From: Cyanophora paradoxa CCMP329
Taxonomy: Eukaryota > Plantae > Glaucophyta
Assembly (NCBI GenBank): GCA_004431415.1
Contig: QPMI01000507.1
Span: forward strand, 243,777 to 307,776
Direction: 5' to 3'
Length of the DNA: 64,000 bases
In this document: piece after piece, positions 1-64,000 of the stretch
Numbering within the stretch: the stretch's first letter is position 1
Layout: each line of letters opens with the position of its first letter
Position numbers and translations under genes: made by a program
Notes under the pieces: generated by a model
What the model was told of the DNA's origin: nothing
The model's database searches: none
What the model saw: the letters and a program-made list of their open reading frames with translations, nothing else

Positions 1-150
1 GACTCCAACAAAACGGATTTGCCGGTCCTCAATAAATCAATCCTCCGGGTTGCCACTTCGCAGGCTGATCCAGTCAACTCGATTCCAAATGCTGCCCCAA
101 TGGTCTCAGGGTTTGCCAAGCTCGGTATTAAACCTGGATATCGCCGTTAA
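1..150 (+). CDS. 3' fragment of Lys-rich hypothetical protein (homolog of 27508-28284)
   Basis: Reads DSNKTDLPVLNKSILRVATSQADPVNSIPNAAPMVSGFAKLG after one indel, matching the C-terminus of 27508-28284. Confidence 0.7.
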   Translation, partial: DSNKTDLPVLNKSILRVATSQADPVNSIPNAAPMVSGFAKLGIKPGYRR

Positions 151-517
151 GGGACGGCTCACGCATCATTTCCGAATTAAAAAAATCTTGAACATTGTTA
201 GCGCTACGTAACCAATTCTTATCCCGTTGGCTCAAAACTTCTTCATTTTTATGGAGGCGTTGTAGAGCGAAGTGAAATATCCATAGGTAAATCACTTTAA
301 TCACCTGTTCTACTGGGTTCAGTGGTAGAAACTTGCAGCCGACAAGTGAACCTCTTTGGGTATCGGTGGCTTTATCATTTTTCCAGCATCTTCTTTCGTA
401 CTGGATGCAATGCGATTGGGACCAAAAATTGATTGGGTTCTCACAAAGAATATATACACGACATAAAAACTACTTAAAGATTTCTTAACTTATATTAAGA
501 GAGTAGAAAGGACAAGA

Positions 518-781
518 ATGACGATCACAGAAGCCCAAAAGAAAGCAACTTACCGCTACCGTAAAACAGAAAAGGGTATGTTAGCGCTTGCTAGGATTAA
601 TGAGAAACGCAATGCAAAATGGAGCGAACTCTATAACAATGATGAAGAATTCAGACAAGCTCACATAATGACTTCATGCAAGGCTCAATATGTAAATAAC
701 ACCATTCTCTATGTAAAGTATCTATTTGACGTTCCTCATACCAACCGTGGACGTCCATCAAAGTATGTTAATGCTTGTTAA
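518..781 (+). CDS. Small basic protein with C-terminal AT-hook-like RGRP
   Basis: 87 aa. Homologous to 28617-28874 (shared EAQK.ATYRYRKTEKG and NRGR.SKY). Upstream region conserved between copies. Confidence 0.75.
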   Translation: MTITEAQKKATYRYRKTEKGMLALARINEKRNAKWSELYNNDEEFRQAHIMTSCKAQYVNNTILYVKYLFDVPHTNRGRPSKYVNAC

Positions 782-1013
782 TCGTTTTTCTCAGCGCGAT
801 TGCTCTGAGAACCCGCGGAAACCGCGCTGGAAGCAAAACTATAAATCTTTCTGTTATTTTTAGAGTTCGATGATCGAGCCAACCCTTTGTTATTTTTATG
901 AATGCCCTCGACTAAATTTATTTTGTTGGAGACTTTTGGTTTTGTCGGTAAAATTTGACGCGAGTATAAAATGACTTAAGGAAATAAAATATAGAGTATA
1001 TATAAAAGTGAAA

Positions 1014-4000
1014 ATGCCTCGACCAAGTAATCGGATTTCGAAGAATTTGCAGGATGAGATTCTTGGTTACTACATGCAAGCAAAAGTAGAAGACAAATTG
1101 ACCCGAGAGCAGGATATCTATTTCTTGAGAGAATTTACTTTCAAAGCAATTAGAATTCCAAAGTTGATTGATATCAGAGATACACTGAGAGGTATCGTAG
1201 AGCCTCGTTTGTATCGCAAGCAGGAGAAGAAGGAGAAGAGGGCTGAGAGAGCCGCTAAGAATGTTGAGAAGCAGAACAAGAAAGCAGCCGAAGCAAAGAA
1301 GCGGAAGCGCTTTGATCGCAAGCAGAATAAGAAGGCTAAACGTTCCGCTCGTTCCCAGAAGAATGTGGAAAAGCAGCAAAGTAAGCAGTTCAAAGCGCTG
1401 GTAAGGAGAATCATAAGGGATATTGAGGCCCAGGATGGCGATACAGTCTCGCTTCGTGTGAGGTTTTACCGAATTCCTGAAGACTTCAATAACCTCCCAA
1501 ACAACTACGATGTTGTTATCCACGAAGACACACCTTACATTGAAACACAAAAATCCGGAAAACGCGCATTGATGCTTTCCTGCCCCAAGCAAGTGCTGGT
1601 GAGATTGCTTGAACAGGTGCAAGAGGACTTTAATAACTTCCTTGCATTGTGGACTCTGAACGAAATTGCTTCCTTCCTGATTTCTATTGGGCAAAGCAAC
1701 CCTCGCAATCGAGACTATCAATTCGTTAAGGTTTTCACGAATGATGCGCCCAATGGATCAGACATCAAGTATCCAGAGGTGATGACAATCGAGGAGATTA
1801 TTGTCAGCGATAACAAAACAGTATACCCTTTGAATGAACGAGTTCTGCGAGATGGGCAGGCTCCAAAAATCGTTTCTCGTTTCGTGAAATACACCCTCAA
1901 TGGTCAGGCTAAGTGTGTGATGGACCAAATATGTCCCGATGATTCACTTACCATCAAAGATTGTTTAATCGAAGCATTACATCAGGTTCTATGCAAAGGG
2001 TTTGAGTATGCCCGCAGCATCAAGAAGTATAAGAAGGTCAACTACTCCAAAGACTGGCTCTTTGCTCAGATCAAGGGATATGAACCTAAGCCTGATTCCG
2101 ATTGGGGAGTGAGTTTTGATGAGCTTCTTCCTTTCTTGAAAAAGTGGCGCATCAGGTTCATTGCAATTGGAAAGGATGACAAGGTTATTCATACTCTTTC
2201 CTTCAAACCGAATCGAACCAACTCTCACTTAGTTCCCGCAAGTGTTTACGTGCAGATTGCAAACGACCACGTTTATGTATTAAATAAGGATCTCAGTAAA
2301 CTGGTTCGTTCTTTCAATGGAACTGGCGCCCGTGAAACCAAGAAGAGTATGGGTTCAGCAGCCATGAAATACAAGATCAAAACACAGTTCAACGATAACA
2401 GCTTCTTTGCTTACAGCGAGGAGGATATCATCAAGATCATTGCCAGAGAGAAAGATAGTAGTTCTGAAAAAATTAAGATCACATACAACAAGCCACTACT
2501 TGAGTTGTTGGGAAGCTTCCGAAAGGCTAATCACGAGGTTCACACTTCCATTACTGATGAGGGAACAATAACCTACATTCACTACACAATAGAGGATAAA
2601 GATGTAATTATCCTTCCACCAGGCAACATGGTGGATATGGAAAATATTGATGTGAACCTTGCAGATGATGCGCATCGCAAGTTGTTTGATGAGATGAGTC
2701 AGATGATGTATAGGGCGCTTATCAACAAACCCTACAAGAGCAAATATAATCCAGAAACATATGCAGCATTTACTAAAGGGCAACAGAGTGCATTGACTGG
2801 GTTCTTTGGATCTGCCTCTGAGGTCCGAACAATGGTAGAGAACATTGCCTATGGATCCATTGATACTCACAAGCTCGACATTTCCAAAGCATACACACAC
2901 ATCGTTTCGAAAGTGCTTAAGGTGTTTCCAGTTTTCAGTTCATTTGATAGATTCGAAAAAGTCAAAGTGTCTTGCAGCTCGGACATCGAAGACAATTCGT
3001 TCTATTCCGTGAAAGTGAAAGCCAAACACTTCAAAGCATTCAGAAATTATGGTGAGGCGAATACCTTGAATCAATACAAGAGGATTCTCGTCGATTCAAA
3101 GTATAACCTGATGTATGGTGAGGTTTTGAAAGAGTTTTACGAGGATATTAAGGATGACATCAGCATTGAGGCAGTTCTAAGACCTTATCGGATTGCCGAG
3201 AATGTCACCTTGCAGGCTTTCAAGCAGTTGTATGCAAGTCAGCTTTCGACCAAGGAGAAGAAAGACATTGCCAACCATCACATTGGTCTATTTGGTAAGA
3301 AGTCCCAGCGAAAAGCAACCACCTACACCTTTTTCAATAAAAATGATGCTCTGAATTTCATTGAAGAGAATGGAGGGACCCTGAAGTTTATAAGTTTCGA
3401 TCAAGAGAAGCCAACACACACATCAGTTAAGAATGAGAAGGACATTAAATCGCCCATGATTTGGTATGTGAACCAGGAAGAACAAGAACGGGCTTTCATT
3501 GATGGTTTCCTGCCAATGCAGTGCGTGATTTACTCCACCATGCGAGGCATCATGTATCGCCTATGCAAGAAATTGCTCTCTGAGGGAGTGGGAGTCCTTG
3601 CAATCAAGACCGATGAGCTGACAATCGATAGACCATATCCATTCGAGCAGTTTGACCGAAACCTATTCGAGAACACTGGAAAGTTTGATGTGAAGCCAGC
3701 AAACATGAACTCGATAACCCACAGTAAGAGGACTTCCAAAAAACCAAAGAGCCACATGATCACATTTGATCGACTCAAAACTCGTTCCAAACCTTTCATC
3801 AATGTTGAAAAGATTGTTCACAAGGTTCACAAGTTCCAGGATGAGTATGACCTCCCAGCAATCGTAAATGCTTTGGATGGGCAAGGTAATGTGCTGATTA
3901 AAGGAGTGAAACCGGGAACTGGTAAGACTACTTTGGCAAAGGCAATGGCCAAGAAGTATGGTAAGAAATGCTTGTTCGTTGCGCCTACTAATAAGAGATG

Positions 4001-5198
4001 CAAGGATTTGCGAATGGAACTAAAAGCAGAGTGGGGGCAGGATGCTCCTGAGGTGATGACTATTTATCGAGCCTTGAATTTGAATGTTGATGATGAGAGA
4101 ATGAAGGGAAATGTTGGGAAGAAGGTTTCGGAATTATCTAAGTACGATTGCTTTGTTATTGATGAGATCTACCAGTTTGAGATTAGGGAATTGGAATCTC
4201 TGTGCGATGTGATGACTGTGCAGTTCCCAGACAAACTCTACATCGCAACAGGCGACCCCTACCAGAACCCACCCATCCAATTCATAACAGTCAATCAACG
4301 AGATTACTACAACAAGATCTTCGATAGACTTTTCAAGAACGAGGTTTACCTGCAGGTTGGAAAGCGTCATAAACTGGCTGCAGATCAGAAGAAATTTGAC
4401 CAGTTATGGGAGGACTTATTCAGGACTGAACTACCAGTTTCTATTGCTGCCAGACGATTGGGCTTGAAAGTAGTTGATACATTGGAGAAGGGTGATATCT
4501 CAGTATGCAATTCAAACCGCAAGTGTGCAGAGGTGAACAACAAAATGCATAAAATGATTCATGGAGAGGATCCTGTATATAAGACAGGTGTGGAGCTGAT
4601 TGCAAAGGTGCGAATGACAACAAGTGAGGGCATCATTCAGCGGGGCTTTGTTTACGAAGTGGTCGAATACAAAGCCAAGGAAATTCTCACTCTCAAAGAC
4701 ATTGATTCGGGTGAAGTGCATACTCTAAAAAGCGAAGATATCAAGTATTTCGCATTGACCCATGCTTTCACCTGTCACATCATTCAGGGTGACACAATCA
4801 GGGATTCTCGTGTTGTAATTCACGAGACTGGGTCCCCATATGTTACTGCTGAGTGGTTCTATGTTGCAGCAACTCGAACCCAGAATCTCTCGGATACTGT
4901 GATTTTCGTTGATAAATCCGAGGCAGCCACAATGGTGAAAACGAAGGAGGATCAAGCTCAGAAAATCGATTCCTACAAATCCCAAGACAAACAAGCCAAT
5001 CGGGAGTTCTCCTTGGCAGAGTATGTTGATTGGGACTGGTTCAAAAAGCAGTATGGGAAGCAATTGGGGCGATGCAGAAGGTGCTTTGATATTATGGATT
5101 TCGAAGAAGCCACTGTTGATCGGGAGAACAATGCTATCGCTCACATTTCTCGAAACTGTTTCTTGTCACATTGTAGGTGTAACTGTTCAGCCCAGTAA
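1014..5198 (+). CDS. PolB-like / SF1 helicase / HNH-like Zn domain fusion
   Basis: PolB-like motifs DISKAY, KKDIANHHIG and KTDE. Helicase motifs GTGKTT, DEIY, TGDPYQNPP, TCHIIQGDT and YVAATR. C-terminal CxxC...VDRENN..H..NC...CNC. Confidence 0.85.
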   Translation: MPRPSNRISKNLQDEILGYYMQAKVEDKLTREQDIYFLREFTFKAIRIPKLIDIRDTLRGIVEPRLYRKQEKKEKRAERAAKNVEKQNKKAAEAKKRKRFDRKQNKKAKRSARSQKNVEKQQSKQFKALVRRIIRDIEAQDGDTVSLRVRFYRIPEDFNNLPNNYDVVIHEDTPYIETQKSGKRALMLSCPKQVLVRLLEQVQEDFNNFLALWTLNEIASFLISIGQSNPRNRDYQFVKVFTNDAPNGSDIKYPEVMTIEEIIVSDNKTVYPLNERVLRDGQAPKIVSRFVKYTLNGQAKCVMDQICPDDSLTIKDCLIEALHQVLCKGFEYARSIKKYKKVNYSKDWLFAQIKGYEPKPDSDWGVSFDELLPFLKKWRIRFIAIGKDDKVIHTLSFKPNRTNSHLVPASVYVQIANDHVYVLNKDLSKLVRSFNGTGARETKKSMGSAAMKYKIKTQFNDNSFFAYSEEDIIKIIAREKDSSSEKIKITYNKPLLELLGSFRKANHEVHTSITDEGTITYIHYTIEDKDVIILPPGNMVDMENIDVNLADDAHRKLFDEMSQMMYRALINKPYKSKYNPETYAAFTKGQQSALTGFFGSASEVRTMVENIAYGSIDTHKLDISKAYTHIVSKVLKVFPVFSSFDRFEKVKVSCSSDIEDNSFYSVKVKAKHFKAFRNYGEANTLNQYKRILVDSKYNLMYGEVLKEFYEDIKDDISIEAVLRPYRIAENVTLQAFKQLYASQLSTKEKKDIANHHIGLFGKKSQRKATTYTFFNKNDALNFIEENGGTLKFISFDQEKPTHTSVKNEKDIKSPMIWYVNQEEQERAFIDGFLPMQCVIYSTMRGIMYRLCKKLLSEGVGVLAIKTDELTIDRPYPFEQFDRNLFENTGKFDVKPANMNSITHSKRTSKKPKSHMITFDRLKTRSKPFINVEKIVHKVHKFQDEYDLPAIVNALDGQGNVLIKGVKPGTGKTTLAKAMAKKYGKKCLFVAPTNKRCKDLRMELKAEWGQDAPEVMTIYRALNLNVDDERMKGNVGKKVSELSKYDCFVIDEIYQFEIRELESLCDVMTVQFPDKLYIATGDPYQNPPIQFITVNQRDYYNKIFDRLFKNEVYLQVGKRHKLAADQKKFDQLWEDLFRTELPVSIAARRLGLKVVDTLEKGDISVCNSNRKCAEVNNKMHKMIHGEDPVYKTGVELIAKVRMTTSEGIIQRGFVYEVVEYKAKEILTLKDIDSGEVHTLKSEDIKYFALTHAFTCHIIQGDTIRDSRVVIHETGSPYVTAEWFYVAATRTQNLSDTVIFVDKSEAATMVKTKEDQAQKIDSYKSQDKQANREFSLAEYVDWDWFKKQYGKQLGRCRRCFDIMDFEEATVDRENNAIAHISRNCFLSHCRCNCSAQ

Positions 5199-6255
5199 TG
5201 GAGAATATTCTATCATACAAAAAATACAAACAGAAGCTCATTAGTGAAGGGAAGGAATTTGATGAGGCGGAACTGAGAAACAAGTATAAGAATTCCGAAC
5301 TGCATCAAATTTTCAAGAAGCCTAGGAAAAAGACTACGTTTTTAAGAATAGTTGCCCAGCCATACTCATTTCAGGTTGATGTCATGTTTTTCAGAAAGTT
5401 TAAGACAGCAAATTATGGATACATTAAAGCGCTTAGTTTCATTGACATTCTAAGTAGAAAGGCATTTGTGTATGCTTTCAAGACCAGCGAAGAGATTCCG
5501 GGAATACTTAATAAATTCAAGGGCGAAGCAGGTAAGGTTGTAGGATTGGCAGGGGATAATGAGTTTTCCAGTGCGGTTTATCGAACTTGGTGCAGTGAAA
5601 ATGGTGTCGAATTGTATACAGATGTTGCGAAAGAAGATCACATTTCTGCTGGGAATAAACTTGGGATAATCGATCGATTCACTCGAACCTTCAAACAATA
5701 CATGAACAAACTCATGGTCTCGAGGAATACTTCGAAGTGGGTCGAATTAATCCCAGATGTGCTAAAGGCTTACAATAACTCGCCTCATTCATCACTGAAC
5801 AATGATTCCCCAAACCAAGTGTTTGCAAGTCCACAGAAGCAAATGTTTATTTTCCTAAAAACCACCAAGCATAACATGGATGTTAAAGAGAATCAACCCG
5901 ATAAAATCAAACCAGGAGATACTGTAAGAGTTTTAGAGGAGAGAGGTGCATTCTCAAAGGAAGGCCCAGGTTCAGTCAGAAGATTTACAAAGTAGCTGGG
6001 AAAGATGCTAATCGATTCAAGGTGCTTGAAGATAATGGAGATGATGCAGAGGAATTAAAGAGACGTTTTAAGCAACAAGAGTTACAGAAAGTGAAACGAG
6101 ATGAGATAATGAAAATTCCACAGCAAATGAGGATTCAAGCTGTAAAGAAAACAAACACAGTGAATCGAAAAGTTGCAAAAGAGGGAATCAAACCAAATCG
6201 CAGCAAAGTTGTTAGAAAAAGGTATCAATTAAGAAGCGGATTAACTAAAAGGTAG
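5198..6255 (+). CDS. rve-type (Polinton-like) integrase, one frameshift near 5970
   Basis: FQVD, IDILSRKAF, GDNEF, IIDRFTRTFK, YNNSPHSS and KPGDTVRV. Joins ORFs 5198-5995 and 6022-6255. Colinear with 58025-59082. Confidence 0.85.
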
Positions 6256-6571
6256 TTGGGTGTAATGCATATAACTTCGATTGATTAGATTTTAGATATA
6301 ACTTCGATTAAATAAAATAGATTGTGACTGAGGCTTACTGAGATTTACTGAGATTGGGGATTGGGTTACTGGGAATCATGCGGATATTGCTTGAAGGGGC
6401 AAATTATATTGGGGTAATTTTTGGGTGTAATGCATATAACTTCGATTAAATAAAATAGATTGTGACTGAGGCTTACTGAGATTTACTGAGATTGGGGATT
6501 GGGTTACTGGGAATCATGCGGATATTGCTTGAAGGGGCAAATTATATTGGGGTAATTTTTGGGTGTAATGC
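6256..6571. repeat. Terminal repeat block of A1 (~138-bp tandem unit)
   Basis: Unit repeated from 6298 at 6436. ATAACTTCGATT at 6271, 6298 and 6436. GGGTGTAATGC three times. TTACTG runs. Confidence 0.85.
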
Positions 6572-9500
6572 TCACAGCTCAGCTGCTGTGTATGCATTTG
6601 CAAACACAATAGGAGCTGTTGCTGGATTTCCTGTTGAAGACCCTGTGATTGCCCCATACTTATTCGCGAGGTAACTATACAATTCCTGTGTTACAGGCGG
6701 ATTACTCACAGATCGACACACCCAAATATTGCATGTGGTATCATAGACCGTGTCCCTGATGAAAGGCGGTAGAGCTGTCCCACTGAATGACTCAAAGAGC
6801 CCATTTCGCGATAGCAACCTATGCCCTGCATCACAGTTACCACCCTCAAAGTACTTCGAAGCTGAAATCGCGCCCTGCACATAAATATTGCATGTCGTGT
6901 GCATTCCAATGTTATTTAGGTTAGGAGTGTATCTGTCATCGAGCCGGACAGTGCACACCCATGGGGAAGCGGTTTTAATATATTTCTTATCGCCTGCTGT
7001 GATCACATCAGTGTTTGGGTGGCTTTCGATTTGGGTAGCAATAGACTCATATTTGTAAGAGTAATAAACTAAGAGACCATCTGTGGAGGATGTAAAATAA
7101 AAGAAGTCTCTCATGAAGTCTGTGGATCCAAAGAAGTCAGCATTGGTCGATGTTAGGGTGACTTTGGGATAGCTCATGCTGACAGTCTCAGAAGGATATG
7201 GAATATAAGAGGTGTAATAGCGATTTAACAGATAATAGTAAAATCCATCTGAGACATTCGAATGAGTGGGCAAGGTGACTGTTAAGGTCTTACTGCGATC
7301 CTCAAACGTGTTCTGTATGACGATGTTGCAAGTATTAATGTATCGAGAATCGAAAAAGTAATTATTCGAGATCAGAGTCGCATTGGTTCCATTAAATACG
7401 AAATTCTGCCCATTTATTCTCGTAGTATGGAGGTCGGTCACATCGAGAGGATACCTAATTTTCAAGCGATCTTCGGGGTCGAATCGTGGTATAGTTCCTG
7501 TTGCCTTCCAACTAATAGTAAAAGGAGGAACAAGGGACACTGCTGGGATAACAGAAAGATTGAATTTTGCAAAATACAATCCAACAGGATACCCTGACAG
7601 AGCATAGGTCACAGTTGCATTTCCGACAAGTGTAAAGCCGGTTGTTGTTATATTTGTGGCGACGAATGGAGAGTAGCCTGCTGGTGCATTTTGAAGTGAT
7701 GTAGTTGACCCATCATTGACCACATACAAATTTGTGTCAGTTATTTCAATAGTAGGAGGGGAGACAAATGGAGTCTCAAATGTGAAGTTAAAGTTTGCTG
7801 GAACCCCTGCAAGGTATCTATATGTTGTTGCTGATATATCGGATGCCTGGATTACTTTGCTTCCCCTCTGCACTACATTACTTGTGTCTTTCACATTGTG
7901 GTATGAGATGCTGGGAGTCGGGGAGAGCACCAACGAAATAGCATCTGGTAAATCAGACTTTGTTATATACAGCTCTTTAAGATACTCCTTTTTGAAAGGG
8001 GCGGTCAGTTCTCCTATTGTAGAAAACGACCCTGCACTCACAATATTACAGGTGTTTGTATTCAAAGAATAAGATGTGTTCCACCTTAAAGAATTCGCCC
8101 CAAGATCGAAACCCTGTGCAAAGGGAACGATATTGCTCCCTTGTAAATCTCGGTAAACCTTCACTCTGGGTTTGCTATCGAATTCAGGGGTGATATAATT
8201 GATGGTAAGAGTGAAACTAATAGTAGCTTCGGAACTCAATGAGTTGTTTCGGATGATAAGTAAATTGTATGTCTCGTTAATGACAAACGAGACCTGAAAC
8301 CCTGTGGAGGTGACATTTTGGATAAACGCTTTATTAGATTCATTATTGTTAGTGATAGGATTATAATAAGTAGTGTGATCCACCAATGAAACAGTGGGTA
8401 TAGTCGTCTCGAAACCTGTGACACCCAACTGATCCCAAGTGAATGTATATGTAGGTTTGCCTACGTAAGCGACATAGACCCCATTTGCGAGCTGCTGAGG
8501 GTATCCCTCGACAGTGTAGGTCTCAGTTTGCGAAACCGAGCGGGAAAGGTTACTATTATAGTCGGTGTAGCTGATCAGTGCATTATCATTGGTAAGAATC
8601 TGATTAGGTCGGAGTGAGTGATTTAATGGAAGGATTAAATTGGAGGCAAACATGGAAACTCCATGCACCTCTGACCATCTCAGATTCGAGAGACCAACTC
8701 GGTATGTGTTATCGATAGAAGGGTAAATGTTCCTTTTTGAGAGAATGTGAGCCAAAGAAATTGCAAGCGCTCCATCTGCTGCAAACAGTGCATTAATTTC
8801 GGATTGCAAAGCGGCGATTTCGGTAGTGTGGGTCGTGAGGGTTCCATCCTGGCTGGAATCTTTGGTGTTCTTGCTCCTCTCGAACTCCAAAAACGCCTTT
8901 ACGATGTCCTTGCCCAAAAGATCGTTTATATTGTCTCTGGTAATGTGAACATGGTCTGTTCTCAGTGCCTGTTTCTCTGTGGTAAAAGCTGGAATTTCCT
9001 CTGCAAATGATATAGTCGTTTTATCAAGTGCTAAGGATCTCACATTCGGAGCATTGGCGCCAATTATATCCACAACGTCCCCATTTTCGACAATTTCTAA
9101 GGTCGGTTTCGCGGGGTCTAATGTGAAAACGCCCTCTGTTATCTGGGGAACCGATTCGCTCTTCTGAATCACAAAGGATTCGATGTTTAGGTTACAGGTT
9201 GCGACATTGGTGGCGAAAAACGACTCGGAGTTAAGCGAGTTTACGTTCAGGGTATCCGTAGTGATGTTACTTGCTGTAATATTACTCGTCGTAAGATTAC
9301 CTGCTGAGAGATCATGAACGACCTCTACCTTTGTTTTCCGTGTGGATACTCCCGCTATAAGTGTGCTATTATCCACGATTCTCATAGCTGCATTTTGGAA
9401 ACCGCTCTCATCTTGAATGGAGAAGTTTAAGCGACCTCTATCGAATGCTTTTGGGATGTTCCTACGATTATATCGCACCGTTTTCGGTAGCTGGCGGGTT

Positions 9501-9757
9501 GCCTGAATGCTGGCGACTCGGTTTCGCTCGTTATCATCAAGTAAAAAGTCGATTCCAAGTTTATGATCCCCTTTCTCGACGTTCATTAACTGCAAAGCTG
9601 CGGGTCTGCTCGGTGTTCCACTAACTGGGTCTTCTCGGTCTGCATTGTAGTTTATCCTCAGAGACCCCCGAATTTCGGTGTTCACTTGATCAGTGTCTTC
9701 TATCTGCGTGGTAGAGTTAATAACTCGTGCATCGGGTCTCGGATTCAAAAACGACAT
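6572..9757 (-). CDS. Large fibre/virion-surface-like protein
   Basis: Probable start MSFLNP at 9757. Contains a coiled coil, fibre-type motifs (NIYPSIDNTYRVGLSNLRW, NIVPFAQGFDLGANSLRW), two lectin-like F..P.V...N.T.TGF modules and repeated TCNI. Function inferred. Confidence 0.65.
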   Translation of the reverse strand: MSFLNPRPDARVINSTTQIEDTDQVNTEIRGSLRINYNADREDPVSGTPSRPAALQLMNVEKGDHKLGIDFLLDDNERNRVASIQATRQLPKTVRYNRRNIPKAFDRGRLNFSIQDESGFQNAAMRIVDNSTLIAGVSTRKTKVEVVHDLSAGNLTTSNITASNITTDTLNVNSLNSESFFATNVATCNLNIESFVIQKSESVPQITEGVFTLDPAKPTLEIVENGDVVDIIGANAPNVRSLALDKTTISFAEEIPAFTTEKQALRTDHVHITRDNINDLLGKDIVKAFLEFERSKNTKDSSQDGTLTTHTTEIAALQSEINALFAADGALAISLAHILSKRNIYPSIDNTYRVGLSNLRWSEVHGVSMFASNLILPLNHSLRPNQILTNDNALISYTDYNSNLSRSVSQTETYTVEGYPQQLANGVYVAYVGKPTYTFTWDQLGVTGFETTIPTVSLVDHTTYYNPITNNNESNKAFIQNVTSTGFQVSFVINETYNLLIIRNNSLSSEATISFTLTINYITPEFDSKPRVKVYRDLQGSNIVPFAQGFDLGANSLRWNTSYSLNTNTCNIVSAGSFSTIGELTAPFKKEYLKELYITKSDLPDAISLVLSPTPSISYHNVKDTSNVVQRGSKVIQASDISATTYRYLAGVPANFNFTFETPFVSPPTIEITDTNLYVVNDGSTTSLQNAPAGYSPFVATNITTTGFTLVGNATVTYALSGYPVGLYFAKFNLSVIPAVSLVPPFTISWKATGTIPRFDPEDRLKIRYPLDVTDLHTTRINGQNFVFNGTNATLISNNYFFDSRYINTCNIVIQNTFEDRSKTLTVTLPTHSNVSDGFYYYLLNRYYTSYIPYPSETVSMSYPKVTLTSTNADFFGSTDFMRDFFYFTSSTDGLLVYYSYKYESIATQIESHPNTDVITAGDKKYIKTASPWVCTVRLDDRYTPNLNNIGMHTTCNIYVQGAISASKYFEGGNCDAGHRLLSRNGLFESFSGTALPPFIRDTVYDTTCNIWVCRSVSNPPVTQELYSYLANKYGAITGSSTGNPATAPIVFANAYTAAEL

Positions 9758-9800
9758 CCTCTTTATAAACAAAGAAGATATATTAGAAGTATATAAGATA

Positions 9801-11294
9801 ATGAAGACCTGCCTCGCTTTGAGTGGCGGGGGGTCGCGCGGAATAATCGAGGCTGCTATACTGGCACAGATTGAAGCCCAAACCGGTAAACGAATCCAAC
9901 AGCTATTCGACTGCTTTGCGGGAACATCCACAGGTGGATTAATCGCGCTCCTATTAAATATCAAGGGAACCGATGGCGCCCCTAAATATACTGCCACTGA
10001 TATTCTGGCGCTCTACAAAGCAAAGCTACCGCTGATTTTCGCGAATCCACGAGTGCTTACATCGATTGTACAGCGCCCAAAGTACGAAGCAACTAACTTA
10101 GAAGCTGTGGCTCTGGAACTCTGCGGCTCAGCGACTATGGCGGATCTCTATAAACCAACCATCGTGACTGCGTTCGACACGGTCTTAATGTCCCCCGTTT
10201 TTATTTCAAGCAACGATGAAGACATAAATGGGATGCTTGTGCGCGATGCTGCAAGGGCTACCTCAGCTGCGCCCACCTATTTCGAGCCGAAACAAGTCAC
10301 AGTCGCCGGAAGAACATACTGTTTAATTGATGGTTGCATGAGTGGAAATAATTCGCCCGGGGTTTGCGGCTACACATTTGCCCGCACTTTATTCGGAAAC
10401 TCTTGCGAAGAGGAGCTTATCGTGGTCTCGATTACGGCGGGTCACGTCCAAGACTCTGATAAGGCGACATCTGGATATTCGTACGACACTATGAAAAATT
10501 GGGGGATCGTGCAATGGATGCTAAGCGCCACAGGATCGCCAATTCTCAGCATGTTCTTAGAGTCGAGTGATCTAAACGCCCACGTAAAGCTACTGGAACT
10601 TTTACCCAGAAACGATGATCAGAATTACGATCGCTACTATAAGCTGAGCGTTCCTTTACCGAAAGATAAAATGACCCTCGATACTATCACAACGAGTCAC
10701 CTGCAATATTTGGAAACGGAAGCGCTCGCGTTTGTTTCCGCACAGCAAACGTATTTTAATGCGATGTATTCAGTGCTGACGATGAATATCTCAGAGGGCG
10801 ACGTTCCCATTATTAATCTGTCCGGGTGCACAGATGTAAGCGCACCCCCGGAGTCTAACTGGGTGCCGCTCGATAATAGCGCCTTTATTGCGGAATTTGG
10901 CACAGCTTCTGATGCCCGCTGGTCAAATGCTACGGGGTGGGTGGGATTTACCAACCCACCGCAAGGTAGTAGGTCGGGAGGCAATTATTTACGCATTGAT
11001 TTTCCGCGTCTGTTTATGCTTTCCTCTATAAAAATGAAGCCGGCTGCGAATGGAAACTACATTAAAACGTTTGAGATCGATTACCAATTAACTCCGGGAG
11101 TTTCGGCGCTTGTAACATACACAGAAGCCGGCGCGACGAGAGTGTTTACCAATGCAAATCAAATAGCCGGAAGTGCTGATCCCGACGAACATTTCTTAGC
11201 AAACCCGAGATCTGTGAGAACCCTCGTAATCTGGGTGCTCACGACGAACGTAGCTTCGGCATGCCGAATTGATTTCGAGGGCTACTATGTGTGA
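9801..11294 (+). CDS. Patatin-like phospholipase fused to C-terminal F5/8 type C (discoidin) domain
   Basis: Patatin motifs LSGGGSRG, GTSTGG, ATSAAPTYF and DGC. C-terminal YLRIDF...YIKTFEIDY...RVFTNAN...CRIDFEG fits the discoidin pattern. Confidence 0.85.
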   Translation: MKTCLALSGGGSRGIIEAAILAQIEAQTGKRIQQLFDCFAGTSTGGLIALLLNIKGTDGAPKYTATDILALYKAKLPLIFANPRVLTSIVQRPKYEATNLEAVALELCGSATMADLYKPTIVTAFDTVLMSPVFISSNDEDINGMLVRDAARATSAAPTYFEPKQVTVAGRTYCLIDGCMSGNNSPGVCGYTFARTLFGNSCEEELIVVSITAGHVQDSDKATSGYSYDTMKNWGIVQWMLSATGSPILSMFLESSDLNAHVKLLELLPRNDDQNYDRYYKLSVPLPKDKMTLDTITTSHLQYLETEALAFVSAQQTYFNAMYSVLTMNISEGDVPIINLSGCTDVSAPPESNWVPLDNSAFIAEFGTASDARWSNATGWVGFTNPPQGSRSGGNYLRIDFPRLFMLSSIKMKPAANGNYIKTFEIDYQLTPGVSALVTYTEAGATRVFTNANQIAGSADPDEHFLANPRSVRTLVIWVLTTNVASACRIDFEGYYV

Positions 11295-11329
11295 CTTCCT
11301 TCGGTCGTTGCGCGCTGACGAGACAGCGC

Positions 11330-12175
11330 TTAGTCGGTGATCACTTCGAGCTGGAACGAGAATGAGAGACCGTTTATATCCGCAACAGAGCCCCTCCATT
11401 TTCGAAGCGAAATTGTGAGACGATCTAAATCGAGTTGCGATGTGACATTTACGAAAGGGATGCTTGCGCTCGGTTCGTGGTAAAAGGAATATCTACCAAA
11501 GTCCGAGTTCATCTGAATTCGCAATAGATAGGAGTCGTCGAAATTGTTCTGTCTCCCAGTAACCGCTGCGAATTTGGTAAAAGGGCGGAGCTCTTCGATA
11601 TCAAGGTAAATATATGGAATCGCATTAAAGTCGACCATTTTCGGGCATATAATCGCGTAGCGACTGGGGTAATCTCTGAGTGGAACCGGCACTGGTTCTG
11701 GTGTGCTGGCGTAAACCACTCCGGGTTCTATGCCGAGACAATCACAGAACTCCTGGTCTGAGCTCTCTAATGTAAAAGGGCTATTCGGAGATGAGAAAAC
11801 GAAGCGGTTGGTAGACAGAGCGAGAGAATAGGAAACCGGGAAGAGACCGAGTGGATTAAAAGAACCGCCTGAAAAACCGAGTAAAGCATCACTGTTTAAA
11901 GCTCTCTCTTTCGGATATCGTTCGTTATCAGCATCGACGTAATAATAATCGTTTACGCTGGGAATCGGTGCTATCATTTTGGATGCGGGGATTACTGTGG
12001 GCTCTTCGTTCAAAAGCGTTATAGTTATTGTCTGTTCGGGCGGAACAACATAAGAGCTATTGGGAATCTCAGCGGATAGCACACGAAATCGTCGTACATT
12101 ATTAAGGCGCGTTTTCAAGTGCAGCACGCCATTTTCAAGGTCTCTACTGTCGCAATTTATTGTTATTCTTTTCAT
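11330..12175 (-). CDS. Minor capsid (penton-like) protein 1
   Basis: N-terminal INCDSRD...NNVRRFRVLSAEIPNS and C-terminal LDRLTISLR...SFQLEV. Lies in the morphogenesis cluster. Confidence 0.7.
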   Translation of the reverse strand: MKRITINCDSRDLENGVLHLKTRLNNVRRFRVLSAEIPNSSYVVPPEQTITITLLNEEPTVIPASKMIAPIPSVNDYYYVDADNERYPKERALNSDALLGFSGGSFNPLGLFPVSYSLALSTNRFVFSSPNSPFTLESSDQEFCDCLGIEPGVVYASTPEPVPVPLRDYPSRYAIICPKMVDFNAIPYIYLDIEELRPFTKFAAVTGRQNNFDDSYLLRIQMNSDFGRYSFYHEPSASIPFVNVTSQLDLDRLTISLRKWRGSVADINGLSFSFQLEVITD

Positions 12176-12191
12176 AATCTATTATAGTAAG

Positions 12192-13118
12192 ATGAAAGAA
12201 TACCTGAGCTTTTCGAGCGATGATCGCGACGAGGAGTTCACACAGCCAAACAAGTATGTAGTGACATTACCCCGTCGCTATGACAACGTAAAATCGGTGC
12301 GCCTGGTGCAGGCAACGGTTCCGAATGTTCTTTCAACTGTGACGAACGATATCGACGCCACTGGTGCAACCATTGAGCGCATGGAACTCTATTTCTCGGT
12401 CACAGCTTCGGATTCCGGATTCGTGACCATCACAATCCCCAAAGGATTTTACACCAAAGACGACCTTGCCGCAAAAGTCACAGAAAGACTCGAAGCAGCT
12501 CGCCTTTCAGATTTCGGTGGAAAATATATTAAATGCCGCTATAATACTACTTCAAAGATCTATGAGTTTTTCAGTGATAGTAACTTTTGGTTCAAGTTCT
12601 CCAAAGCTTCCCCTGAAACACTCAGAAAATCCAGTAACCGCAAAGCAATCGCTAAGAAACTCGCAATATTCGGTTTCAAAGATATTCAGCTATATGTTTA
12701 CGAGACATTTACCCCTCTTGCAAGCGATACATTCCTTGTGTTTAATCCTGGGACGGGAACTGTGACACTCAATCGACGCATTCGCGGCTATACTCGTGGA
12801 GATGAGACCCCGGCTGCAATGATCTGGCTATATATTGACGAATTCGCGCCGTTTATTCGCTCAGTCAACAAGCACGTCGACGGTTATTTCATGCGCATTC
12901 CAATCCCACAGGAACTCGAACATGGTGATATCTACCACTTCGACACGTCCACTACTGTGCCTCTCGTTCGTGAATTCCGCGAATTAAAATCTTTCGACCG
13001 CTTGACGATTAAACTCATCGACCATGATGGCGCTCTATTAGATTTCGGGGTTTGGGCGCATTATTTCACTTTTGAAATCGAAACCTACGACGCACCGCCC
13101 GAAATGAATTTCTATTGA
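12192..13118 (+). CDS. Minor capsid (penton-like) protein 2
   Basis: Start MKEYLSFSSDDRD...NVKSVRLVQATVPN, plus IPKGFYT and FDRLTIKLIDHDG...FTFEIE. Directly upstream of MCP. Confidence 0.75.
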   Translation: MKEYLSFSSDDRDEEFTQPNKYVVTLPRRYDNVKSVRLVQATVPNVLSTVTNDIDATGATIERMELYFSVTASDSGFVTITIPKGFYTKDDLAAKVTERLEAARLSDFGGKYIKCRYNTTSKIYEFFSDSNFWFKFSKASPETLRKSSNRKAIAKKLAIFGFKDIQLYVYETFTPLASDTFLVFNPGTGTVTLNRRIRGYTRGDETPAAMIWLYIDEFAPFIRSVNKHVDGYFMRIPIPQELEHGDIYHFDTSTTVPLVREFRELKSFDRLTIKLIDHDGALLDFGVWAHYFTFEIETYDAPPEMNFY

Positions 13119-13165
13119 GCCCTGCAAATTATTTTCTGATCCCAAAGATAAGAGAAGAAACGCTC

Positions 13166-14479
13166 ATGGAGACTAACAGCCAATTCCAGCGCCCAACGCT
13201 GAAATCTATGCTCACCACCGATGACTACAAGGATTATTTCCTAAACAAGTCGCTGGTCATTGGAACGTCCTCTGGCACTAAGCCACTTCGAGTTCTGGTC
13301 GCCCCCGATACCGAACCAACCAATGCCCTCGGTAACCGAGTAGTTTTCAAAATCCCCCGCTACCATTTCCTGAATGGTCTCGCGCTGCAACTCGATCTGA
13401 ACCCGATCACCCTCACTGATCTCACGAATGGTGTTGCTGGAACTACTGGCTACCTTCGCGTCATTGGATCGCTAATTAAGCGCATTGAAATCTCTCACGC
13501 TTCATTCCGCTATGTTGTCCCGGAAGATTTCGTTACCCAGTATTTTCTACTGATGACTGAACAGGGCGAACTCGATAAGAAACTTCGCTATGTGGGTGGT
13601 CTTGTCGGAACCGCTGGTAACACTGTCGGTGGAACCTACGAAATCGATTTACCCTCTCCTTTCGAGAAGGCGATGTTCCCACTTTGCGCTCTGAACTCTG
13701 AGATCACAGTAGAAATCGAATTCAAGGCGCAAGGGGATGGTATTATTGAGGACACGAACAATGTTGCTAATATTGCGGTTACCAACAATGGCGCTTCCCT
13801 TCAAGTGCTGAAACCCCGCGTTATTTGCAAGGTCGTAAATGCCGATGAGGCGGTTGTATCTGAGACCATTGCCCGTGTTAAATCGACTGGCATCGCGATC
13901 CCCTACAACGAAATCGGTTTCCTACACACAGATTTCCAGCCGACCGCCTCCGGTTCGCGAGTCAATCTCTCGCAACTCACAGGTGCGGGTCTCATCCACA
14001 CTCTCGTATTCTCTGTGCGCCAAAACGCGAAGACGAAGGTGAACAACGGAACTCTCTCGGTTCTGGCTCCTCGTGCACTCAGAACCAACGCCGTAAGCTT
14101 CTATGTGGAACTCAACAATAACCGCCTTTACTCAAATACTTCGCTTCCTCTCATGATTGCCGCGACCGAACTTCAAGAGAAATATAATTCGGCGATCTTT
14201 ACCGAGAGCACAAGCTACCCCGCTCTCACTGGCATTTACTTCGGTGCTGGAAACGGAAAGGCGTCGCTTCTCAACCAAGAGAATACGGGCTACATCGATG
14301 CCACAGGCACATCGGCGTTCGATCTGGTCTTCGAATTCAACGGTGTCACAACGGCAGCCGAAGGTTCATCAGAATGGTATGCGGGTGCCGCTTATCAGAA
14401 GATGCAAATTCAGTGCATTGCGCTCGCTCATAACATAATGATAATTGGTGCCGACGGTATTCGTCGTGTGAGTAGCTAA
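13166..14479 (+). CDS. Major capsid protein (double jelly-roll, PLV type)
   Basis: 437 aa, beta-rich (VVFKIPR, IKRIEI, FPLCAL..EITVEIEF). Sits between penton and packaging ATPase. Nearly invariant between B1 and B2. Confidence 0.8.
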   Translation: METNSQFQRPTLKSMLTTDDYKDYFLNKSLVIGTSSGTKPLRVLVAPDTEPTNALGNRVVFKIPRYHFLNGLALQLDLNPITLTDLTNGVAGTTGYLRVIGSLIKRIEISHASFRYVVPEDFVTQYFLLMTEQGELDKKLRYVGGLVGTAGNTVGGTYEIDLPSPFEKAMFPLCALNSEITVEIEFKAQGDGIIEDTNNVANIAVTNNGASLQVLKPRVICKVVNADEAVVSETIARVKSTGIAIPYNEIGFLHTDFQPTASGSRVNLSQLTGAGLIHTLVFSVRQNAKTKVNNGTLSVLAPRALRTNAVSFYVELNNNRLYSNTSLPLMIAATELQEKYNSAIFTESTSYPALTGIYFGAGNGKASLLNQENTGYIDATGTSAFDLVFEFNGVTTAAEGSSEWYAGAAYQKMQIQCIALAHNIMIIGADGIRRVSS

Positions 14480-14537
14480 GGAATTCGTGCGATTACCACA
14501 TTCAGTCTTATTTTTCTATTGTTTTTATAGTGAAAGA

Positions 14538-15404
14538 ATGCAAAAAGGGACGACGCCCATAGATCTCGAAGAATGGAACCCGAAACAGAGGGTGAAACTT
14601 CCCGCACGATTTCTCCTATTGGCGAAAACCAATTGTGGTAAATCGGTATTCTTAAAGTGGCTGATCAAAGAACTCGAAGACCAGATCTCATACGTTCTGG
14701 TCTTTTGTCCAACGAGTTTCAACGGTTTCTGGGGACAAATTACAGACGAAGTGCATGACACCTGGAAACCGGAATATGTAGAGTCGATCATAGAAGCCCG
14801 CAAAAAAGCCATCATCGCGGGTAAGAAACCAAAAAATATTCTCATTGTGCTCGACGATTGTTTGGAGTCCGGAACTATCGATCTTTCGCGCGATCATTTG
14901 CTAAATAAATTGATGGCGCAAGGTCGTCATACTTTTTGTTCTGTGGCTTTAATATCGCAGAAACTAACAAAGCTTTCAACGATCATTCGCAGCAATGCGG
15001 AGTATATCATATTCCTAAGCTGGTCAAACATGCGAGAGTTTGAAGCATATCACGAGGAATTCGGGAACATGGATAAAGAGAGTTTCAAGCGCATGTTCCA
15101 AGAATTCTGTCATAGCTACCAAGCGATCATTCACGATAATACCGGGTATTCTGTGCGATGGTGGGTCGAAAAAGCCGATATGATCGATGACCACCCGTTT
15201 ACTAAATTCCACAAGCGGGCGGCTTTTGAAGAAAAGAAGCGCAAACAGCAAGAGGAGCAAGCGACAAAACCGCCGCCTGTCAAAGATTCGACAACTGTCT
15301 GTAAAACTTTATCCAAATTTGAGCGTGAGCTTGAAGGTATCCCCAAACTTTCCCAAATTTCGCCGAAGAAAAAGAAAATGTTAATCAAGTGTAAGAAAAG
15401 ATAA
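14538..15404 (+). CDS. A32-like genome packaging ATPase
   Basis: Walker A AKTNCGKS, Walker B LIVLDD, QGRH, ISQKL and IRSN. Confidence 0.9.
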   Translation: MQKGTTPIDLEEWNPKQRVKLPARFLLLAKTNCGKSVFLKWLIKELEDQISYVLVFCPTSFNGFWGQITDEVHDTWKPEYVESIIEARKKAIIAGKKPKNILIVLDDCLESGTIDLSRDHLLNKLMAQGRHTFCSVALISQKLTKLSTIIRSNAEYIIFLSWSNMREFEAYHEEFGNMDKESFKRMFQEFCHSYQAIIHDNTGYSVRWWVEKADMIDDHPFTKFHKRAAFEEKKRKQQEEQATKPPPVKDSTTVCKTLSKFERELEGIPKLSQISPKKKKMLIKCKKR

Positions 15405-15406
15405 TC

Positions 15407-16090
15407 ATGGTCTACCGAAAGAAGCCTCAAACCATTCAAACGGTCGCTTCTGGTAATCCAAATCGCGGACTTGAAGAGTCTGGATTAACGTCGGGTGGCG
15501 GTCTCGAAATGCCCGAATATCTTGTAGACACTTCGCCAGAGGAGGTTGCCAAGCAAGAGGCAATTATTGCGAGTGCCACCGCTGACAAGGGCAACCAAGA
15601 TAGCGGTAAACGACAAATGGAGGATTTAGCTACTGTAAAACCACAGATTGGAGGCGGCTCCGTCGATGAAGCAACCGACAAAGTACTCAAAGCGCAAGTT
15701 GTCGCAAGCCAGCACAAGACACAAGACGTCCCGAAAGCCGCCGAAACTGAGCTCAAAAAGCGCGGATCCTATCAAAAACACACGGTTCCTGTCGACGTTG
15801 TCATGAGCTTCGAAGAGAAAGTGCGAGACCTTGAAATGAAAGTCTCTAACTATGAGAAATGGATGCAAGATTATAACGAACGCAAGAAATTAAAGGGTCT
15901 CGTAAAGAAAGAGATCTCCAAACTCGGATTAAAGCAAAAAGTCGACGTAGAGGAGATTAAAAAGGAGGAAAAGACAGATGCACAAGCTGTAACTCGTCAG
16001 CAATCGGTCGCCCCGCAATATGCACATATAGTGCCGACTGCACCAGCGAATTTCGCGGCAATGCTCGGTGGTAAACGCCATATCCGCTAA
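15407..16090 (+). CDS. Hypothetical protein with coiled coil
   Basis: 227 aa. Conserved at 46054-46737 with mostly synonymous changes. Confidence 0.75.
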   Translation: MVYRKKPQTIQTVASGNPNRGLEESGLTSGGGLEMPEYLVDTSPEEVAKQEAIIASATADKGNQDSGKRQMEDLATVKPQIGGGSVDEATDKVLKAQVVASQHKTQDVPKAAETELKKRGSYQKHTVPVDVVMSFEEKVRDLEMKVSNYEKWMQDYNERKKLKGLVKKEISKLGLKQKVDVEEIKKEEKTDAQAVTRQQSVAPQYAHIVPTAPANFAAMLGGKRHIR

Positions 16091-16245
16091 TGACTGTGAA
16101 TATCCGCAAGGCAAAGCTGAACCCGCCCGTATTTAGAGCGGGTCTTAATATGAACGCCCTTGCAAAACGGGCATGTCGGCTCCATAAACAGCATTATAAG
16201 GTCGACCAACTCATAAGGAAACACACGAGCAAGCAATAGCCTCAT
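16087..16245 (-). CDS. 52-aa microprotein (F-box-like motif plus CxxC), not in ORF track
   Basis: MRLLLARVFPYELVDLIMLFMEPTCPFCKGVHIKTRSKYGRVQLCLADIHSH. The copy at 46734-46892 differs almost only synonymously. Confidence 0.75.
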   Translation of the reverse strand: MRLLLARVFPYELVDLIMLFMEPTCPFCKGVHIKTRSKYGRVQLCLADIHSH

Positions 16246-16294
16246 TCCCTTTTATTTTCTCCGATATTTAATACGTTGCGTCCTTGTAGGATCG

Positions 16295-16710
16295 ATGAAT
16301 TTCATCACACAATGCATTGAGATGTTTCAGCTTCACGTCGTGTCTAATTGCCACAGTCCATGCTGTGACACAACCGTAGAAATCGAAATATCAGATGGCG
16401 AGGATAATGGAGTTAGGCGCCTTTCTGTATATTCTAACCACAGCGACAATCACAACCACTCACGATCTCGATCGCCCTCGCCTGTGACCGCGGCTATGAG
16501 TTCCAATATCGAAACCGCTCAGATAGAGGACGTGCATGTAGAGCATATTAGAAGGCGATCATGTCCTGAGTTTGTAGAAGGTCATTTGCGCGCTGACTCC
16601 CTTATCCGATGTATAGATTGGATCAAATGCCATTAGGCGACGATGAAAATGTAACGAACCCTTATGTTTATCCTCAGCAACAAGAAAGAACCGTCTGGAA
16701 CGGTTATTGA
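16295..16710 (+). CDS. Hypothetical protein, Cys-rich N-terminus and RSRSPSP tract (frameshift near 16600)
   Basis: Intact homolog at 46942-47358. The C-run here is one base shorter. Confidence 0.6.
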
Positions 16711-16749
16711 GCGGTGAATTTCGGTGGCGCTTGTATCGAGCCAAGGGCA

Positions 16750-16757
16750 AAAATTGA
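16750..16757 (+). promoter_or_regulatory. AAAATTGA early-promoter-like octamer
   Basis: About 80 bp upstream of the ATG at 16835. Also present at 425, 47398, 52419 and 59701, each upstream of a gene. Confidence 0.55.
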
Positions 16758-16834
16758 AGGTTTCGGTAAAAGGTATTTAAGGGCAAGGGAAATAATACAG
16801 AGTGACAAAAAACTATTTTCTCCGGTTATAGTAA

Positions 16835-17248
16835 ATGGCGAAACCCAAGATTTCAAACCAAGAGGCGATGGCGGCACAGCAGGAAAAGCGCAGACCCGGG
16901 CGACCGAAAAAGGTGATTTCAGAAGAGGAGAAGGCGGAGAGATTAAGACTAAAACGCGAAAAAGACGCCGAGAGGCAGCGAAACAAGCATCAGAGACAGA
17001 AACAGGAGCGATTAGCCGCCGGAGAGGCTACGATATTCACCCCGGAACAGCTACAAAAGATTGCAATTCGTAAACAGCAGCGATACCAAGACGATGAAGA
17101 GTATCGGGAGAAAATCCGAGAGAAGGCAAGGGAATACCAACGCAGAAAGAGAGCGGAACGCAAGCTGAACCCACCCGCTAAACCTCAGCCGCAAAAGCCC
17201 GCTGGAAGACCCCGAAAGCATGTCGTCGAGAACGCGAAAAATTCGTAG
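16835..17248 (+). CDS. Basic coiled-coil DNA-binding protein with two AT-hooks
   Basis: RRPGRPKK and AGRPRK flank a K/R/E-rich helix. Conserved at 47483-47896. Confidence 0.75.
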   Translation: MAKPKISNQEAMAAQQEKRRPGRPKKVISEEEKAERLRLKREKDAERQRNKHQRQKQERLAAGEATIFTPEQLQKIAIRKQQRYQDDEEYREKIREKAREYQRRKRAERKLNPPAKPQPQKPAGRPRKHVVENAKNS

Positions 17249-17417
17249 CGGAAAGTATCCGTACGATGCAAAAAATGATTAATTTTTTACCTCCCTTTTT
17301 ATTCCCCGTATCGGTCAAAAAAGCACTTAAAGAATTGGCGACAAGGGTATGAAAAGGAGAATTTGGTAGATTGCGCCGAAATTATTTTCTCCGGTTATTT
17401 TAAAAGAACTAATAGAG

Positions 17418-20400
17418 ATGCCGCGCGCAACCAACAGAATCGCTAACAATGTTCGGGATGAAATTATCGGATACATTATGCAGGGATTGAGTCAGGATTT
17501 GCTAACCGAAGAACAGGCGCATTGGGCGATGCACAACACAATGAATCGGAAGCCCAAGCTCCAAACGCTGATAGACATTCGGGATACTCTGAATGGAATC
17601 ATTAATCCCCGCGTTTTTCGCAGGGCAGAGCGGAAAGAAAAGCGCGCCGCTCGCACCCAAGTTAATATAGAAAAGCAAAAGCAAAAAGAACAAGAGGCGA
17701 AGCGTTTACAGCGCTTCGATCGCAAACAAGAACAGAAACGGGCGAAAGAAGCGAAGCTCCAAGCGAAGCAATTCAAAGGACAGCTAAAAGCGGTAGAGGA
17801 TGCGATTAAACGCACTATTCTCGATCCAATCGCCGCATACGATCCGGAAACTCTCGCAACAATTACGTTCAAGCTATGGGGACCTGGATCCGGTGCTCGG
17901 TCGTCGGAGGTAATTGTTATTCCCGGAATTCCCGGAACATATATAAAAGACAGAACCTTTGTGACCTACCAGAATATAAGAGAGACAGTTTCGGTGAGGG
18001 TGTTGCGAAACTTTGCTCTTGCAAAAATCGATAGAGTGTATGGAATTCTCACCGCTGAAAATCGTTATTATTCGGAAGAGAGAGATTCAATCTTCGATTT
18101 ACTCGAAAACTACGATGAATTGAAGATTGGTCTGGGAACTTTCGGACAAGCATACGAGATGTTCTTCTTTAAGACACCACCAACCGAGGAACAGAAAAAA
18201 CTACGCAAAGGTTTCGATGATTTTGGCGGCAGTGTCGATGATGCCTTTATAACTGTTCATGAGGTCGTGATCGATGGGGACGAAGGTGTCGAAGATGACG
18301 GAGCCGGTGCTATACCTGGAGATCGCTATGCGTTTCTGGATGAGGAGCTTACGGACAGCATGCGATGCACCGCGATTATGAGCAAATTCACAGACTACAC
18401 ATTAAATCCAAACGCGTCTGAGTTCGAAGATGTTATTGAGCTCCCCAAATCATCGACATCTAACGCTTGCGGCTATGATATGATCATCTCCACATGGGGA
18501 GCGTCCATTAAGAAGTGTCAGGAGGCGCCAAAACCGCGATATACTGACTTAACTATGTCGTATGACGGTCTCTATAAATTCTTTCACGGTCGTGAACGCA
18601 CACCTGGCGACTCTCTGGCTCTCACCCTCCGCCATATCGAGAAATTCTGTAAGAGAATTCAGACAGGCTTCCGCGTCTTTGATGTCGACGGAAAGTTAAT
18701 ATATAAATTCGCGGCGGAATCAATTAACAAAAACATCTTTCCCCGCAATATTCACTTCATGATTCACAACAAGCACATCTATATATTCAACGATAACATC
18801 AAGTCGCTCGAAATGCGCATAGCAAAGATGGAGGTCGAAGAGCTCGATAATCATGTTCCTAAGTCGAACTCTTCGTTAGCACTCTATAAAATTCCGACGT
18901 GTCTTACTCACGATATCTTCGCGCACACATCCAAGGATCTGTTAAAGATCACGCAATTAAAACTATCGCCTGACGAGCGCAGTTTCATTCGCATTCTGTA
19001 TACTGGGCGTGAAGGTCTGGAAGGTCTTCTATTTACGTTCCTGAAAATGCGATATGAGCCCGCAGTGAAGCTAACACCATCGAAACAGATCGACAGCATC
19101 ACATTCAAAGCTAATGGCTCGATGTTCTCTATCAAAGATCCACGCACAACAGACCACTTTATTGAGCAAGATTTCGAAACAGAAGAATATTATAATAAGG
19201 TCTGTGAAATCGGGAAGGGATTCCGGGAGTCGCTTCTAAATGCGACGAATATCTCGCATTACAGCCCGAATATGCGCGAAATTCTCACGCACTACAAGCG
19301 ATCCGCACTCAGCGGCTTTTTCTATAAGCCGAACCCGAAAGCCACCTACACAGCTGTCGATATGGCGAAGTGCTACCCTTCGATACTGAAAGGCATGCAA
19401 TATCTTCCGAAATACAATGTATTCGATGACTTCGTTCCCTTTAAAGCGGGAAGCGATATTCTCGAATACGCGATCTATTACGTCCGTGTGGTTGCGTTTG
19501 AGAGAGAGCAAGCGACTTTCGCCGACGATGAGGACATTGATTATGATGCCGCCATGTCTCGCAAGATTGACGGAATCGAAATTATTCTGGATCGCGCATT
19601 TTCCGTGAGTGGTCGCTGTTATAATTTCATGACAGGCTACACTCTCTCCATGCACTGGGCGGACGTAAAGGACAAGATAGAGATTATCGCGGTCGCGGAG
19701 CCTTCGCATTTGGTGCCCAATACGTCGATCGCTGAGATGAAAAAAGTGCTGTCAAGCGACATTCAAACCACGGACAAGAAGCACATTTTAGTGAAAGAGA
19801 TCGGAATGCTCGGCAAATTCCAAGACTCGCAAACATCCACGAAAATGTTCTACAACCGTGCCGAGGCTGAGAGGTTCGCCCAAGAATGCGGAGGAACAGT
19901 AGAGGTGTTTACTTTCAATCCTAAGAATTCGAAACGTGTCAAAACTCTTAGCGAATTCGAAGGTCACATCTATTTCGTTAAGATCAGCTCCCACCGCGAG
20001 CTCGTTAACGGATTCCTTCCTATCCACTTTCATATTTACGATCGCAACCGCGCTAATATGTTTGCGCAATACAAGCGCCTGACAGCGCGCGGGCACAAGG
20101 TTGCCGGGATCAGAACGGATTGCCTATATATCGAAGGTTCATGGACAAGTAAGAAAGAGTTCGACCGAAATGCGTTTGAGAACATGGGCAAATTCAGCTA
20201 TATTCCCGGGAAAAGATGCCCTGAGAATGCACTCCGCCCACCACGGGGTGTAACTCTCGAAATTCAGGATCCCGACACACTCATTAACCGGTTCTCGCTG
20301 AGGGACGAATTTAATCCGGAGTGCTTTAATCGGGTCGCGGAGCTCCATAATCGTATGCTTGTCCTTGCTGACATGCCCGGTAGTGGAAAATCGACCCTCG

Positions 20401-21728
20401 GAGTTAACTGTCTCGCATCTCAAAAGTCGAATTGCTTAGTTATTTGCCCCTATAACAAACAGTGCGCGGAGCTGAGGGACTCTCTCAAAGTCCGCGGCAT
20501 CGAGAATATTACCGTTCGTACTTTGTATAATGTTCTCGGGATCCGTGTCTCAAATGATCAGACCTACGAAGAGGCTATGAGCGAAAAAGACCAGAGGGCG
20601 TTCGTCTCCGAGTTCAGCCACATTATGTTCGACGAGATATTCGCGTATTCTGTAAAAGATCTCGCTAAGATCAAGTCGTTTATCGATCGCTATCCGGATA
20701 TCAAATATTTGGCTAATGGCGATACCTATCAGAATGAACCAATTAATGACGACCTCTCGGTTTCTGATCGCAAAGGCTACTATAAGCGCGCTGTGCAGAG
20801 CATGTTCCCTAACGTTCTGAGTCTACGCATTAACAAGCGCCACAAGAAGGAGACAGACCGTGAATTAATTCGGGCGATTAAAGAGGATCTCTTCGAAAAC
20901 GGACTGGAAGCCGCACAGATTATCTCGAAATACGGGTTGCCGACAATTAATGATCTAAACGCTATTCCCGACGGCTACTTTGGCATCGCTTACAGAAACG
21001 AAATGACCTTAGCCTACAACAAACTGATGCACGATAGACGAAAAGTAAATATTGCAACCGTAGAGGTCAACGGCATCAAATTCTACAAAGGTTTGGAAGT
21101 CGTTTGCCGCAGGTATCTACGCATTTCGCGATCTGAGGGTGAGTCTATTAATGCATACACAAATTACACCTATCGGATCACCAAAATCACAAAGCAAATG
21201 GTCACATTAACGGACGTTTTCGATGGTGTCACGTTCGAGGTTCCGTGCGCGATGTTAGAACATTTTTCTCTCCCTTATGCAGGAACAGGTCATTCAACGC
21301 AAGGTCTCACACTTGATTCGGGCATTGTCATTTGTGAGGCTACGTTCCGCTATACCACTCGCGAATGGTTCTATACCGCGCTCACTCGTAACCGTGATCT
21401 GTCTACTGTGCTGATTTATACACCGATTCACAGATTCCAAGGAAAGAGCGACTACATCGAATATCTGAAAACGAAGATCCGCGGTTACAAATGCCAGGAT
21501 CAGCGTGCCGGGCGCGATTTCGACGAGGCGGATTATATTACGCCGGAGTGGATACTAGAGCGCAAGAAGCAACAGAAGGGCGCCTGTGCGATCTGTTCCC
21601 TTCCGATTCAGACTGAGCCACAAGATCCGAATTACAAGCTCGTCGTGGATCGCATCAATAATAAGCGCCCACACCTTAAAGACAATTGCCAGCTCGTGCA
21701 TCACGGGTGCAATTGCAGCAAAAAATAA
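17418..21728 (+). CDS. PolB-like / SF1 helicase / HNH-like fusion (family B)
   Basis: PolB-like motifs DMAKCYP, KKHILVKEIG and RTDC. Helicase motifs PGSGKST, FDEIF, GDTYQNEP, TGHSTQG and YTALTR. C-terminal CAIC...VDRINN..HLKDNC...CNC. Confidence 0.85.
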   Translation: MPRATNRIANNVRDEIIGYIMQGLSQDLLTEEQAHWAMHNTMNRKPKLQTLIDIRDTLNGIINPRVFRRAERKEKRAARTQVNIEKQKQKEQEAKRLQRFDRKQEQKRAKEAKLQAKQFKGQLKAVEDAIKRTILDPIAAYDPETLATITFKLWGPGSGARSSEVIVIPGIPGTYIKDRTFVTYQNIRETVSVRVLRNFALAKIDRVYGILTAENRYYSEERDSIFDLLENYDELKIGLGTFGQAYEMFFFKTPPTEEQKKLRKGFDDFGGSVDDAFITVHEVVIDGDEGVEDDGAGAIPGDRYAFLDEELTDSMRCTAIMSKFTDYTLNPNASEFEDVIELPKSSTSNACGYDMIISTWGASIKKCQEAPKPRYTDLTMSYDGLYKFFHGRERTPGDSLALTLRHIEKFCKRIQTGFRVFDVDGKLIYKFAAESINKNIFPRNIHFMIHNKHIYIFNDNIKSLEMRIAKMEVEELDNHVPKSNSSLALYKIPTCLTHDIFAHTSKDLLKITQLKLSPDERSFIRILYTGREGLEGLLFTFLKMRYEPAVKLTPSKQIDSITFKANGSMFSIKDPRTTDHFIEQDFETEEYYNKVCEIGKGFRESLLNATNISHYSPNMREILTHYKRSALSGFFYKPNPKATYTAVDMAKCYPSILKGMQYLPKYNVFDDFVPFKAGSDILEYAIYYVRVVAFEREQATFADDEDIDYDAAMSRKIDGIEIILDRAFSVSGRCYNFMTGYTLSMHWADVKDKIEIIAVAEPSHLVPNTSIAEMKKVLSSDIQTTDKKHILVKEIGMLGKFQDSQTSTKMFYNRAEAERFAQECGGTVEVFTFNPKNSKRVKTLSEFEGHIYFVKISSHRELVNGFLPIHFHIYDRNRANMFAQYKRLTARGHKVAGIRTDCLYIEGSWTSKKEFDRNAFENMGKFSYIPGKRCPENALRPPRGVTLEIQDPDTLINRFSLRDEFNPECFNRVAELHNRMLVLADMPGSGKSTLGVNCLASQKSNCLVICPYNKQCAELRDSLKVRGIENITVRTLYNVLGIRVSNDQTYEEAMSEKDQRAFVSEFSHIMFDEIFAYSVKDLAKIKSFIDRYPDIKYLANGDTYQNEPINDDLSVSDRKGYYKRAVQSMFPNVLSLRINKRHKKETDRELIRAIKEDLFENGLEAAQIISKYGLPTINDLNAIPDGYFGIAYRNEMTLAYNKLMHDRRKVNIATVEVNGIKFYKGLEVVCRRYLRISRSEGESINAYTNYTYRITKITKQMVTLTDVFDGVTFEVPCAMLEHFSLPYAGTGHSTQGLTLDSGIVICEATFRYTTREWFYTALTRNRDLSTVLIYTPIHRFQGKSDYIEYLKTKIRGYKCQDQRAGRDFDEADYITPEWILERKKQQKGACAICSLPIQTEPQDPNYKLVVDRINNKRPHLKDNCQLVHHGCNCSKK

Positions 21729-21746
21729 ACAGGTTTAATTAGAAGA

Positions 21747-23129
21747 ATGTCACGGATCGTTAGAAGGGTAGCGGGCGAGGAAACGGAGACTACCATACTA
21801 CCTATCGCGGTTCCTGAAACTGAGCAAGTCCCCCAAAAAATTACAAAACGCCAAGCAAAATCAAATTTATTAGGAGATGTTCCTTTTAGCATTGCTAACC
21901 CGTCCTCTAAGATCGTGCGACGCATGTATGACCCAAAGACAGGTTTTAAGAACCCATCGGCATTGTACGAAGAGCTGAGAAAAGAGGACAAGACCCTCAC
22001 TTTGAAAGAAGTGCAAGACGTCGCAGCGAAACAAGAATTTATGCAGATCAACAAGAAGCCCCCGGCACCGACCCAAACCGCTTTTATTCCCATCACAGCC
22101 CCGCCGTGGTGCTATCAAGCGGATCTCATCTTTTATCTCTCATATGGCAATTATAATTCCGGCTACATTGCAGTCCTTACTCTCATCGAGATGACAAGCC
22201 GAAAAGCATATGCCAAGAAGTTAAAGAATAAGGAGGGCGCAAGTGTTGCCGCCGCTTTTGCGGAGATGCTCACAGAGCTCCCGGCTCCAATGATTCGATT
22301 AGAGACAGATAACGGTTCGGAATTCATCGCGAAGGAGTTTCAGGAGGTCGTTAAAAATAATGGAATAGAACACCGCTTTAAACAGGTCGGAGATCACACT
22401 TCGCTGGGAATTATGAATCGCTTTCATTTGACCTTAAAAACGATGATAAACAATTACTGTGTCGCTTATAACACTGTGCGATTTATGGATAAATTGGACG
22501 ACTTCGTTTTCAATTACAATAACACAATTCACAGAACAATAGGAATGAAACCCGGGGATGTTAAGCTCTCAGATATGGAGCGGATCCGAGCGGCTATTAT
22601 CTCAAAGAGGAATACGATCGTCAAGGATATATTCAGCGACTTTAAACCTGGTCTCCACGTCCGTGTGTTGTTGCCGAGATCGAAATTCGACAAAGGGGCG
22701 ACCCAAAGGTATAGCAGAGAGGTCTACAAAATTGCGGGAAGGAGAGGAAACGCAATAGAGGTGCAAGATGCAGCAGGAAACGTGATGCCGAAGCTGTTTA
22801 AGCCGCACGAATTGCAGATTATCTCAGAGGTCGAGGCAGTGGTGGAGCCATCGGGCAACGCTATTTTAGCGGCTGATGTAGAGGCAGCTTCAATCCGGCA
22901 GGTTCAAAAGGAAGGTATAGATGTCGCCGCAAGTGTTCCCAAAGGCGACCTACTGGAAGATCGCGCAGAAAAGACAAAGAGGGCGCTGAGAGAGCTCGCT
23001 AAATTAACGATCGCGGGAACTGAGAAGCTCTCAGAGGTAAACAGTCAGAGGTGGTATAAATCATTCAAGAATCAGAGCGCAAGCTATACAGCCCCTACTA
23101 CGCGTATTCTTCGGTCATCTCGTTCATAA
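21747..23129 (+). CDS. rve-type integrase (family B)
   Basis: YQADL, TDNGSEF, MNRFHLTLK, YNNTIHRTIGMKP and an SH3-like FKPGLHVRV..KFDKG. Confidence 0.9.
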   Translation: MSRIVRRVAGEETETTILPIAVPETEQVPQKITKRQAKSNLLGDVPFSIANPSSKIVRRMYDPKTGFKNPSALYEELRKEDKTLTLKEVQDVAAKQEFMQINKKPPAPTQTAFIPITAPPWCYQADLIFYLSYGNYNSGYIAVLTLIEMTSRKAYAKKLKNKEGASVAAAFAEMLTELPAPMIRLETDNGSEFIAKEFQEVVKNNGIEHRFKQVGDHTSLGIMNRFHLTLKTMINNYCVAYNTVRFMDKLDDFVFNYNNTIHRTIGMKPGDVKLSDMERIRAAIISKRNTIVKDIFSDFKPGLHVRVLLPRSKFDKGATQRYSREVYKIAGRRGNAIEVQDAAGNVMPKLFKPHELQIISEVEAVVEPSGNAILAADVEAASIRQVQKEGIDVAASVPKGDLLEDRAEKTKRALRELAKLTIAGTEKLSEVNSQRWYKSFKNQSASYTAPTTRILRSSRS

Positions 23130-23168
23130 CAAACCCTAAAATTATTTTCTCCGGTGAATATAAAAGAG

Positions 23169-23483
23169 ATGGAGGGTGAAAAGCATTTCGTTGACATTCC
23201 GTATGATACAAAAAACGTTGCGAAATCCCTCGGTGGAAAGTGGGATCGTGAGAATTCATGCTGGTATGTCACGAAGAAAGATCACCCCCTATGCTCTCAG
23301 TTCAAAACTCTAAGCTATGAGCAAGTGTATCAAAGAAACGTGAAGGTTTACCTCGATATTCCTTATGAATTTAAGGATCAAGCGAAGGCTGAGAGAGCCC
23401 GGTGGGATCCCGTCATGCGATGCTGGTATGTCATGGGTCTCGATCACCCGCTAATGGGCAAGTTTCCGATCAAGGAACATTAA
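23169..23483 (+). CDS. Tandem DUF5710-like repeat protein
   Basis: Two copies of DIPY..K..AK....WD....CWYV. Confidence 0.75.
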   Translation: MEGEKHFVDIPYDTKNVAKSLGGKWDRENSCWYVTKKDHPLCSQFKTLSYEQVYQRNVKVYLDIPYEFKDQAKAERARWDPVMRCWYVMGLDHPLMGKFPIKEH

Positions 23484-23508
23484 ATGTATATGTCGCTTTT
23501 TTCATTTT

Positions 23509-23900
23509 TTATGAAATTGGGAACCTTTGCTCGACCTGTAAGTCCCACTTTCGAACTTTCAGCCTTTCTTGTATGAGTTCGTTAATGTCCCGTGCTATAC
23601 CCATTGTCTTCGCTTCGGCATTTGAGCCGCATGTAAAGATATCGATCGCTAATAGCCCCTGGTCGCTGTAAGAGTGAGCTGTCGCATGCGACTCATCCAA
23701 TAGAAAGCCAATCGCGAAACCAGGAGGGGAAATAGAGCCATCGAAAATGCAGGTGTGCTGATGCACGATGCGCATCTTGCGATCTGTTATATATTGCGAC
23801 AGGTTCGCTGTGATCCACTCGGCGCATGCCTCCGGGACTCGGTGAACGGGTCGGTTATATAGTCAAGCATAACGTGGTAGCCGCGGTATCGGGAATCCAT
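23509..23900 (-). CDS. speD: S-adenosylmethionine decarboxylase family proenzyme (frameshift near 23835)
   Basis: GYHVMLD, PPGF...LLDESHATAHSY and IDIFTCG (pyruvoyl ESH cleavage site). Confidence 0.8.
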
Positions 23901-24143
23901 TATTAATTATAAAACAAATATTTAATGACCCTATGATACTTACATGGTCGTGTTAGCCTCGTCAAGACGGTCACGGCGCTATTTTTGGTTTTGCAAGGCG
24001 ATGAGTTGGTGAAGAGATGCAGTGATTTGTCGGTTTGCGTGGCGGTTTCGTTTGTTTTTCGAGTTTTTGAAGTGTTTTTCGAATTGGTTTTTTACGTCTT
24101 TCGTTGTTTTTCGTTTTTGTTTGTTTTTCAGTTTTTTGCATTT

Positions 24144-24244
24144 TGTCCACAAAATAACCACAAAACTGGTATCCCCGGTGTCCACAGAATGGGTATCCCC
24201 GGTGTCCACAAATGTCCACAAAATGGGTATCCCCGGTGTCCACA
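24144..24244. repeat. Iteron-like direct repeats
   Basis: GGTATCCCCGGTGTCCACA at 24168, 24192 and 24226. TGTCCACA five times. Flanked by T-rich and A-rich tracts. Confidence 0.85.
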
Positions 24245-24502
24245 AAACCGGTCTCCCCCCTTTCTAGTGGCTTCTGATTGGTCGAACATCGAAAAACACA
24301 TAAAATACTACTTTGTGGCATGCTATATGTTTTCGGGATCGCCGCGATGTGATGACCCCGAATATGTCGGTGACGCCGGTATATATATGTATATGTCGTC
24401 ATATGCGAAAAAAACAAAAAAAACACAAAAAATTCAAAGTTGTGCGGGATCACACACACGGAGGTTCGGACATATATACGAAATATATATATGACTGAGT
24501 CG

Positions 24503-25311
24503 TTATTTTTCACCAAGTTCATAGTTAGTCATTATGATATGGTTCCTTTTTCGTTTTGTTATACCATACACTTTGCCATACGTATGGCGAATATAGGGTT
24601 TAAATAGGAGTTTCATTAAAAGAGCATCATTTACAACCATCATAACCTTGCATTTCGCTGTCTTAAATAGGTCTTCCAAATCCAAAAAGAAGGTTTCTAA
24701 ATCGAATTCTACATTTTCGTAAAAGTCATTATTGCTGTTTACGTATGGAGGATCGAGAAATATAAAAGCCGCTTCATCATCTCTATATTTGGCTACAATA
24801 TCGCGAAAATCCCCATGGGATAGGCTGGCTCCTTTAATAAAATCATCGTAAGGTATCTTCTTTTTAAGAGTTGTATATGGACTCACCTTCACGTTTCGTT
24901 TTTTGAAATCACGGAGGGTTTTAACATTTAAAACGCTGTTTTTAAGAAGATAGAAATGGTGAGCTAAGTAATCCATTGCATCTTTACGATCATGTTGTAG
25001 AAACTTCTTATAGACTTCTTTATGCTCTTCTATATTGCTTACTGCTTCGAACTGTTTAAGACTCTCTAAGAGTTTAACTTTATTGTCTGGTCTTTCATTG
25101 TATTCAAAAAAAGGGTATGGGTTTCGTCGTTATCATTCATATAATAATCAAACCGGTCTTTATGCTTTTCCCAAAGATAGAAACTACAAGCACCTGAACC
25201 ACAAAACGGTTCTATAACTTTATTAATTCCTTCTAAATCGATATATGGATAGATCGTATCCATTTCATTATACTTGTTGCCGGTATATTTATGGTAAAAG
25301 TGAGTCTTCAT
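24503..25311 (-). CDS. Dam-like (D12 class) DNA adenine methyltransferase, frameshift near 25085
   Basis: YTGNK, IEPFCGSGA and IFLDPPY. Two ORFs join with one indel. Confidence 0.85.
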
Positions 25312-25359
25312 TTATTATAGGAAGAGAAAAACAATTTATATATGTATCTCGCATGTTGT

Positions 25360-26213
25360 TTGCATGTATCTTGCATAGTGGGCGGGGCGCGAGTGGTTCC
25401 AGTGAATCTATTCGTACATTTCGATTGAATTCGCGAGTGTGTGCAGGTGGGCATTTTCGGCAGCACAAACTTGCTTTAAAAAGAATAGATAAAGTGCAAT
25501 TCGGTTTTAACTCTTACGAGTTTTACTATAACATTCTCGGCATTGATAGTAGAGACCATCCTTTGTGCTTTGTTTTTTATTATACTCGCTTGCAGGCTTT
25601 TCAATCTTGCAGTGCGAGCATACCTTCGATTGTACTTCGATCTTCGGACGCGTTTTTAACACGAAATGATAAAGGTAATTGTGATACTCTCGATCACAGT
25701 CTTTGCATCTCCACGACAATGTTTTATTCCCTGAGCTACTCTTTTTCAATTCATAACTTGATGCCGGTTTTACCTTGTCACAAACATTGCATTGCTTACT
25801 CTCAGGTAGATTTACTTGATTGCTTGCCATTGTTACAGTATATTAACGGGAAGTCTTTAAGTGGGGATCACTTGTTTAATTGGTGGGCTCACCTTGATTT
25901 TTCAATTTGGCTAACTGAAAACAGTCCGGAAACGATCGGGAACATTTCATTAAAATAGGGGTCTTACTGTCCTTACTGAGAGATCGGGGGAAAGTTAAAG
26001 GGCTTACTGGGAATGGTAAGGAATTAGAAAAATGAAGAATGAAAGGGTTTCGTGATTGGTTTCAGTAAGGAGAGGTTAGATGTTTGAAAAATACAGTGCT
26101 AATTTATAATTTGTTACTGAGCCTTACTGAGAAATTTGAAAATGGATAATGGGCTTACTGAGAATGGTAGTGGGGAAGGTCGCGCAATTGGTGGGGTTGG
26201 CCACCCAGCGAGC
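25360..26213. repeat. Right TIR of B1 (variant of B2 TIR)
   Basis: Patchy high identity to 55198-56123. Same ...GCGAGC end. Confidence 0.8.
25507..25830 (-). CDS. TIR-encoded zinc-finger protein (two CxxC...CxxC repeats)
   Basis: CNVC..KPAS..CKDC and CSHC..KPAS..DGLYYQCREC. Homolog of 31700-32023. Confidence 0.75.
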   Translation of the reverse strand: MASNQVNLPESKQCNVCDKVKPASSYELKKSSSGNKTLSWRCKDCDREYHNYLYHFVLKTRPKIEVQSKVCSHCKIEKPASEYNKKQSTKDGLYYQCRECYSKTRKS

Positions 26214-26532
26214 CAGGGATTATATACTTGAAACCACCATGAACGAAACGGACCTCATTAATAAAAGAAGAACCACCATTGGGGAGGGTGCAGGCTACAC
26301 CACCACCAGTGGCAATCTTGAAATAGAGCGAAACACCAGCAAGGAGTTGCTTGCGAGGTAGATCAAAGTAAGCGGTATTCTTGAAGCCAAAAGTGTTGCC
26401 CCGGGGACGAACTTGCTCGAGGAATGGTTTGTATTTGGGGTTGGTTCCGATTTGGAGACCAGGGGAAAGATAAATTTGATCGGAACCGGGAGTTACGAGG
26501 AGTTCCTTCAGGGTAGTTCCAGTGAGTGCCAT
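26214..26532 (-). pseudogene. 5' part of family A major capsid protein, cut by the B1 terminus
   Basis: TLKELL..., AYFDLPRKQLLAGVSL and FINEVRFVHGGFKYIIP align with B MCP TLKSML, VVFKIPRYHFLNGLAL and LIKRIEISHASFRYVVP. Frame then runs into TIR sequence. Confidence 0.75.
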
Positions 26533-26584
26533 CTCTTATGTTTAAAATACCAAAAGAAATTTTTAAAATGCTTTATTAAACAGA

Positions 26585-27471
26585 ATGACGCGTTACTATC
26601 TCAATATTGATTCCAGGGACCGATCGGATGGAACCCCAACTAATTTCACATACAGACTCCCTTATGCGATCCAAAAGGTCAGAGCCTGTCGAGTAACGAA
26701 CTTTGAGATGTTTCACAATCTTTACAACCTCTCTGAAGTAGGAACCCTCACCACACAAACACTCGATAATGCTGGGAACCCAAAGAATAGAAACAACGAA
26801 GTCCTCCGAGGTGCATATACACCGGATTCACTGGTGAATTATCTGATCGCTCGCATTGGATCCCAGCCCTATAATCAAGCGGGTGGCGGAACTTACACTC
26901 GCCATTTCTATGTAACCTATGATCCACAACATTGCTTCTAAGGTTCATGTGTGAGGTTCCATTCTCAATCACTATGAACACTCAACTCTTAGCCAATTTC
27001 TGTGGTTTTGAAAATGCTAACACACTGTACCAATCGAGTCCTCTATCATCTAATGTCACAGTTGGAGCCTTTACTTATGCTCACTACATTGATAGTGAAA
27101 TGCCATTAGATCTACTATTTAATTCCTATTTGCTTCTTCATGTTGATCCACTGAAAGGAAGATATGTGAGCAATAACAAACGAGATAACAATGCTATCGC
27201 GAAAATTGAGATTGACCAAACGGTTGGCAGTCTATTAAAATATGATTCATCGAATAATTCCATGATCGTTCACGAGCAGAATGGCTTGGTTGAGGTTGAG
27301 ACTCTAGATGTGAGACTTTCTTACTGGAATGGAGCCACAGCAGACATTACTACCGACTGGTCGATGACTCTTGAACTGATTACTGAAGATGATAAAGATC
27401 TGACGAAAAAAGCATTGAAGAATGTCATAAAAGAGTTGGAGGGACTCTACCTGCCGTTCTCACGGTCATAG
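26585..27471 (+). CDS. Family A minor capsid (penton-like) protein, frameshift near 26935
   Basis: LNIDSRDR..PTNFTYRLP, GAYT and VETLDVRLSYWNG...WSMTLELIT. Confidence 0.75.
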
Positions 27472-27507
27472 GAAATACTGTAGAATAAATTTGTTTCAAT
27501 ATTACAA

Positions 27508-28284
27508 ATGGCTCGCAAGACTCAACCCAAGAATTTCTTAGCCAAACCAGCCGCTGAAGCGGATGTTGGCAATGGTGAGAATGGAAGGAACTGGTATAAG
27601 AAATCGAAAGGACTCGCTGCATACGGAACTGGTGACCTCGAAAAGGAAGTCCATAAAGAACGAAACCAATTCACCCAAGCCACTACGAAAAACAGTAATG
27701 ATGATAATGCCCTTGTTGACCAAGTCCCACTGAACCGCATGCCCGGAGCCAAACGAGGAATCAAGAAAGGACAGTTCAAATCATCCACAAAGGACAAGGT
27801 TGCCTCATCATCGACACTGCTGAAACTGCTTGATGGTGGTGAGCGACTCTACTCAACCTATTCCGAGAAAGACCATCGCAACCGCTACTTTATTCGTTCA
27901 ACCACTGGTGGACTGAAATCTGTAACATATCAGTATGCTAAGAGTCTTGTTGATGGTATTGCAGCAGAGACCAAAAACGAAAACAAGATCAAGGAACAGC
28001 CAATCACAAAGGAAAAGGTTGAGAAGAAACCAGAAGTAACCCATGAAGTTATTCCCGAACCTGTTCATGTGGCAAAAGACTCACCTACAGAATTGATTGC
28101 AAAGACCATTGAGTATCAAGACTCCAACAAAACGGATTTGCCGGTTCTCAATAAGTCGATCCTTCGGGTTGCCACTTCGCAGGCTGATCCAGTCAACTCG
28201 ATTCCAAATGCTGCCCCAATGGTCTCTGGATTCGCCAAGCTTGGTATAAGACCGGTTATCGCCGTTAAGGATCAATCTGAATAA
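27508..28284 (+). CDS. Lys-rich hypothetical protein
   Basis: 258-aa ORF. Its 3' end is repeated at 1-150. Confidence 0.7.
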   Translation: MARKTQPKNFLAKPAAEADVGNGENGRNWYKKSKGLAAYGTGDLEKEVHKERNQFTQATTKNSNDDNALVDQVPLNRMPGAKRGIKKGQFKSSTKDKVASSSTLLKLLDGGERLYSTYSEKDHRNRYFIRSTTGGLKSVTYQYAKSLVDGIAAETKNENKIKEQPITKEKVEKKPEVTHEVIPEPVHVAKDSPTELIAKTIEYQDSNKTDLPVLNKSILRVATSQADPVNSIPNAAPMVSGFAKLGIRPVIAVKDQSE

Positions 28285-28481
28285 TATAATTTCTCAAACA
28301 TTGTTAGCGCTACGTAACCAATCCTATCCCGTAGGCTCAAAACTTCTTCATTTTTATGGAGGCGTTGTAGAGCGAAGTGAAATATCCATAGGTAAATCAC
28401 TTTAATCACCTGTTCTACCGGTTCAGTGGTAGAAACTTGCAGCCGACAAGTGAACCTTCTGGGTATCGGTGGCTTTATCAT
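28272..28481 (-). CDS. Possible small hypothetical protein
   Basis: 69-aa ORF. DNA conserved at ~190-380, but that copy is indel-rich. Confidence 0.3.
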   Translation of the reverse strand: MIKPPIPRRFTCRLQVSTTEPVEQVIKVIYLWIFHFALQRLHKNEEVLSLRDRIGYVALTMFEKLYYSD

Positions 28482-28616
28482 TTTTCCAGCATCTTCTTTC
28501 GTACTGGATGCTCTGCAATCGGGACCAAAATTTGACAGGAGTTTATTCGCTATATACAGACAGAAAAACTACTTAAAGATTTCTTAACATATATTAAGAG
28601 AGTAGAAAAGGACAAC

Positions 28617-28874
28617 ATGCCAATCAGTGAGGCTCAGAAGCGTGCTACTTATCGTTATCGTAAAACTGAAAAAGGTCAGGAATATTTGAAAAAGTACAAT
28701 GCCAGATTTGCAAAGCAAATGCGTGACTTATACCATACTGATGAGTGTTACAGAGCCATGAAGATCGTTGAGAGTTCCCAGCGTCTCTATGCTTCCAATG
28801 CAGTCTGCTTTGTGAAGTATCTCTATGGTGTCCCGTATTCTAACCGTGGTCGCAAATCGAAATATCTCTGTTAA
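28617..28874 (+). CDS. Small basic protein (homolog of 518-781)
   Basis: Same position and motifs as in A1. Confidence 0.75.
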   Translation: MPISEAQKRATYRYRKTEKGQEYLKKYNARFAKQMRDLYHTDECYRAMKIVESSQRLYASNAVCFVKYLYGVPYSNRGRKSKYLC

Positions 28875-29115
28875 TCGTTTTTCTCAGCGCGATCTGCTCT
28901 GAGAAACCCGTGGGAAACGCGCTGGAACCACAAATATAATCATTCTGTTATTTTTAGAGTTCGATGATCGAGCCAACCCTTTGTTATTTTTATGAATGCC
29001 CTCGACTAAATTTATTTTGTTGGAGACTTTTGGTTTTGTCGGTAAAATTTGACGCGAGTATAAAAGTATTTAAAGAAAACTTTTGTAGGTATATATTAAT
29101 AGAGTGAACAAAGAA

Positions 29116-31301
29116 ATGCCTCGACCAAGTAATCGAATTTCGAAAAATTTGCAGGATGAGATTCTTGGCTACTACATGCAAGCAAAAGTAGAAGACAAAT
29201 TGACCCGAGAGCAGGATATCTATTTCTTGAGAGAATTTACTTTCAAAGCAATTAGAATTCCAAAGTTGATTGATATCAGAGATACACTGAGAGGTATCGT
29301 AGAGCCTCGTTTGTATCGCAAGCAGGAGAAGAAGGAGAAGAGGGCTGAGAGAGCCGCTAAGAATGTTGAGAAGCAAAACAAGAAAGCGGAGCAAGCGAGA
29401 GAGCGGAAGCGCTTGACTCCTTTCCAGCAGATGATTGCTAACCTCCGTGAGTTTGTTGAAAACTCACCTGGAAACATGGTCACCCTGAATGTGAGACTCT
29501 TCCGTGAGTTGCAAGAGGGAGAACAAGCCCTGCAAATGCAAACAGGGTCACTGAGAATGGTGTGACCTACATTGAATCGAAGAGGCTTCGGAACAATCGC
29601 CCCTTTGGTATCCAGTGTACCAAGGCAGCTTTTCTGAATGCTCTCGGTCTGGTTCAATCCACCTTCAATACGTTCCCATGTGTTGAGGGGACTGTCATTG
29701 CTGAATTTATTGCAGCAGTTATTGAGTTTAACTCGACCAATCAAGATTTCCGCTACCTAAAACTAATTGAGCAAGATACCTACCCCGATATTATGACAAT
29801 TGAAAGAGTCATCACGACAGATAATGAAGAATACATCCCAAGAAATGAACAAGTCCTCAGAGACAATACAAACGCTCCAATGATTATTTCGAATTTCATT
29901 AAAAACGAAGGGAACCCCCAAGCCACCACATTCAAGGAAATGTTCTTGAAAGGTGATTCATTCAAGGTTGGGAAGTGTGTTTTCGATGTCCTCATCAAAT
30001 GGTTTGGAGGAGCGTTTGAGAAGGCTAAGACCAAAGGGAAATACAAGCGAATCGATTGGTCTTACAACGGACTCTTTAAGATGGTGAATGGGCGAGACCC
30101 TGCTGAAGGAGATGATTGGGGCATTTCTTTCAAGTCCATTTCGGAGAAGGTTCTTGACCCACTGCGTCTAGGCATGGTTACAATTGGAAAGGACGACAGA
30201 ACCCCTGTCCCTGAACTGACTTTCCTGCCCAAGACCAGGAACACACACTTGACCCCTTCTGTTGCATATGTGAAGATTGAGAATGGTCACATGTATTTGT
30301 TAAATCACAATATTAAGGCTCTCACACAGTCCTTCAATGGCTCCAAGCCAAAAGATACCAATGTTCCACTCAGTTCTCGTTACAAGATTATAAAGCAAAG
30401 AAGGTTCAAGGAGTTTGCCACAAATCCCGATGACATTCTGAGAATTGTCAGGTCTGACAATCCAAAGAACCAATCGAGCATTCGAATCTGCTATGGTGGT
30501 TCACTGGATGAACTACTCAGAGAGTTCATTGTGGTGCATAATTATCAGGTCCAACCTGGGTTCTCCCAAATCGGAAAGGCAACCCATATTCGTTTCACTA
30601 TTGACGATAAGGATGTTGTCGTGACCCCACCTGGTAACGATACAGATGTGGAAACAGCTTTCGAGATTAGCTTCAAGAATGCTGAGTACAGAGATAAATT
30701 CGAGAAACTAAATCTGGATATGTATAGGTCTCTAATCAACACTTCCAACAAGAGTACTTACAATGAGCAAACCATAAATGCATTCAAGAATGGAGTGCAG
30801 ACTGCCCTTCGTGGTCTCTTTGATGTGGATGAGGAGACCTTTGATGAAATTCGCTATAACACAGATATTTACGAGTTCGATATGTGCAAAGCATACCCTT
30901 ACATTGTAGCCTTGATGATCAAATTCGTTCCTGTTCTCAGCAAGTTCGATGTCTTCAAGAGTGTGACAATCACAGATGCAGAGCAAATCGAGGAATACAG
31001 CTTCTATTACGTGAAACTGGACGACAAATACTTTTTCAAAGCCAAAGACAAGAACGGAAAGGAGTACGAAGCAAACACCTACAACAGATACAAGAGGATG
31101 ATCATTGATTCCAAGTACAATGTCGTTCCTGGTTTGGTTCTCAAAAAGCATTTCGAGGATTTCAAGGATGACATCTCCATCAAAGCGGTTCTGCGACCTT
31201 ACAAACTCATTCCCAACCTTGCAGGCAACACAGTTGCTCGAATCTTAGATAGCGACCTCGATCCTGTTGATAAGAAGCAGATCTTGGTGAGTGCAATTGG
31301 G
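29116..31301 (+). pseudogene. 5' half of A2 PolB-helicase, disrupted by B2
   Basis: N-terminus identical to the 1014 ORF. Contains DMCKAYP. Breaks at ...LVSAIG. Frameshift near 29530. Confidence 0.85.
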
Positions 31302-32225
31302 GCTCGCATGGGGGTGGCCCCCACCAATTACGCGACCTTCCCGCGACCATTTTCAATAAGCACATTTTCAGCATCACGAATCTCAGTCACAAAATCACAA
31401 ATTCGCACTGAGCCACATTGTATTTTTCAAACATCTAACCCTTCCTTACTGAAACCAATCACGAAACCCTTTCATTCTTCATTTTTCTAATTCCTTACCA
31501 TTCCCAGTAAGCCTTTAACTTTCCCCGATCTCTCAGTAAGGACAGTAAGACCCTATTTTTTGCGTAATGTTCCTGATCCTTGTCGAACTGTTTTCAGTAG
31601 TCCAATTTGAAAAATCAAGGTGAGCCCCACCGATAGGTTAAATTAACTTATATAGTGCGTATATCCCACTTAAAGATTTCCCACTATACAAGTATAAAGA
31701 TGCCGGGTAATCAGCTCCCCTTACCTAAAAGTAAACTGTGCAATGTGTGCAAAGAGGTCAAGCCTGCATCGTGGTTCCCTTTGCGCAAGTGCAAGTCGGG
31801 AAATATAACATTATATTGGAGATGCATAGAGTGCCACCGTGACTATCAAAATGATCACTATCACAATGTCTTAAAAACGCGTCCGAAAATCGAAGTACAA
31901 TCGAAGATATGCCCGGATTGCAAGATTGAGAAGCCTGCAAGCGAGTATAATAAAAAGCAAAGTACGAAGGATGGTCTCTACTATAAATGCCGACAGTGTT
32001 ATAGTGAGACTCGGACGAGCTAATTTATGATTTTAAAATGAGATTTATATTTTTTAAAGCAAGTTTGTGCATGAGCAAGCATGCCGAAAATGCCCACCTG
32101 CACAAACTTGCGACTTCAATCGAAATGTACGAATCGAAATGTACGATTAGCATATTTACGACAAAGTACGACGATAGACCACGTTAAAATACACTCGCGC
32201 CCCGCCCACTATGCAAGATACATGC
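31302..32225. repeat. Left TIR of B2 (~925 bp)
   Basis: Reverse complement of 55198-56123. Begins GCTCGCATGGGGGTGGCC. Confidence 0.93.
31700..32023 (+). CDS. TIR-encoded zinc-finger protein
   Basis: Start MPGNQL. CNVC...CIEC and CPDC...CRQC. Confidence 0.75.
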   Translation: MPGNQLPLPKSKLCNVCKEVKPASWFPLRKCKSGNITLYWRCIECHRDYQNDHYHNVLKTRPKIEVQSKICPDCKIEKPASEYNKKQSTKDGLYYKCRQCYSETRTS

Positions 32226-32264
32226 CTTTCTTATGCATGCTCTATGAAAAATAAAAATAAACCA

Positions 32265-32573
32265 TTAAGCCAATGTGATAAGATTCGATCCAAGAGATTG
32301 GTAAGCGGTTGTTAGACATTGGATGTTTGATGTCATCGCTTTAAGGTTAGAATCACATTCGGCAAAACGTGCTACGGGATCACCATACGCCGATTGCGCA
32401 AGGACATTAACCAAGAGGTTTTTATATTCATGAACAACCGGGGACAGTTTGTTAGTTTGCTGTATTGTTTTTTCGACAGTTTGTAGTGCGGCTACAAGTT
32501 TGATGGTATCGAATGCAAGAGCAACAGGTTGAGAAGTAGTAGAAGGAGATCCACCAAGTGGATAGGTCGCCAT
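32265..32573 (-). CDS. Hypothetical helical protein
   Basis: 102-aa ORF, 3 bp downstream of the fibre gene. Confidence 0.6.
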   Translation of the reverse strand: MATYPLGGSPSTTSQPVALAFDTIKLVAALQTVEKTIQQTNKLSPVVHEYKNLLVNVLAQSAYGDPVARFAECDSNLKAMTSNIQCLTTAYQSLGSNLITLA

Positions 32574-32576
32574 TTA

Positions 32577-35500
32577 TTATACTGTGACATTTTTAATTTG
32601 GTCTATTTGATCTTGTAAACTCTTGCATTTCTGGGATAATTCTTTAACAGCTTCTATGAGAACAGGAACCAATGCTGTGTATTCAATTGCTAACAGCCCA
32701 TCCTTTCCTTTTCCAACAACTTCTGGTATCACTTTCTCCACATCTTGTGCTATCAGTCCTAAACATGTCTTACCATTTTGGGTATCCTTTTTCTTGTAAG
32801 ACACCCCTTCTAATCTTTCAATTGCTGGTAAAGCGCCTGTAAGCTTCTTAATATCTGTTTTGTATCTTCTATCACTTGCAAGGTATTGTGTCCTTACCCA
32901 AAATGTCCCCACATTATCCAATGACGCCATATCCCAATCATTTGCATCTCTCCACACACAAACATAGGTTCCATGTCCTCTAATATATGTTGTTCCATCA
33001 CTGGAAAAATAGAAACGTGAATAGCCATCTGTTGATGCTAACCATGTGTTGTGTGACCATACTGCTGTTCCTGGTTTACTAAAAACATTATCCCAACTGA
33101 TCATACCATTTGCTGGTGCTGTTCTTCCTACTTCTTTTGTCCATCCAATCATCCCAATGTGACATCTTCCCTTTCTTGCAATAAATCGAATATGTGAGAA
33201 ATTCGCACAAAAGAAGGATGTCCATGTTAACCCATCATGCCAATTTGAATCGGCTACATTTGAAATATTTTGATACGTATTTACTCTCATAATGTGATTC
33301 CATCTACCATTTCGATATCCACCAATATCAAAATATCTACAATTCGTCCAACAGAAATACTGGACATGACATGTTCGCATTCCACTGGGAACTTCAATTT
33401 GCATGTAGTCACCACTTGTGGTATCATTTTCGATGTTACTATAAAATCCTTCTACTGGATTGTCTGTTGTAGGTTTCCAACCTGTCTCCCAAGATCCTAT
33501 AAAATAAACAGATGCACTATTCCATCCTGAAACCACATCAAAACTGGTAATGTTTCCAATGGAATTTGTGACATCTGTTAATGAAAGATAGGATGTAGGA
33601 ATAGTAGGTTTACTATAAACATTATTCCAATGAATAAAACCGGTGTGTCCACCATATGAACTACTATGTGCGCGATCGTGTGTAAAACCAATTCCCATAA
33701 TGTGAACTCTTCCGACTTTTGGATAAATACGAATGTGAGTAAATCGACCGGCAAGGAAGATAGGGACATTATTAACTCCGTTGTGGTGATTGTCGCTACT
33801 GCCGTCATGTGGTTGATAGTTATTAACTCTCGTAATAAATACAACCGTTCCATTACTACGGACTCCCCAAATCTCAAAATAACGGCTATTGGGCCACGGT
33901 AAATGTGTTAGGAATGCTGTCCCATTAACCAATGCTGTGGGTATTGTATACTGAATCCATGTAGTTGAAGGAGCTGCTATATCATCGTATTCACTGTTGT
34001 ATACATAACTTCCATAATTATATCCTGGATCCCATTGCCACCCACTACCGGTTATCCAAGTTCCACTCGATAACTGATAAGCGCCACCTGCTACTGTGTC
34101 ATCAAAAGCGTAGAATTTCGGAACGTCATAACCATTTCTTTTTAATGTTGCAACATCTATGGTTGTTGCATTTATAGTAGTTCCTGTAATTGACGCCGCG
34201 CTTACACTTGTAGTAACATTTAAAGTTCCTCCTACCCATAAATTACCATTATTATATGATTTTAATAATGCTAAATCGGAGCCATTGCGAAACTCCACAC
34301 AAACATTATCAGAGTTTCCATAACCTCGAATATATGTCGTATTACCATTTCCAAACCAAAATCGTTCTATATTGTCTGTTGATTTTAACCATGTATTTGT
34401 TGGCCATGTTGCGGTTTGTGGAAGGTCTGCGGCTGAGTAAAATGATGGTTTGCTAAATATATTATCCCAAGAGATCATACCAACCTCATTGTCTGTCGCT
34501 CTCTGTCTGCTCCACCCAAAAACACCTGTGAGATGAATGCGACCTTTAACACCTTTTACAACAATCTTTTTATAGAAATCACAGTTAATAGAAGTATATA
34601 TAATAGCGTTATAGGTTCCATCTTGAATTCCGCTATCTTGTATTGCTTGATAGTGATTAACACGTTTTAGGAAATGCTGATATCCATTAACAGTTTCACC
34701 GTAAATATCGAAATATCTACAATTACGCCAATTTAAAAGTTGAATATAAAACGATTTCATACCTTCTGGAACTGTCCAACGCATAAAACAATCGCTGCAA
34801 TCTTCATCATATTGTGGTGTGGTGTAACATCCTGTTTGTCCTGTTCTTGCGACCCAATTCAAATTCCAATTATTTGCGCTTCTATCTGATGAAATCATAT
34901 CTAATTGGTCGAAATCATAACCTTTTGGAATTGTTGTTCCACCAATTTGTAAAGTGGTAGCATTCACAGTTCCTGTTACAGTTCCACCTGTGAGAGGTAG
35001 ATAATTCGCAAGAGCTGATGTTAATTCGGTATCTGTAACAAAATCTGTAACAGCTAACTGTAATTCTGTATTTGTAACATAATCTTTGTTTTCTAAGTAA
35101 TCATCTGTAACAACACCGGAAAGGGTTGTATTGTGTAAGTTTTTCGCCGCCATTCTCTGATTGACTTCTAAGGCGCCACCTGATGTCGTTTTAATCCACG
35201 CCATCTCACATTTTCCGTGATCATCTGTGGGTTGTCCCGCAACGGGAAGATAGTTAACGACTTTCTCCCTTGTGAATACTATTTTAGGTCTTGCTCCATC
35301 ATATGCGCTTTGATCTGTAACGTTTATTTGAATAGCTGCTGAAAAATTCTCTACTTGTCCTGTTTCCCCTGGGTGATAATTCGTGACATAGATACTGGGG
35401 AAAGTATCATTTACTCCTACATTAAAATCGCCATCATAAACTCCATTTACAATTGGATCCCTGGGTAATCTTACTGCAAGAGTTCCCACCATCGGTGTGC

Positions 35501-36542
35501 CTGTTTCACCTGTAAACGACCCATTCAGACTAACATAATGATCATTCAAAAATAGCCTTTCAGGTGTATTAATCGATTGGTAAAGTGTGACTCCATTAAA
35601 AACGTTTCCGATTGCATTCAATTGTGCAAAAACTGGCTGTTCGTCTATTTCGCTCCATGGGTGCCTATGGTTGCTATTGGTAATCTCTGAATAATCATGG
35701 GAGTGTTTTCCTGGTGGGAAGGTTGAGGGAGGATTTGTGATATGCTCCCATAAATGAGTATGGGCGAAATCTGTGATCTCTGACTTGGTGTGAGTGTGGT
35801 TGCTATTGGTGATCTGGGAGTAATCATGAGTGTGTGTAGCAGGTGGGAAGGTTAATGGCGGATTTGTGATATGTTCCCACAAGTGATTGTGTGCAAAATC
35901 TGTGATCTCTGACTTGGTGTGAGTGTGGTTGCTGTTGGTGATCTGGGAATAATCATGAGTGTGTGTAGCAGGTGGGAAGGTTAATGGCGGATTTGTGATA
36001 TGTTCCCATAAATGAGTGTGATCGAAGTCTGTTATTTGGGACTTCGTGTGTGTGTGGTTTTGGATCCAACCCTGAACCACATTTGAAGTAACAACAGCTT
36101 CTTTCCGTATATATATATTATTTGCACCTATTACAGGTGCTACAATGGGCACATCTGAACATACAAGGTTGCAAGTGATGGAGAATATGGTTTTAGGGGC
36201 GAATAGATTGCAATCAAAGGTCACAGTAGCTGGATCAATAGTAGGATCGACATTTGAACAGATCTGAAACATCCACCCTCCCACACAGTTGCAATTTAGA
36301 TTTCGAAAGGCTGTTCCTGCCATTGCATCCACATAGCCAATCCCATTTGCTATGTCATATATGTGACCAAACTCGTAACCAAAAATGTCATTCCACAGGT
36401 TGGAAGCCATAGCTCCCATCACATACCCTTTTAGATCTACTATCAGGTCATTGGATTCACTGGGTATATTGGCGTGGGTTATATAAAAATTATTATCCAA
36501 TACAGCATTCTTTATTGTCGTTTCTACTATGGGTTCAGTCAT
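32577..36542 (-). CDS. Fibre protein with His-rich tail repeats and C-terminal peptidase S74 chaperone
   Basis: HTHTKSEITDF repeats and three related internal domains. C-terminal SDRRYKTDI...GLIAQDVEKVIPEVV...LVPVLIEAVKEL. Confidence 0.85.
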   Translation of the reverse strand: MTEPIVETTIKNAVLDNNFYITHANIPSESNDLIVDLKGYVMGAMASNLWNDIFGYEFGHIYDIANGIGYVDAMAGTAFRNLNCNCVGGWMFQICSNVDPTIDPATVTFDCNLFAPKTIFSITCNLVCSDVPIVAPVIGANNIYIRKEAVVTSNVVQGWIQNHTHTKSQITDFDHTHLWEHITNPPLTFPPATHTHDYSQITNSNHTHTKSEITDFAHNHLWEHITNPPLTFPPATHTHDYSQITNSNHTHTKSEITDFAHTHLWEHITNPPSTFPPGKHSHDYSEITNSNHRHPWSEIDEQPVFAQLNAIGNVFNGVTLYQSINTPERLFLNDHYVSLNGSFTGETGTPMVGTLAVRLPRDPIVNGVYDGDFNVGVNDTFPSIYVTNYHPGETGQVENFSAAIQINVTDQSAYDGARPKIVFTREKVVNYLPVAGQPTDDHGKCEMAWIKTTSGGALEVNQRMAAKNLHNTTLSGVVTDDYLENKDYVTNTELQLAVTDFVTDTELTSALANYLPLTGGTVTGTVNATTLQIGGTTIPKGYDFDQLDMISSDRSANNWNLNWVARTGQTGCYTTPQYDEDCSDCFMRWTVPEGMKSFYIQLLNWRNCRYFDIYGETVNGYQHFLKRVNHYQAIQDSGIQDGTYNAIIYTSINCDFYKKIVVKGVKGRIHLTGVFGWSRQRATDNEVGMISWDNIFSKPSFYSAADLPQTATWPTNTWLKSTDNIERFWFGNGNTTYIRGYGNSDNVCVEFRNGSDLALLKSYNNGNLWVGGTLNVTTSVSAASITGTTINATTIDVATLKRNGYDVPKFYAFDDTVAGGAYQLSSGTWITGSGWQWDPGYNYGSYVYNSEYDDIAAPSTTWIQYTIPTALVNGTAFLTHLPWPNSRYFEIWGVRSNGTVVFITRVNNYQPHDGSSDNHHNGVNNVPIFLAGRFTHIRIYPKVGRVHIMGIGFTHDRAHSSSYGGHTGFIHWNNVYSKPTIPTSYLSLTDVTNSIGNITSFDVVSGWNSASVYFIGSWETGWKPTTDNPVEGFYSNIENDTTSGDYMQIEVPSGMRTCHVQYFCWTNCRYFDIGGYRNGRWNHIMRVNTYQNISNVADSNWHDGLTWTSFFCANFSHIRFIARKGRCHIGMIGWTKEVGRTAPANGMISWDNVFSKPGTAVWSHNTWLASTDGYSRFYFSSDGTTYIRGHGTYVCVWRDANDWDMASLDNVGTFWVRTQYLASDRRYKTDIKKLTGALPAIERLEGVSYKKKDTQNGKTCLGLIAQDVEKVIPEVVGKGKDGLLAIEYTALVPVLIEAVKELSQKCKSLQDQIDQIKNVTV
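35680..36060. repeat. 129-bp (43-aa) coding tandem repeat, about 3 copies
   Basis: HTHLWEHITNPP.TFPP..H.HDYS.ITNSNH unit. Period 129 (35761 vs 35890). Confidence 0.85.
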
Positions 36543-36579
36543 TATACTCTATTATGGAATACTACAAAAATTAAGGTTG

Positions 36580-39500
36580 TTACATAACGTTTGGAACATG
36601 TTCATATATTCTCCCTTCTCGCTGTGCCATTTCCGCCATAAAGTCTCTATCATTATTCATCGTTTGCTCTGCCAATTCTTGTGCTCGTGATTTTTTGGGT
36701 GCTGCCCTATTTGCTGGTGGTCGGTCAGTCCTCACAACACTAAGACCATGCCCCTCGGCTGATCTCACCTCTAACCCTACATCTCCTTCGGCTGTTTGGG
36801 TCACATTCAGCTCAGGTGTGGAGTATTTATTACCTGCTCCTGCAATGGTTCTGTCTATGCATGCACAACACAAAGCTCGGAATTTGTATGCAAGCACAAG
36901 CCCAAGAGCACCGAGAATCGGCAAGAGAATCATAAGCACTAACGTTCCTGGATCAGTTCCCGGTGCTCCGACTGGATTCGTAGGATTTGTGGGATTATTA
37001 GGTGTTGTAGGATCAGTGGTAGGTGGGGTCTGTGGGTCTGACTCATCAGGAGGCAAGTTAGGATCTGAATCTGGGGGCGGTTCCGTCGACCCTGCTAATG
37101 AGGTTGGCGCTGTGTATGCATTCGCAAACACGATAGGAGCCGTCGCTGGATTTCCTGTGGAGGATCCTGAGATTGCACCATAGGTATCTGCGAGATACTT
37201 GTATAATTCCTGTGTCACAGGTGGATTGCTCACAGATCGACACACCCAAATATTGCATGTGGTATCATAGACTGTGTCCCTGATAAAGGGCGGTAGAGCC
37301 GTCCCACTGAATGACTCAAAGAGTCCATTTCGCGATAGCAACCTATGTCCTGTATCACAATTTCCGCCCTCATAATATTTGGTAGCCGAAATCGCACCTT
37401 GCACATAAATATTGCATGTCGAGTGCAATCCAATGTTATTTAGGTTAGGAGTGTATCTGTCATCGAGCCGGACAGTGCAAACCCATGGGGAAGCGGTTTT
37501 TATATATTTCTTATCGCCCACTTCGATGACATCTGTATTTGGGTGACTGTCAATTTGGGTAGCAATAGATTCATATCTGTAAGAGTAATAAACTAAGAGA
37601 CCATCTGTGGAGGATGTAAAATAAAAGAAGTCTCTCATGAAGTCTGTGGATCCAAAGAAGTCAGCATTGGTCGATGTTAGGGTGACTTTGGGATAGCTCA
37701 TGCTGACAGTCTCAGATGGATATGGAATATAAGAGGTGTAATAGCGATTTAACAGATAATAGTAAAATCCATCTGAGACATTCGAATGAGTGGGCAAGGT
37801 GACTGTTAAGGTCTTACTGCGATCCTCAAACGTTTTCTGTATGACAATGTTGCAAGTATTAATATATCGAGAATCGAAAAAGTAATTATTTGTGACTCTA
37901 TTATCGATCAAAGTCGCATTGGTTCCATTAAATACGAAATTCTGCCCATTAATTCTCGTAGTATGAATGTCGGTAACATCGAGAGGATACCTTATTTTTA
38001 ATCGGTCTTCGGGGTCAAATCGCGGAATAGTTCCTGTTGCCTTCCAACTCACAGTGAAGGGAGGAGAAAGGGAAACTGCTGGGATAACAGAGAGATTAAA
38101 TTTCGCAAAATACAACCCAACAGGGTATGATGTCAGAGCATATGTCACTGTTGCATTTCCGACAAGTGTGAAGCCGGTTGTTGTTATATTTGTGGCGACG
38201 AATGGAGAGTAGCCTGCTGGTGCATTTTGAAGTGATGTAGCCTGCTGGTGATAGGATTATAATAAGTAGTGTGATCCACCAATGAAACAGTGGGTATAGT
38301 CGTCTCGAAACCTGTGACACCCAACTGATCCCAAGTGAATGTATATGTAGGTTTGCCTACGTAAGCGACATAGACCCCATTTGCGAGCTGCTGAGGGTAT
38401 CCCTCGACAGTGTAGGTCTCAGTTTGCGAAACCGAGCGGGAAAGGTTACTATTATAGTCGGTGTAGCTGATCAGTGCATTATCATTGGTAAGAATCTGAT
38501 TAGGTCGGAGTGAGTGATTTAATGGAAGGATTAAATTGGAGGCAAACATGGAAACTCCATGCACCTCTGACCATCTCAGATTCGAGAGACCAACTCGGTA
38601 TGTGTTATCGATAGAAGGGTAAATGTTCCTTTTTGAGAGAATGTGAGCCAAAGAAATTGCAAGCGCTCCATCTGCTGCAAACAGTGCATTAATTTCGGAT
38701 TGCAAAGCCGCGATTTCGGTTGTGTGGGTCGTGAGGGTTCCATCCTGGCTGGAATCTTTGGTGTTCTTGCTCCTTTCAAACTCCAAAAACGCCTTTACGA
38801 TGTCCTTGCCTAAAAGATCGTTTATATTGTCTCTGGTAATGTAAACATGATCTGTTCTCAGTGCCTGTTTCTCTGTGGTAAAAGCCGGAATCTCCTCTGC
38901 AAATGATATAGTCGTTTTATCAAGTGCTAAGGATCTCACATTCGGAGCATTGGCGCCAATTATATCCACAACGTTCCCGTTTTCGACAATTTCTAAGGTC
39001 GGTTTCGCGGGGTCTAATGTGAAAACGCCCTCTGTAATCTGGGGAACCGATTCGCTCTTCTGAATCACAAAGGATTCGATGTTTAGGTTACAGGTTGCGA
39101 CATTGGTGGCGAAAAACGACTCGGAGTTGAGCGAGTTTACATTTAGGGTATCCGTAGTGATGTTACTTGCTGTAATGTTACTCGTCGTAAGATTACCTGC
39201 TGAGAGATCATGGACGACCTCTACCTTTGTTTTCCGTGTGGATACTCCCGCTATAAGTGTGCTATTATCCACGATTCTCATAGCTGCATTTTGGAAACCG
39301 CTCTCATCTTGAATGAAGAAGTTTAAGCGACCTCTATCGAATGCTTTTGGGATGTTCCTGCGATTATATCGCACCGTTTTCGGTAGCTGGCGGGTTGCCT
39401 GAATGCTGGCGACTCTGTTTCGTTCGTTATCATCAAGTAAAAAGTCGATTCCAAGTTTATGATCCCCTTTCTCGACGTTCATTAACTGCAAAGCTGCGGG

Positions 39501-39653
39501 TCTGCTCGGTGTCCCACTGACTGGATCTTCGCGGTCTGCATTGTAATTTATTCTCAGAGACCCGCGAATTTCAGTGTTTACCTGATCAGTGTCCTCTATC
39601 TGAGTGGTCGAATTAATAACTCGTGCGTCTGGTCGCGGATTCAGGAACGACAT
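36580..39653 (-). pseudogene. B2 copy of fibre-like gene with internal frameshifting deletion and C-terminal transmembrane extension
   Basis: Matches 6590-9757 minus 7705-8351. Ends in a Pro/Thr linker, a hydrophobic segment (LVLMILLPILGALGLVLAY) and a tail. Confidence 0.75.
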
Positions 39654-39696
39654 CCTCTTTATAAACAAAGAAGATATATAAGAAGTATATAAGATA

Positions 39697-41188
39697 ATGA
39701 AGACCGTTTTATGTCTGAGTGGTGGAGGGTCGCGTGGAATAATCGAGGCTGCTATACTGGCACAGATTGAAGCCCAAACCGGTAAACGAATCCAACAGCT
39801 ATTCGACTGCTTTGCGGGAACATCCACAGGTGGATTAATCGCGCTCCTTTTGAATATCAAGGGAACCGATGGCGCCCCTAAATATACTGCTACTGATATT
39901 CTGGCGCTCTACAAAGCGAAACTACCGCTGATTTTCGCGAATCCACGAGTGCTTACATCGATTGTGCAACGCCCCAAGTATGAAGCCACGAATTTAGAAG
40001 CTGTGGCTCTGGAACTCTGCGGCTCAGCGACTATGGCGGATCTCTATAAACCCACCATCGTGACTGCGTTCGACACGGTTCAAATGTCCCCGTTTTTATT
40101 TCAAGCAATGATGAAGATATTAATGGGATGCTTGTGCGCGATGCTGCAAGGGCTACCTCGGCTGCTCCGACCTATTTCGAGCCGAAACAAGTCACAGTCG
40201 CCGGAAGAACATACTGTTTAATTGATGGTTGCATGAGTGGAAATAATTCGCCCGGGTTTGCGGCTACACATTCGCCCGCACTTTATTCGGAAACTCTTGC
40301 GAGGAGGAGCTTATCGTGGTCTCGATTACGGCGGGTCACGTCCAAGACTCTGATAAGGCGACATCTGGATATTCGTACGACACTATGAAAAATTGGGGGA
40401 TCGTGCAATGGATGCTAAGCGCCACAGGATCGCCAATTCTCAGCATGTTCTTAGAGTCGAGTGATCTAAACGCCCACGTAAAGCTACTGGAACTTTTACC
40501 CAGAAACGATGATCAGAATTACGATCGCTACTATAAGCTGAGCGTTCCTTTACCGAAAGATAAAATGACCCTCGATACTATCACAACGAGTCACCTGCAA
40601 TATTTGGAAACGGAAGCGCTCGCGTTTGTTTCCGCACAGCAAACGTATTTTAATGCGATGTATTCAGTGCTGACGATGAATATATCAGAGGGAGACGTTC
40701 CCATTATTAATCTGTCCGGGTGCACAGATGTAAGCGCACCCCCGGAGTCTAACTGGGTGCCGCTCGATAATAGCGCCTTTATTGCGGAATTTGGCACAGC
40801 TTCTGATGCCCGCTGGTCAAATGCTACGGGGTGGGTGGGATTTACTAACCCGCCGCAAGGTAGTAGGTCGGGAGGCAATTATTTACGCATTGATTTTCCG
40901 CGTCTGTTTATGCTTTCCTCTATAAAAATGAAGCCGGCTGCAAATGGAAACTACATTAAAACGTTTGAGATCGATTACCAATTAACTCCGGGAGTTTCGG
41001 CACTTGTCACATACACAGAAGCCGGCGCGACGAGAGTGTTCACCAATGCAAATCAAATAGCCGAAAGTGCTGATCCCGACGAACATTTCTTAGCGAACCC
41101 GAGATCTGTGAGAACCCTCGTAATCTGGGTGCTCACGACGAACGTAGCTTCGGCATGCCGAATAGATTTCGAGGGCTACTACGTGTGA
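39697..41188 (+). CDS. Patatin-discoidin fusion (two homopolymer frameshifts)
   Basis: Near-identical to 9801-11294. One base missing near 40090 and one near 40255. Confidence 0.8.
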
Positions 41189-41195
41189 ACAGCGC

Positions 41196-42041
41196 TTAAT
41201 CCGTGATCACTTCCAGCTGAAACGAGTATGAGAGACCGTTTATATCCGCAACAGAGCCCCGCCATTTTCGAAGCGAAATTGTGAGACGATCTAAATCGAG
41301 TTGCGATGTGACATTTACGAAAGGGATGCTTGCGCTCGGTTCGTGGTAAAAGGAATATCTACCAAAGTCCGAGTTCATCTGAATTCGCAATAGATAGGAG
41401 TCGTCGAAATTGTTCTGTCTCCCAGTAACCGCTGCGAATTTGGTAAACGGGCGGAGCTCTTCGATATCAAGGTAAATATATGGAATTGCATTAAAGTCGA
41501 CCATTTTCGGGCATATAATCGCGTAGCGACTGGGGTAATCTCTGAGTGGAACCGGCACTGGTTCTGGTGTGCTGGCGTAAACCACTCCGGGTTCTATGCC
41601 GAGACAGTCACAGAACTCCTGGTCTGAGCTCTCTAATGTAAAAGGGCTATTCGGAGATGAGAACACGAAGCGGTTCGTAGACAGAGCGAGAGAATAGGAA
41701 ACCGGGAAGAGACCGAGCGGATCAAAAGAACCGCCCGCAAATCCGAGTAAAGCATCACTGTTTAGAGCTCTCTCTTTTGGATATCGTTCGTTATCAGCAT
41801 CGACGTAATAATAATCGTTTACGCTGGGAATCGGTGCTATCATTTTGGATGCGGGGATTACTGTGGGCTCTTCGTTCAGAAGCGTTATAGTTATTGTCTG
41901 ATCGGGCGGAACAACATAAGAGCTATTGGGAATCTCAGCGGATAGCACACGAAATCGTCGCACATTATTAAGGCGCGTTTTCAAGTGCAGCACGCCGTTT
42001 TCAAGGTCTCTACTGTCGCAATTTATTGTTATTCTTTTCAT
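41196..42041 (-). CDS. Minor capsid (penton-like) protein 1
   Basis: Near-identical to 11330-12175. Confidence 0.7.
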   Translation of the reverse strand: MKRITINCDSRDLENGVLHLKTRLNNVRRFRVLSAEIPNSSYVVPPDQTITITLLNEEPTVIPASKMIAPIPSVNDYYYVDADNERYPKERALNSDALLGFAGGSFDPLGLFPVSYSLALSTNRFVFSSPNSPFTLESSDQEFCDCLGIEPGVVYASTPEPVPVPLRDYPSRYAIICPKMVDFNAIPYIYLDIEELRPFTKFAAVTGRQNNFDDSYLLRIQMNSDFGRYSFYHEPSASIPFVNVTSQLDLDRLTISLRKWRGSVADINGLSYSFQLEVITD

Positions 42042-42057
42042 AATCTATTATAGTAAG

Positions 42058-42984
42058 ATGAAAGAATACCTGAGCTTTTCGAGCGATGATCGCGATGAGG
42101 AGTTTACTCAGCCAAACCAGTATGTAGTGACATTACCCCGTCGCTATGACAACGTAAAATCGGTGCGCCTGGTGCAGGCAACGGTTCCCAATGTTCTTTC
42201 GACCGTGACAAACGATATAGACGCGACTGGTGCAACCATCGAGCGCATGGAACTCTATTTCTCGGTCACAGCTTCGGATTCCGGATTCGTGACCATCACA
42301 ATCCCCAAAGGATTTTACACCAAAGACGACCTTGCCGCAAAAGTCACAGAAAGACTCGAAGCAGCTCGCCTTTCAGATTTCGGTGGAAAATATATTAAAT
42401 GCCGCTATAATACTACTTCAAAGATCTATGAGTTTTTCAGTGATAGTAACTTTTGGTTCAAGTTCTCCAAAGCTTCCCCTGAAACACTCAGAAAATCCAG
42501 TAACCGCAAAGCAATCGCTAAGAAACTCGCAATATTCGGTTTCAAAGAAATTCAACTATATGTTTACGAGACATTTACCCCTCTTGCAAGCGATACATTC
42601 CTTGTGTTTAATCCTGGGACGGGAACTGTGACACTCAATCGACGCATTCGCGGCTATACTCGTGGAGATGAGACCCCGGCGGCGATGATCTGGCTATATA
42701 TTGACGAATTTGCGCCGTTTATTCGCTCAGTCAACAAGCACGTCGATGGTTATTTCATACGCATTCCAATCCCACAGGAACTCGAACACGGTGATATCTA
42801 CCACTTCGACACGTCCACTACGGTGCCTCTCATTCGTGAATTCCGCGAATTAAAATCGTTCGACCGCTTGACGATTAAACTCATCGACCATGATGGCGCT
42901 CTCTTAGATTTCGGGGGTTGGGCGCATTATTTCACTTTTGAAATCGAAACCTACGACGCACCGCCCGAAATGAATTTCTACTAA
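42058..42984 (+). CDS. Minor capsid (penton-like) protein 2
   Basis: Near-identical to 12192-13118. Confidence 0.75.
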   Translation: MKEYLSFSSDDRDEEFTQPNQYVVTLPRRYDNVKSVRLVQATVPNVLSTVTNDIDATGATIERMELYFSVTASDSGFVTITIPKGFYTKDDLAAKVTERLEAARLSDFGGKYIKCRYNTTSKIYEFFSDSNFWFKFSKASPETLRKSSNRKAIAKKLAIFGFKEIQLYVYETFTPLASDTFLVFNPGTGTVTLNRRIRGYTRGDETPAAMIWLYIDEFAPFIRSVNKHVDGYFIRIPIPQELEHGDIYHFDTSTTVPLIREFRELKSFDRLTIKLIDHDGALLDFGGWAHYFTFEIETYDAPPEMNFY

Positions 42985-43031
42985 GCCCTTTAAATTATTT
43001 TCTGATCCCAAAGATAAGAGAAGAAACGCTC

Positions 43032-44345
43032 ATGGAGACTAACAGCCAATTCCAGCGCCCAACGCTGAAATCTATGCTCACCACCGATGACTACAAGGAT
43101 TATTTCCTAAACAAGTCGCTGGTCATTGGAACGTCCTCTGGCACTAAGCCACTTCGAGTTCTGGTCGCCCCCGATACCGAACCAACCAATGCCCTCGGTA
43201 ACCGAGTAGTTTTCAAAATCCCCCGCTACCATTTCCTGAATGGTCTCGCGCTGCAACTCGATCTTAACCCGATCACCCTCACTGATCTCACGAATGGTGT
43301 CGCTGGAACTACTGGCTACCTTCGCGTTATTGGATCGCTAATTAAGCGCATTGAAATCTCTCACGCTTCATTCCGCTATGTTGTCCCGGAAGATTTCGTC
43401 ACCCAGTATTTTCTACTGATGACTGAACAGGGCGAACTCGATAAGAAACTTCGCTATGTCGGTGGTCTTGTCGGAACCGCTGGTAACACTGTCGGTGGAA
43501 CCTACGAAATCGATTTACCCTCTCCTTTCGAAAAGGCGATGTTCCCACTTTGCGCTCTGAACTCTGAGATCACAGTAGAAATCGAATTCAAGGCACAAGG
43601 GGATGGTATCATCGAGGATGTGAATAATGTTGCTACTATTGCGGTTACCAACAATGGCGCTTCCCTTCAAGTGCTGAAACCCCGCGTTATTTGCAAGGTA
43701 GTAAATGCCGATGAGGCGGTTGTATCTGAGACCATTGCCCGTGTTAAATCGACTGGCATCGCGATCCCCTACAACGAAATCGGTTTCCTACACACAGATT
43801 TCCAGCCGACCGCCTCCGGTTCGCGAGTCAATCTCTCGCAACTCACAGGTGCGGGTCTCATCCACACTCTCGTATTCTCTGTGCGCCAAAACGCGAAGAC
43901 AAAGGTGAACAACGGAACTCTCTCGGTTCTGGCTCCTCGTGCACTCAGAACCAACGCCGTAAGCTTCTATGTGGAACTTAACAATAACCGCCTTTACTCA
44001 AATACTTCGCTTCCTCTCATGATTGCCGCGACCGAACTTCAAGAGAAATATAATTCGGCGATCTTTACCGAGAGCACAAGCTACCCCGCTCTCACTGGCA
44101 TTTACTTCGGTGCCGGAAACGGAAAGGCGTCGCTTCTAAACCAAGAGAATACGGGCTACATCGATGCCACAGGCACATCGGCGTTCGATCTGGTCTTCGA
44201 ATTCAACGGTGTCACAACGGCAGCCGAAGGTTCATCAGAATGGTATGCGGGTGCCGCTTATCAGAAGATGCAAATTCAGTGCATTGCCCTCGCTCATAAC
44301 ATAATGATAATTGGTGCCGACGGAATCAGGCGTGTAAGTAGCTAA
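43032..44345 (+). CDS. Major capsid protein
   Basis: Two amino-acid differences seen versus 13166-14479. Confidence 0.8.
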   Translation: METNSQFQRPTLKSMLTTDDYKDYFLNKSLVIGTSSGTKPLRVLVAPDTEPTNALGNRVVFKIPRYHFLNGLALQLDLNPITLTDLTNGVAGTTGYLRVIGSLIKRIEISHASFRYVVPEDFVTQYFLLMTEQGELDKKLRYVGGLVGTAGNTVGGTYEIDLPSPFEKAMFPLCALNSEITVEIEFKAQGDGIIEDVNNVATIAVTNNGASLQVLKPRVICKVVNADEAVVSETIARVKSTGIAIPYNEIGFLHTDFQPTASGSRVNLSQLTGAGLIHTLVFSVRQNAKTKVNNGTLSVLAPRALRTNAVSFYVELNNNRLYSNTSLPLMIAATELQEKYNSAIFTESTSYPALTGIYFGAGNGKASLLNQENTGYIDATGTSAFDLVFEFNGVTTAAEGSSEWYAGAAYQKMQIQCIALAHNIMIIGADGIRRVSS

Positions 44346-44417
44346 GGAATTCGTCGGACAAAAAATGACGTTCTTTTTATCTTTTGCCCATTTAAGGACA
44401 AGACAATTTACAGTATT

Positions 44418-45134
44418 ATGGAATACGGCGGACAAATGGAAGGCATTAGGCGAATTGCACTTAATGGAAAGCATGGAGAAGGCAAATTTGCGCTTGTCGA
44501 TGAAGCAGACTATGAGCATGTCACTAAAATCAGTAAGTGGTATTTTCATAATGTCAGAGGTTACGCATGGGGCTATGTTGGAAAGGGCAAGAATATTGAC
44601 ATGCACAAGTGGATTATGGGAAGCCGCGATGGGCACTTTGTAGATCACATTAGCAGAGATAAATTGGATAATAGGCGTTGCAATCTTCGCTTTTTAACCC
44701 CGCAAGAGAGCGTCATTAACACTGGCGTGAGACGAACAAATAAGTCAGGTCTCAAAGGAGTGATGCAGAGAAAAGACACTGGAAAATGGAGAGCTGAAAT
44801 TCAAAAGAACGGAATTTCTTATAATCTCGGATGCTTCAACACGAAAGAAGAAGCCGCAGCAGCATACAATGCAAAAGCAACCGAACTGTTCGGCGATCTT
44901 GCGGTTCTTAATGATGTGGATCCTGTAAATCTAACTCGTAGATTGCTGAAATCAACGAATTCGAGTGGTTATCGTGGTGTCAATCTAACGAGATCTGGAA
45001 AGTGGGAAGCGAATTTCATGCATAACAAACAGAGATGGCGCAAAATATGTGACACAAAGGAAGACGCAGCTCGATTTTACAATGAGAAAGCCGCCGAAAT
45101 TCTGGGTGATAAAGCGATCCTAAACGAAATCTAA
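44418..45134 (+). CDS. Free-standing HNH-AP2 homing endonuclease
   Basis: HNH motif VDHISRDKLDNRRCNLR. Two AP2 domains (SGLKGV...KWRAEI...LGCF.TKEEAAAAYN; SGYRGV...KWEA...EDAARFYN). Absent from B1. Confidence 0.9.
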   Translation: MEYGGQMEGIRRIALNGKHGEGKFALVDEADYEHVTKISKWYFHNVRGYAWGYVGKGKNIDMHKWIMGSRDGHFVDHISRDKLDNRRCNLRFLTPQESVINTGVRRTNKSGLKGVMQRKDTGKWRAEIQKNGISYNLGCFNTKEEAAAAYNAKATELFGDLAVLNDVDPVNLTRRLLKSTNSSGYRGVNLTRSGKWEANFMHNKQRWRKICDTKEDAARFYNEKAAEILGDKAILNEI

Positions 45135-45184
45135 ACCAATTACCACATTCAGTCTTATTTTTCTATTGTTTTTATAGTGAAAGA

Positions 45185-46051
45185 ATGCAAAAAGGGACGA
45201 CGCCCATGGATCTCGAAGAATGGAACCCGAAACAGAGGGTGAAACTTCCCGCACGATTTCTTCTATTGGCGAAAACCAATTGTGGTAAATCGGTATTCTT
45301 AAAGTGGCTGATCAAAGAACTCGAAGATCAGATCTCGTATGTTCTGGTTTTCTGTCCTACGAGTTTTAACGGTTTCTGGGGTCAAATAACAGACGAAGTG
45401 CATGATACCTGGAAACCGGAATATGTGGAGTCGATCATAGAAGCCCGCAAGAAGGCTATCATTGCGGGTAAGAAACCAAAGAATATTCTCATCGTGCTCG
45501 ACGATTGTTTGGAGTCCGGAACTATCGATCTTTCGCGCGATCATTTGCTAAATAAATTGATGGCGCAAGGTCGTCATACTTTTTGTTCCGTGGCTTTAAT
45601 ATCGCAGAAACTAACAAAGCTTTCAACGATCATTCGCAGCAATGCGGAGTATATCATATTCCTAAGCTGGTCAAACATGCGCGAATTCGAAGCATATCAC
45701 GAAGAGTTCGGGAACATGGATAAAGAGAGTTTCAAGCGCATGTTCCAAGAATTCTGTCATAGCTACCAAGCGATCATTCACGATAATACCGGGTATTCTG
45801 TGCGATGGTGGGTCGAAAAAGCCGATATGATCGATGACCATCCGTTTACTAAATTCCACAAGCGGGCGGCTTTTGAAGAAAAGAAGCGCAAACAGCAAGA
45901 GGAGCAAGCGACAAAACCGCCGCCTGTCAAAGATTCGACAACTGTATGCAAAACTTTATCCAAATTTGAGCGTGAGCTTGAAGGTATCCCCAAACTTTCG
46001 CAAATTTCGCCCAAGAAAAAGAAAATGTTAATCAAGTGTAAGAAAAGATAA
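45185..46051 (+). CDS. A32-like packaging ATPase
   Basis: Near-identical protein to 14538-15404. Confidence 0.9.
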   Translation: MQKGTTPMDLEEWNPKQRVKLPARFLLLAKTNCGKSVFLKWLIKELEDQISYVLVFCPTSFNGFWGQITDEVHDTWKPEYVESIIEARKKAIIAGKKPKNILIVLDDCLESGTIDLSRDHLLNKLMAQGRHTFCSVALISQKLTKLSTIIRSNAEYIIFLSWSNMREFEAYHEEFGNMDKESFKRMFQEFCHSYQAIIHDNTGYSVRWWVEKADMIDDHPFTKFHKRAAFEEKKRKQQEEQATKPPPVKDSTTVCKTLSKFERELEGIPKLSQISPKKKKMLIKCKKR

Positions 46052-46053
46052 TC

Positions 46054-46737
46054 ATGGTCTACCGAAAGAAGCCTCAAACCATTCAAACGGTCGCTTCTGG
46101 TAATCCTAATCGCGGACTTGAAGAGTCTGGATTAACGTCGGGCGGCGGTCTCGAAATGCCCGAATATCTTATAGACACTTCGCCAGAGGAGGTCGCCAAG
46201 CAAGAGGCGATTATTGCGAGTGCCACCGCGGACAAGGGCAACCAAGATAGCGGTAAACGCCAAATGGAGGATTTAGCTACTGTAAAACCACAGATTGGAG
46301 GCGGCTCTGTTGATGAAGCAACCGACAAAGTAATTAAAGCGCAAGTTGTCGCAAGCCAGCACAAAACGCAAGACGTCCCGAAAGCCGCCGAAACCGAGCT
46401 TAAAAAGCGCGGATCCTATCAAAAACACACGGTTCCTGTCGACGTTGTCATGAGCTTTGAAGAGAAAGTGCGAGACCTTGAAATGAAAGTGTCAAACTAC
46501 GAGAAATGGATGCAAGATTATAACGAACGCAAGAAATTAAAGGGTCTCGTAAAGAAAGAGATCTCGAAACTCGGATTAAAGCAAAAGGTCGACGTAGAGG
46601 AGATTAAAAAGGAGGAAAAGACAGATGCGCAAGCCGTAACGCGTCAGCAATCGGTTGCCCCGCAATATGCACATATAGTGCCGACTGCACCAGCGAATTT
46701 CGCGGCGATGCTCGGTGGTAAACGCCATATCCGCTAA
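46054..46737 (+). CDS. Hypothetical coiled-coil protein
   Basis: Copy of 15407-16090. Confidence 0.75.
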   Translation: MVYRKKPQTIQTVASGNPNRGLEESGLTSGGGLEMPEYLIDTSPEEVAKQEAIIASATADKGNQDSGKRQMEDLATVKPQIGGGSVDEATDKVIKAQVVASQHKTQDVPKAAETELKKRGSYQKHTVPVDVVMSFEEKVRDLEMKVSNYEKWMQDYNERKKLKGLVKKEISKLGLKQKVDVEEIKKEEKTDAQAVTRQQSVAPQYAHIVPTAPANFAAMLGGKRHIR

Positions 46738-46892
46738 TGACTGTGAATATCCGCAAGGCAAAGCTGAACCCGCCCGTATTTAGAGCGGGTCTTTATGTGG
46801 ACTCCCCTGCAAAAGGGACAGGTCGGCTCCATAAACAGCATTATAAGGTCGACTAACTCGTATGGGAACACACGAGCAAGTAAAGCCCTCAT
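46734..46892 (-). CDS. 52-aa microprotein
   Basis: Copy of 16087-16245 with only L3A and K29R changes. Confidence 0.75.
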   Translation of the reverse strand: MRALLARVFPYELVDLIMLFMEPTCPFCRGVHIKTRSKYGRVQLCLADIHSH

Positions 46893-46941
46893 TCCCTTTT
46901 ATTTTCTCCGATATTTAATACGTTGCGTCCTTGTAGGATCG

Positions 46942-47358
46942 ATGAATTTCATCACACAATGCATTGAGATGTTTCAGCTTCACGTCGTGTCTAATTGCCA
47001 CAGTCCATGCTGTGACACAACCGTAGAAATCGAAATATCAGATGGCGAGGATAATGGAGTTAGGCGCCTTTCTGTATATTCTAACCACAGCGACAATCAC
47101 AACCACTCACGATCTCGATCGCCCTCGCCTGTGACCGCGGCTATGAGTTCCAATATCGAAACCGCTCAGATAGAGGACGTGCATGTAGAGCATATTAGAA
47201 GGCGATCATGTCCTGAGTTTGTAGAAGGTCATTTGCGCGCTGACTCCCCTTATCCGATGTATAGATTGGATCAAATGCCATTAGGCGACGATGAAAATGT
47301 AACGAACCCTTATGTTTATCCTCAGCAACAAGAAAGAACCGTCTGGAACGGTTATTGA
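46942..47358 (+). CDS. Hypothetical protein with RSRSPSP tract
   Basis: Intact version of 16295-16710. Confidence 0.65.
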   Translation: MNFITQCIEMFQLHVVSNCHSPCCDTTVEIEISDGEDNGVRRLSVYSNHSDNHNHSRSRSPSPVTAAMSSNIETAQIEDVHVEHIRRRSCPEFVEGHLRADSPYPMYRLDQMPLGDDENVTNPYVYPQQQERTVWNGY

Positions 47359-47482
47359 GCGGTGAATTTCGGTGGCGCTTGTATCGAGCCAAGGGCAAAA
47401 ATTGAAGGTTTCGGTAAAAGGTATTTAAGGGCAAGGGAAATAATACAGAGTGACAAAAAACTATTTTCTCCGGTTATAGTAA

Positions 47483-47896
47483 ATGGCGAAACCCAAGATT
47501 TTAAACCAAGAGGCGATGGCGGCACAGCAGGAAAAGCGCAGACCCGGGCGACCGAAAAAGGTGATTTCAGAAGAGGAGAAGGCGGAGAGATTAAGACTAA
47601 AACGCGAAAAAGACGCCGAGAGGCAGCGAAACAAGCATCAGAGACAGAAACAGGAGCGATTAGCCGCCGGAGAGGCTACGATATTCACCCCGGAACAGAT
47701 ACAAAAGATTGCAATTCGTAAACAGCAGCGATACCAAGACGATGAAGAGTATCGGGAGAAAATCCGAGAGAAGGCACGTGAATACCAACGAAGGAAAAGA
47801 GCGGAACGCAAGCTGAATCCGCCGGTGAAGCCCCAGCCGCAAAAGCCCGCTGGGAGACCCCGAAAGCATGTGGTCGAGAACGCGAAAAATCCGTAG
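47483..47896 (+). CDS. AT-hook coiled-coil protein
   Basis: Copy of 16835-17248. Confidence 0.75.
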   Translation: MAKPKILNQEAMAAQQEKRRPGRPKKVISEEEKAERLRLKREKDAERQRNKHQRQKQERLAAGEATIFTPEQIQKIAIRKQQRYQDDEEYREKIREKAREYQRRKRAERKLNPPVKPQPQKPAGRPRKHVVENAKNP

Positions 47897-48065
47897 CGGA
47901 AAGTATCCGTACGATGCAAAAAATGATTAATTTTTTACCTCCCTTTTTATTCCCCGTATAGGTCAAAAAAGCACTTAAAGAATTGGCGACAAGGGTATGA
48001 AAAGGAGAATTTGGTAGATTGCGCCGAAATTATTTTCTCCGGTTATTTTAAAAGAACTAATAGAG

Positions 48066-51000
48066 ATGCCGCGCGCAACCAACAGAATCGCTAACAATGT
48101 TCGGGATGAAATTATCGGATACATTATGCAGGGATTGAGTCAGGATTTGCTAACCGAAGAACAGGCGCATTGGGCGATGCACAACACAATGAATCGGAAG
48201 CCCAAGCTCCAAACGCTGATAGACATTCGGGATACTCTGAATGGAATCATTAATCCCCGCGTTTTTCGCAGGGCAGAGCGGAAAGAAAAGCGCGCCGCTC
48301 GCACCCAAGTTAATATAGAAAAGCAAAAGCAAAAAGAACAAGAGGCGAAGCGTTTACAGCGCTTCGATCGCAAGCAAGAAAAGAAGCGGGCGAAAGAAGC
48401 GAAGCTCGAAGCGAAGCAGCAGAGAGGTAAACTAAAAGCGGTAGAGGATGCGATTAAACGCACTATTCTCGATCCAATCGCCCAATATGATCCGGAAACT
48501 CTCGCAACAATTACGTTCAAGCTATGGGGACCTGGATCCGGTGCTCGGTCGTCGGAGGTAATTGTTATTCCCGGAATTCCCGAATTAAATATACCAGACA
48601 GAACCTTTGTCACCTACCGCAATATAAGAGAGACAGTTTCGGTGAGTGTGTTGCGAAGCTTTGCTCTGGCGAAAATGGATAGAATGTCTCAAATTCTAAT
48701 TAGACCGGGTCAAGTTCGTCATGATTGGCATGAGAGCGAATCAATCTTCGATTTACTCGAAAACTACGATGAATTGAAGATTCGTCTGGGAACTTTCGGA
48801 CAAGCATACGAGATGTTCTTCTTTAAGACACCACCAACCGAGGAACAGAAAAAACTACGCAAAGGTTTCGATGATTTTGGCGGCAGTGTCGATGATGCCT
48901 TTATAACTGTTCATGAGGTCGCGATCGATGGGGATGAAGGTGTCGAGGACGATGGAGCCGGTGCTATACCTGGCAATTGCTATGAGTTTCTGGATGAGGA
49001 GCTTATGGACAGTATGCGATGCACCGCGATTATGAGCAAATTCACAGACTACACATTAAATCCAAACGCGTCTGAGTTCGAAGATATTATTGAGCTTCCC
49101 AAATCATCGACATCTAACGCTTGCGGCTACGATATGATCATCTCCACATGGGGAGCGTCCATTAAGAAGTGTCAGGAGGCGCCAAAACCGCGATATACTG
49201 ACTTAACTATGTCGTACGACGGTCTCTATAAATTCTTTCACGGTCGTGAACGCACACCTGGCGACTCTCTGGCTCTCACGCTCCGCCACATCGAGAAATT
49301 CTGTAAGAGAATTCAGACAGGCTTCCGCGTCTTTGATGTCGACGGAAAGTTAATATACAAATTCGCGGCGGAATCAATTAACAAAAACATCTTTCCCCGC
49401 AATATTCACTTCATGATTCACAACAAGCACATCTATATATTCAACGATAACATCAAGTCGCTCGAAATGCGCATGGCAAAGATGGAGGTCGAAGAGCTCG
49501 ATAATCATGTTCCTAAGTCGAACTCTTCGTTAGCACTCTATAAAATTCCGACGTGTCTTACTCACGATATCTTCGCGCACACATCCAAGGATTTGTTAAA
49601 GATCACGCAACTTAAACTATCGCCCGACGAGCGCAGTTTCATCCGCATTCTGTATACTGGGCGCGAAGGTCTGGAAGGTCTTCTATTTACGTTCCTGAAA
49701 ATGCGATATGAACCCGCAGTGAAGCTAACACCATCGAAACAGATCGACAGCATCACATTCAAAGCTAATGGCTCGATGTTCTCTATCAAAGATCCACGCA
49801 CAACAGACCACTTTATTGAGCAAGATTTCGAAACAGAGGAGTATTATAATAAGGTCTGTGAAATCGGGAAGGGATTCCGCGAGTCGCTTCTAAATGCGAC
49901 GAATATCTCACATTACAGCCCGAACATGCGCGAAATTCTCACGCACTACAAGCGATCCGCACTAAGTGGCTTTTTCTATAAGCCGAACCCGAAAGCCACC
50001 TACACAGCTGTCGATATGGCGAAGTGCTACCCTTCGATACTGAAAGGCATGCAATATCTTCCGAAATACAATGTGTTTGATGACTTCGTTCCCTTTAAAG
50101 CGGGAAGCGATATTCTCGAATACGCGATCTACTACGTGCGTGTCGTTGCGTTTGAGAGAGAGCAAGCGACTTTCGCCGACGATGAGGATGTAGATTATGA
50201 TGCCGCCATGTCTCGCAAGATTGATGGAATCGAAATTATTCTGGATCGCGCATTTTCCGTGAGTGGTCGCTGTTATAATTTCATGACAGGCTACACTCTC
50301 TCCATGCATTGGCGGACGTAAAGGACAAGATAGAGATTATCGCGGTCGCGGAGCCTTCGCATTTGGTGCCCAATACGTCGATCGCTGAGATGCAAAAAGT
50401 GCTGTCAAGCGACATTCAAACCACAGATAAGAAGCATATTTTAGTGAAAGAGATCGGAATGCTCGGCAAATTCCAAGACTCGCAAACATCCACGAAAATG
50501 TTCTACAACCGTGCCGAGGCTGAGAGGTTCGCCCAAGAATGCGGAGGAACAGTAGAGGTGTTTACTTTCAATCCTAAGAATTCGAAACGTGTCAAAGCTC
50601 TTAGCGAATTCGAAGGTCACATCTATTTCGTTAAGATCAGCTCCCACCGCGAGCTCGTTAACGGATTCCTTCCTATCCACTTTCATATTTACGATCGTAA
50701 CCGTGCTAATATGTTTGCGCAATACAAGCGCCTGACAGCGCGCGGGCACAAGGTTGCCGGGATCAGAACGGATTGCCTATATATCGAAGGTTCATGGACA
50801 AGTAAGAAAGAGTTTGACCGAAATGCGTTTGAGAACATGGGCAAGTTCAGCTATATTCCCGGGAAAAGATGCCCTGAGAATGCACTCCGCCCACCACGGG
50901 GTGTAACTCTCGAATTTCAGGATCCCGAGACACTCATTAACCGGTTCTCGCTGAGGGACGAATTTAATCCGGAGTGCTTTAATTGGGTTGCGAAGCTCCA

Positions 51001-52380
51001 TAATCGTATGCTTGTCCTTGCTGACATGCCCGGAAGTGGAAAGTCGACACTCGGTATTAACTGTTTCGCATCTCAGAATTCGAATTGCTTAGTTATTTGC
51101 CCCTATAACAAACAGTGCGCAGAGCTAAGGGACTCCCTGAAAGTCCGCGGAATCGAGAATATTACCGTTCGTACTTTGTATAATGTTCTCGGGATCCGTG
51201 TCTCAAATGATCAGACCTACGAAGAGGCTATGAGCGAGAAAGACCAGAGGGCGTTCGTCTCCGAGTTCAGTCACATTATGTTCGACGAGATATTCGCGTA
51301 TTCTGTAAAAGATCTCGCTAAGATTAAGTCGTTTATCGATCGCTATCCCGATATCAAATATTTGGCTAATGGCGATACCTATCAGAACGAACCAATTAAT
51401 GACGAGCTCTCGGTTTCTGATCGCAAGGGCTACTATAAGCGCGCTGTGCAGAGCATGTTCCCTAATGTCCTGAGTCTACGCATTAACAAGCGGCACAAGA
51501 AGGAGACAGACCGTGAATTAATTCGGGCGATTAAAGAGGATCTCTTCGAAAACGGACTCGAAGCCTCACAGATTATCTCGAAATACGGGTTGCCGACAAT
51601 TAATGATCTAAGCGCCATTCCCGACGGCTACTTTGGCATCGCTTACAGAAACGAAATGACCTTAGCCTATAACAAACTGATGCACGATAGACGAAAAGTA
51701 AATATTGCAACCGTAGAGGTCAACGGCATCAAATTCTACAAGGGTTTGGAGGTCGTTTGTCGCAGGTATCTACGCATTTCGCGGTCTGAGGGTGAGTCTA
51801 TTAACGCATACACAAATTACACCTATCGGATCACCAAAATCACCAAGCAAATGGTCACATTAACTGACGTCTTCGATGGCGTCACGTTCGAGGTTCCGTG
51901 CGCGATGTTAGAACATTTTCTCTCCCTTATGCAGGAACAGGTCATTCAACGCAAGGTCTCACACTTGATTCGGGCATTGTCATTTGTGAGGCTACGTTCC
52001 GCTATACCACTCGCGAATGGTTCTATACCGCGCTCACTCGTAACCGCGATCTGTCTACGGTGCTGATTTATACACCTATTCACAAGTTCCAAGGAAAGAG
52101 CGACTACATCGAATATCTGAAAACGAAGATCCGCGGTTATAAATGCCAGGATCAGCGTGCCGGTCGCGATTTCAACGAGGCGGATTATATTACGCCGGAG
52201 TGGATATTAGAGCGCAAGAAGCAACAGAAGGGCGCCTGTGCGCTCTGTTCCCTTCCGATTCCGATTGAGCCGCAAGATCCGAATTACAGGCTCGTCGTGG
52301 ATCGCATCAATAATAAGCGCCCACACCTTAAAGACAATTGTCAACTCGCGCATCACGGGTGCAATTGCAGCAAACAATAG
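48066..52380 (+). CDS. PolB-like / SF1 helicase / HNH-like fusion (two homopolymer frameshifts)
   Basis: Colinear with 17418-21728. Single-base losses near 50311 and 51917. Confidence 0.85.
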
Positions 52381-52477
52381 TCGGAAAAAATTGTCGGGAA
52401 TTAATTGGGGAGAGGGCAAAAATTGAAAGGTTTGGTAACTCCCTCGGTCAGTCAAACAAGCAAGTAAGTCAAGCGAA

Positions 52478-52948
52478 ATGGAACAATTCATTGATTATTT
52501 CAAGGCGAACAATGTCACCTACAAGGATGTCACACACGTTTTCACTAAGGATTCTCTCAAAGGCTTCCATATGATTTGCGACCTGGCATTGAAAACCCCG
52601 AATATTGTTTACATTGGTCAATTGAAGAACACGCCAGCGTATCAATTGCAAGAGAACGGAATTGCAAAGGGCGAGATCATGATGATGAAAGGCGACAGAT
52701 GGGCATCAGGCATGCATTTTATCGAAAACTTTGTTAAAAATTTCCTGAACGGAGCCCAATGCATTGTGTGCTTCGAAAAAGTAGAGCGGGGCTTGGGTTG
52801 CAGCAAATGCAACGCGGTAGTGTGTCTTGGTTGTTGGAAAAGCATTATGGACGCAACTATGATGAGTGCAGGCGGCTTCAAATGCCCCGGGTGCCGCAAA
52901 CTATACCCTAATACACCCGTGCACATACTGACTAGTGTCTTGATTTGA
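52478..52948 (+). CDS. RING-like zinc-finger protein (putative E3 ligase)
   Basis: CIVC-x9-CSKC-x4-CLGC...CPGCR. Absent from B1. Confidence 0.75.
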   Translation: MEQFIDYFKANNVTYKDVTHVFTKDSLKGFHMICDLALKTPNIVYIGQLKNTPAYQLQENGIAKGEIMMMKGDRWASGMHFIENFVKNFLNGAQCIVCFEKVERGLGCSKCNAVVCLGCWKSIMDATMMSAGGFKCPGCRKLYPNTPVHILTSVLI

Positions 52949-52981
52949 AACCGGAAAATATAGATACCATTAATAAAAAGA

Positions 52982-54362
52982 ATGTCGCGGATCGTTAGAA
53001 GGGGAGGAGATGAGGAAACGGAGACGACCATGTTACCTATCGCGGTTCCCGATTACGAAAAAGTCCCCCAAAAAATCACAAAACGCCAAGCAAAATCAAA
53101 TTTATTAGGAGATGTTCCTTTTAGCATTGCTAACCCGTCCTCTAAGATCGTGCGACGCATGTATGACCCGAAGACAGGTTTTAAGAACCCATCGGCATTG
53201 TACGAAGAGCTGAGAAAAGAGGACAAGAGCCTCACATTGAAAGAAGTGCAAGATGTCGCAGCGAAACAAGAATTTATGCAGATCAACAAGAAGCCCCCCG
53301 CACCGACCCAAACCGCTTTTATTCCCATCACAGCCCCGCCGTGGTGCTACCAAGCAGATCTCATCTTTTATCTCTCATATGGCAATTATAATTCCGGCTA
53401 CATTGCAGTCCTTACTCTCATCGAGATGACAAGCCGAAAAGCATATGCCAAGAAGTTAAAGAATAAGGAGGGCGCAAGTGTTGCCGCCGCTTTTGCGGAG
53501 ATGCTCACAGAGCTCCCGGCTCCGATGATTCGATTGGAGACAGATAACGGTTCGGAATTCATCGCGAAGGAGTTTCAGGAGGTCGTAAAAAATAATGGAA
53601 TAGAGCACCGCTTTAAACAGGTCGGAGATCACACTTCGCTGGGAATTATGAATCGCTTTCATTTGACCCTAAAAACGATGATAAACAATTACTGTGTCGC
53701 CTATAATACAGTGCGGTTTATGGATAAATTGGACGACTTCGTTTTCAATTACAATAACACCATTCACAGAACCATAGGAATGAAACCCGCAGATGTTAGG
53801 CTTTCTGATATGGAGCGGATCCGAGCGGCTATTATTCAAGGAAGAACACAATCGTAAAGGATATATTCAGCGACTTTAAGCCGGGTCTCCACGTCCGTGT
53901 ATTATTGCCGAGATCAAAGTTTGATAAAGGAGCAACACAAAGGTATAGCCGAGAGGTCTACAAAATTGCGGGAAGGAGAGGAAACGCGATAGAGGTGCAA
54001 GATGCAGCGGGGAACGTAATGCCGAAGCTTTTTAAGCCGCACGAATTGCAGATCATTACAGAGGTCGAGGCTGTGGTGGAGCCATCAGGCAACGCAATCA
54101 AAGCAGCCGAAATAGAAGCCTCCTCTATCCGGCAGGTTCAAAAAGAAGGTATAGATGTCGCCACAAGTGTTCCGAAAGGGCTTTATTGGAAGATCGCGCA
54201 GAAAAGACAAAGAGGGCGCTGAGGGAGCTCGCTAAATTAACGATCGCGGGAACTGAGAAGCTCTCTGAGGTAAACAGTCAGCGGTGGTATAAATCATTCA
54301 AGAATCAGAGCGCAAGCTACACAGCCCCTACTACGCGCATTCTTCGGTCTTCTCGTTCATAA
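52982..54362 (+). CDS. rve-type integrase (frameshifts near 53838 and 54180)
   Basis: Colinear with 21747-23129. Confidence 0.85.
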
Positions 54363-54401
54363 CAAACCCCGAAATTATTTTCTCCGGTAAATATAAAAGA
54401 G

Positions 54402-54716
54402 ATGGAGGGTGAAAAGCATTTCGTGGATATTCCGTTTGATAAAAAAGACGTTGCGAAATCCCTCGGTGGAAAGTGGGATCGTGAGAATTCATGCTGGTAT
54501 GTCACGAAAAAAGATCACTCTCTATGCTCTCAGTTCAAGACTCTAAGCTATGAGCAAGTGTATCAAAGAAACTTGAAGGTTTACCTCGATATTCCTTATG
54601 AATTTAAGGATCAAGCGAAGGCTGAGAAAGCCCGCTGGGATCCCGTTATGCGATGCTGGTATGTCATGGGTCTCGATCACCCGCTAATGGGCAAGTTTCC
54701 GATCAAGGAGCATTAA
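54402..54716 (+). CDS. Tandem DUF5710-like protein
   Basis: Copy of 23169-23483. Confidence 0.75.
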   Translation: MEGEKHFVDIPFDKKDVAKSLGGKWDRENSCWYVTKKDHSLCSQFKTLSYEQVYQRNLKVYLDIPYEFKDQAKAEKARWDPVMRCWYVMGLDHPLMGKFPIKEH

Positions 54717-54741
54717 ATATATCTGTCGTTTTTTTCATTTT

Positions 54742-55131
54742 TTATGAAATGGGAACCTTTGCTCGACCTGTAAGTCCCACTTTCGCACTTTCAGCCTTTC
54801 CTGTATGAGATCGTTAATGTCCTGTGCTATACCCATTGTCTTCGCTTCGGCATTTGAGCCGCATGTAAAGATATCGATCGCTAATAGCCCTGGTCGCTAT
54901 AAGAGTGAGCTGTGGCATGCGACTCATCTAATAGAAAGCCAATCGCGAAACCGGGAGGGGAATTAGAGCCATCGAAAATGCATGTGTGCTGGTGCACGAT
55001 GCGCATATTGCGATCTGTGATATATTGCGATAGGTTCGCTGTGATCCACTCGGCGCATGCCTCCGGGGACTCGTTGAACGGGTCGGTTATATAGTCGAGC
55101 ATAACGTGATAGCCGCGGTATTGGAATCCAT
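54742..55131 (-). CDS. speD: AdoMet decarboxylase family proenzyme (frameshifted as given)
   Basis: Copy of 23509-23900. LLDESHATAHSY retained. Confidence 0.75.
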
Positions 55132-55197
55132 TATTATTTAAGTCGATATTTTTACCCTGTTCATTTTATCATTTTTCATAGATCATGCATGTTGTTC

Positions 55198-56123
55198 GCA
55201 TGTATCTTGCATAGTGGGCGGGGCGCGAGTTTATTTTAACGTGGTCTATCGTCGTACTTTGTCGTAAATATGCTAATCGTACATTTCGATTCGTACATTT
55301 CGATTGAAGTCGCAAGTTTGTGCAGGTGGGCATTTTCGGCATGCTTGCTCATGCACAAACTTGCTTTAAAAAATATTAATCTCATTTTAAAAATCATAAA
55401 TTAGCTCGTCCGAGTCTCACTTAACACTGTCGCATTTATAGTAGAGACCATCCTTCGTACTTTGCTTTTTATTATACTCGCTTGCAGGCTTCTCAATCTT
55501 GCAATCCGGGCATATCTTCGATTGTACTTCGATTTTCGGACGCGTTTTTAAGACATTGTGATAGTGATCATTTTGATAGTCACGGTGGCACTCTATGCAT
55601 CTCCAATATAATGTTATATTTCCCGACTTGCACTTGCGCAAAGGGAACCACGATGCAGGCTTGACCTCTTTGCACACATTGCACAGTTTACTTTTAGGTA
55701 AGGGGAGCTGATTACCCGGCATCTTTATACTTGTATAGTGGGAAATCTTTAAGTGGGGATATACGCACTATATAAGTTAATTTAACCTATCGGTGGGGCT
55801 CACCTTGATTTTTCAAATTGGACTACTGAAAACAGTTCGACAAGGATCAGGAACATTACGCAAAAAATAGGGTCTTACTGTCCTTACTGAGAGATCGGGG
55901 GAAAGTTAAAGGGCTTACTGGGAATGGTAAGGAATTAGAAAAATGAAGAATGAAAGGGTTTCGTGATTGGTTTCAGTAAGGAAGGGTTAGATGTTTGAAA
56001 AATACAATGTGGCTCAGTGCGAATTTGTGATTTTGTGACTGAGATTCGTGATGCTGAAAATGTGCTTATTGAAAATGGTCGCGGGAAGGTCGCGTAATTG
56101 GTGGGGGCCACCCCCATGCGAGC
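55198..56123. repeat. Right TIR of B2
   Basis: Reverse complement of 31302-32225. Confidence 0.93.
55400..55722 (-). CDS. TIR-encoded zinc-finger protein (second copy; indel near the 3' end)
   Basis: Inverted copy of 31700-32023. Confidence 0.7.
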
Positions 56124-58025
56124 ATTGGGCAAACTGGAAAGCAACGAAATAGCAGAGTGAAAACCACCATTTTCCACAACAGAGACGATGCGATCGAGTT
56201 CCAGAAACAGAACGGAGGGGAGGTTAAAATTTACCTCTTTGGTGAGACTCTTGCCACTTATGAGGAGACAGAGTTCGTTCTGTGTGAGGAAGAGATGACC
56301 GAACCCATATCTACTATGTCAATCAGGTAGCAGAAAAGCAGCTCATTGATGGCTTCATGCCATTGTACACTACCCTCTTGTCAATTATGAGGATGTGTAT
56401 GTATGAGAAGTGTGTCGAACTCGCTAAACAGCAGATCCGACCACTCGCTTTGAACACCGATTGTGTTTATGGGATCGCTTATGAACCCATTGCCCCAGTG
56501 TCATTCGATCGCAATGCCTTTGAGAATATTGGAAAATTCAGTGTGAAATGCTGCCCCAATTTTTCTAAAAAGTTTTCAGGTGAGAAGAAAGACCTCGAGG
56601 CAAAACGAATTCGTTACGGAAAGTTTGAGAGAGCGACTGACTTTGTGAAAATCGAGAACTACAGTTATACCAAACACTCTGTGGTTGATGAGTATGACAC
56701 AACCGCGATTTGTGATTTGCTGGCTACACAAAAACGATGGGTTCTTCTCGGATCAGTTCCAGGAGTTGAAAGACTCACATGACAGTTGAATATGGGAAGC
56801 GTTTCAAAAATCCCCTCTATATTGTTCCGACAACAAGCGAGTGAAGGAAATGAAAGAGCAAGGATTGAAAAATGTGAAGACAATCTATGATGCCCTTCAT
56901 CTCAAAATCGATGAGTCGAACATGGATGAAATCGTAGGAGGGAATGCATCTGGTTTGGTAGAATTTGATTGCATTGTTATTGATGAGATCTGTCAGTTTA
57001 AGATTGGAGAACTGGCAGCCCTGGACCACATCATGAATGAGCAGTTCCCAGATAAGGTATACATTGCCACAGGTGACCCGTATCAGAACCCACCCATTCA
57101 GGATATGAGTGTTGATCAAGATGAGTATTACCTTGATATCCTCCATCGCCTGTTCCCCAACGAATTGTTACTCCAAGTGAACAAGCGCCATGAGACTGAG
57201 GAAGATCGCAGAAGGTTGAGCAAATTCGAATTGATTTATTCGAGAAAGGTTTGAGTGTAAGTGAGGTCCTAGCAAAGTACGGGTCAAGGTTGTGGACGAA
57301 TTGGCAAAGACAGATAAAGGCATTGTGTATACAAACCGCAAGGGTGCAGAGGTGAACCTAGCCCTTCACAAAATGAACTACGGGATAATGTTTCCATTTA
57401 TGCTGGCGGGATCAAAGTTGTTGCAAAGACTCGTATTGCAAAGGGTGGGAAGATAGTTCATAATGGATTTGTCTACAAGATTGTCAAGCTCTCAAAGGAC
57501 AGTTTCATTATTGCTGACATTGCCAACAAGAAGGATGAGATTGTTCTCAGCAGGGATGCAGTCAAACATTTCGCCCTGGCTTACGCAAACACCTGCCATG
57601 TTGTTCAAGGTGATACGATTCGCTGCAAAGGGAACAGGGTAGTCGTGTTCGAAACTGGGGCGCCATTTGTTTCAAAGAAGTGGCTATATGTTGCTCTCAC
57701 TCGAACCACAAGGCTGGATGATGTTGTTATTTACCATGATAATTTCGAAATGGCTCACTGGAAAGTGTGGAAAAGAGAGAATAACGAGAAGATTTCGACT
57801 TACAAGGATCAGGACCGAGCAGCAAACAGACAATTCGATGAGCATGATTACATCACATGGATTGGATCAAGCAGCGATATGGGAAGCAGTATGGGCATTG
57901 CCTGCGATGCTACAATGCCATGGACTTTGAAGATATTTCGGTAGATCGAATTAATAATGCTGTGGCTCACATTACCAAAAAATTGTTTCCTCTCTCATAT
58001 TAAGTGTAACTGTGCCGCCCAATAA
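56124..58025 (+). pseudogene. 3' half of A2 PolB-helicase (many frameshifts)
   Basis: Resumes IGQTGKQRNSRVKTTIFHNRDDAIEF. Contains NTDC, IDEIC, ATGDPYQNPPIQ, TCHVVQGDT, YVALTRT and CNCAAQ stop. Confidence 0.85.
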
Positions 58026-59082
58026 TGGATAGTGTATTATCATTCAAAAAGTATAGGCAGAAACTGATTAATGAAAAAGTGAGTTTGATGAAAAAGAGTT
58101 GAAAAAGAAGTTCAAAAACTCAGAACTCCAGCAAATTTACAAGAAACCAAGGAAACCCAAATCGTTTCTTCGCATAGTGGCAAAGCCTAGATCGTTTCAA
58201 ATCGATATAACATATTTCAGAGGGTTTCAGACTGCCAACAATGGCATTTTCAAAATGCTTAGTTTCGTAGACATACTTAGTCGCAAAGGATTTGTTTATC
58301 CTTTTAAAAACAGCAGTGAGATCCGAGCATTTTAAATAGGTTCAAGCAAGAAGCAGGCAAAGTTAATGCTCTCTCTGGGGATAATGAGTTTTCCCAGGCA
58401 GTATACCGAATTGGTGCAGTGAACATGGTGTAATGCTATACACAGATGTGGCAAAGGATGACCACATCACAGTAGGAGATAAACTGGGGATAATTGATGG
58501 TTCACTAGGACTTTCAAACAGTATCTCAGAAAATCGATGACAGCAAAGGGAACCACGAAATGGATCGATCTACTTAGTGATGTAATTGACTTGTATAATA
58601 GCAGTCCCCATTCTGCATTGAAAATGACTCTCCAAATGCAGTGTATACAAAATGAAGATAAACAGTTATTTATTTACATGAGGGATACTGTTCACAACAA
58701 TCGTGTAAAGGAGGCTGATACTAATCAAGTGAAACCAGGAGACACAGTTTCGAGTTTTGCAACAAAGGGATTGTTTGAAAAAGAAGGTGCGCAATTCAGT
58801 CAGAAGGTCTACACTGTTGCAAAGGCTGATAGGAATCGTTTCAAAGTGCTTGAAGATAATGATGGTGAGGAAACAAAAAGAAGTGAAGAGGAGATTTAAG
58901 AAACAAGAATTGCAAAAGGTGAATAAAGATGATATCATTAAGATACCATCAAAAAACGGATTCAGCAGGTTAATAAAACGAATAAAGTGAATCGATTGGT
59001 AGCAAAAGAAGGCATAAAACCCAATCGGAGTAATGTAATTCGGAGGAGATACAATTTGAGAAGTGGTTTAACGAAACGCTAA
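58025..59082 (+). pseudogene. A2 integrase (many frameshifts, probably partly sequencing error)
   Basis: SFQID, VDILSRKGF, GDNEF and YNSSPHS. Ends RSGLTKR like A1. Confidence 0.8.
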
Positions 59083-59471
59083 ATCATGGGAGACACGGCG
59101 GATGAAAAGGATATAACTTCGATTAAATATAATTAATCGAGATTATGATATAACTTCGATAAATAAGAATTTAAGATATAACTTCGATTAATTCGATTTT
59201 TGTTACTGAGGCTTACTGAGATTTAGTGAGATTTGGAATTGGGTTACTGTGAATGGTTTGTTTTTCTGGGAATTGTTTTGGAGACACGTCGCATAAAAAG
59301 ATATAACTTCGATAAGATATAATTAATCGAGATTATGATATAACTTCGATTAATTCAATGTTTCTTACTGAGGCTTACTGAGATTTACTGATATTCAAGA
59401 TTGGGTTACTGGAATGGTTTGTTTTCTGATTTGTTTTTGATTTTTTCGCGGGTATTTTTTTGGAGACACGC
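59083..59471. repeat. Terminal repeat block of A2 (~190-bp unit twice)
   Basis: GGAGACACG three times. ATAACTTCGAT at 59113, 59150, 59178, 59303 and 59340. TTACTGAG runs as in A1. Confidence 0.8.
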
Positions 59472-59493
59472 CTGTGACGCCTGTGACGCCTTT

Positions 59494-59614
59494 TTAATTG
59501 AGTGTGACGCCTGTGACGCCTGTGACGCCTACTTTCAAACTTTTTAAAATTTCAAAAATCTACAAACCTCTGAAAACAGGTGTCACAGGCGTCACAGGCG
59601 TCACACCCAATTAA
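59494..59614. repeat. 37-bp inverted repeat built from GTGACGCCT 9-mers
   Basis: 59494-59530 pairs with 59578-59614 (2 mismatches) around a 47-bp AT-rich spacer. Confidence 0.9.
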
Positions 59615-59756
59615 CCACAGACTCCCCCTGTGGGTCGATGACTTTTTCGATTCTTTATCGGACAATATAAAAACGTATCGTAAATCGGTGTGTTTTGACA
59701 AAAATTGACTGGCGATTTAAGGGATCATTGCGTTTTCCCTTTGACTTTGACAGAAC

Positions 59757-59947
59757 ATGGATTATTTCGACGAAATTCAGCGCAGCTGGTCGAAAAGAAT
59801 GATATTGCAGAGGTAGCGGAATATATTGCAAAGATCAGAGCCAGTAATGGTAGACCATATCAAAAGAAGCGATTCCATGCAAGCAGACTTGACACAGTAA
59901 ATGTATATGTCCCCAAAGGCACGAATGTGCGAATCATTAGAACCTGA
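59757..59947 (+). CDS. Small hypothetical protein (probable frameshift)
   Basis: ATG at 59757 follows AAAATTGA at 59701. Joins the 59705-59947 frame with one indel. Confidence 0.35.
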
Positions 59948-60003
59948 AAAATGCCGAAATGCGTTCAAATTGCCCAAAATAATATGTTCCCTTAAAGTAA
60001 AAG

Positions 60004-63000
60004 ATGCCCCGCCAATCCAATAGAATCATCAAAGAGAAGAAAAACGAAATACTCGTCTTTTAGGAACCTTTTAGTCACTGGTGATATTACAGAATTTGAA
60101 TATGATCGCCAGGCAGCAATCTTGGATAGGAGACCAAGATTATCTCAACTCACAGAAATGACAAATCGCCTCTATGATCGTTTTGAGAAAATGGAGGAAT
60201 TCAGGATGAAGGTTTAAGGTTGGGAACAATTGAACCCGAGATTGAGGATGGGGAAAGCAATGAACAAAGCATATTCTTGGTTAACCTATCGAGCAAGAGG
60301 TGAGGTTATCCAAGATGGGATTGAATTCTTGGAGAGAATTGCACCCAATCTACCACAGAGACTGAGACAGAAACTCCAAGACCTGAGAGCAATTAAAACT
60401 CGTCTCACATTCATCTGTAAATTCACCAAAGTGAGTGATCCAAGGGTGTGGATCACCAAATTCATTTACAGTGATTACTTTGTCATCACAAGATCACGAA
60501 ATATTGATGTTGAACTGCGAAATGCCCTTCAATCTATGCAGGAGCAGATGATGCAGGTGGACAGTTACAGACTGGATCGCATTGAGATGCTGAGAGTGGT
60601 AATAATGTCTTATGCCTCCTGTGGGTGGTTGCTTCTTCTCAACTCCTGAGTGGATTGGATCAAAGAGAGCAACTGTGAATGTCAAGAATATTGATGGTCA
60701 AGATTGCTTCAAGTATGCAATCTTGGCTTACCTGCACCGAAATGATATTAATAAACACAAGAGCAATGAACCCAGCCAGTATAGAAGATGGTTAAACGAA
60801 CTCAATTTCGAAGCATCCAGTTTCCAGTTGCCTGTGATGCAGAGGTTATGATCGATTGAGGAGCAGAACCTGAACTGAGTATCAACATTTATGGTGCAGA
60901 TAATCAAGCACAGTGTTTCTATCCTCTCCATCAATCCAGCAACCCGAGGAGAAAGACCAAGATCAACCTTTTATTAATCGAAAACGAAGAGGATGATAGA
61001 GGCATTATATCACCATCATGTCTCTGAGTAGACTCCTGAAAACCACCTTTGATAAAGCCCATGATGTCGCATTTATTACTGTGAGACCTGCCTGTCTCGT
61101 TTCAGAACTCAGGAGAAGCTGGACATTCACTTAGAAGCAATCGCTGCATTGATTGGAGGGAGAGCAAAGTAAATGCCCGAAATCTGGAAGTCAAATTGCA
61201 TTTGGCTTCAACACCTTCGCAAAACTGTGTGGCTTCCCACTATCTGCTATGTAAAAATGGATAGTCACTCGGTTCCAATTGATGAGAACCGCAGTAAAAA
61301 GAGAGGTTAAAATCGGTTTCTCTAACAGTTGTGATGGGGGATGAGGTGATCTCTCATCATTTCGAGGGATCAGATCCACTTGGTGCCTGTTTACCACTCT
61401 CACAGAGATCAGACCCCAAGTAATCCGCACTCTATTCACCAATATTCCAATGCACCCACTCACAGAAAGCAGAAAGCACAATACAAGATCACTAACACTG
61501 TTATATCTGTGCCGAACGATTTACCCATGAGAATTTCCCAGTGAGAGACCATTGTCATCAATCAGGAGCATTTATTGGAAAGCATGCCGAAACTGCAACC
61601 TCCACAGAAGAATCTCAAAGCAAACCAAGGTAGCAATTGTGGTGGATCACATGGATGAATGTGGACACGAAATATTCCGCAAAATTGCACAGCAAGATGA
61701 TAAACTTCGTGTTGAGATTCTGAGCAAGAATTTCGACCAATACCTCTCCCTGCAATGGGGCATGTGGAAATTCATTGATGCTTCGCATTTCATGGACTTC
61801 CAGGCAGTGGATGCAAGTGATCTAATGGGTAAATTCCAGACTTTCCGAGAATTGGCGTTCTCACAATATGGATTGGATCCTGCTCATTATGTTCGGCTCC
61901 TGGATTATCCTGGGATGCAATGCTAATTTATACCAGAGCAAAGATTGAGCAGATCAGTGATGTAGGGCAATACGAATTTATTGAGAGGGCAATTCGAGGT
62001 GGTTTGCTACAATGCCTACTCGATATGCAAAGGTGGAAAACCCAGATGACCATATAGTTCTCTTGGATGCAAATAATCTGTATGGTTATGCTCTCAGTCA
62101 AGAACTGCCCATTGGCGATTTTCGATGGGAAGATGTCTCAGAGGCACTTAAAGAGACCCCAGGACGAAGTGCCTTCATTGAAGTTGACCTGGAATACCCA
62201 CAAACTCTCACAGATCATTACGATTTTCCACTTGTAGTGAATAAAGAGCATGTCACCACCGAAATGCTGGGTGGGTATCAAAGAAAGTTACTGGATATCA
62301 CAGGTGAGAAGATAAGCAAAGACCCCAAACTCACAGCAACATTCTCACCCAAAAACAACTATGTGATTTCCCAACCTCTCTTGGTCTATCTTGTGAGCAA
62401 AGGTATTATAATCACGAAGGTTCACAGGGTTCTCTCATTTGCAACCTCTGCATTTATGAATAGTTATATTGATCTAAATACGAAATTGAGGCGCCAATCT
62501 ATGTCCAGATTCGAGAGTGACTTCTTTAAATTAATGAACAATGCAATCTATGGTAAATGCCTCGAATCATGCAGGGGTCGCTCTGTGGTAAAGATTGCAA
62601 ACAGTGAGAAACTCTGCAAGAAATATGCTGCAAGTCCACTCATCAAGGCAACCAATGTATTAAACGAAAATGCTGTTGCCTTTGAGATGTATTCCAAGCA
62701 TGTTCACTTAGATAAACCTGTTGCAATTGGTGCTTTCGTGCTGGATTTTGCGAAACTCCATAATAGCAGGTTCTTTTTTGATGTGGTGAGGAGAACTTGG
62801 GAAACAGCAGAGCTACTATTCCATGATACAGATTCTTTCTGCCTACTGCTGCATACCAATGATCTAAATAATGAGATGAAGCGAATTTCTGAACACCTGG
62901 ATTGCAGTAATTATGATCCCTCCCACCCTCTCTTTGATAGGAGCAATCGTTTGATTCCAGGTAAATATAAAAACGAGTTTTCCCAATGCAAAGATTGTGG

Positions 63001-63248
63001 AGTATGTAGGTCTGAGATCGAAACTCTATGCTTTCAGAACTGAGACCTTGATAAAATAAAGATGTCTTTCACTTTGATGATTTCAAAAGATGCCTGTTTG
63101 AAGGCATCACCAAAACAGTAGCAGTAGTAAACAAGCGAAGGCAAGACCACAACCTATATGATTTGAGAGCAGAAGGTGGCTCAAACCAACTCGATAGCAA
63201 AAGGAAGATATTAGACGATGGAATCACAGCATTCCATTTGGGCTCTAA
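60004..63248 (+). pseudogene. polB: Polinton-type protein-primed family B DNA polymerase (heavily frameshifted as given)
   Basis: VNVKNIDGQDCFKYAIL, CETC..H Zn finger, CYIC..VRDHCH (EndoVII-like), YGLDPAHY, AIRGG, DANNLYG, KLMNNAIYGK, HDTDSF, PGKYKNE and DSKRKILDDG. Confidence 0.85.
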
Positions 63249-63430
63249 CTACTTCATTGATCTTTCTTTTTCTTTGGTTTCGCTCTCCAAGAAGTAACAA
63301 ACCGCGAATTAAATGCAGCAGCCATATACATCTTAATCCTGGATCATTGGGCTCAATTGCAAAGTAGTTTGGAATTGTGTTCTCCTTCCACACAGACTCT
63401 TGCATTTTTTATATGAGAGATAAGGTAAAG

Positions 63431-64000
63431 ATGCCTTCTACACAAATAGGATTGAGACAACCACCAAGAATTGTGAGAAAAGAGGCAATTGAAGATCGAG
63501 GGAATATCCTGCCCATCACAGTTCCAGTGGAGGAGAAGAGCAGTCGAATATTAAAAAGATCAGAGATGGTCAAGCAATTAATCCCAGAGACACTCCCAGC
63601 TGAGACAGCACCAAAAGAGCAAAGATTGCTAAGAAGTTCTATGATCCCAGGACAGGCTACAAGGGATTTACTGCAATGAGACAGGAACTACCAGAGGAGA
63701 ACTACAAGAAGATGAGAGAATGGTTGATAAGCGGAGGTTGTCCAAATTAATGCACCCACCCTATCTCGAAAGAGAGATCCCATGATTCCAATTAGGCAAC
63801 CCCTTTGATACCTATGTGATTGATCTGCTCTTCTTTCCTGCATACAAAAGCAGAATGATGGTTATGATACATTTATGAGTGCAATGAGTCAACCCTGAGA
63901 ACAGGGTTCATTATTCCAATGAGAGCAAAAGTGCTCTTACTACACTTGCAGCATTCAAGCAACTTGAACGAGAGTCCCCAGACCTATTTTCGCATTCAGA
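63431..64000 (+). pseudogene. 5' part of rve integrase (family C), frameshifted, runs off the window
   Basis: RIVRK..ILPITVP, FYDPRTGY and TYVIDLLFF parallel B integrase RIVRR..ILPIAVP, MYDPKTGF and CYQADLIF. Confidence 0.65.

Follow-up and report, generated by a model that had tools for sequence, protein, structure and literature searches.

Polinton-like viruses inserted into Polinton-like viruses: a likely pile-up in the genome of Cyanophora paradoxa

Analysis of a 64-kb stretch of Cyanophora paradoxa CCMP329 DNA (the window, meaning this whole stretch) revealed that it consists solely of integrated Polinton-like virus (PLV) DNA, with six element segments tiling it. One element (B2) is inserted within the polymerase–helicase gene of an element of another family (A2), and the locus is likely a hotspot where insertions into dispensable viral DNA pile up. 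The nest is largely real, and the pile-up is likely recent, since A2 is almost identical to the majority of its own family, with 0–1 substitutions per 0.3–1.8-kb piece in short-read contigs from four runs. Alignment of contigs to 20 kb and 8 kb of the window further showed that the three families (A, B and C) are all multi-copy in 4/4 runs, at some 5–25 copies per family as read from rough, uncalibrated depth ratios. In agreement with an earlier note on this DNA, which had claimed that its 64 kb hold no host genes, none was evident in a Pfam scan of 31 ORFs in the window, and tRNA and Rfam searches gave zero matches; no virophage-type capsid, MULE or LINE was seen within the window either. An exact-sequence lookup in a protein collection found 0/10 window proteins, while scans of viral contigs with the B major capsid protein (MCP), the A-end pattern and the C polymerase, and of metagenome contigs with the B replicase, returned no match.

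The two parts of A2 and the B2 element between them comprise the following features:

26214–31301, plus strand: A2, left part
29116–31301, plus strand: A2 replicase left of B2, with one frame break (tblastn match to A1 residues 1–758)
31296–31301, plus strand: B2 target duplication ATTGGG, left copy
31302–56123, plus strand: B2, a complete family-B PLV of 24,822 bp
31302–32262: B2 left TIR, with a small Cys-rich ORF inside
32577–36542, minus strand: S74-chaperone tail-fibre gene, extra relative to B1
44418–45134: HNH-AP2 endonuclease, extra relative to B1
55159–56123: B2 right TIR
56124–56129, plus strand: B2 target duplication ATTGGG, right copy
56124–59471, plus strand: A2, right part, with the rest of the replicase to 58022
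about 58081–58850, plus strand: A2 rve integrase
about 59089–59471, plus strand: A2 terminal repeats, with the block end at 59470–59471

The B2 TIRs span ~960 bp and are 97.9% identical, differing by 11 substitutions and 8 gap events, and ATTGGG stands on both sides of the element, a match that two random 6-mers would reach with a chance of 2.7e-4. When translated separately, the A2 pieces flanking B2 meet near A1 residue 758, at polymerase motif B of the A1 homologue. These observations bear out the proposal that B2 splits the A2 polymerase–helicase with a perfect target duplication, and B2 is therefore nested within A2. The two copies of the duplication lie 25 kb apart and match, which shows that both ends of a multi-copy element can be placed correctly in this assembly. 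In addition, contigs begin aligning exactly at 56124 in 4/4 runs, at high depth and with 0 substitutions, and extend leftwards with letters that are not those of B2 (1722 in three runs and 67 in one); these letters probably represent the left part of A2, i.e. uninterrupted A copies.

The second family-B element, B1, borders the left part of A2 and carries a capsid and replication gene set:

6572–26213, plus strand: B1, a family-B PLV without a counterpart of the left 5.8 kb of B2; homology to B2 from 6585
6572–9757, minus strand: fibre-like gene, 1061 aa, weak H_lectin match; the B2 homologue runs past B1's stop
9801–11294, plus strand: patatin-like phospholipase (Pfam Patatin, E 1e-21)
11330–13118: two ORFs adjoining the MCP gene, candidate minor capsid proteins by position and by 22% identity to an A2 ORF at 26947–27471
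13166–14479, plus strand: double jelly-roll MCP (AlphaFold and Foldseek)
14538–15404, plus strand: A32-like packaging ATPase (Pfam Pox_A32, E 1.7e-10)
17418–21728, plus strand: polB–SF1 helicase fusion with a C-terminal endonuclease-VII-like domain, 1436 aa
21747–23129, plus strand: rve integrase (Pfam rve, E 1.7e-13)
25407–26213, plus strand: B1 right TIR, ending GCGAGC and sharing 76% identity with those of B2
from 26214: CAGGGA, candidate B1 target site, the first bases of the A2 left part
26215–26532, minus strand: N-terminal 106 codons of an A-family MCP, truncated by B1's right end

The GCGAGC terminus at 26213 is common to the right ends of B1 and B2, and the 106 capsid codons adjoin it; the claim that B1's right end cuts the A2 MCP at 26213/26214 thus stands, and nesting of B1 within A2 is likely. 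B ends therefore cut both a replicase and a capsid gene of family A, as expected from the note's view that both B insertions destroy core A genes. The truncated MCP, of which these N-terminal codons are all that the window holds, the A ATPase being unseen, is 28.6% identical to residues 11–119 of the B MCP (E 5e-6) and scored 0.97 in ESM Atlas to Capsid_N clusters; a longer version of the fragment was searched for and not found, which is weak evidence. The B1 MCP itself gave an AlphaFold model with a pLDDT of 66.6, for which the best Foldseek matches were the iridovirus and PBCV-1 MCPs (E 9e-17 to 2e-15, TM ~0.4), and the ESM Atlas score for the B MCP was 0.98, with no Pfam match. A search of 1.84 billion representatives gave only five relatives of this capsid protein at E ≤ 0.001, the best at 62% identity, and the elements represent new sequence space. 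The two candidate minor capsid ORFs had no informative match in Pfam and PHROG scans, while the B1 replicase matched the PHROG Dda-like helicase (E 6e-13) and endonuclease VII (E 9e-11). B1 also carries variants of its own and a cassette (joint 24507–25348) absent from most B copies.

On the other side of B1 lies the second family-A element:

1–6571, plus strand: A1, right-hand part of a family-A element, its left end outside the window
1014–5198, plus strand: polB–SF1 helicase fusion (Tlr1-like replicase), 1394 aa, open
5198–6189, plus strand: rve integrase, with a frame break near 5970–5995 and a weak rve_3 match
6258–6571, plus strand: A1 terminal repeat block; two identical 138-bp units stand in tandem at 6296–6433 and 6434–6571
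6572–6577: TCACAG, candidate A1 target site, inside a hairpin at 6567–6598 and including the B1 fibre stop codon

A1 is homologous to A2 at 28120–29414 and 57859–59412, and the two are mosaic relatives: their DNA is 89–91% identical at the left, whereas amino acid identity is only 34–37% for most of the replicase and 46% for the integrase. The A1 replicase matched AAA_19, AAA_30 and Viral_helicase1 in Pfam, displays polB-like motifs A, B and C and a Walker A motif by pattern, and has one relative, 22% identical; the A1 integrase is 30% identical to that of B1, in two frames. The terminal block ends at 6571 and so abuts B1 at 6571/6572, in line with the earlier reading. Insertion of A1 into B1 is plausible and half shown, the left end lying outside the window.

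The right end of the window belongs to a third family:

59472–64000, plus strand: C, left part, only 4.5 kb in the window
59472–59477, plus strand: CTGTGA, candidate A2 target site in C's end region
59494–59614: internal palindrome
about 60004–63200: probable canonical pPolB with many frame breaks, with polB motifs A, B and DTDS

The A2 terminal block, ending at about 59470–59471, abuts C at ~59471, where the junction had been placed before. Contig alignment showed that other C-family copies continue left of 59493, as expected if A2 lies within the end region of C; insertion of A2 into C is again plausible and half shown, with a left end outside the window. Hence, from the proposed order C > A2 > B1 > A1 plus A2 > B2, the last step is established, A2 > B1 is likely, and the other two (B1 > A1 and C > A2) are plausible, though not proven. 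The C polymerase matched a PHROG DNA polymerase (E 3.5e-4) with no PDB match, and is followed by the start of an integrase-like gene (weak tblastn match to the B1 integrase, E 0.002). A loose end near 63183 was considered as an element terminus and rejected, as it is homologous sequence with indels. The frameshifts in the right part of A2 and in C were likewise rejected as decay, since a 1285-bp piece with 12 gaps but a single substitution shows an error pattern; many of them look like long-read errors.

With regard to class, family B has the size and ends of a PLV (14–40 kb, TIRs of several hundred bp), as represented by B2, together with a double jelly-roll MCP, an A32-like ATPase and an rve integrase with a 6-bp duplication. 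The replicases of A and B carry polB motifs A–C, recognized by pattern, N-terminal to an SF1 helicase, as in Tlr1-like elements; Pfam and PHROG matched the helicase, with no profile match for the polB part. As this replicase is a helicase fusion and not a stand-alone pPolB, and no maturation protease was found among the 31 ORFs scanned with Pfam, A and B fall outside Polintons/Mavericks sensu stricto. The A and B elements carry an rve integrase and C putatively does too, its integrase-like match being weak, and long TIRs are present on B2; Tlr1 also has an rve integrase. In the available excerpts of PMC5499653, most PLVs are without an rve integrase, unlike A and B, of which B2 shows the 6-bp duplication. 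The same excerpts describe PLVs and Tlr1 elements with the order seen here of an N-terminal region, polB motifs A–C and an SF1 helicase, to which B adds an endonuclease domain, and PLVs with a double jelly-roll MCP and an A32 ATPase, as here, where the protease was not found. C may resemble the Polintons/Mavericks of these excerpts in having a probable canonical pPolB and then an integrase-like gene, whereas capsid, ATPase and protease genes were unseen in the 4.5 kb from which C is known here.

We favour, with moderate confidence, the explanation that B2 is inserted in the A2 replicase and that the B1/A2, A1/B1 and A2/C junctions are likely further, and likely recent, insertions, made by the retrovirus-type integrases of the elements in a block of PLV DNA whose loss the host probably tolerates. 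The rve integrases join linear genome ends to a staggered 6-bp cut, and the duplication around B2 shows such a cut. Selection would remove insertions from host genes, while those within resident PLV DNA would persist, and every insertion would enlarge the target, hence the block would grow; chromatin that is silent or accessible there may also bias insertion locally. Invaded copies would lose core genes while, as the contigs at 56124 suggest, uninterrupted sister copies are present elsewhere, so that nesting would disable single copies and not families. Within the earlier idea, preferential targeting is unproven and the safe-haven branch is more economical. We simulated random insertion of elements while varying the amount of tolerant host DNA and scoring five-element nests: such a nest arose with a probability of 0.11–0.67 for 100 elements and 5–2 Mb of tolerant host DNA, and of 0.95 for 400 elements and 10 Mb, whereas 50–100 elements with at least 10 Mb gave 0–1.3%, which counts against the passive reading, as do the mere 5–25 copies per family suggested by the rough depth ratios. 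Five-element nests by chance are therefore rare unless PLVs are numerous (hundreds) or the tolerant host DNA is a few Mb. Protist genomes with hundreds of PLVs have been reported, including 706 PLVs in Rhodomonas lacustris (available text of PMC12220804). Passive accumulation alone is strained by the little divergence of A2, which leaves little time for two hits and a third layer. Three left ends do not appear in the window, and no contig piece among those listed spans a junction, which also counts against the favoured explanation.

Whether passive survival or directed insertion gives rise to PLV nests is the question at stake. It is possible, yet rather unlikely, that these are active hyperparasites whose integrases prefer PLV DNA, with A perhaps reading a CTGTGA-type target, or that co-replicating families capture one another's free linear genomes. 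Such capture would fall before or just after chromosomal integration. In the window, 5/5 element ends adjoin PLV or Polinton DNA and A2 is very young, but this is one selected window, and a single selected locus cannot show that PLVs seek each other out. The 6-mers beside the A1 (TCACAG) and A2 (CTGTGA) ends are reverse complements, with a chance of 6.3e-4 (5.2e-3 with one-base slides), and may hint at a preferred target; however, the match was noticed post hoc, with n = 2, and requires the A2 end to lie at 59471 and not 59470. CTGTGA is repeated in C's end region (four plus-strand and two minus-strand copies, 59472–59597), yet the word occurs 82 times in the window with both strands counted and is thus not rare. 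The A and B ends have a TTACTGAG-rich block in common, which suggests shared end-binding factors, and in run X15 one loose end looks like a B-type terminus within a B capsid gene at 13328 (two contigs, one run). On the other hand, the B target sites differ (ATTGGG vs CAGGGA), so that B targets have no fixed word in common, and a chromodomain was absent from both integrase ORFs examined by Pfam scan. It also seems unlikely that all of this happened in one burst, with A reading a CTGTGA-type site that is repeated in C ends and present in B, and co-replicating A, B and C interintegrating through their shared end motif. If true, one family would inactivate the capsid and replicase genes of another, a virus-on-virus insertional warfare in the host genome, and a Polinton-type integrase would be sequence-directed; a target word shared across family A, if true, would be an uncommon example of such an integrase choosing its site. 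The literature consulted tested neither a preference of PLVs for PLVs nor a Polinton target word, and supplements (e.g. Table S4, PMC12220804) may bear on both.

Other explanations concern the depth of the nest. The nest would be shallower than five elements if both B junction sets were insertions while A1/B1, and possibly A2/C, were deletion, recombination or repair joints, which we judge improbable. The A1/B1 joint does form a hairpin (-7.3 kcal/mol), a stability that 1.3% of random 42-mers attain; 13 bases beside it (6572–6584) are without a B2 counterpart; the B1 fibre ORF ends exactly at the joint while that of B2 runs further; and the last A2 repeat unit overlaps a C repeat unit by ~3 bases. 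Nevertheless, both A joints lie within 0–2 bases of the end of a terminal repeat unit, ending GC like B, the A-flanking 6-mers match as reverse complements, and C-family copies reach left past the A2/C joint. We also hold it quite unlikely that the assembly joined true PLV-in-PLV junctions of at least two loci via near-identical copies, making the single deep nest partly an artefact. Copies of A2 type are nearly identical, and indels relative to short-read contigs rise from at least 10 in 20 kb to 75 in 8 kb, which, together with the excess of gaps over substitutions noted above, suggests that the right end is covered by few and error-prone long reads. Moreover, among the contig pieces listed for the four runs, none bridges 6571, 26213, 56123 or 59471, a silence that is no proof of absence. 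Against such stacking, the B2 duplication agrees over 25 kb, no more than 5.1 kb of A sequence separates the B1 junction from that of B2, and the B1 variants and the cassette skipped by most B copies aid phasing; each junction would, in any case, remain PLV-in-PLV.

The insertion of PLVs into PLVs is already known. In Halocafeteria seosinensis, the available text of 10.64898/2026.07.28.741278 describes five PLVs and nine virophages inside other viral elements, and, in a region of 91 kb, a three-layer nest that has TIRs and target duplications. The locus described here is alike in its PLV-in-PLV insertion, and differs from that account in that three families contribute as many as five elements, possibly in four layers, with A and B apparently nested reciprocally. 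Mobile elements are likewise nested in endogenous small DNA viruses, the EMALEs, of Cafeteria burkhardae, where 91% of type 1 Ngaros lie in EMALEs according to the excerpt of PMC8547959, the one case with a measured preference in the literature consulted; unlike here, the invader in that excerpt is a tyrosine-recombinase retrotransposon. Cyanophora paradoxa, with no fewer than three families in multiple copies and 20 DNA runs listed across 17 studies, suits direct counting, and if the count shows no preference, the locus would be an ordinary, though deep, graveyard of integrated viruses. The four inner elements share one orientation (chance 1 in 8), an observation left out of the argument.

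Self-BLAST resolved the window into six segments of integrated elements from families A, B and C, of which A and B are Polinton-like viruses (PLVs).

Element segments of the window
1-6571: A1
6572-26213: B1
26214-31301: A2-left, the left piece of A2
31302-56123: B2
56124-59471: A2-right, the right piece of A2
59472-64000: C

The start of A1 matched A2-left and its end A2-right, and B1 and B2 shared four blocks at 91-97%, starting at 6585 and 37109, respectively. ARAGORN and Rfam gave no matches in the window, and Pfam searches of 31 ORFs returned viral or mobile-element families or no match, in agreement with the earlier note, which saw no host genes here. Its proposed nest (C > A2 > B1 > A1 plus A2 > B2) was partly confirmed, and its interpretation that PLVs prefer PLVs as targets was partly supported.

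B2 is inserted in A2. Its terminal inverted repeats (TIRs; about 960 bp, 97.9% identity) are adjoined on both sides by ATTGGG, and separate translations of the flanking A2 pieces join up at motif B of the A1 homologue, so the claim that B2 splits the A2 replicase with a perfect duplication holds. In all four runs compared, a high-depth contig aligned from exactly 56124 with 0 substitutions and extended leftwards by letters foreign to B2 (1722 of them in three runs, 67 in the fourth); we infer that these are uninterrupted A copies whose left letters would match A2-left. A fold as strong as that of the A1|B1 joint is seen at the A2|B2 joint (0.3% of random sequences), but it arises from B2's own end sequence. 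B1, in turn, likely sits in the A capsid gene, with its left end beyond the window. The last six bases of its TIR are those of B2's right end, and this exact terminus directly abuts a minus-strand ORF of 106 codons that aligns to the N-terminal end of the B capsid and of its relatives (ESM Atlas 0.97); the proposed cut of the A major capsid protein (MCP) gene is thus likely.

The two outer joints, A1-in-B1 and A2-in-C, are unproven as insertions, and the deeper nesting stands to that extent unconfirmed. The A terminal repeats do end where proposed, at 6571 in A1 and at 59470 or 59471 in A2. The 13 bases right after 6571 are without an equivalent in B2, the fibre ORF of B1 ends precisely at the joint, and the joint hairpin has a strength reached by 1.3% of random 42-mers; A1|B1 is possibly a repair joint, and a nest of fewer layers, in which one or two joints are repair products, is, overall, an unlikely reading. 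The 6-mers adjoining both A ends, TCACAG (6572-6577) and CTGTGA (59472-59477), are exact reverse complements, a match expected by chance at 6.3e-4, or 5.2e-3 allowing one-base slides, and noticed post hoc at two sites. This match speaks for an integrase origin of both joints and hints that family A may prefer a target word, one testable lead. In all four runs, contigs left the window sequence before 59481-59493, showing that other C copies run on leftwards, in keeping with a position of A2 inside the end region of C.

Twenty DNA runs from 17 studies (no study is given for 2 rows), all under one organism label, contained about 0.6 of the words in 4001-14000; they are not necessarily independent isolates, and contigs were compared for 4 of the 20. 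Each of the four covered families A, B and C and had many variant contigs, and the main contigs had roughly 5-25x the depth of the shallowest joints among those listed, a ratio rather than a copy number. Variant letters of the contigs over B1 equalled B2's letter in 18 of 30 compared (40 listed). Against the majority contigs, A2-right showed 0-1 substitutions per piece but up to 13 gaps, and indels against short-read contigs, among those listed, rose from 10 in 20 kb (6401-26400) to 75 in 8 kb (56040-64000); long-read errors are therefore the likely cause of many frame breaks, and the few substitutions make A2 likely young. Open frames of at least 150 aa took up 0.87 of the sequence in B1 vs 0.23 in C, and long-read cover likely falls towards the window's right end. 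Among the pieces listed, no contig bridged a junction; that the assembler stacked the nest nevertheless seems improbable to us. In run X15, two contigs depart from the B capsid gene at 13328 into letters that look like a B-type terminus, which may mark a further insertion of one PLV into another at a different place in the genome.

What the sequence shows directly is the integrase genes, the TIRs, an exact target duplication at one site and the cutting of two core genes. From these we give about an even chance to successive recent insertions into a block where they would cost the host nothing and which would enlarge as a target with each insertion. A less probable rival is that the integrases actively target PLV DNA or that co-replicating genomes capture one another. 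The youth of A2 points towards a local bias. In simulations, with 1500 runs for every setting, each new 20-kb element could land with equal chance anywhere in tolerant host DNA or in the elements already present. A five-element nest then arose with probability 0-0.013 at 50-100 elements and at least 10 Mb, 0.11-0.67 at 100 elements and 5-2 Mb, and 0.13-0.95 at 400 elements and 30-10 Mb, values that hinge on the assumed number of elements and amount of tolerant DNA. The window was, moreover, selected because of its nested look. Directed targeting of PLVs by PLV insertions taken by itself appears doubtful.

The locus is a new, deep example of a known phenomenon, in previously unsampled PLV families. 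A Halocafeteria preprint (10.64898/2026.07.28.741278) describes 5 PLVs and 9 virophages within other viral elements, including one three-layer case, PMC8547959 measures the preference of Ngaro retrotransposons for endogenous virophages, and PMC12220804 reports PLVs of the rve integrase family with 6-bp duplications and nested retrotransposons. No test of PLV-for-PLV preference was found in the passages of the literature searched, including those of PMC10120064, PMC12721341, 10.64898/2026.06.19.733378, 10.64898/2026.10.13.758929 and 10.1101/2025.10.09.676808.

The family B capsid model (pLDDT 66.6, from a 7-sequence alignment) resembles the double jelly-roll capsids found in iridoviruses and PBCV-1 (E 9e-17 to 2e-15, TM about 0.4), and a search of 1.84 billion representatives gave 5 relatives of the protein at E <= 0.001. 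Family B further encodes an A32 ATPase, an rve integrase, a patatin, fibre-like genes and a 1436-aa replicase with polB-like motifs followed by an SF1 helicase, the architecture described for Tlr1-like helicases in PMC5499653. Family A carries a replicase of this kind and an integrase, its capsid gene being represented in the window by its start only. Family C appears to encode a canonical protein-primed polymerase, followed by the beginning of an integrase-like gene, with no capsid gene visible within the window. Despite the contrast between the apparent canonical pPolB of C and the helicase fusions of A and B, the replicases of all three share an MPRxxNRI-like N-terminal motif (1014, 17418, 29116, 48066 and about 60004).

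A1 (1-6571) and A2 (28120-31301, 56124-59471) have their left flank and ends in common, and their bodies are swapped or strongly diverged (replicase 34-37%, integrase 46%), which, judged from sequence, appears to be replication-module mosaicism inside family A. Family B cassettes vary at 24503-25348 and 44418-45134: many B copies skip the adenine methyltransferase region of B1 (joint 24507-25348), and B2 places an HNH-AP2 endonuclease between MCP and ATPase. About 640 bp of a fibre-like gene are present in B1 (7704-8352) and missing from B2 (38240-38248), a skip absent among the joints listed for four runs. The end region of C holds a 121-bp imperfect palindrome with 9-bp repeats (59494-59614); terminal palindromes have been discussed for Halocafeteria elements. 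Repeated TTACTGAG units form a block common to A and B ends (6465-6520, 26108-26170, 55870-55930, 59198-59260, 59358-59420), a candidate shared end-binding or promoter signal; 14 of the 15 window copies of this 8-mer lie within element ends, and a motif like it occurs in the loose ends of further C copies.
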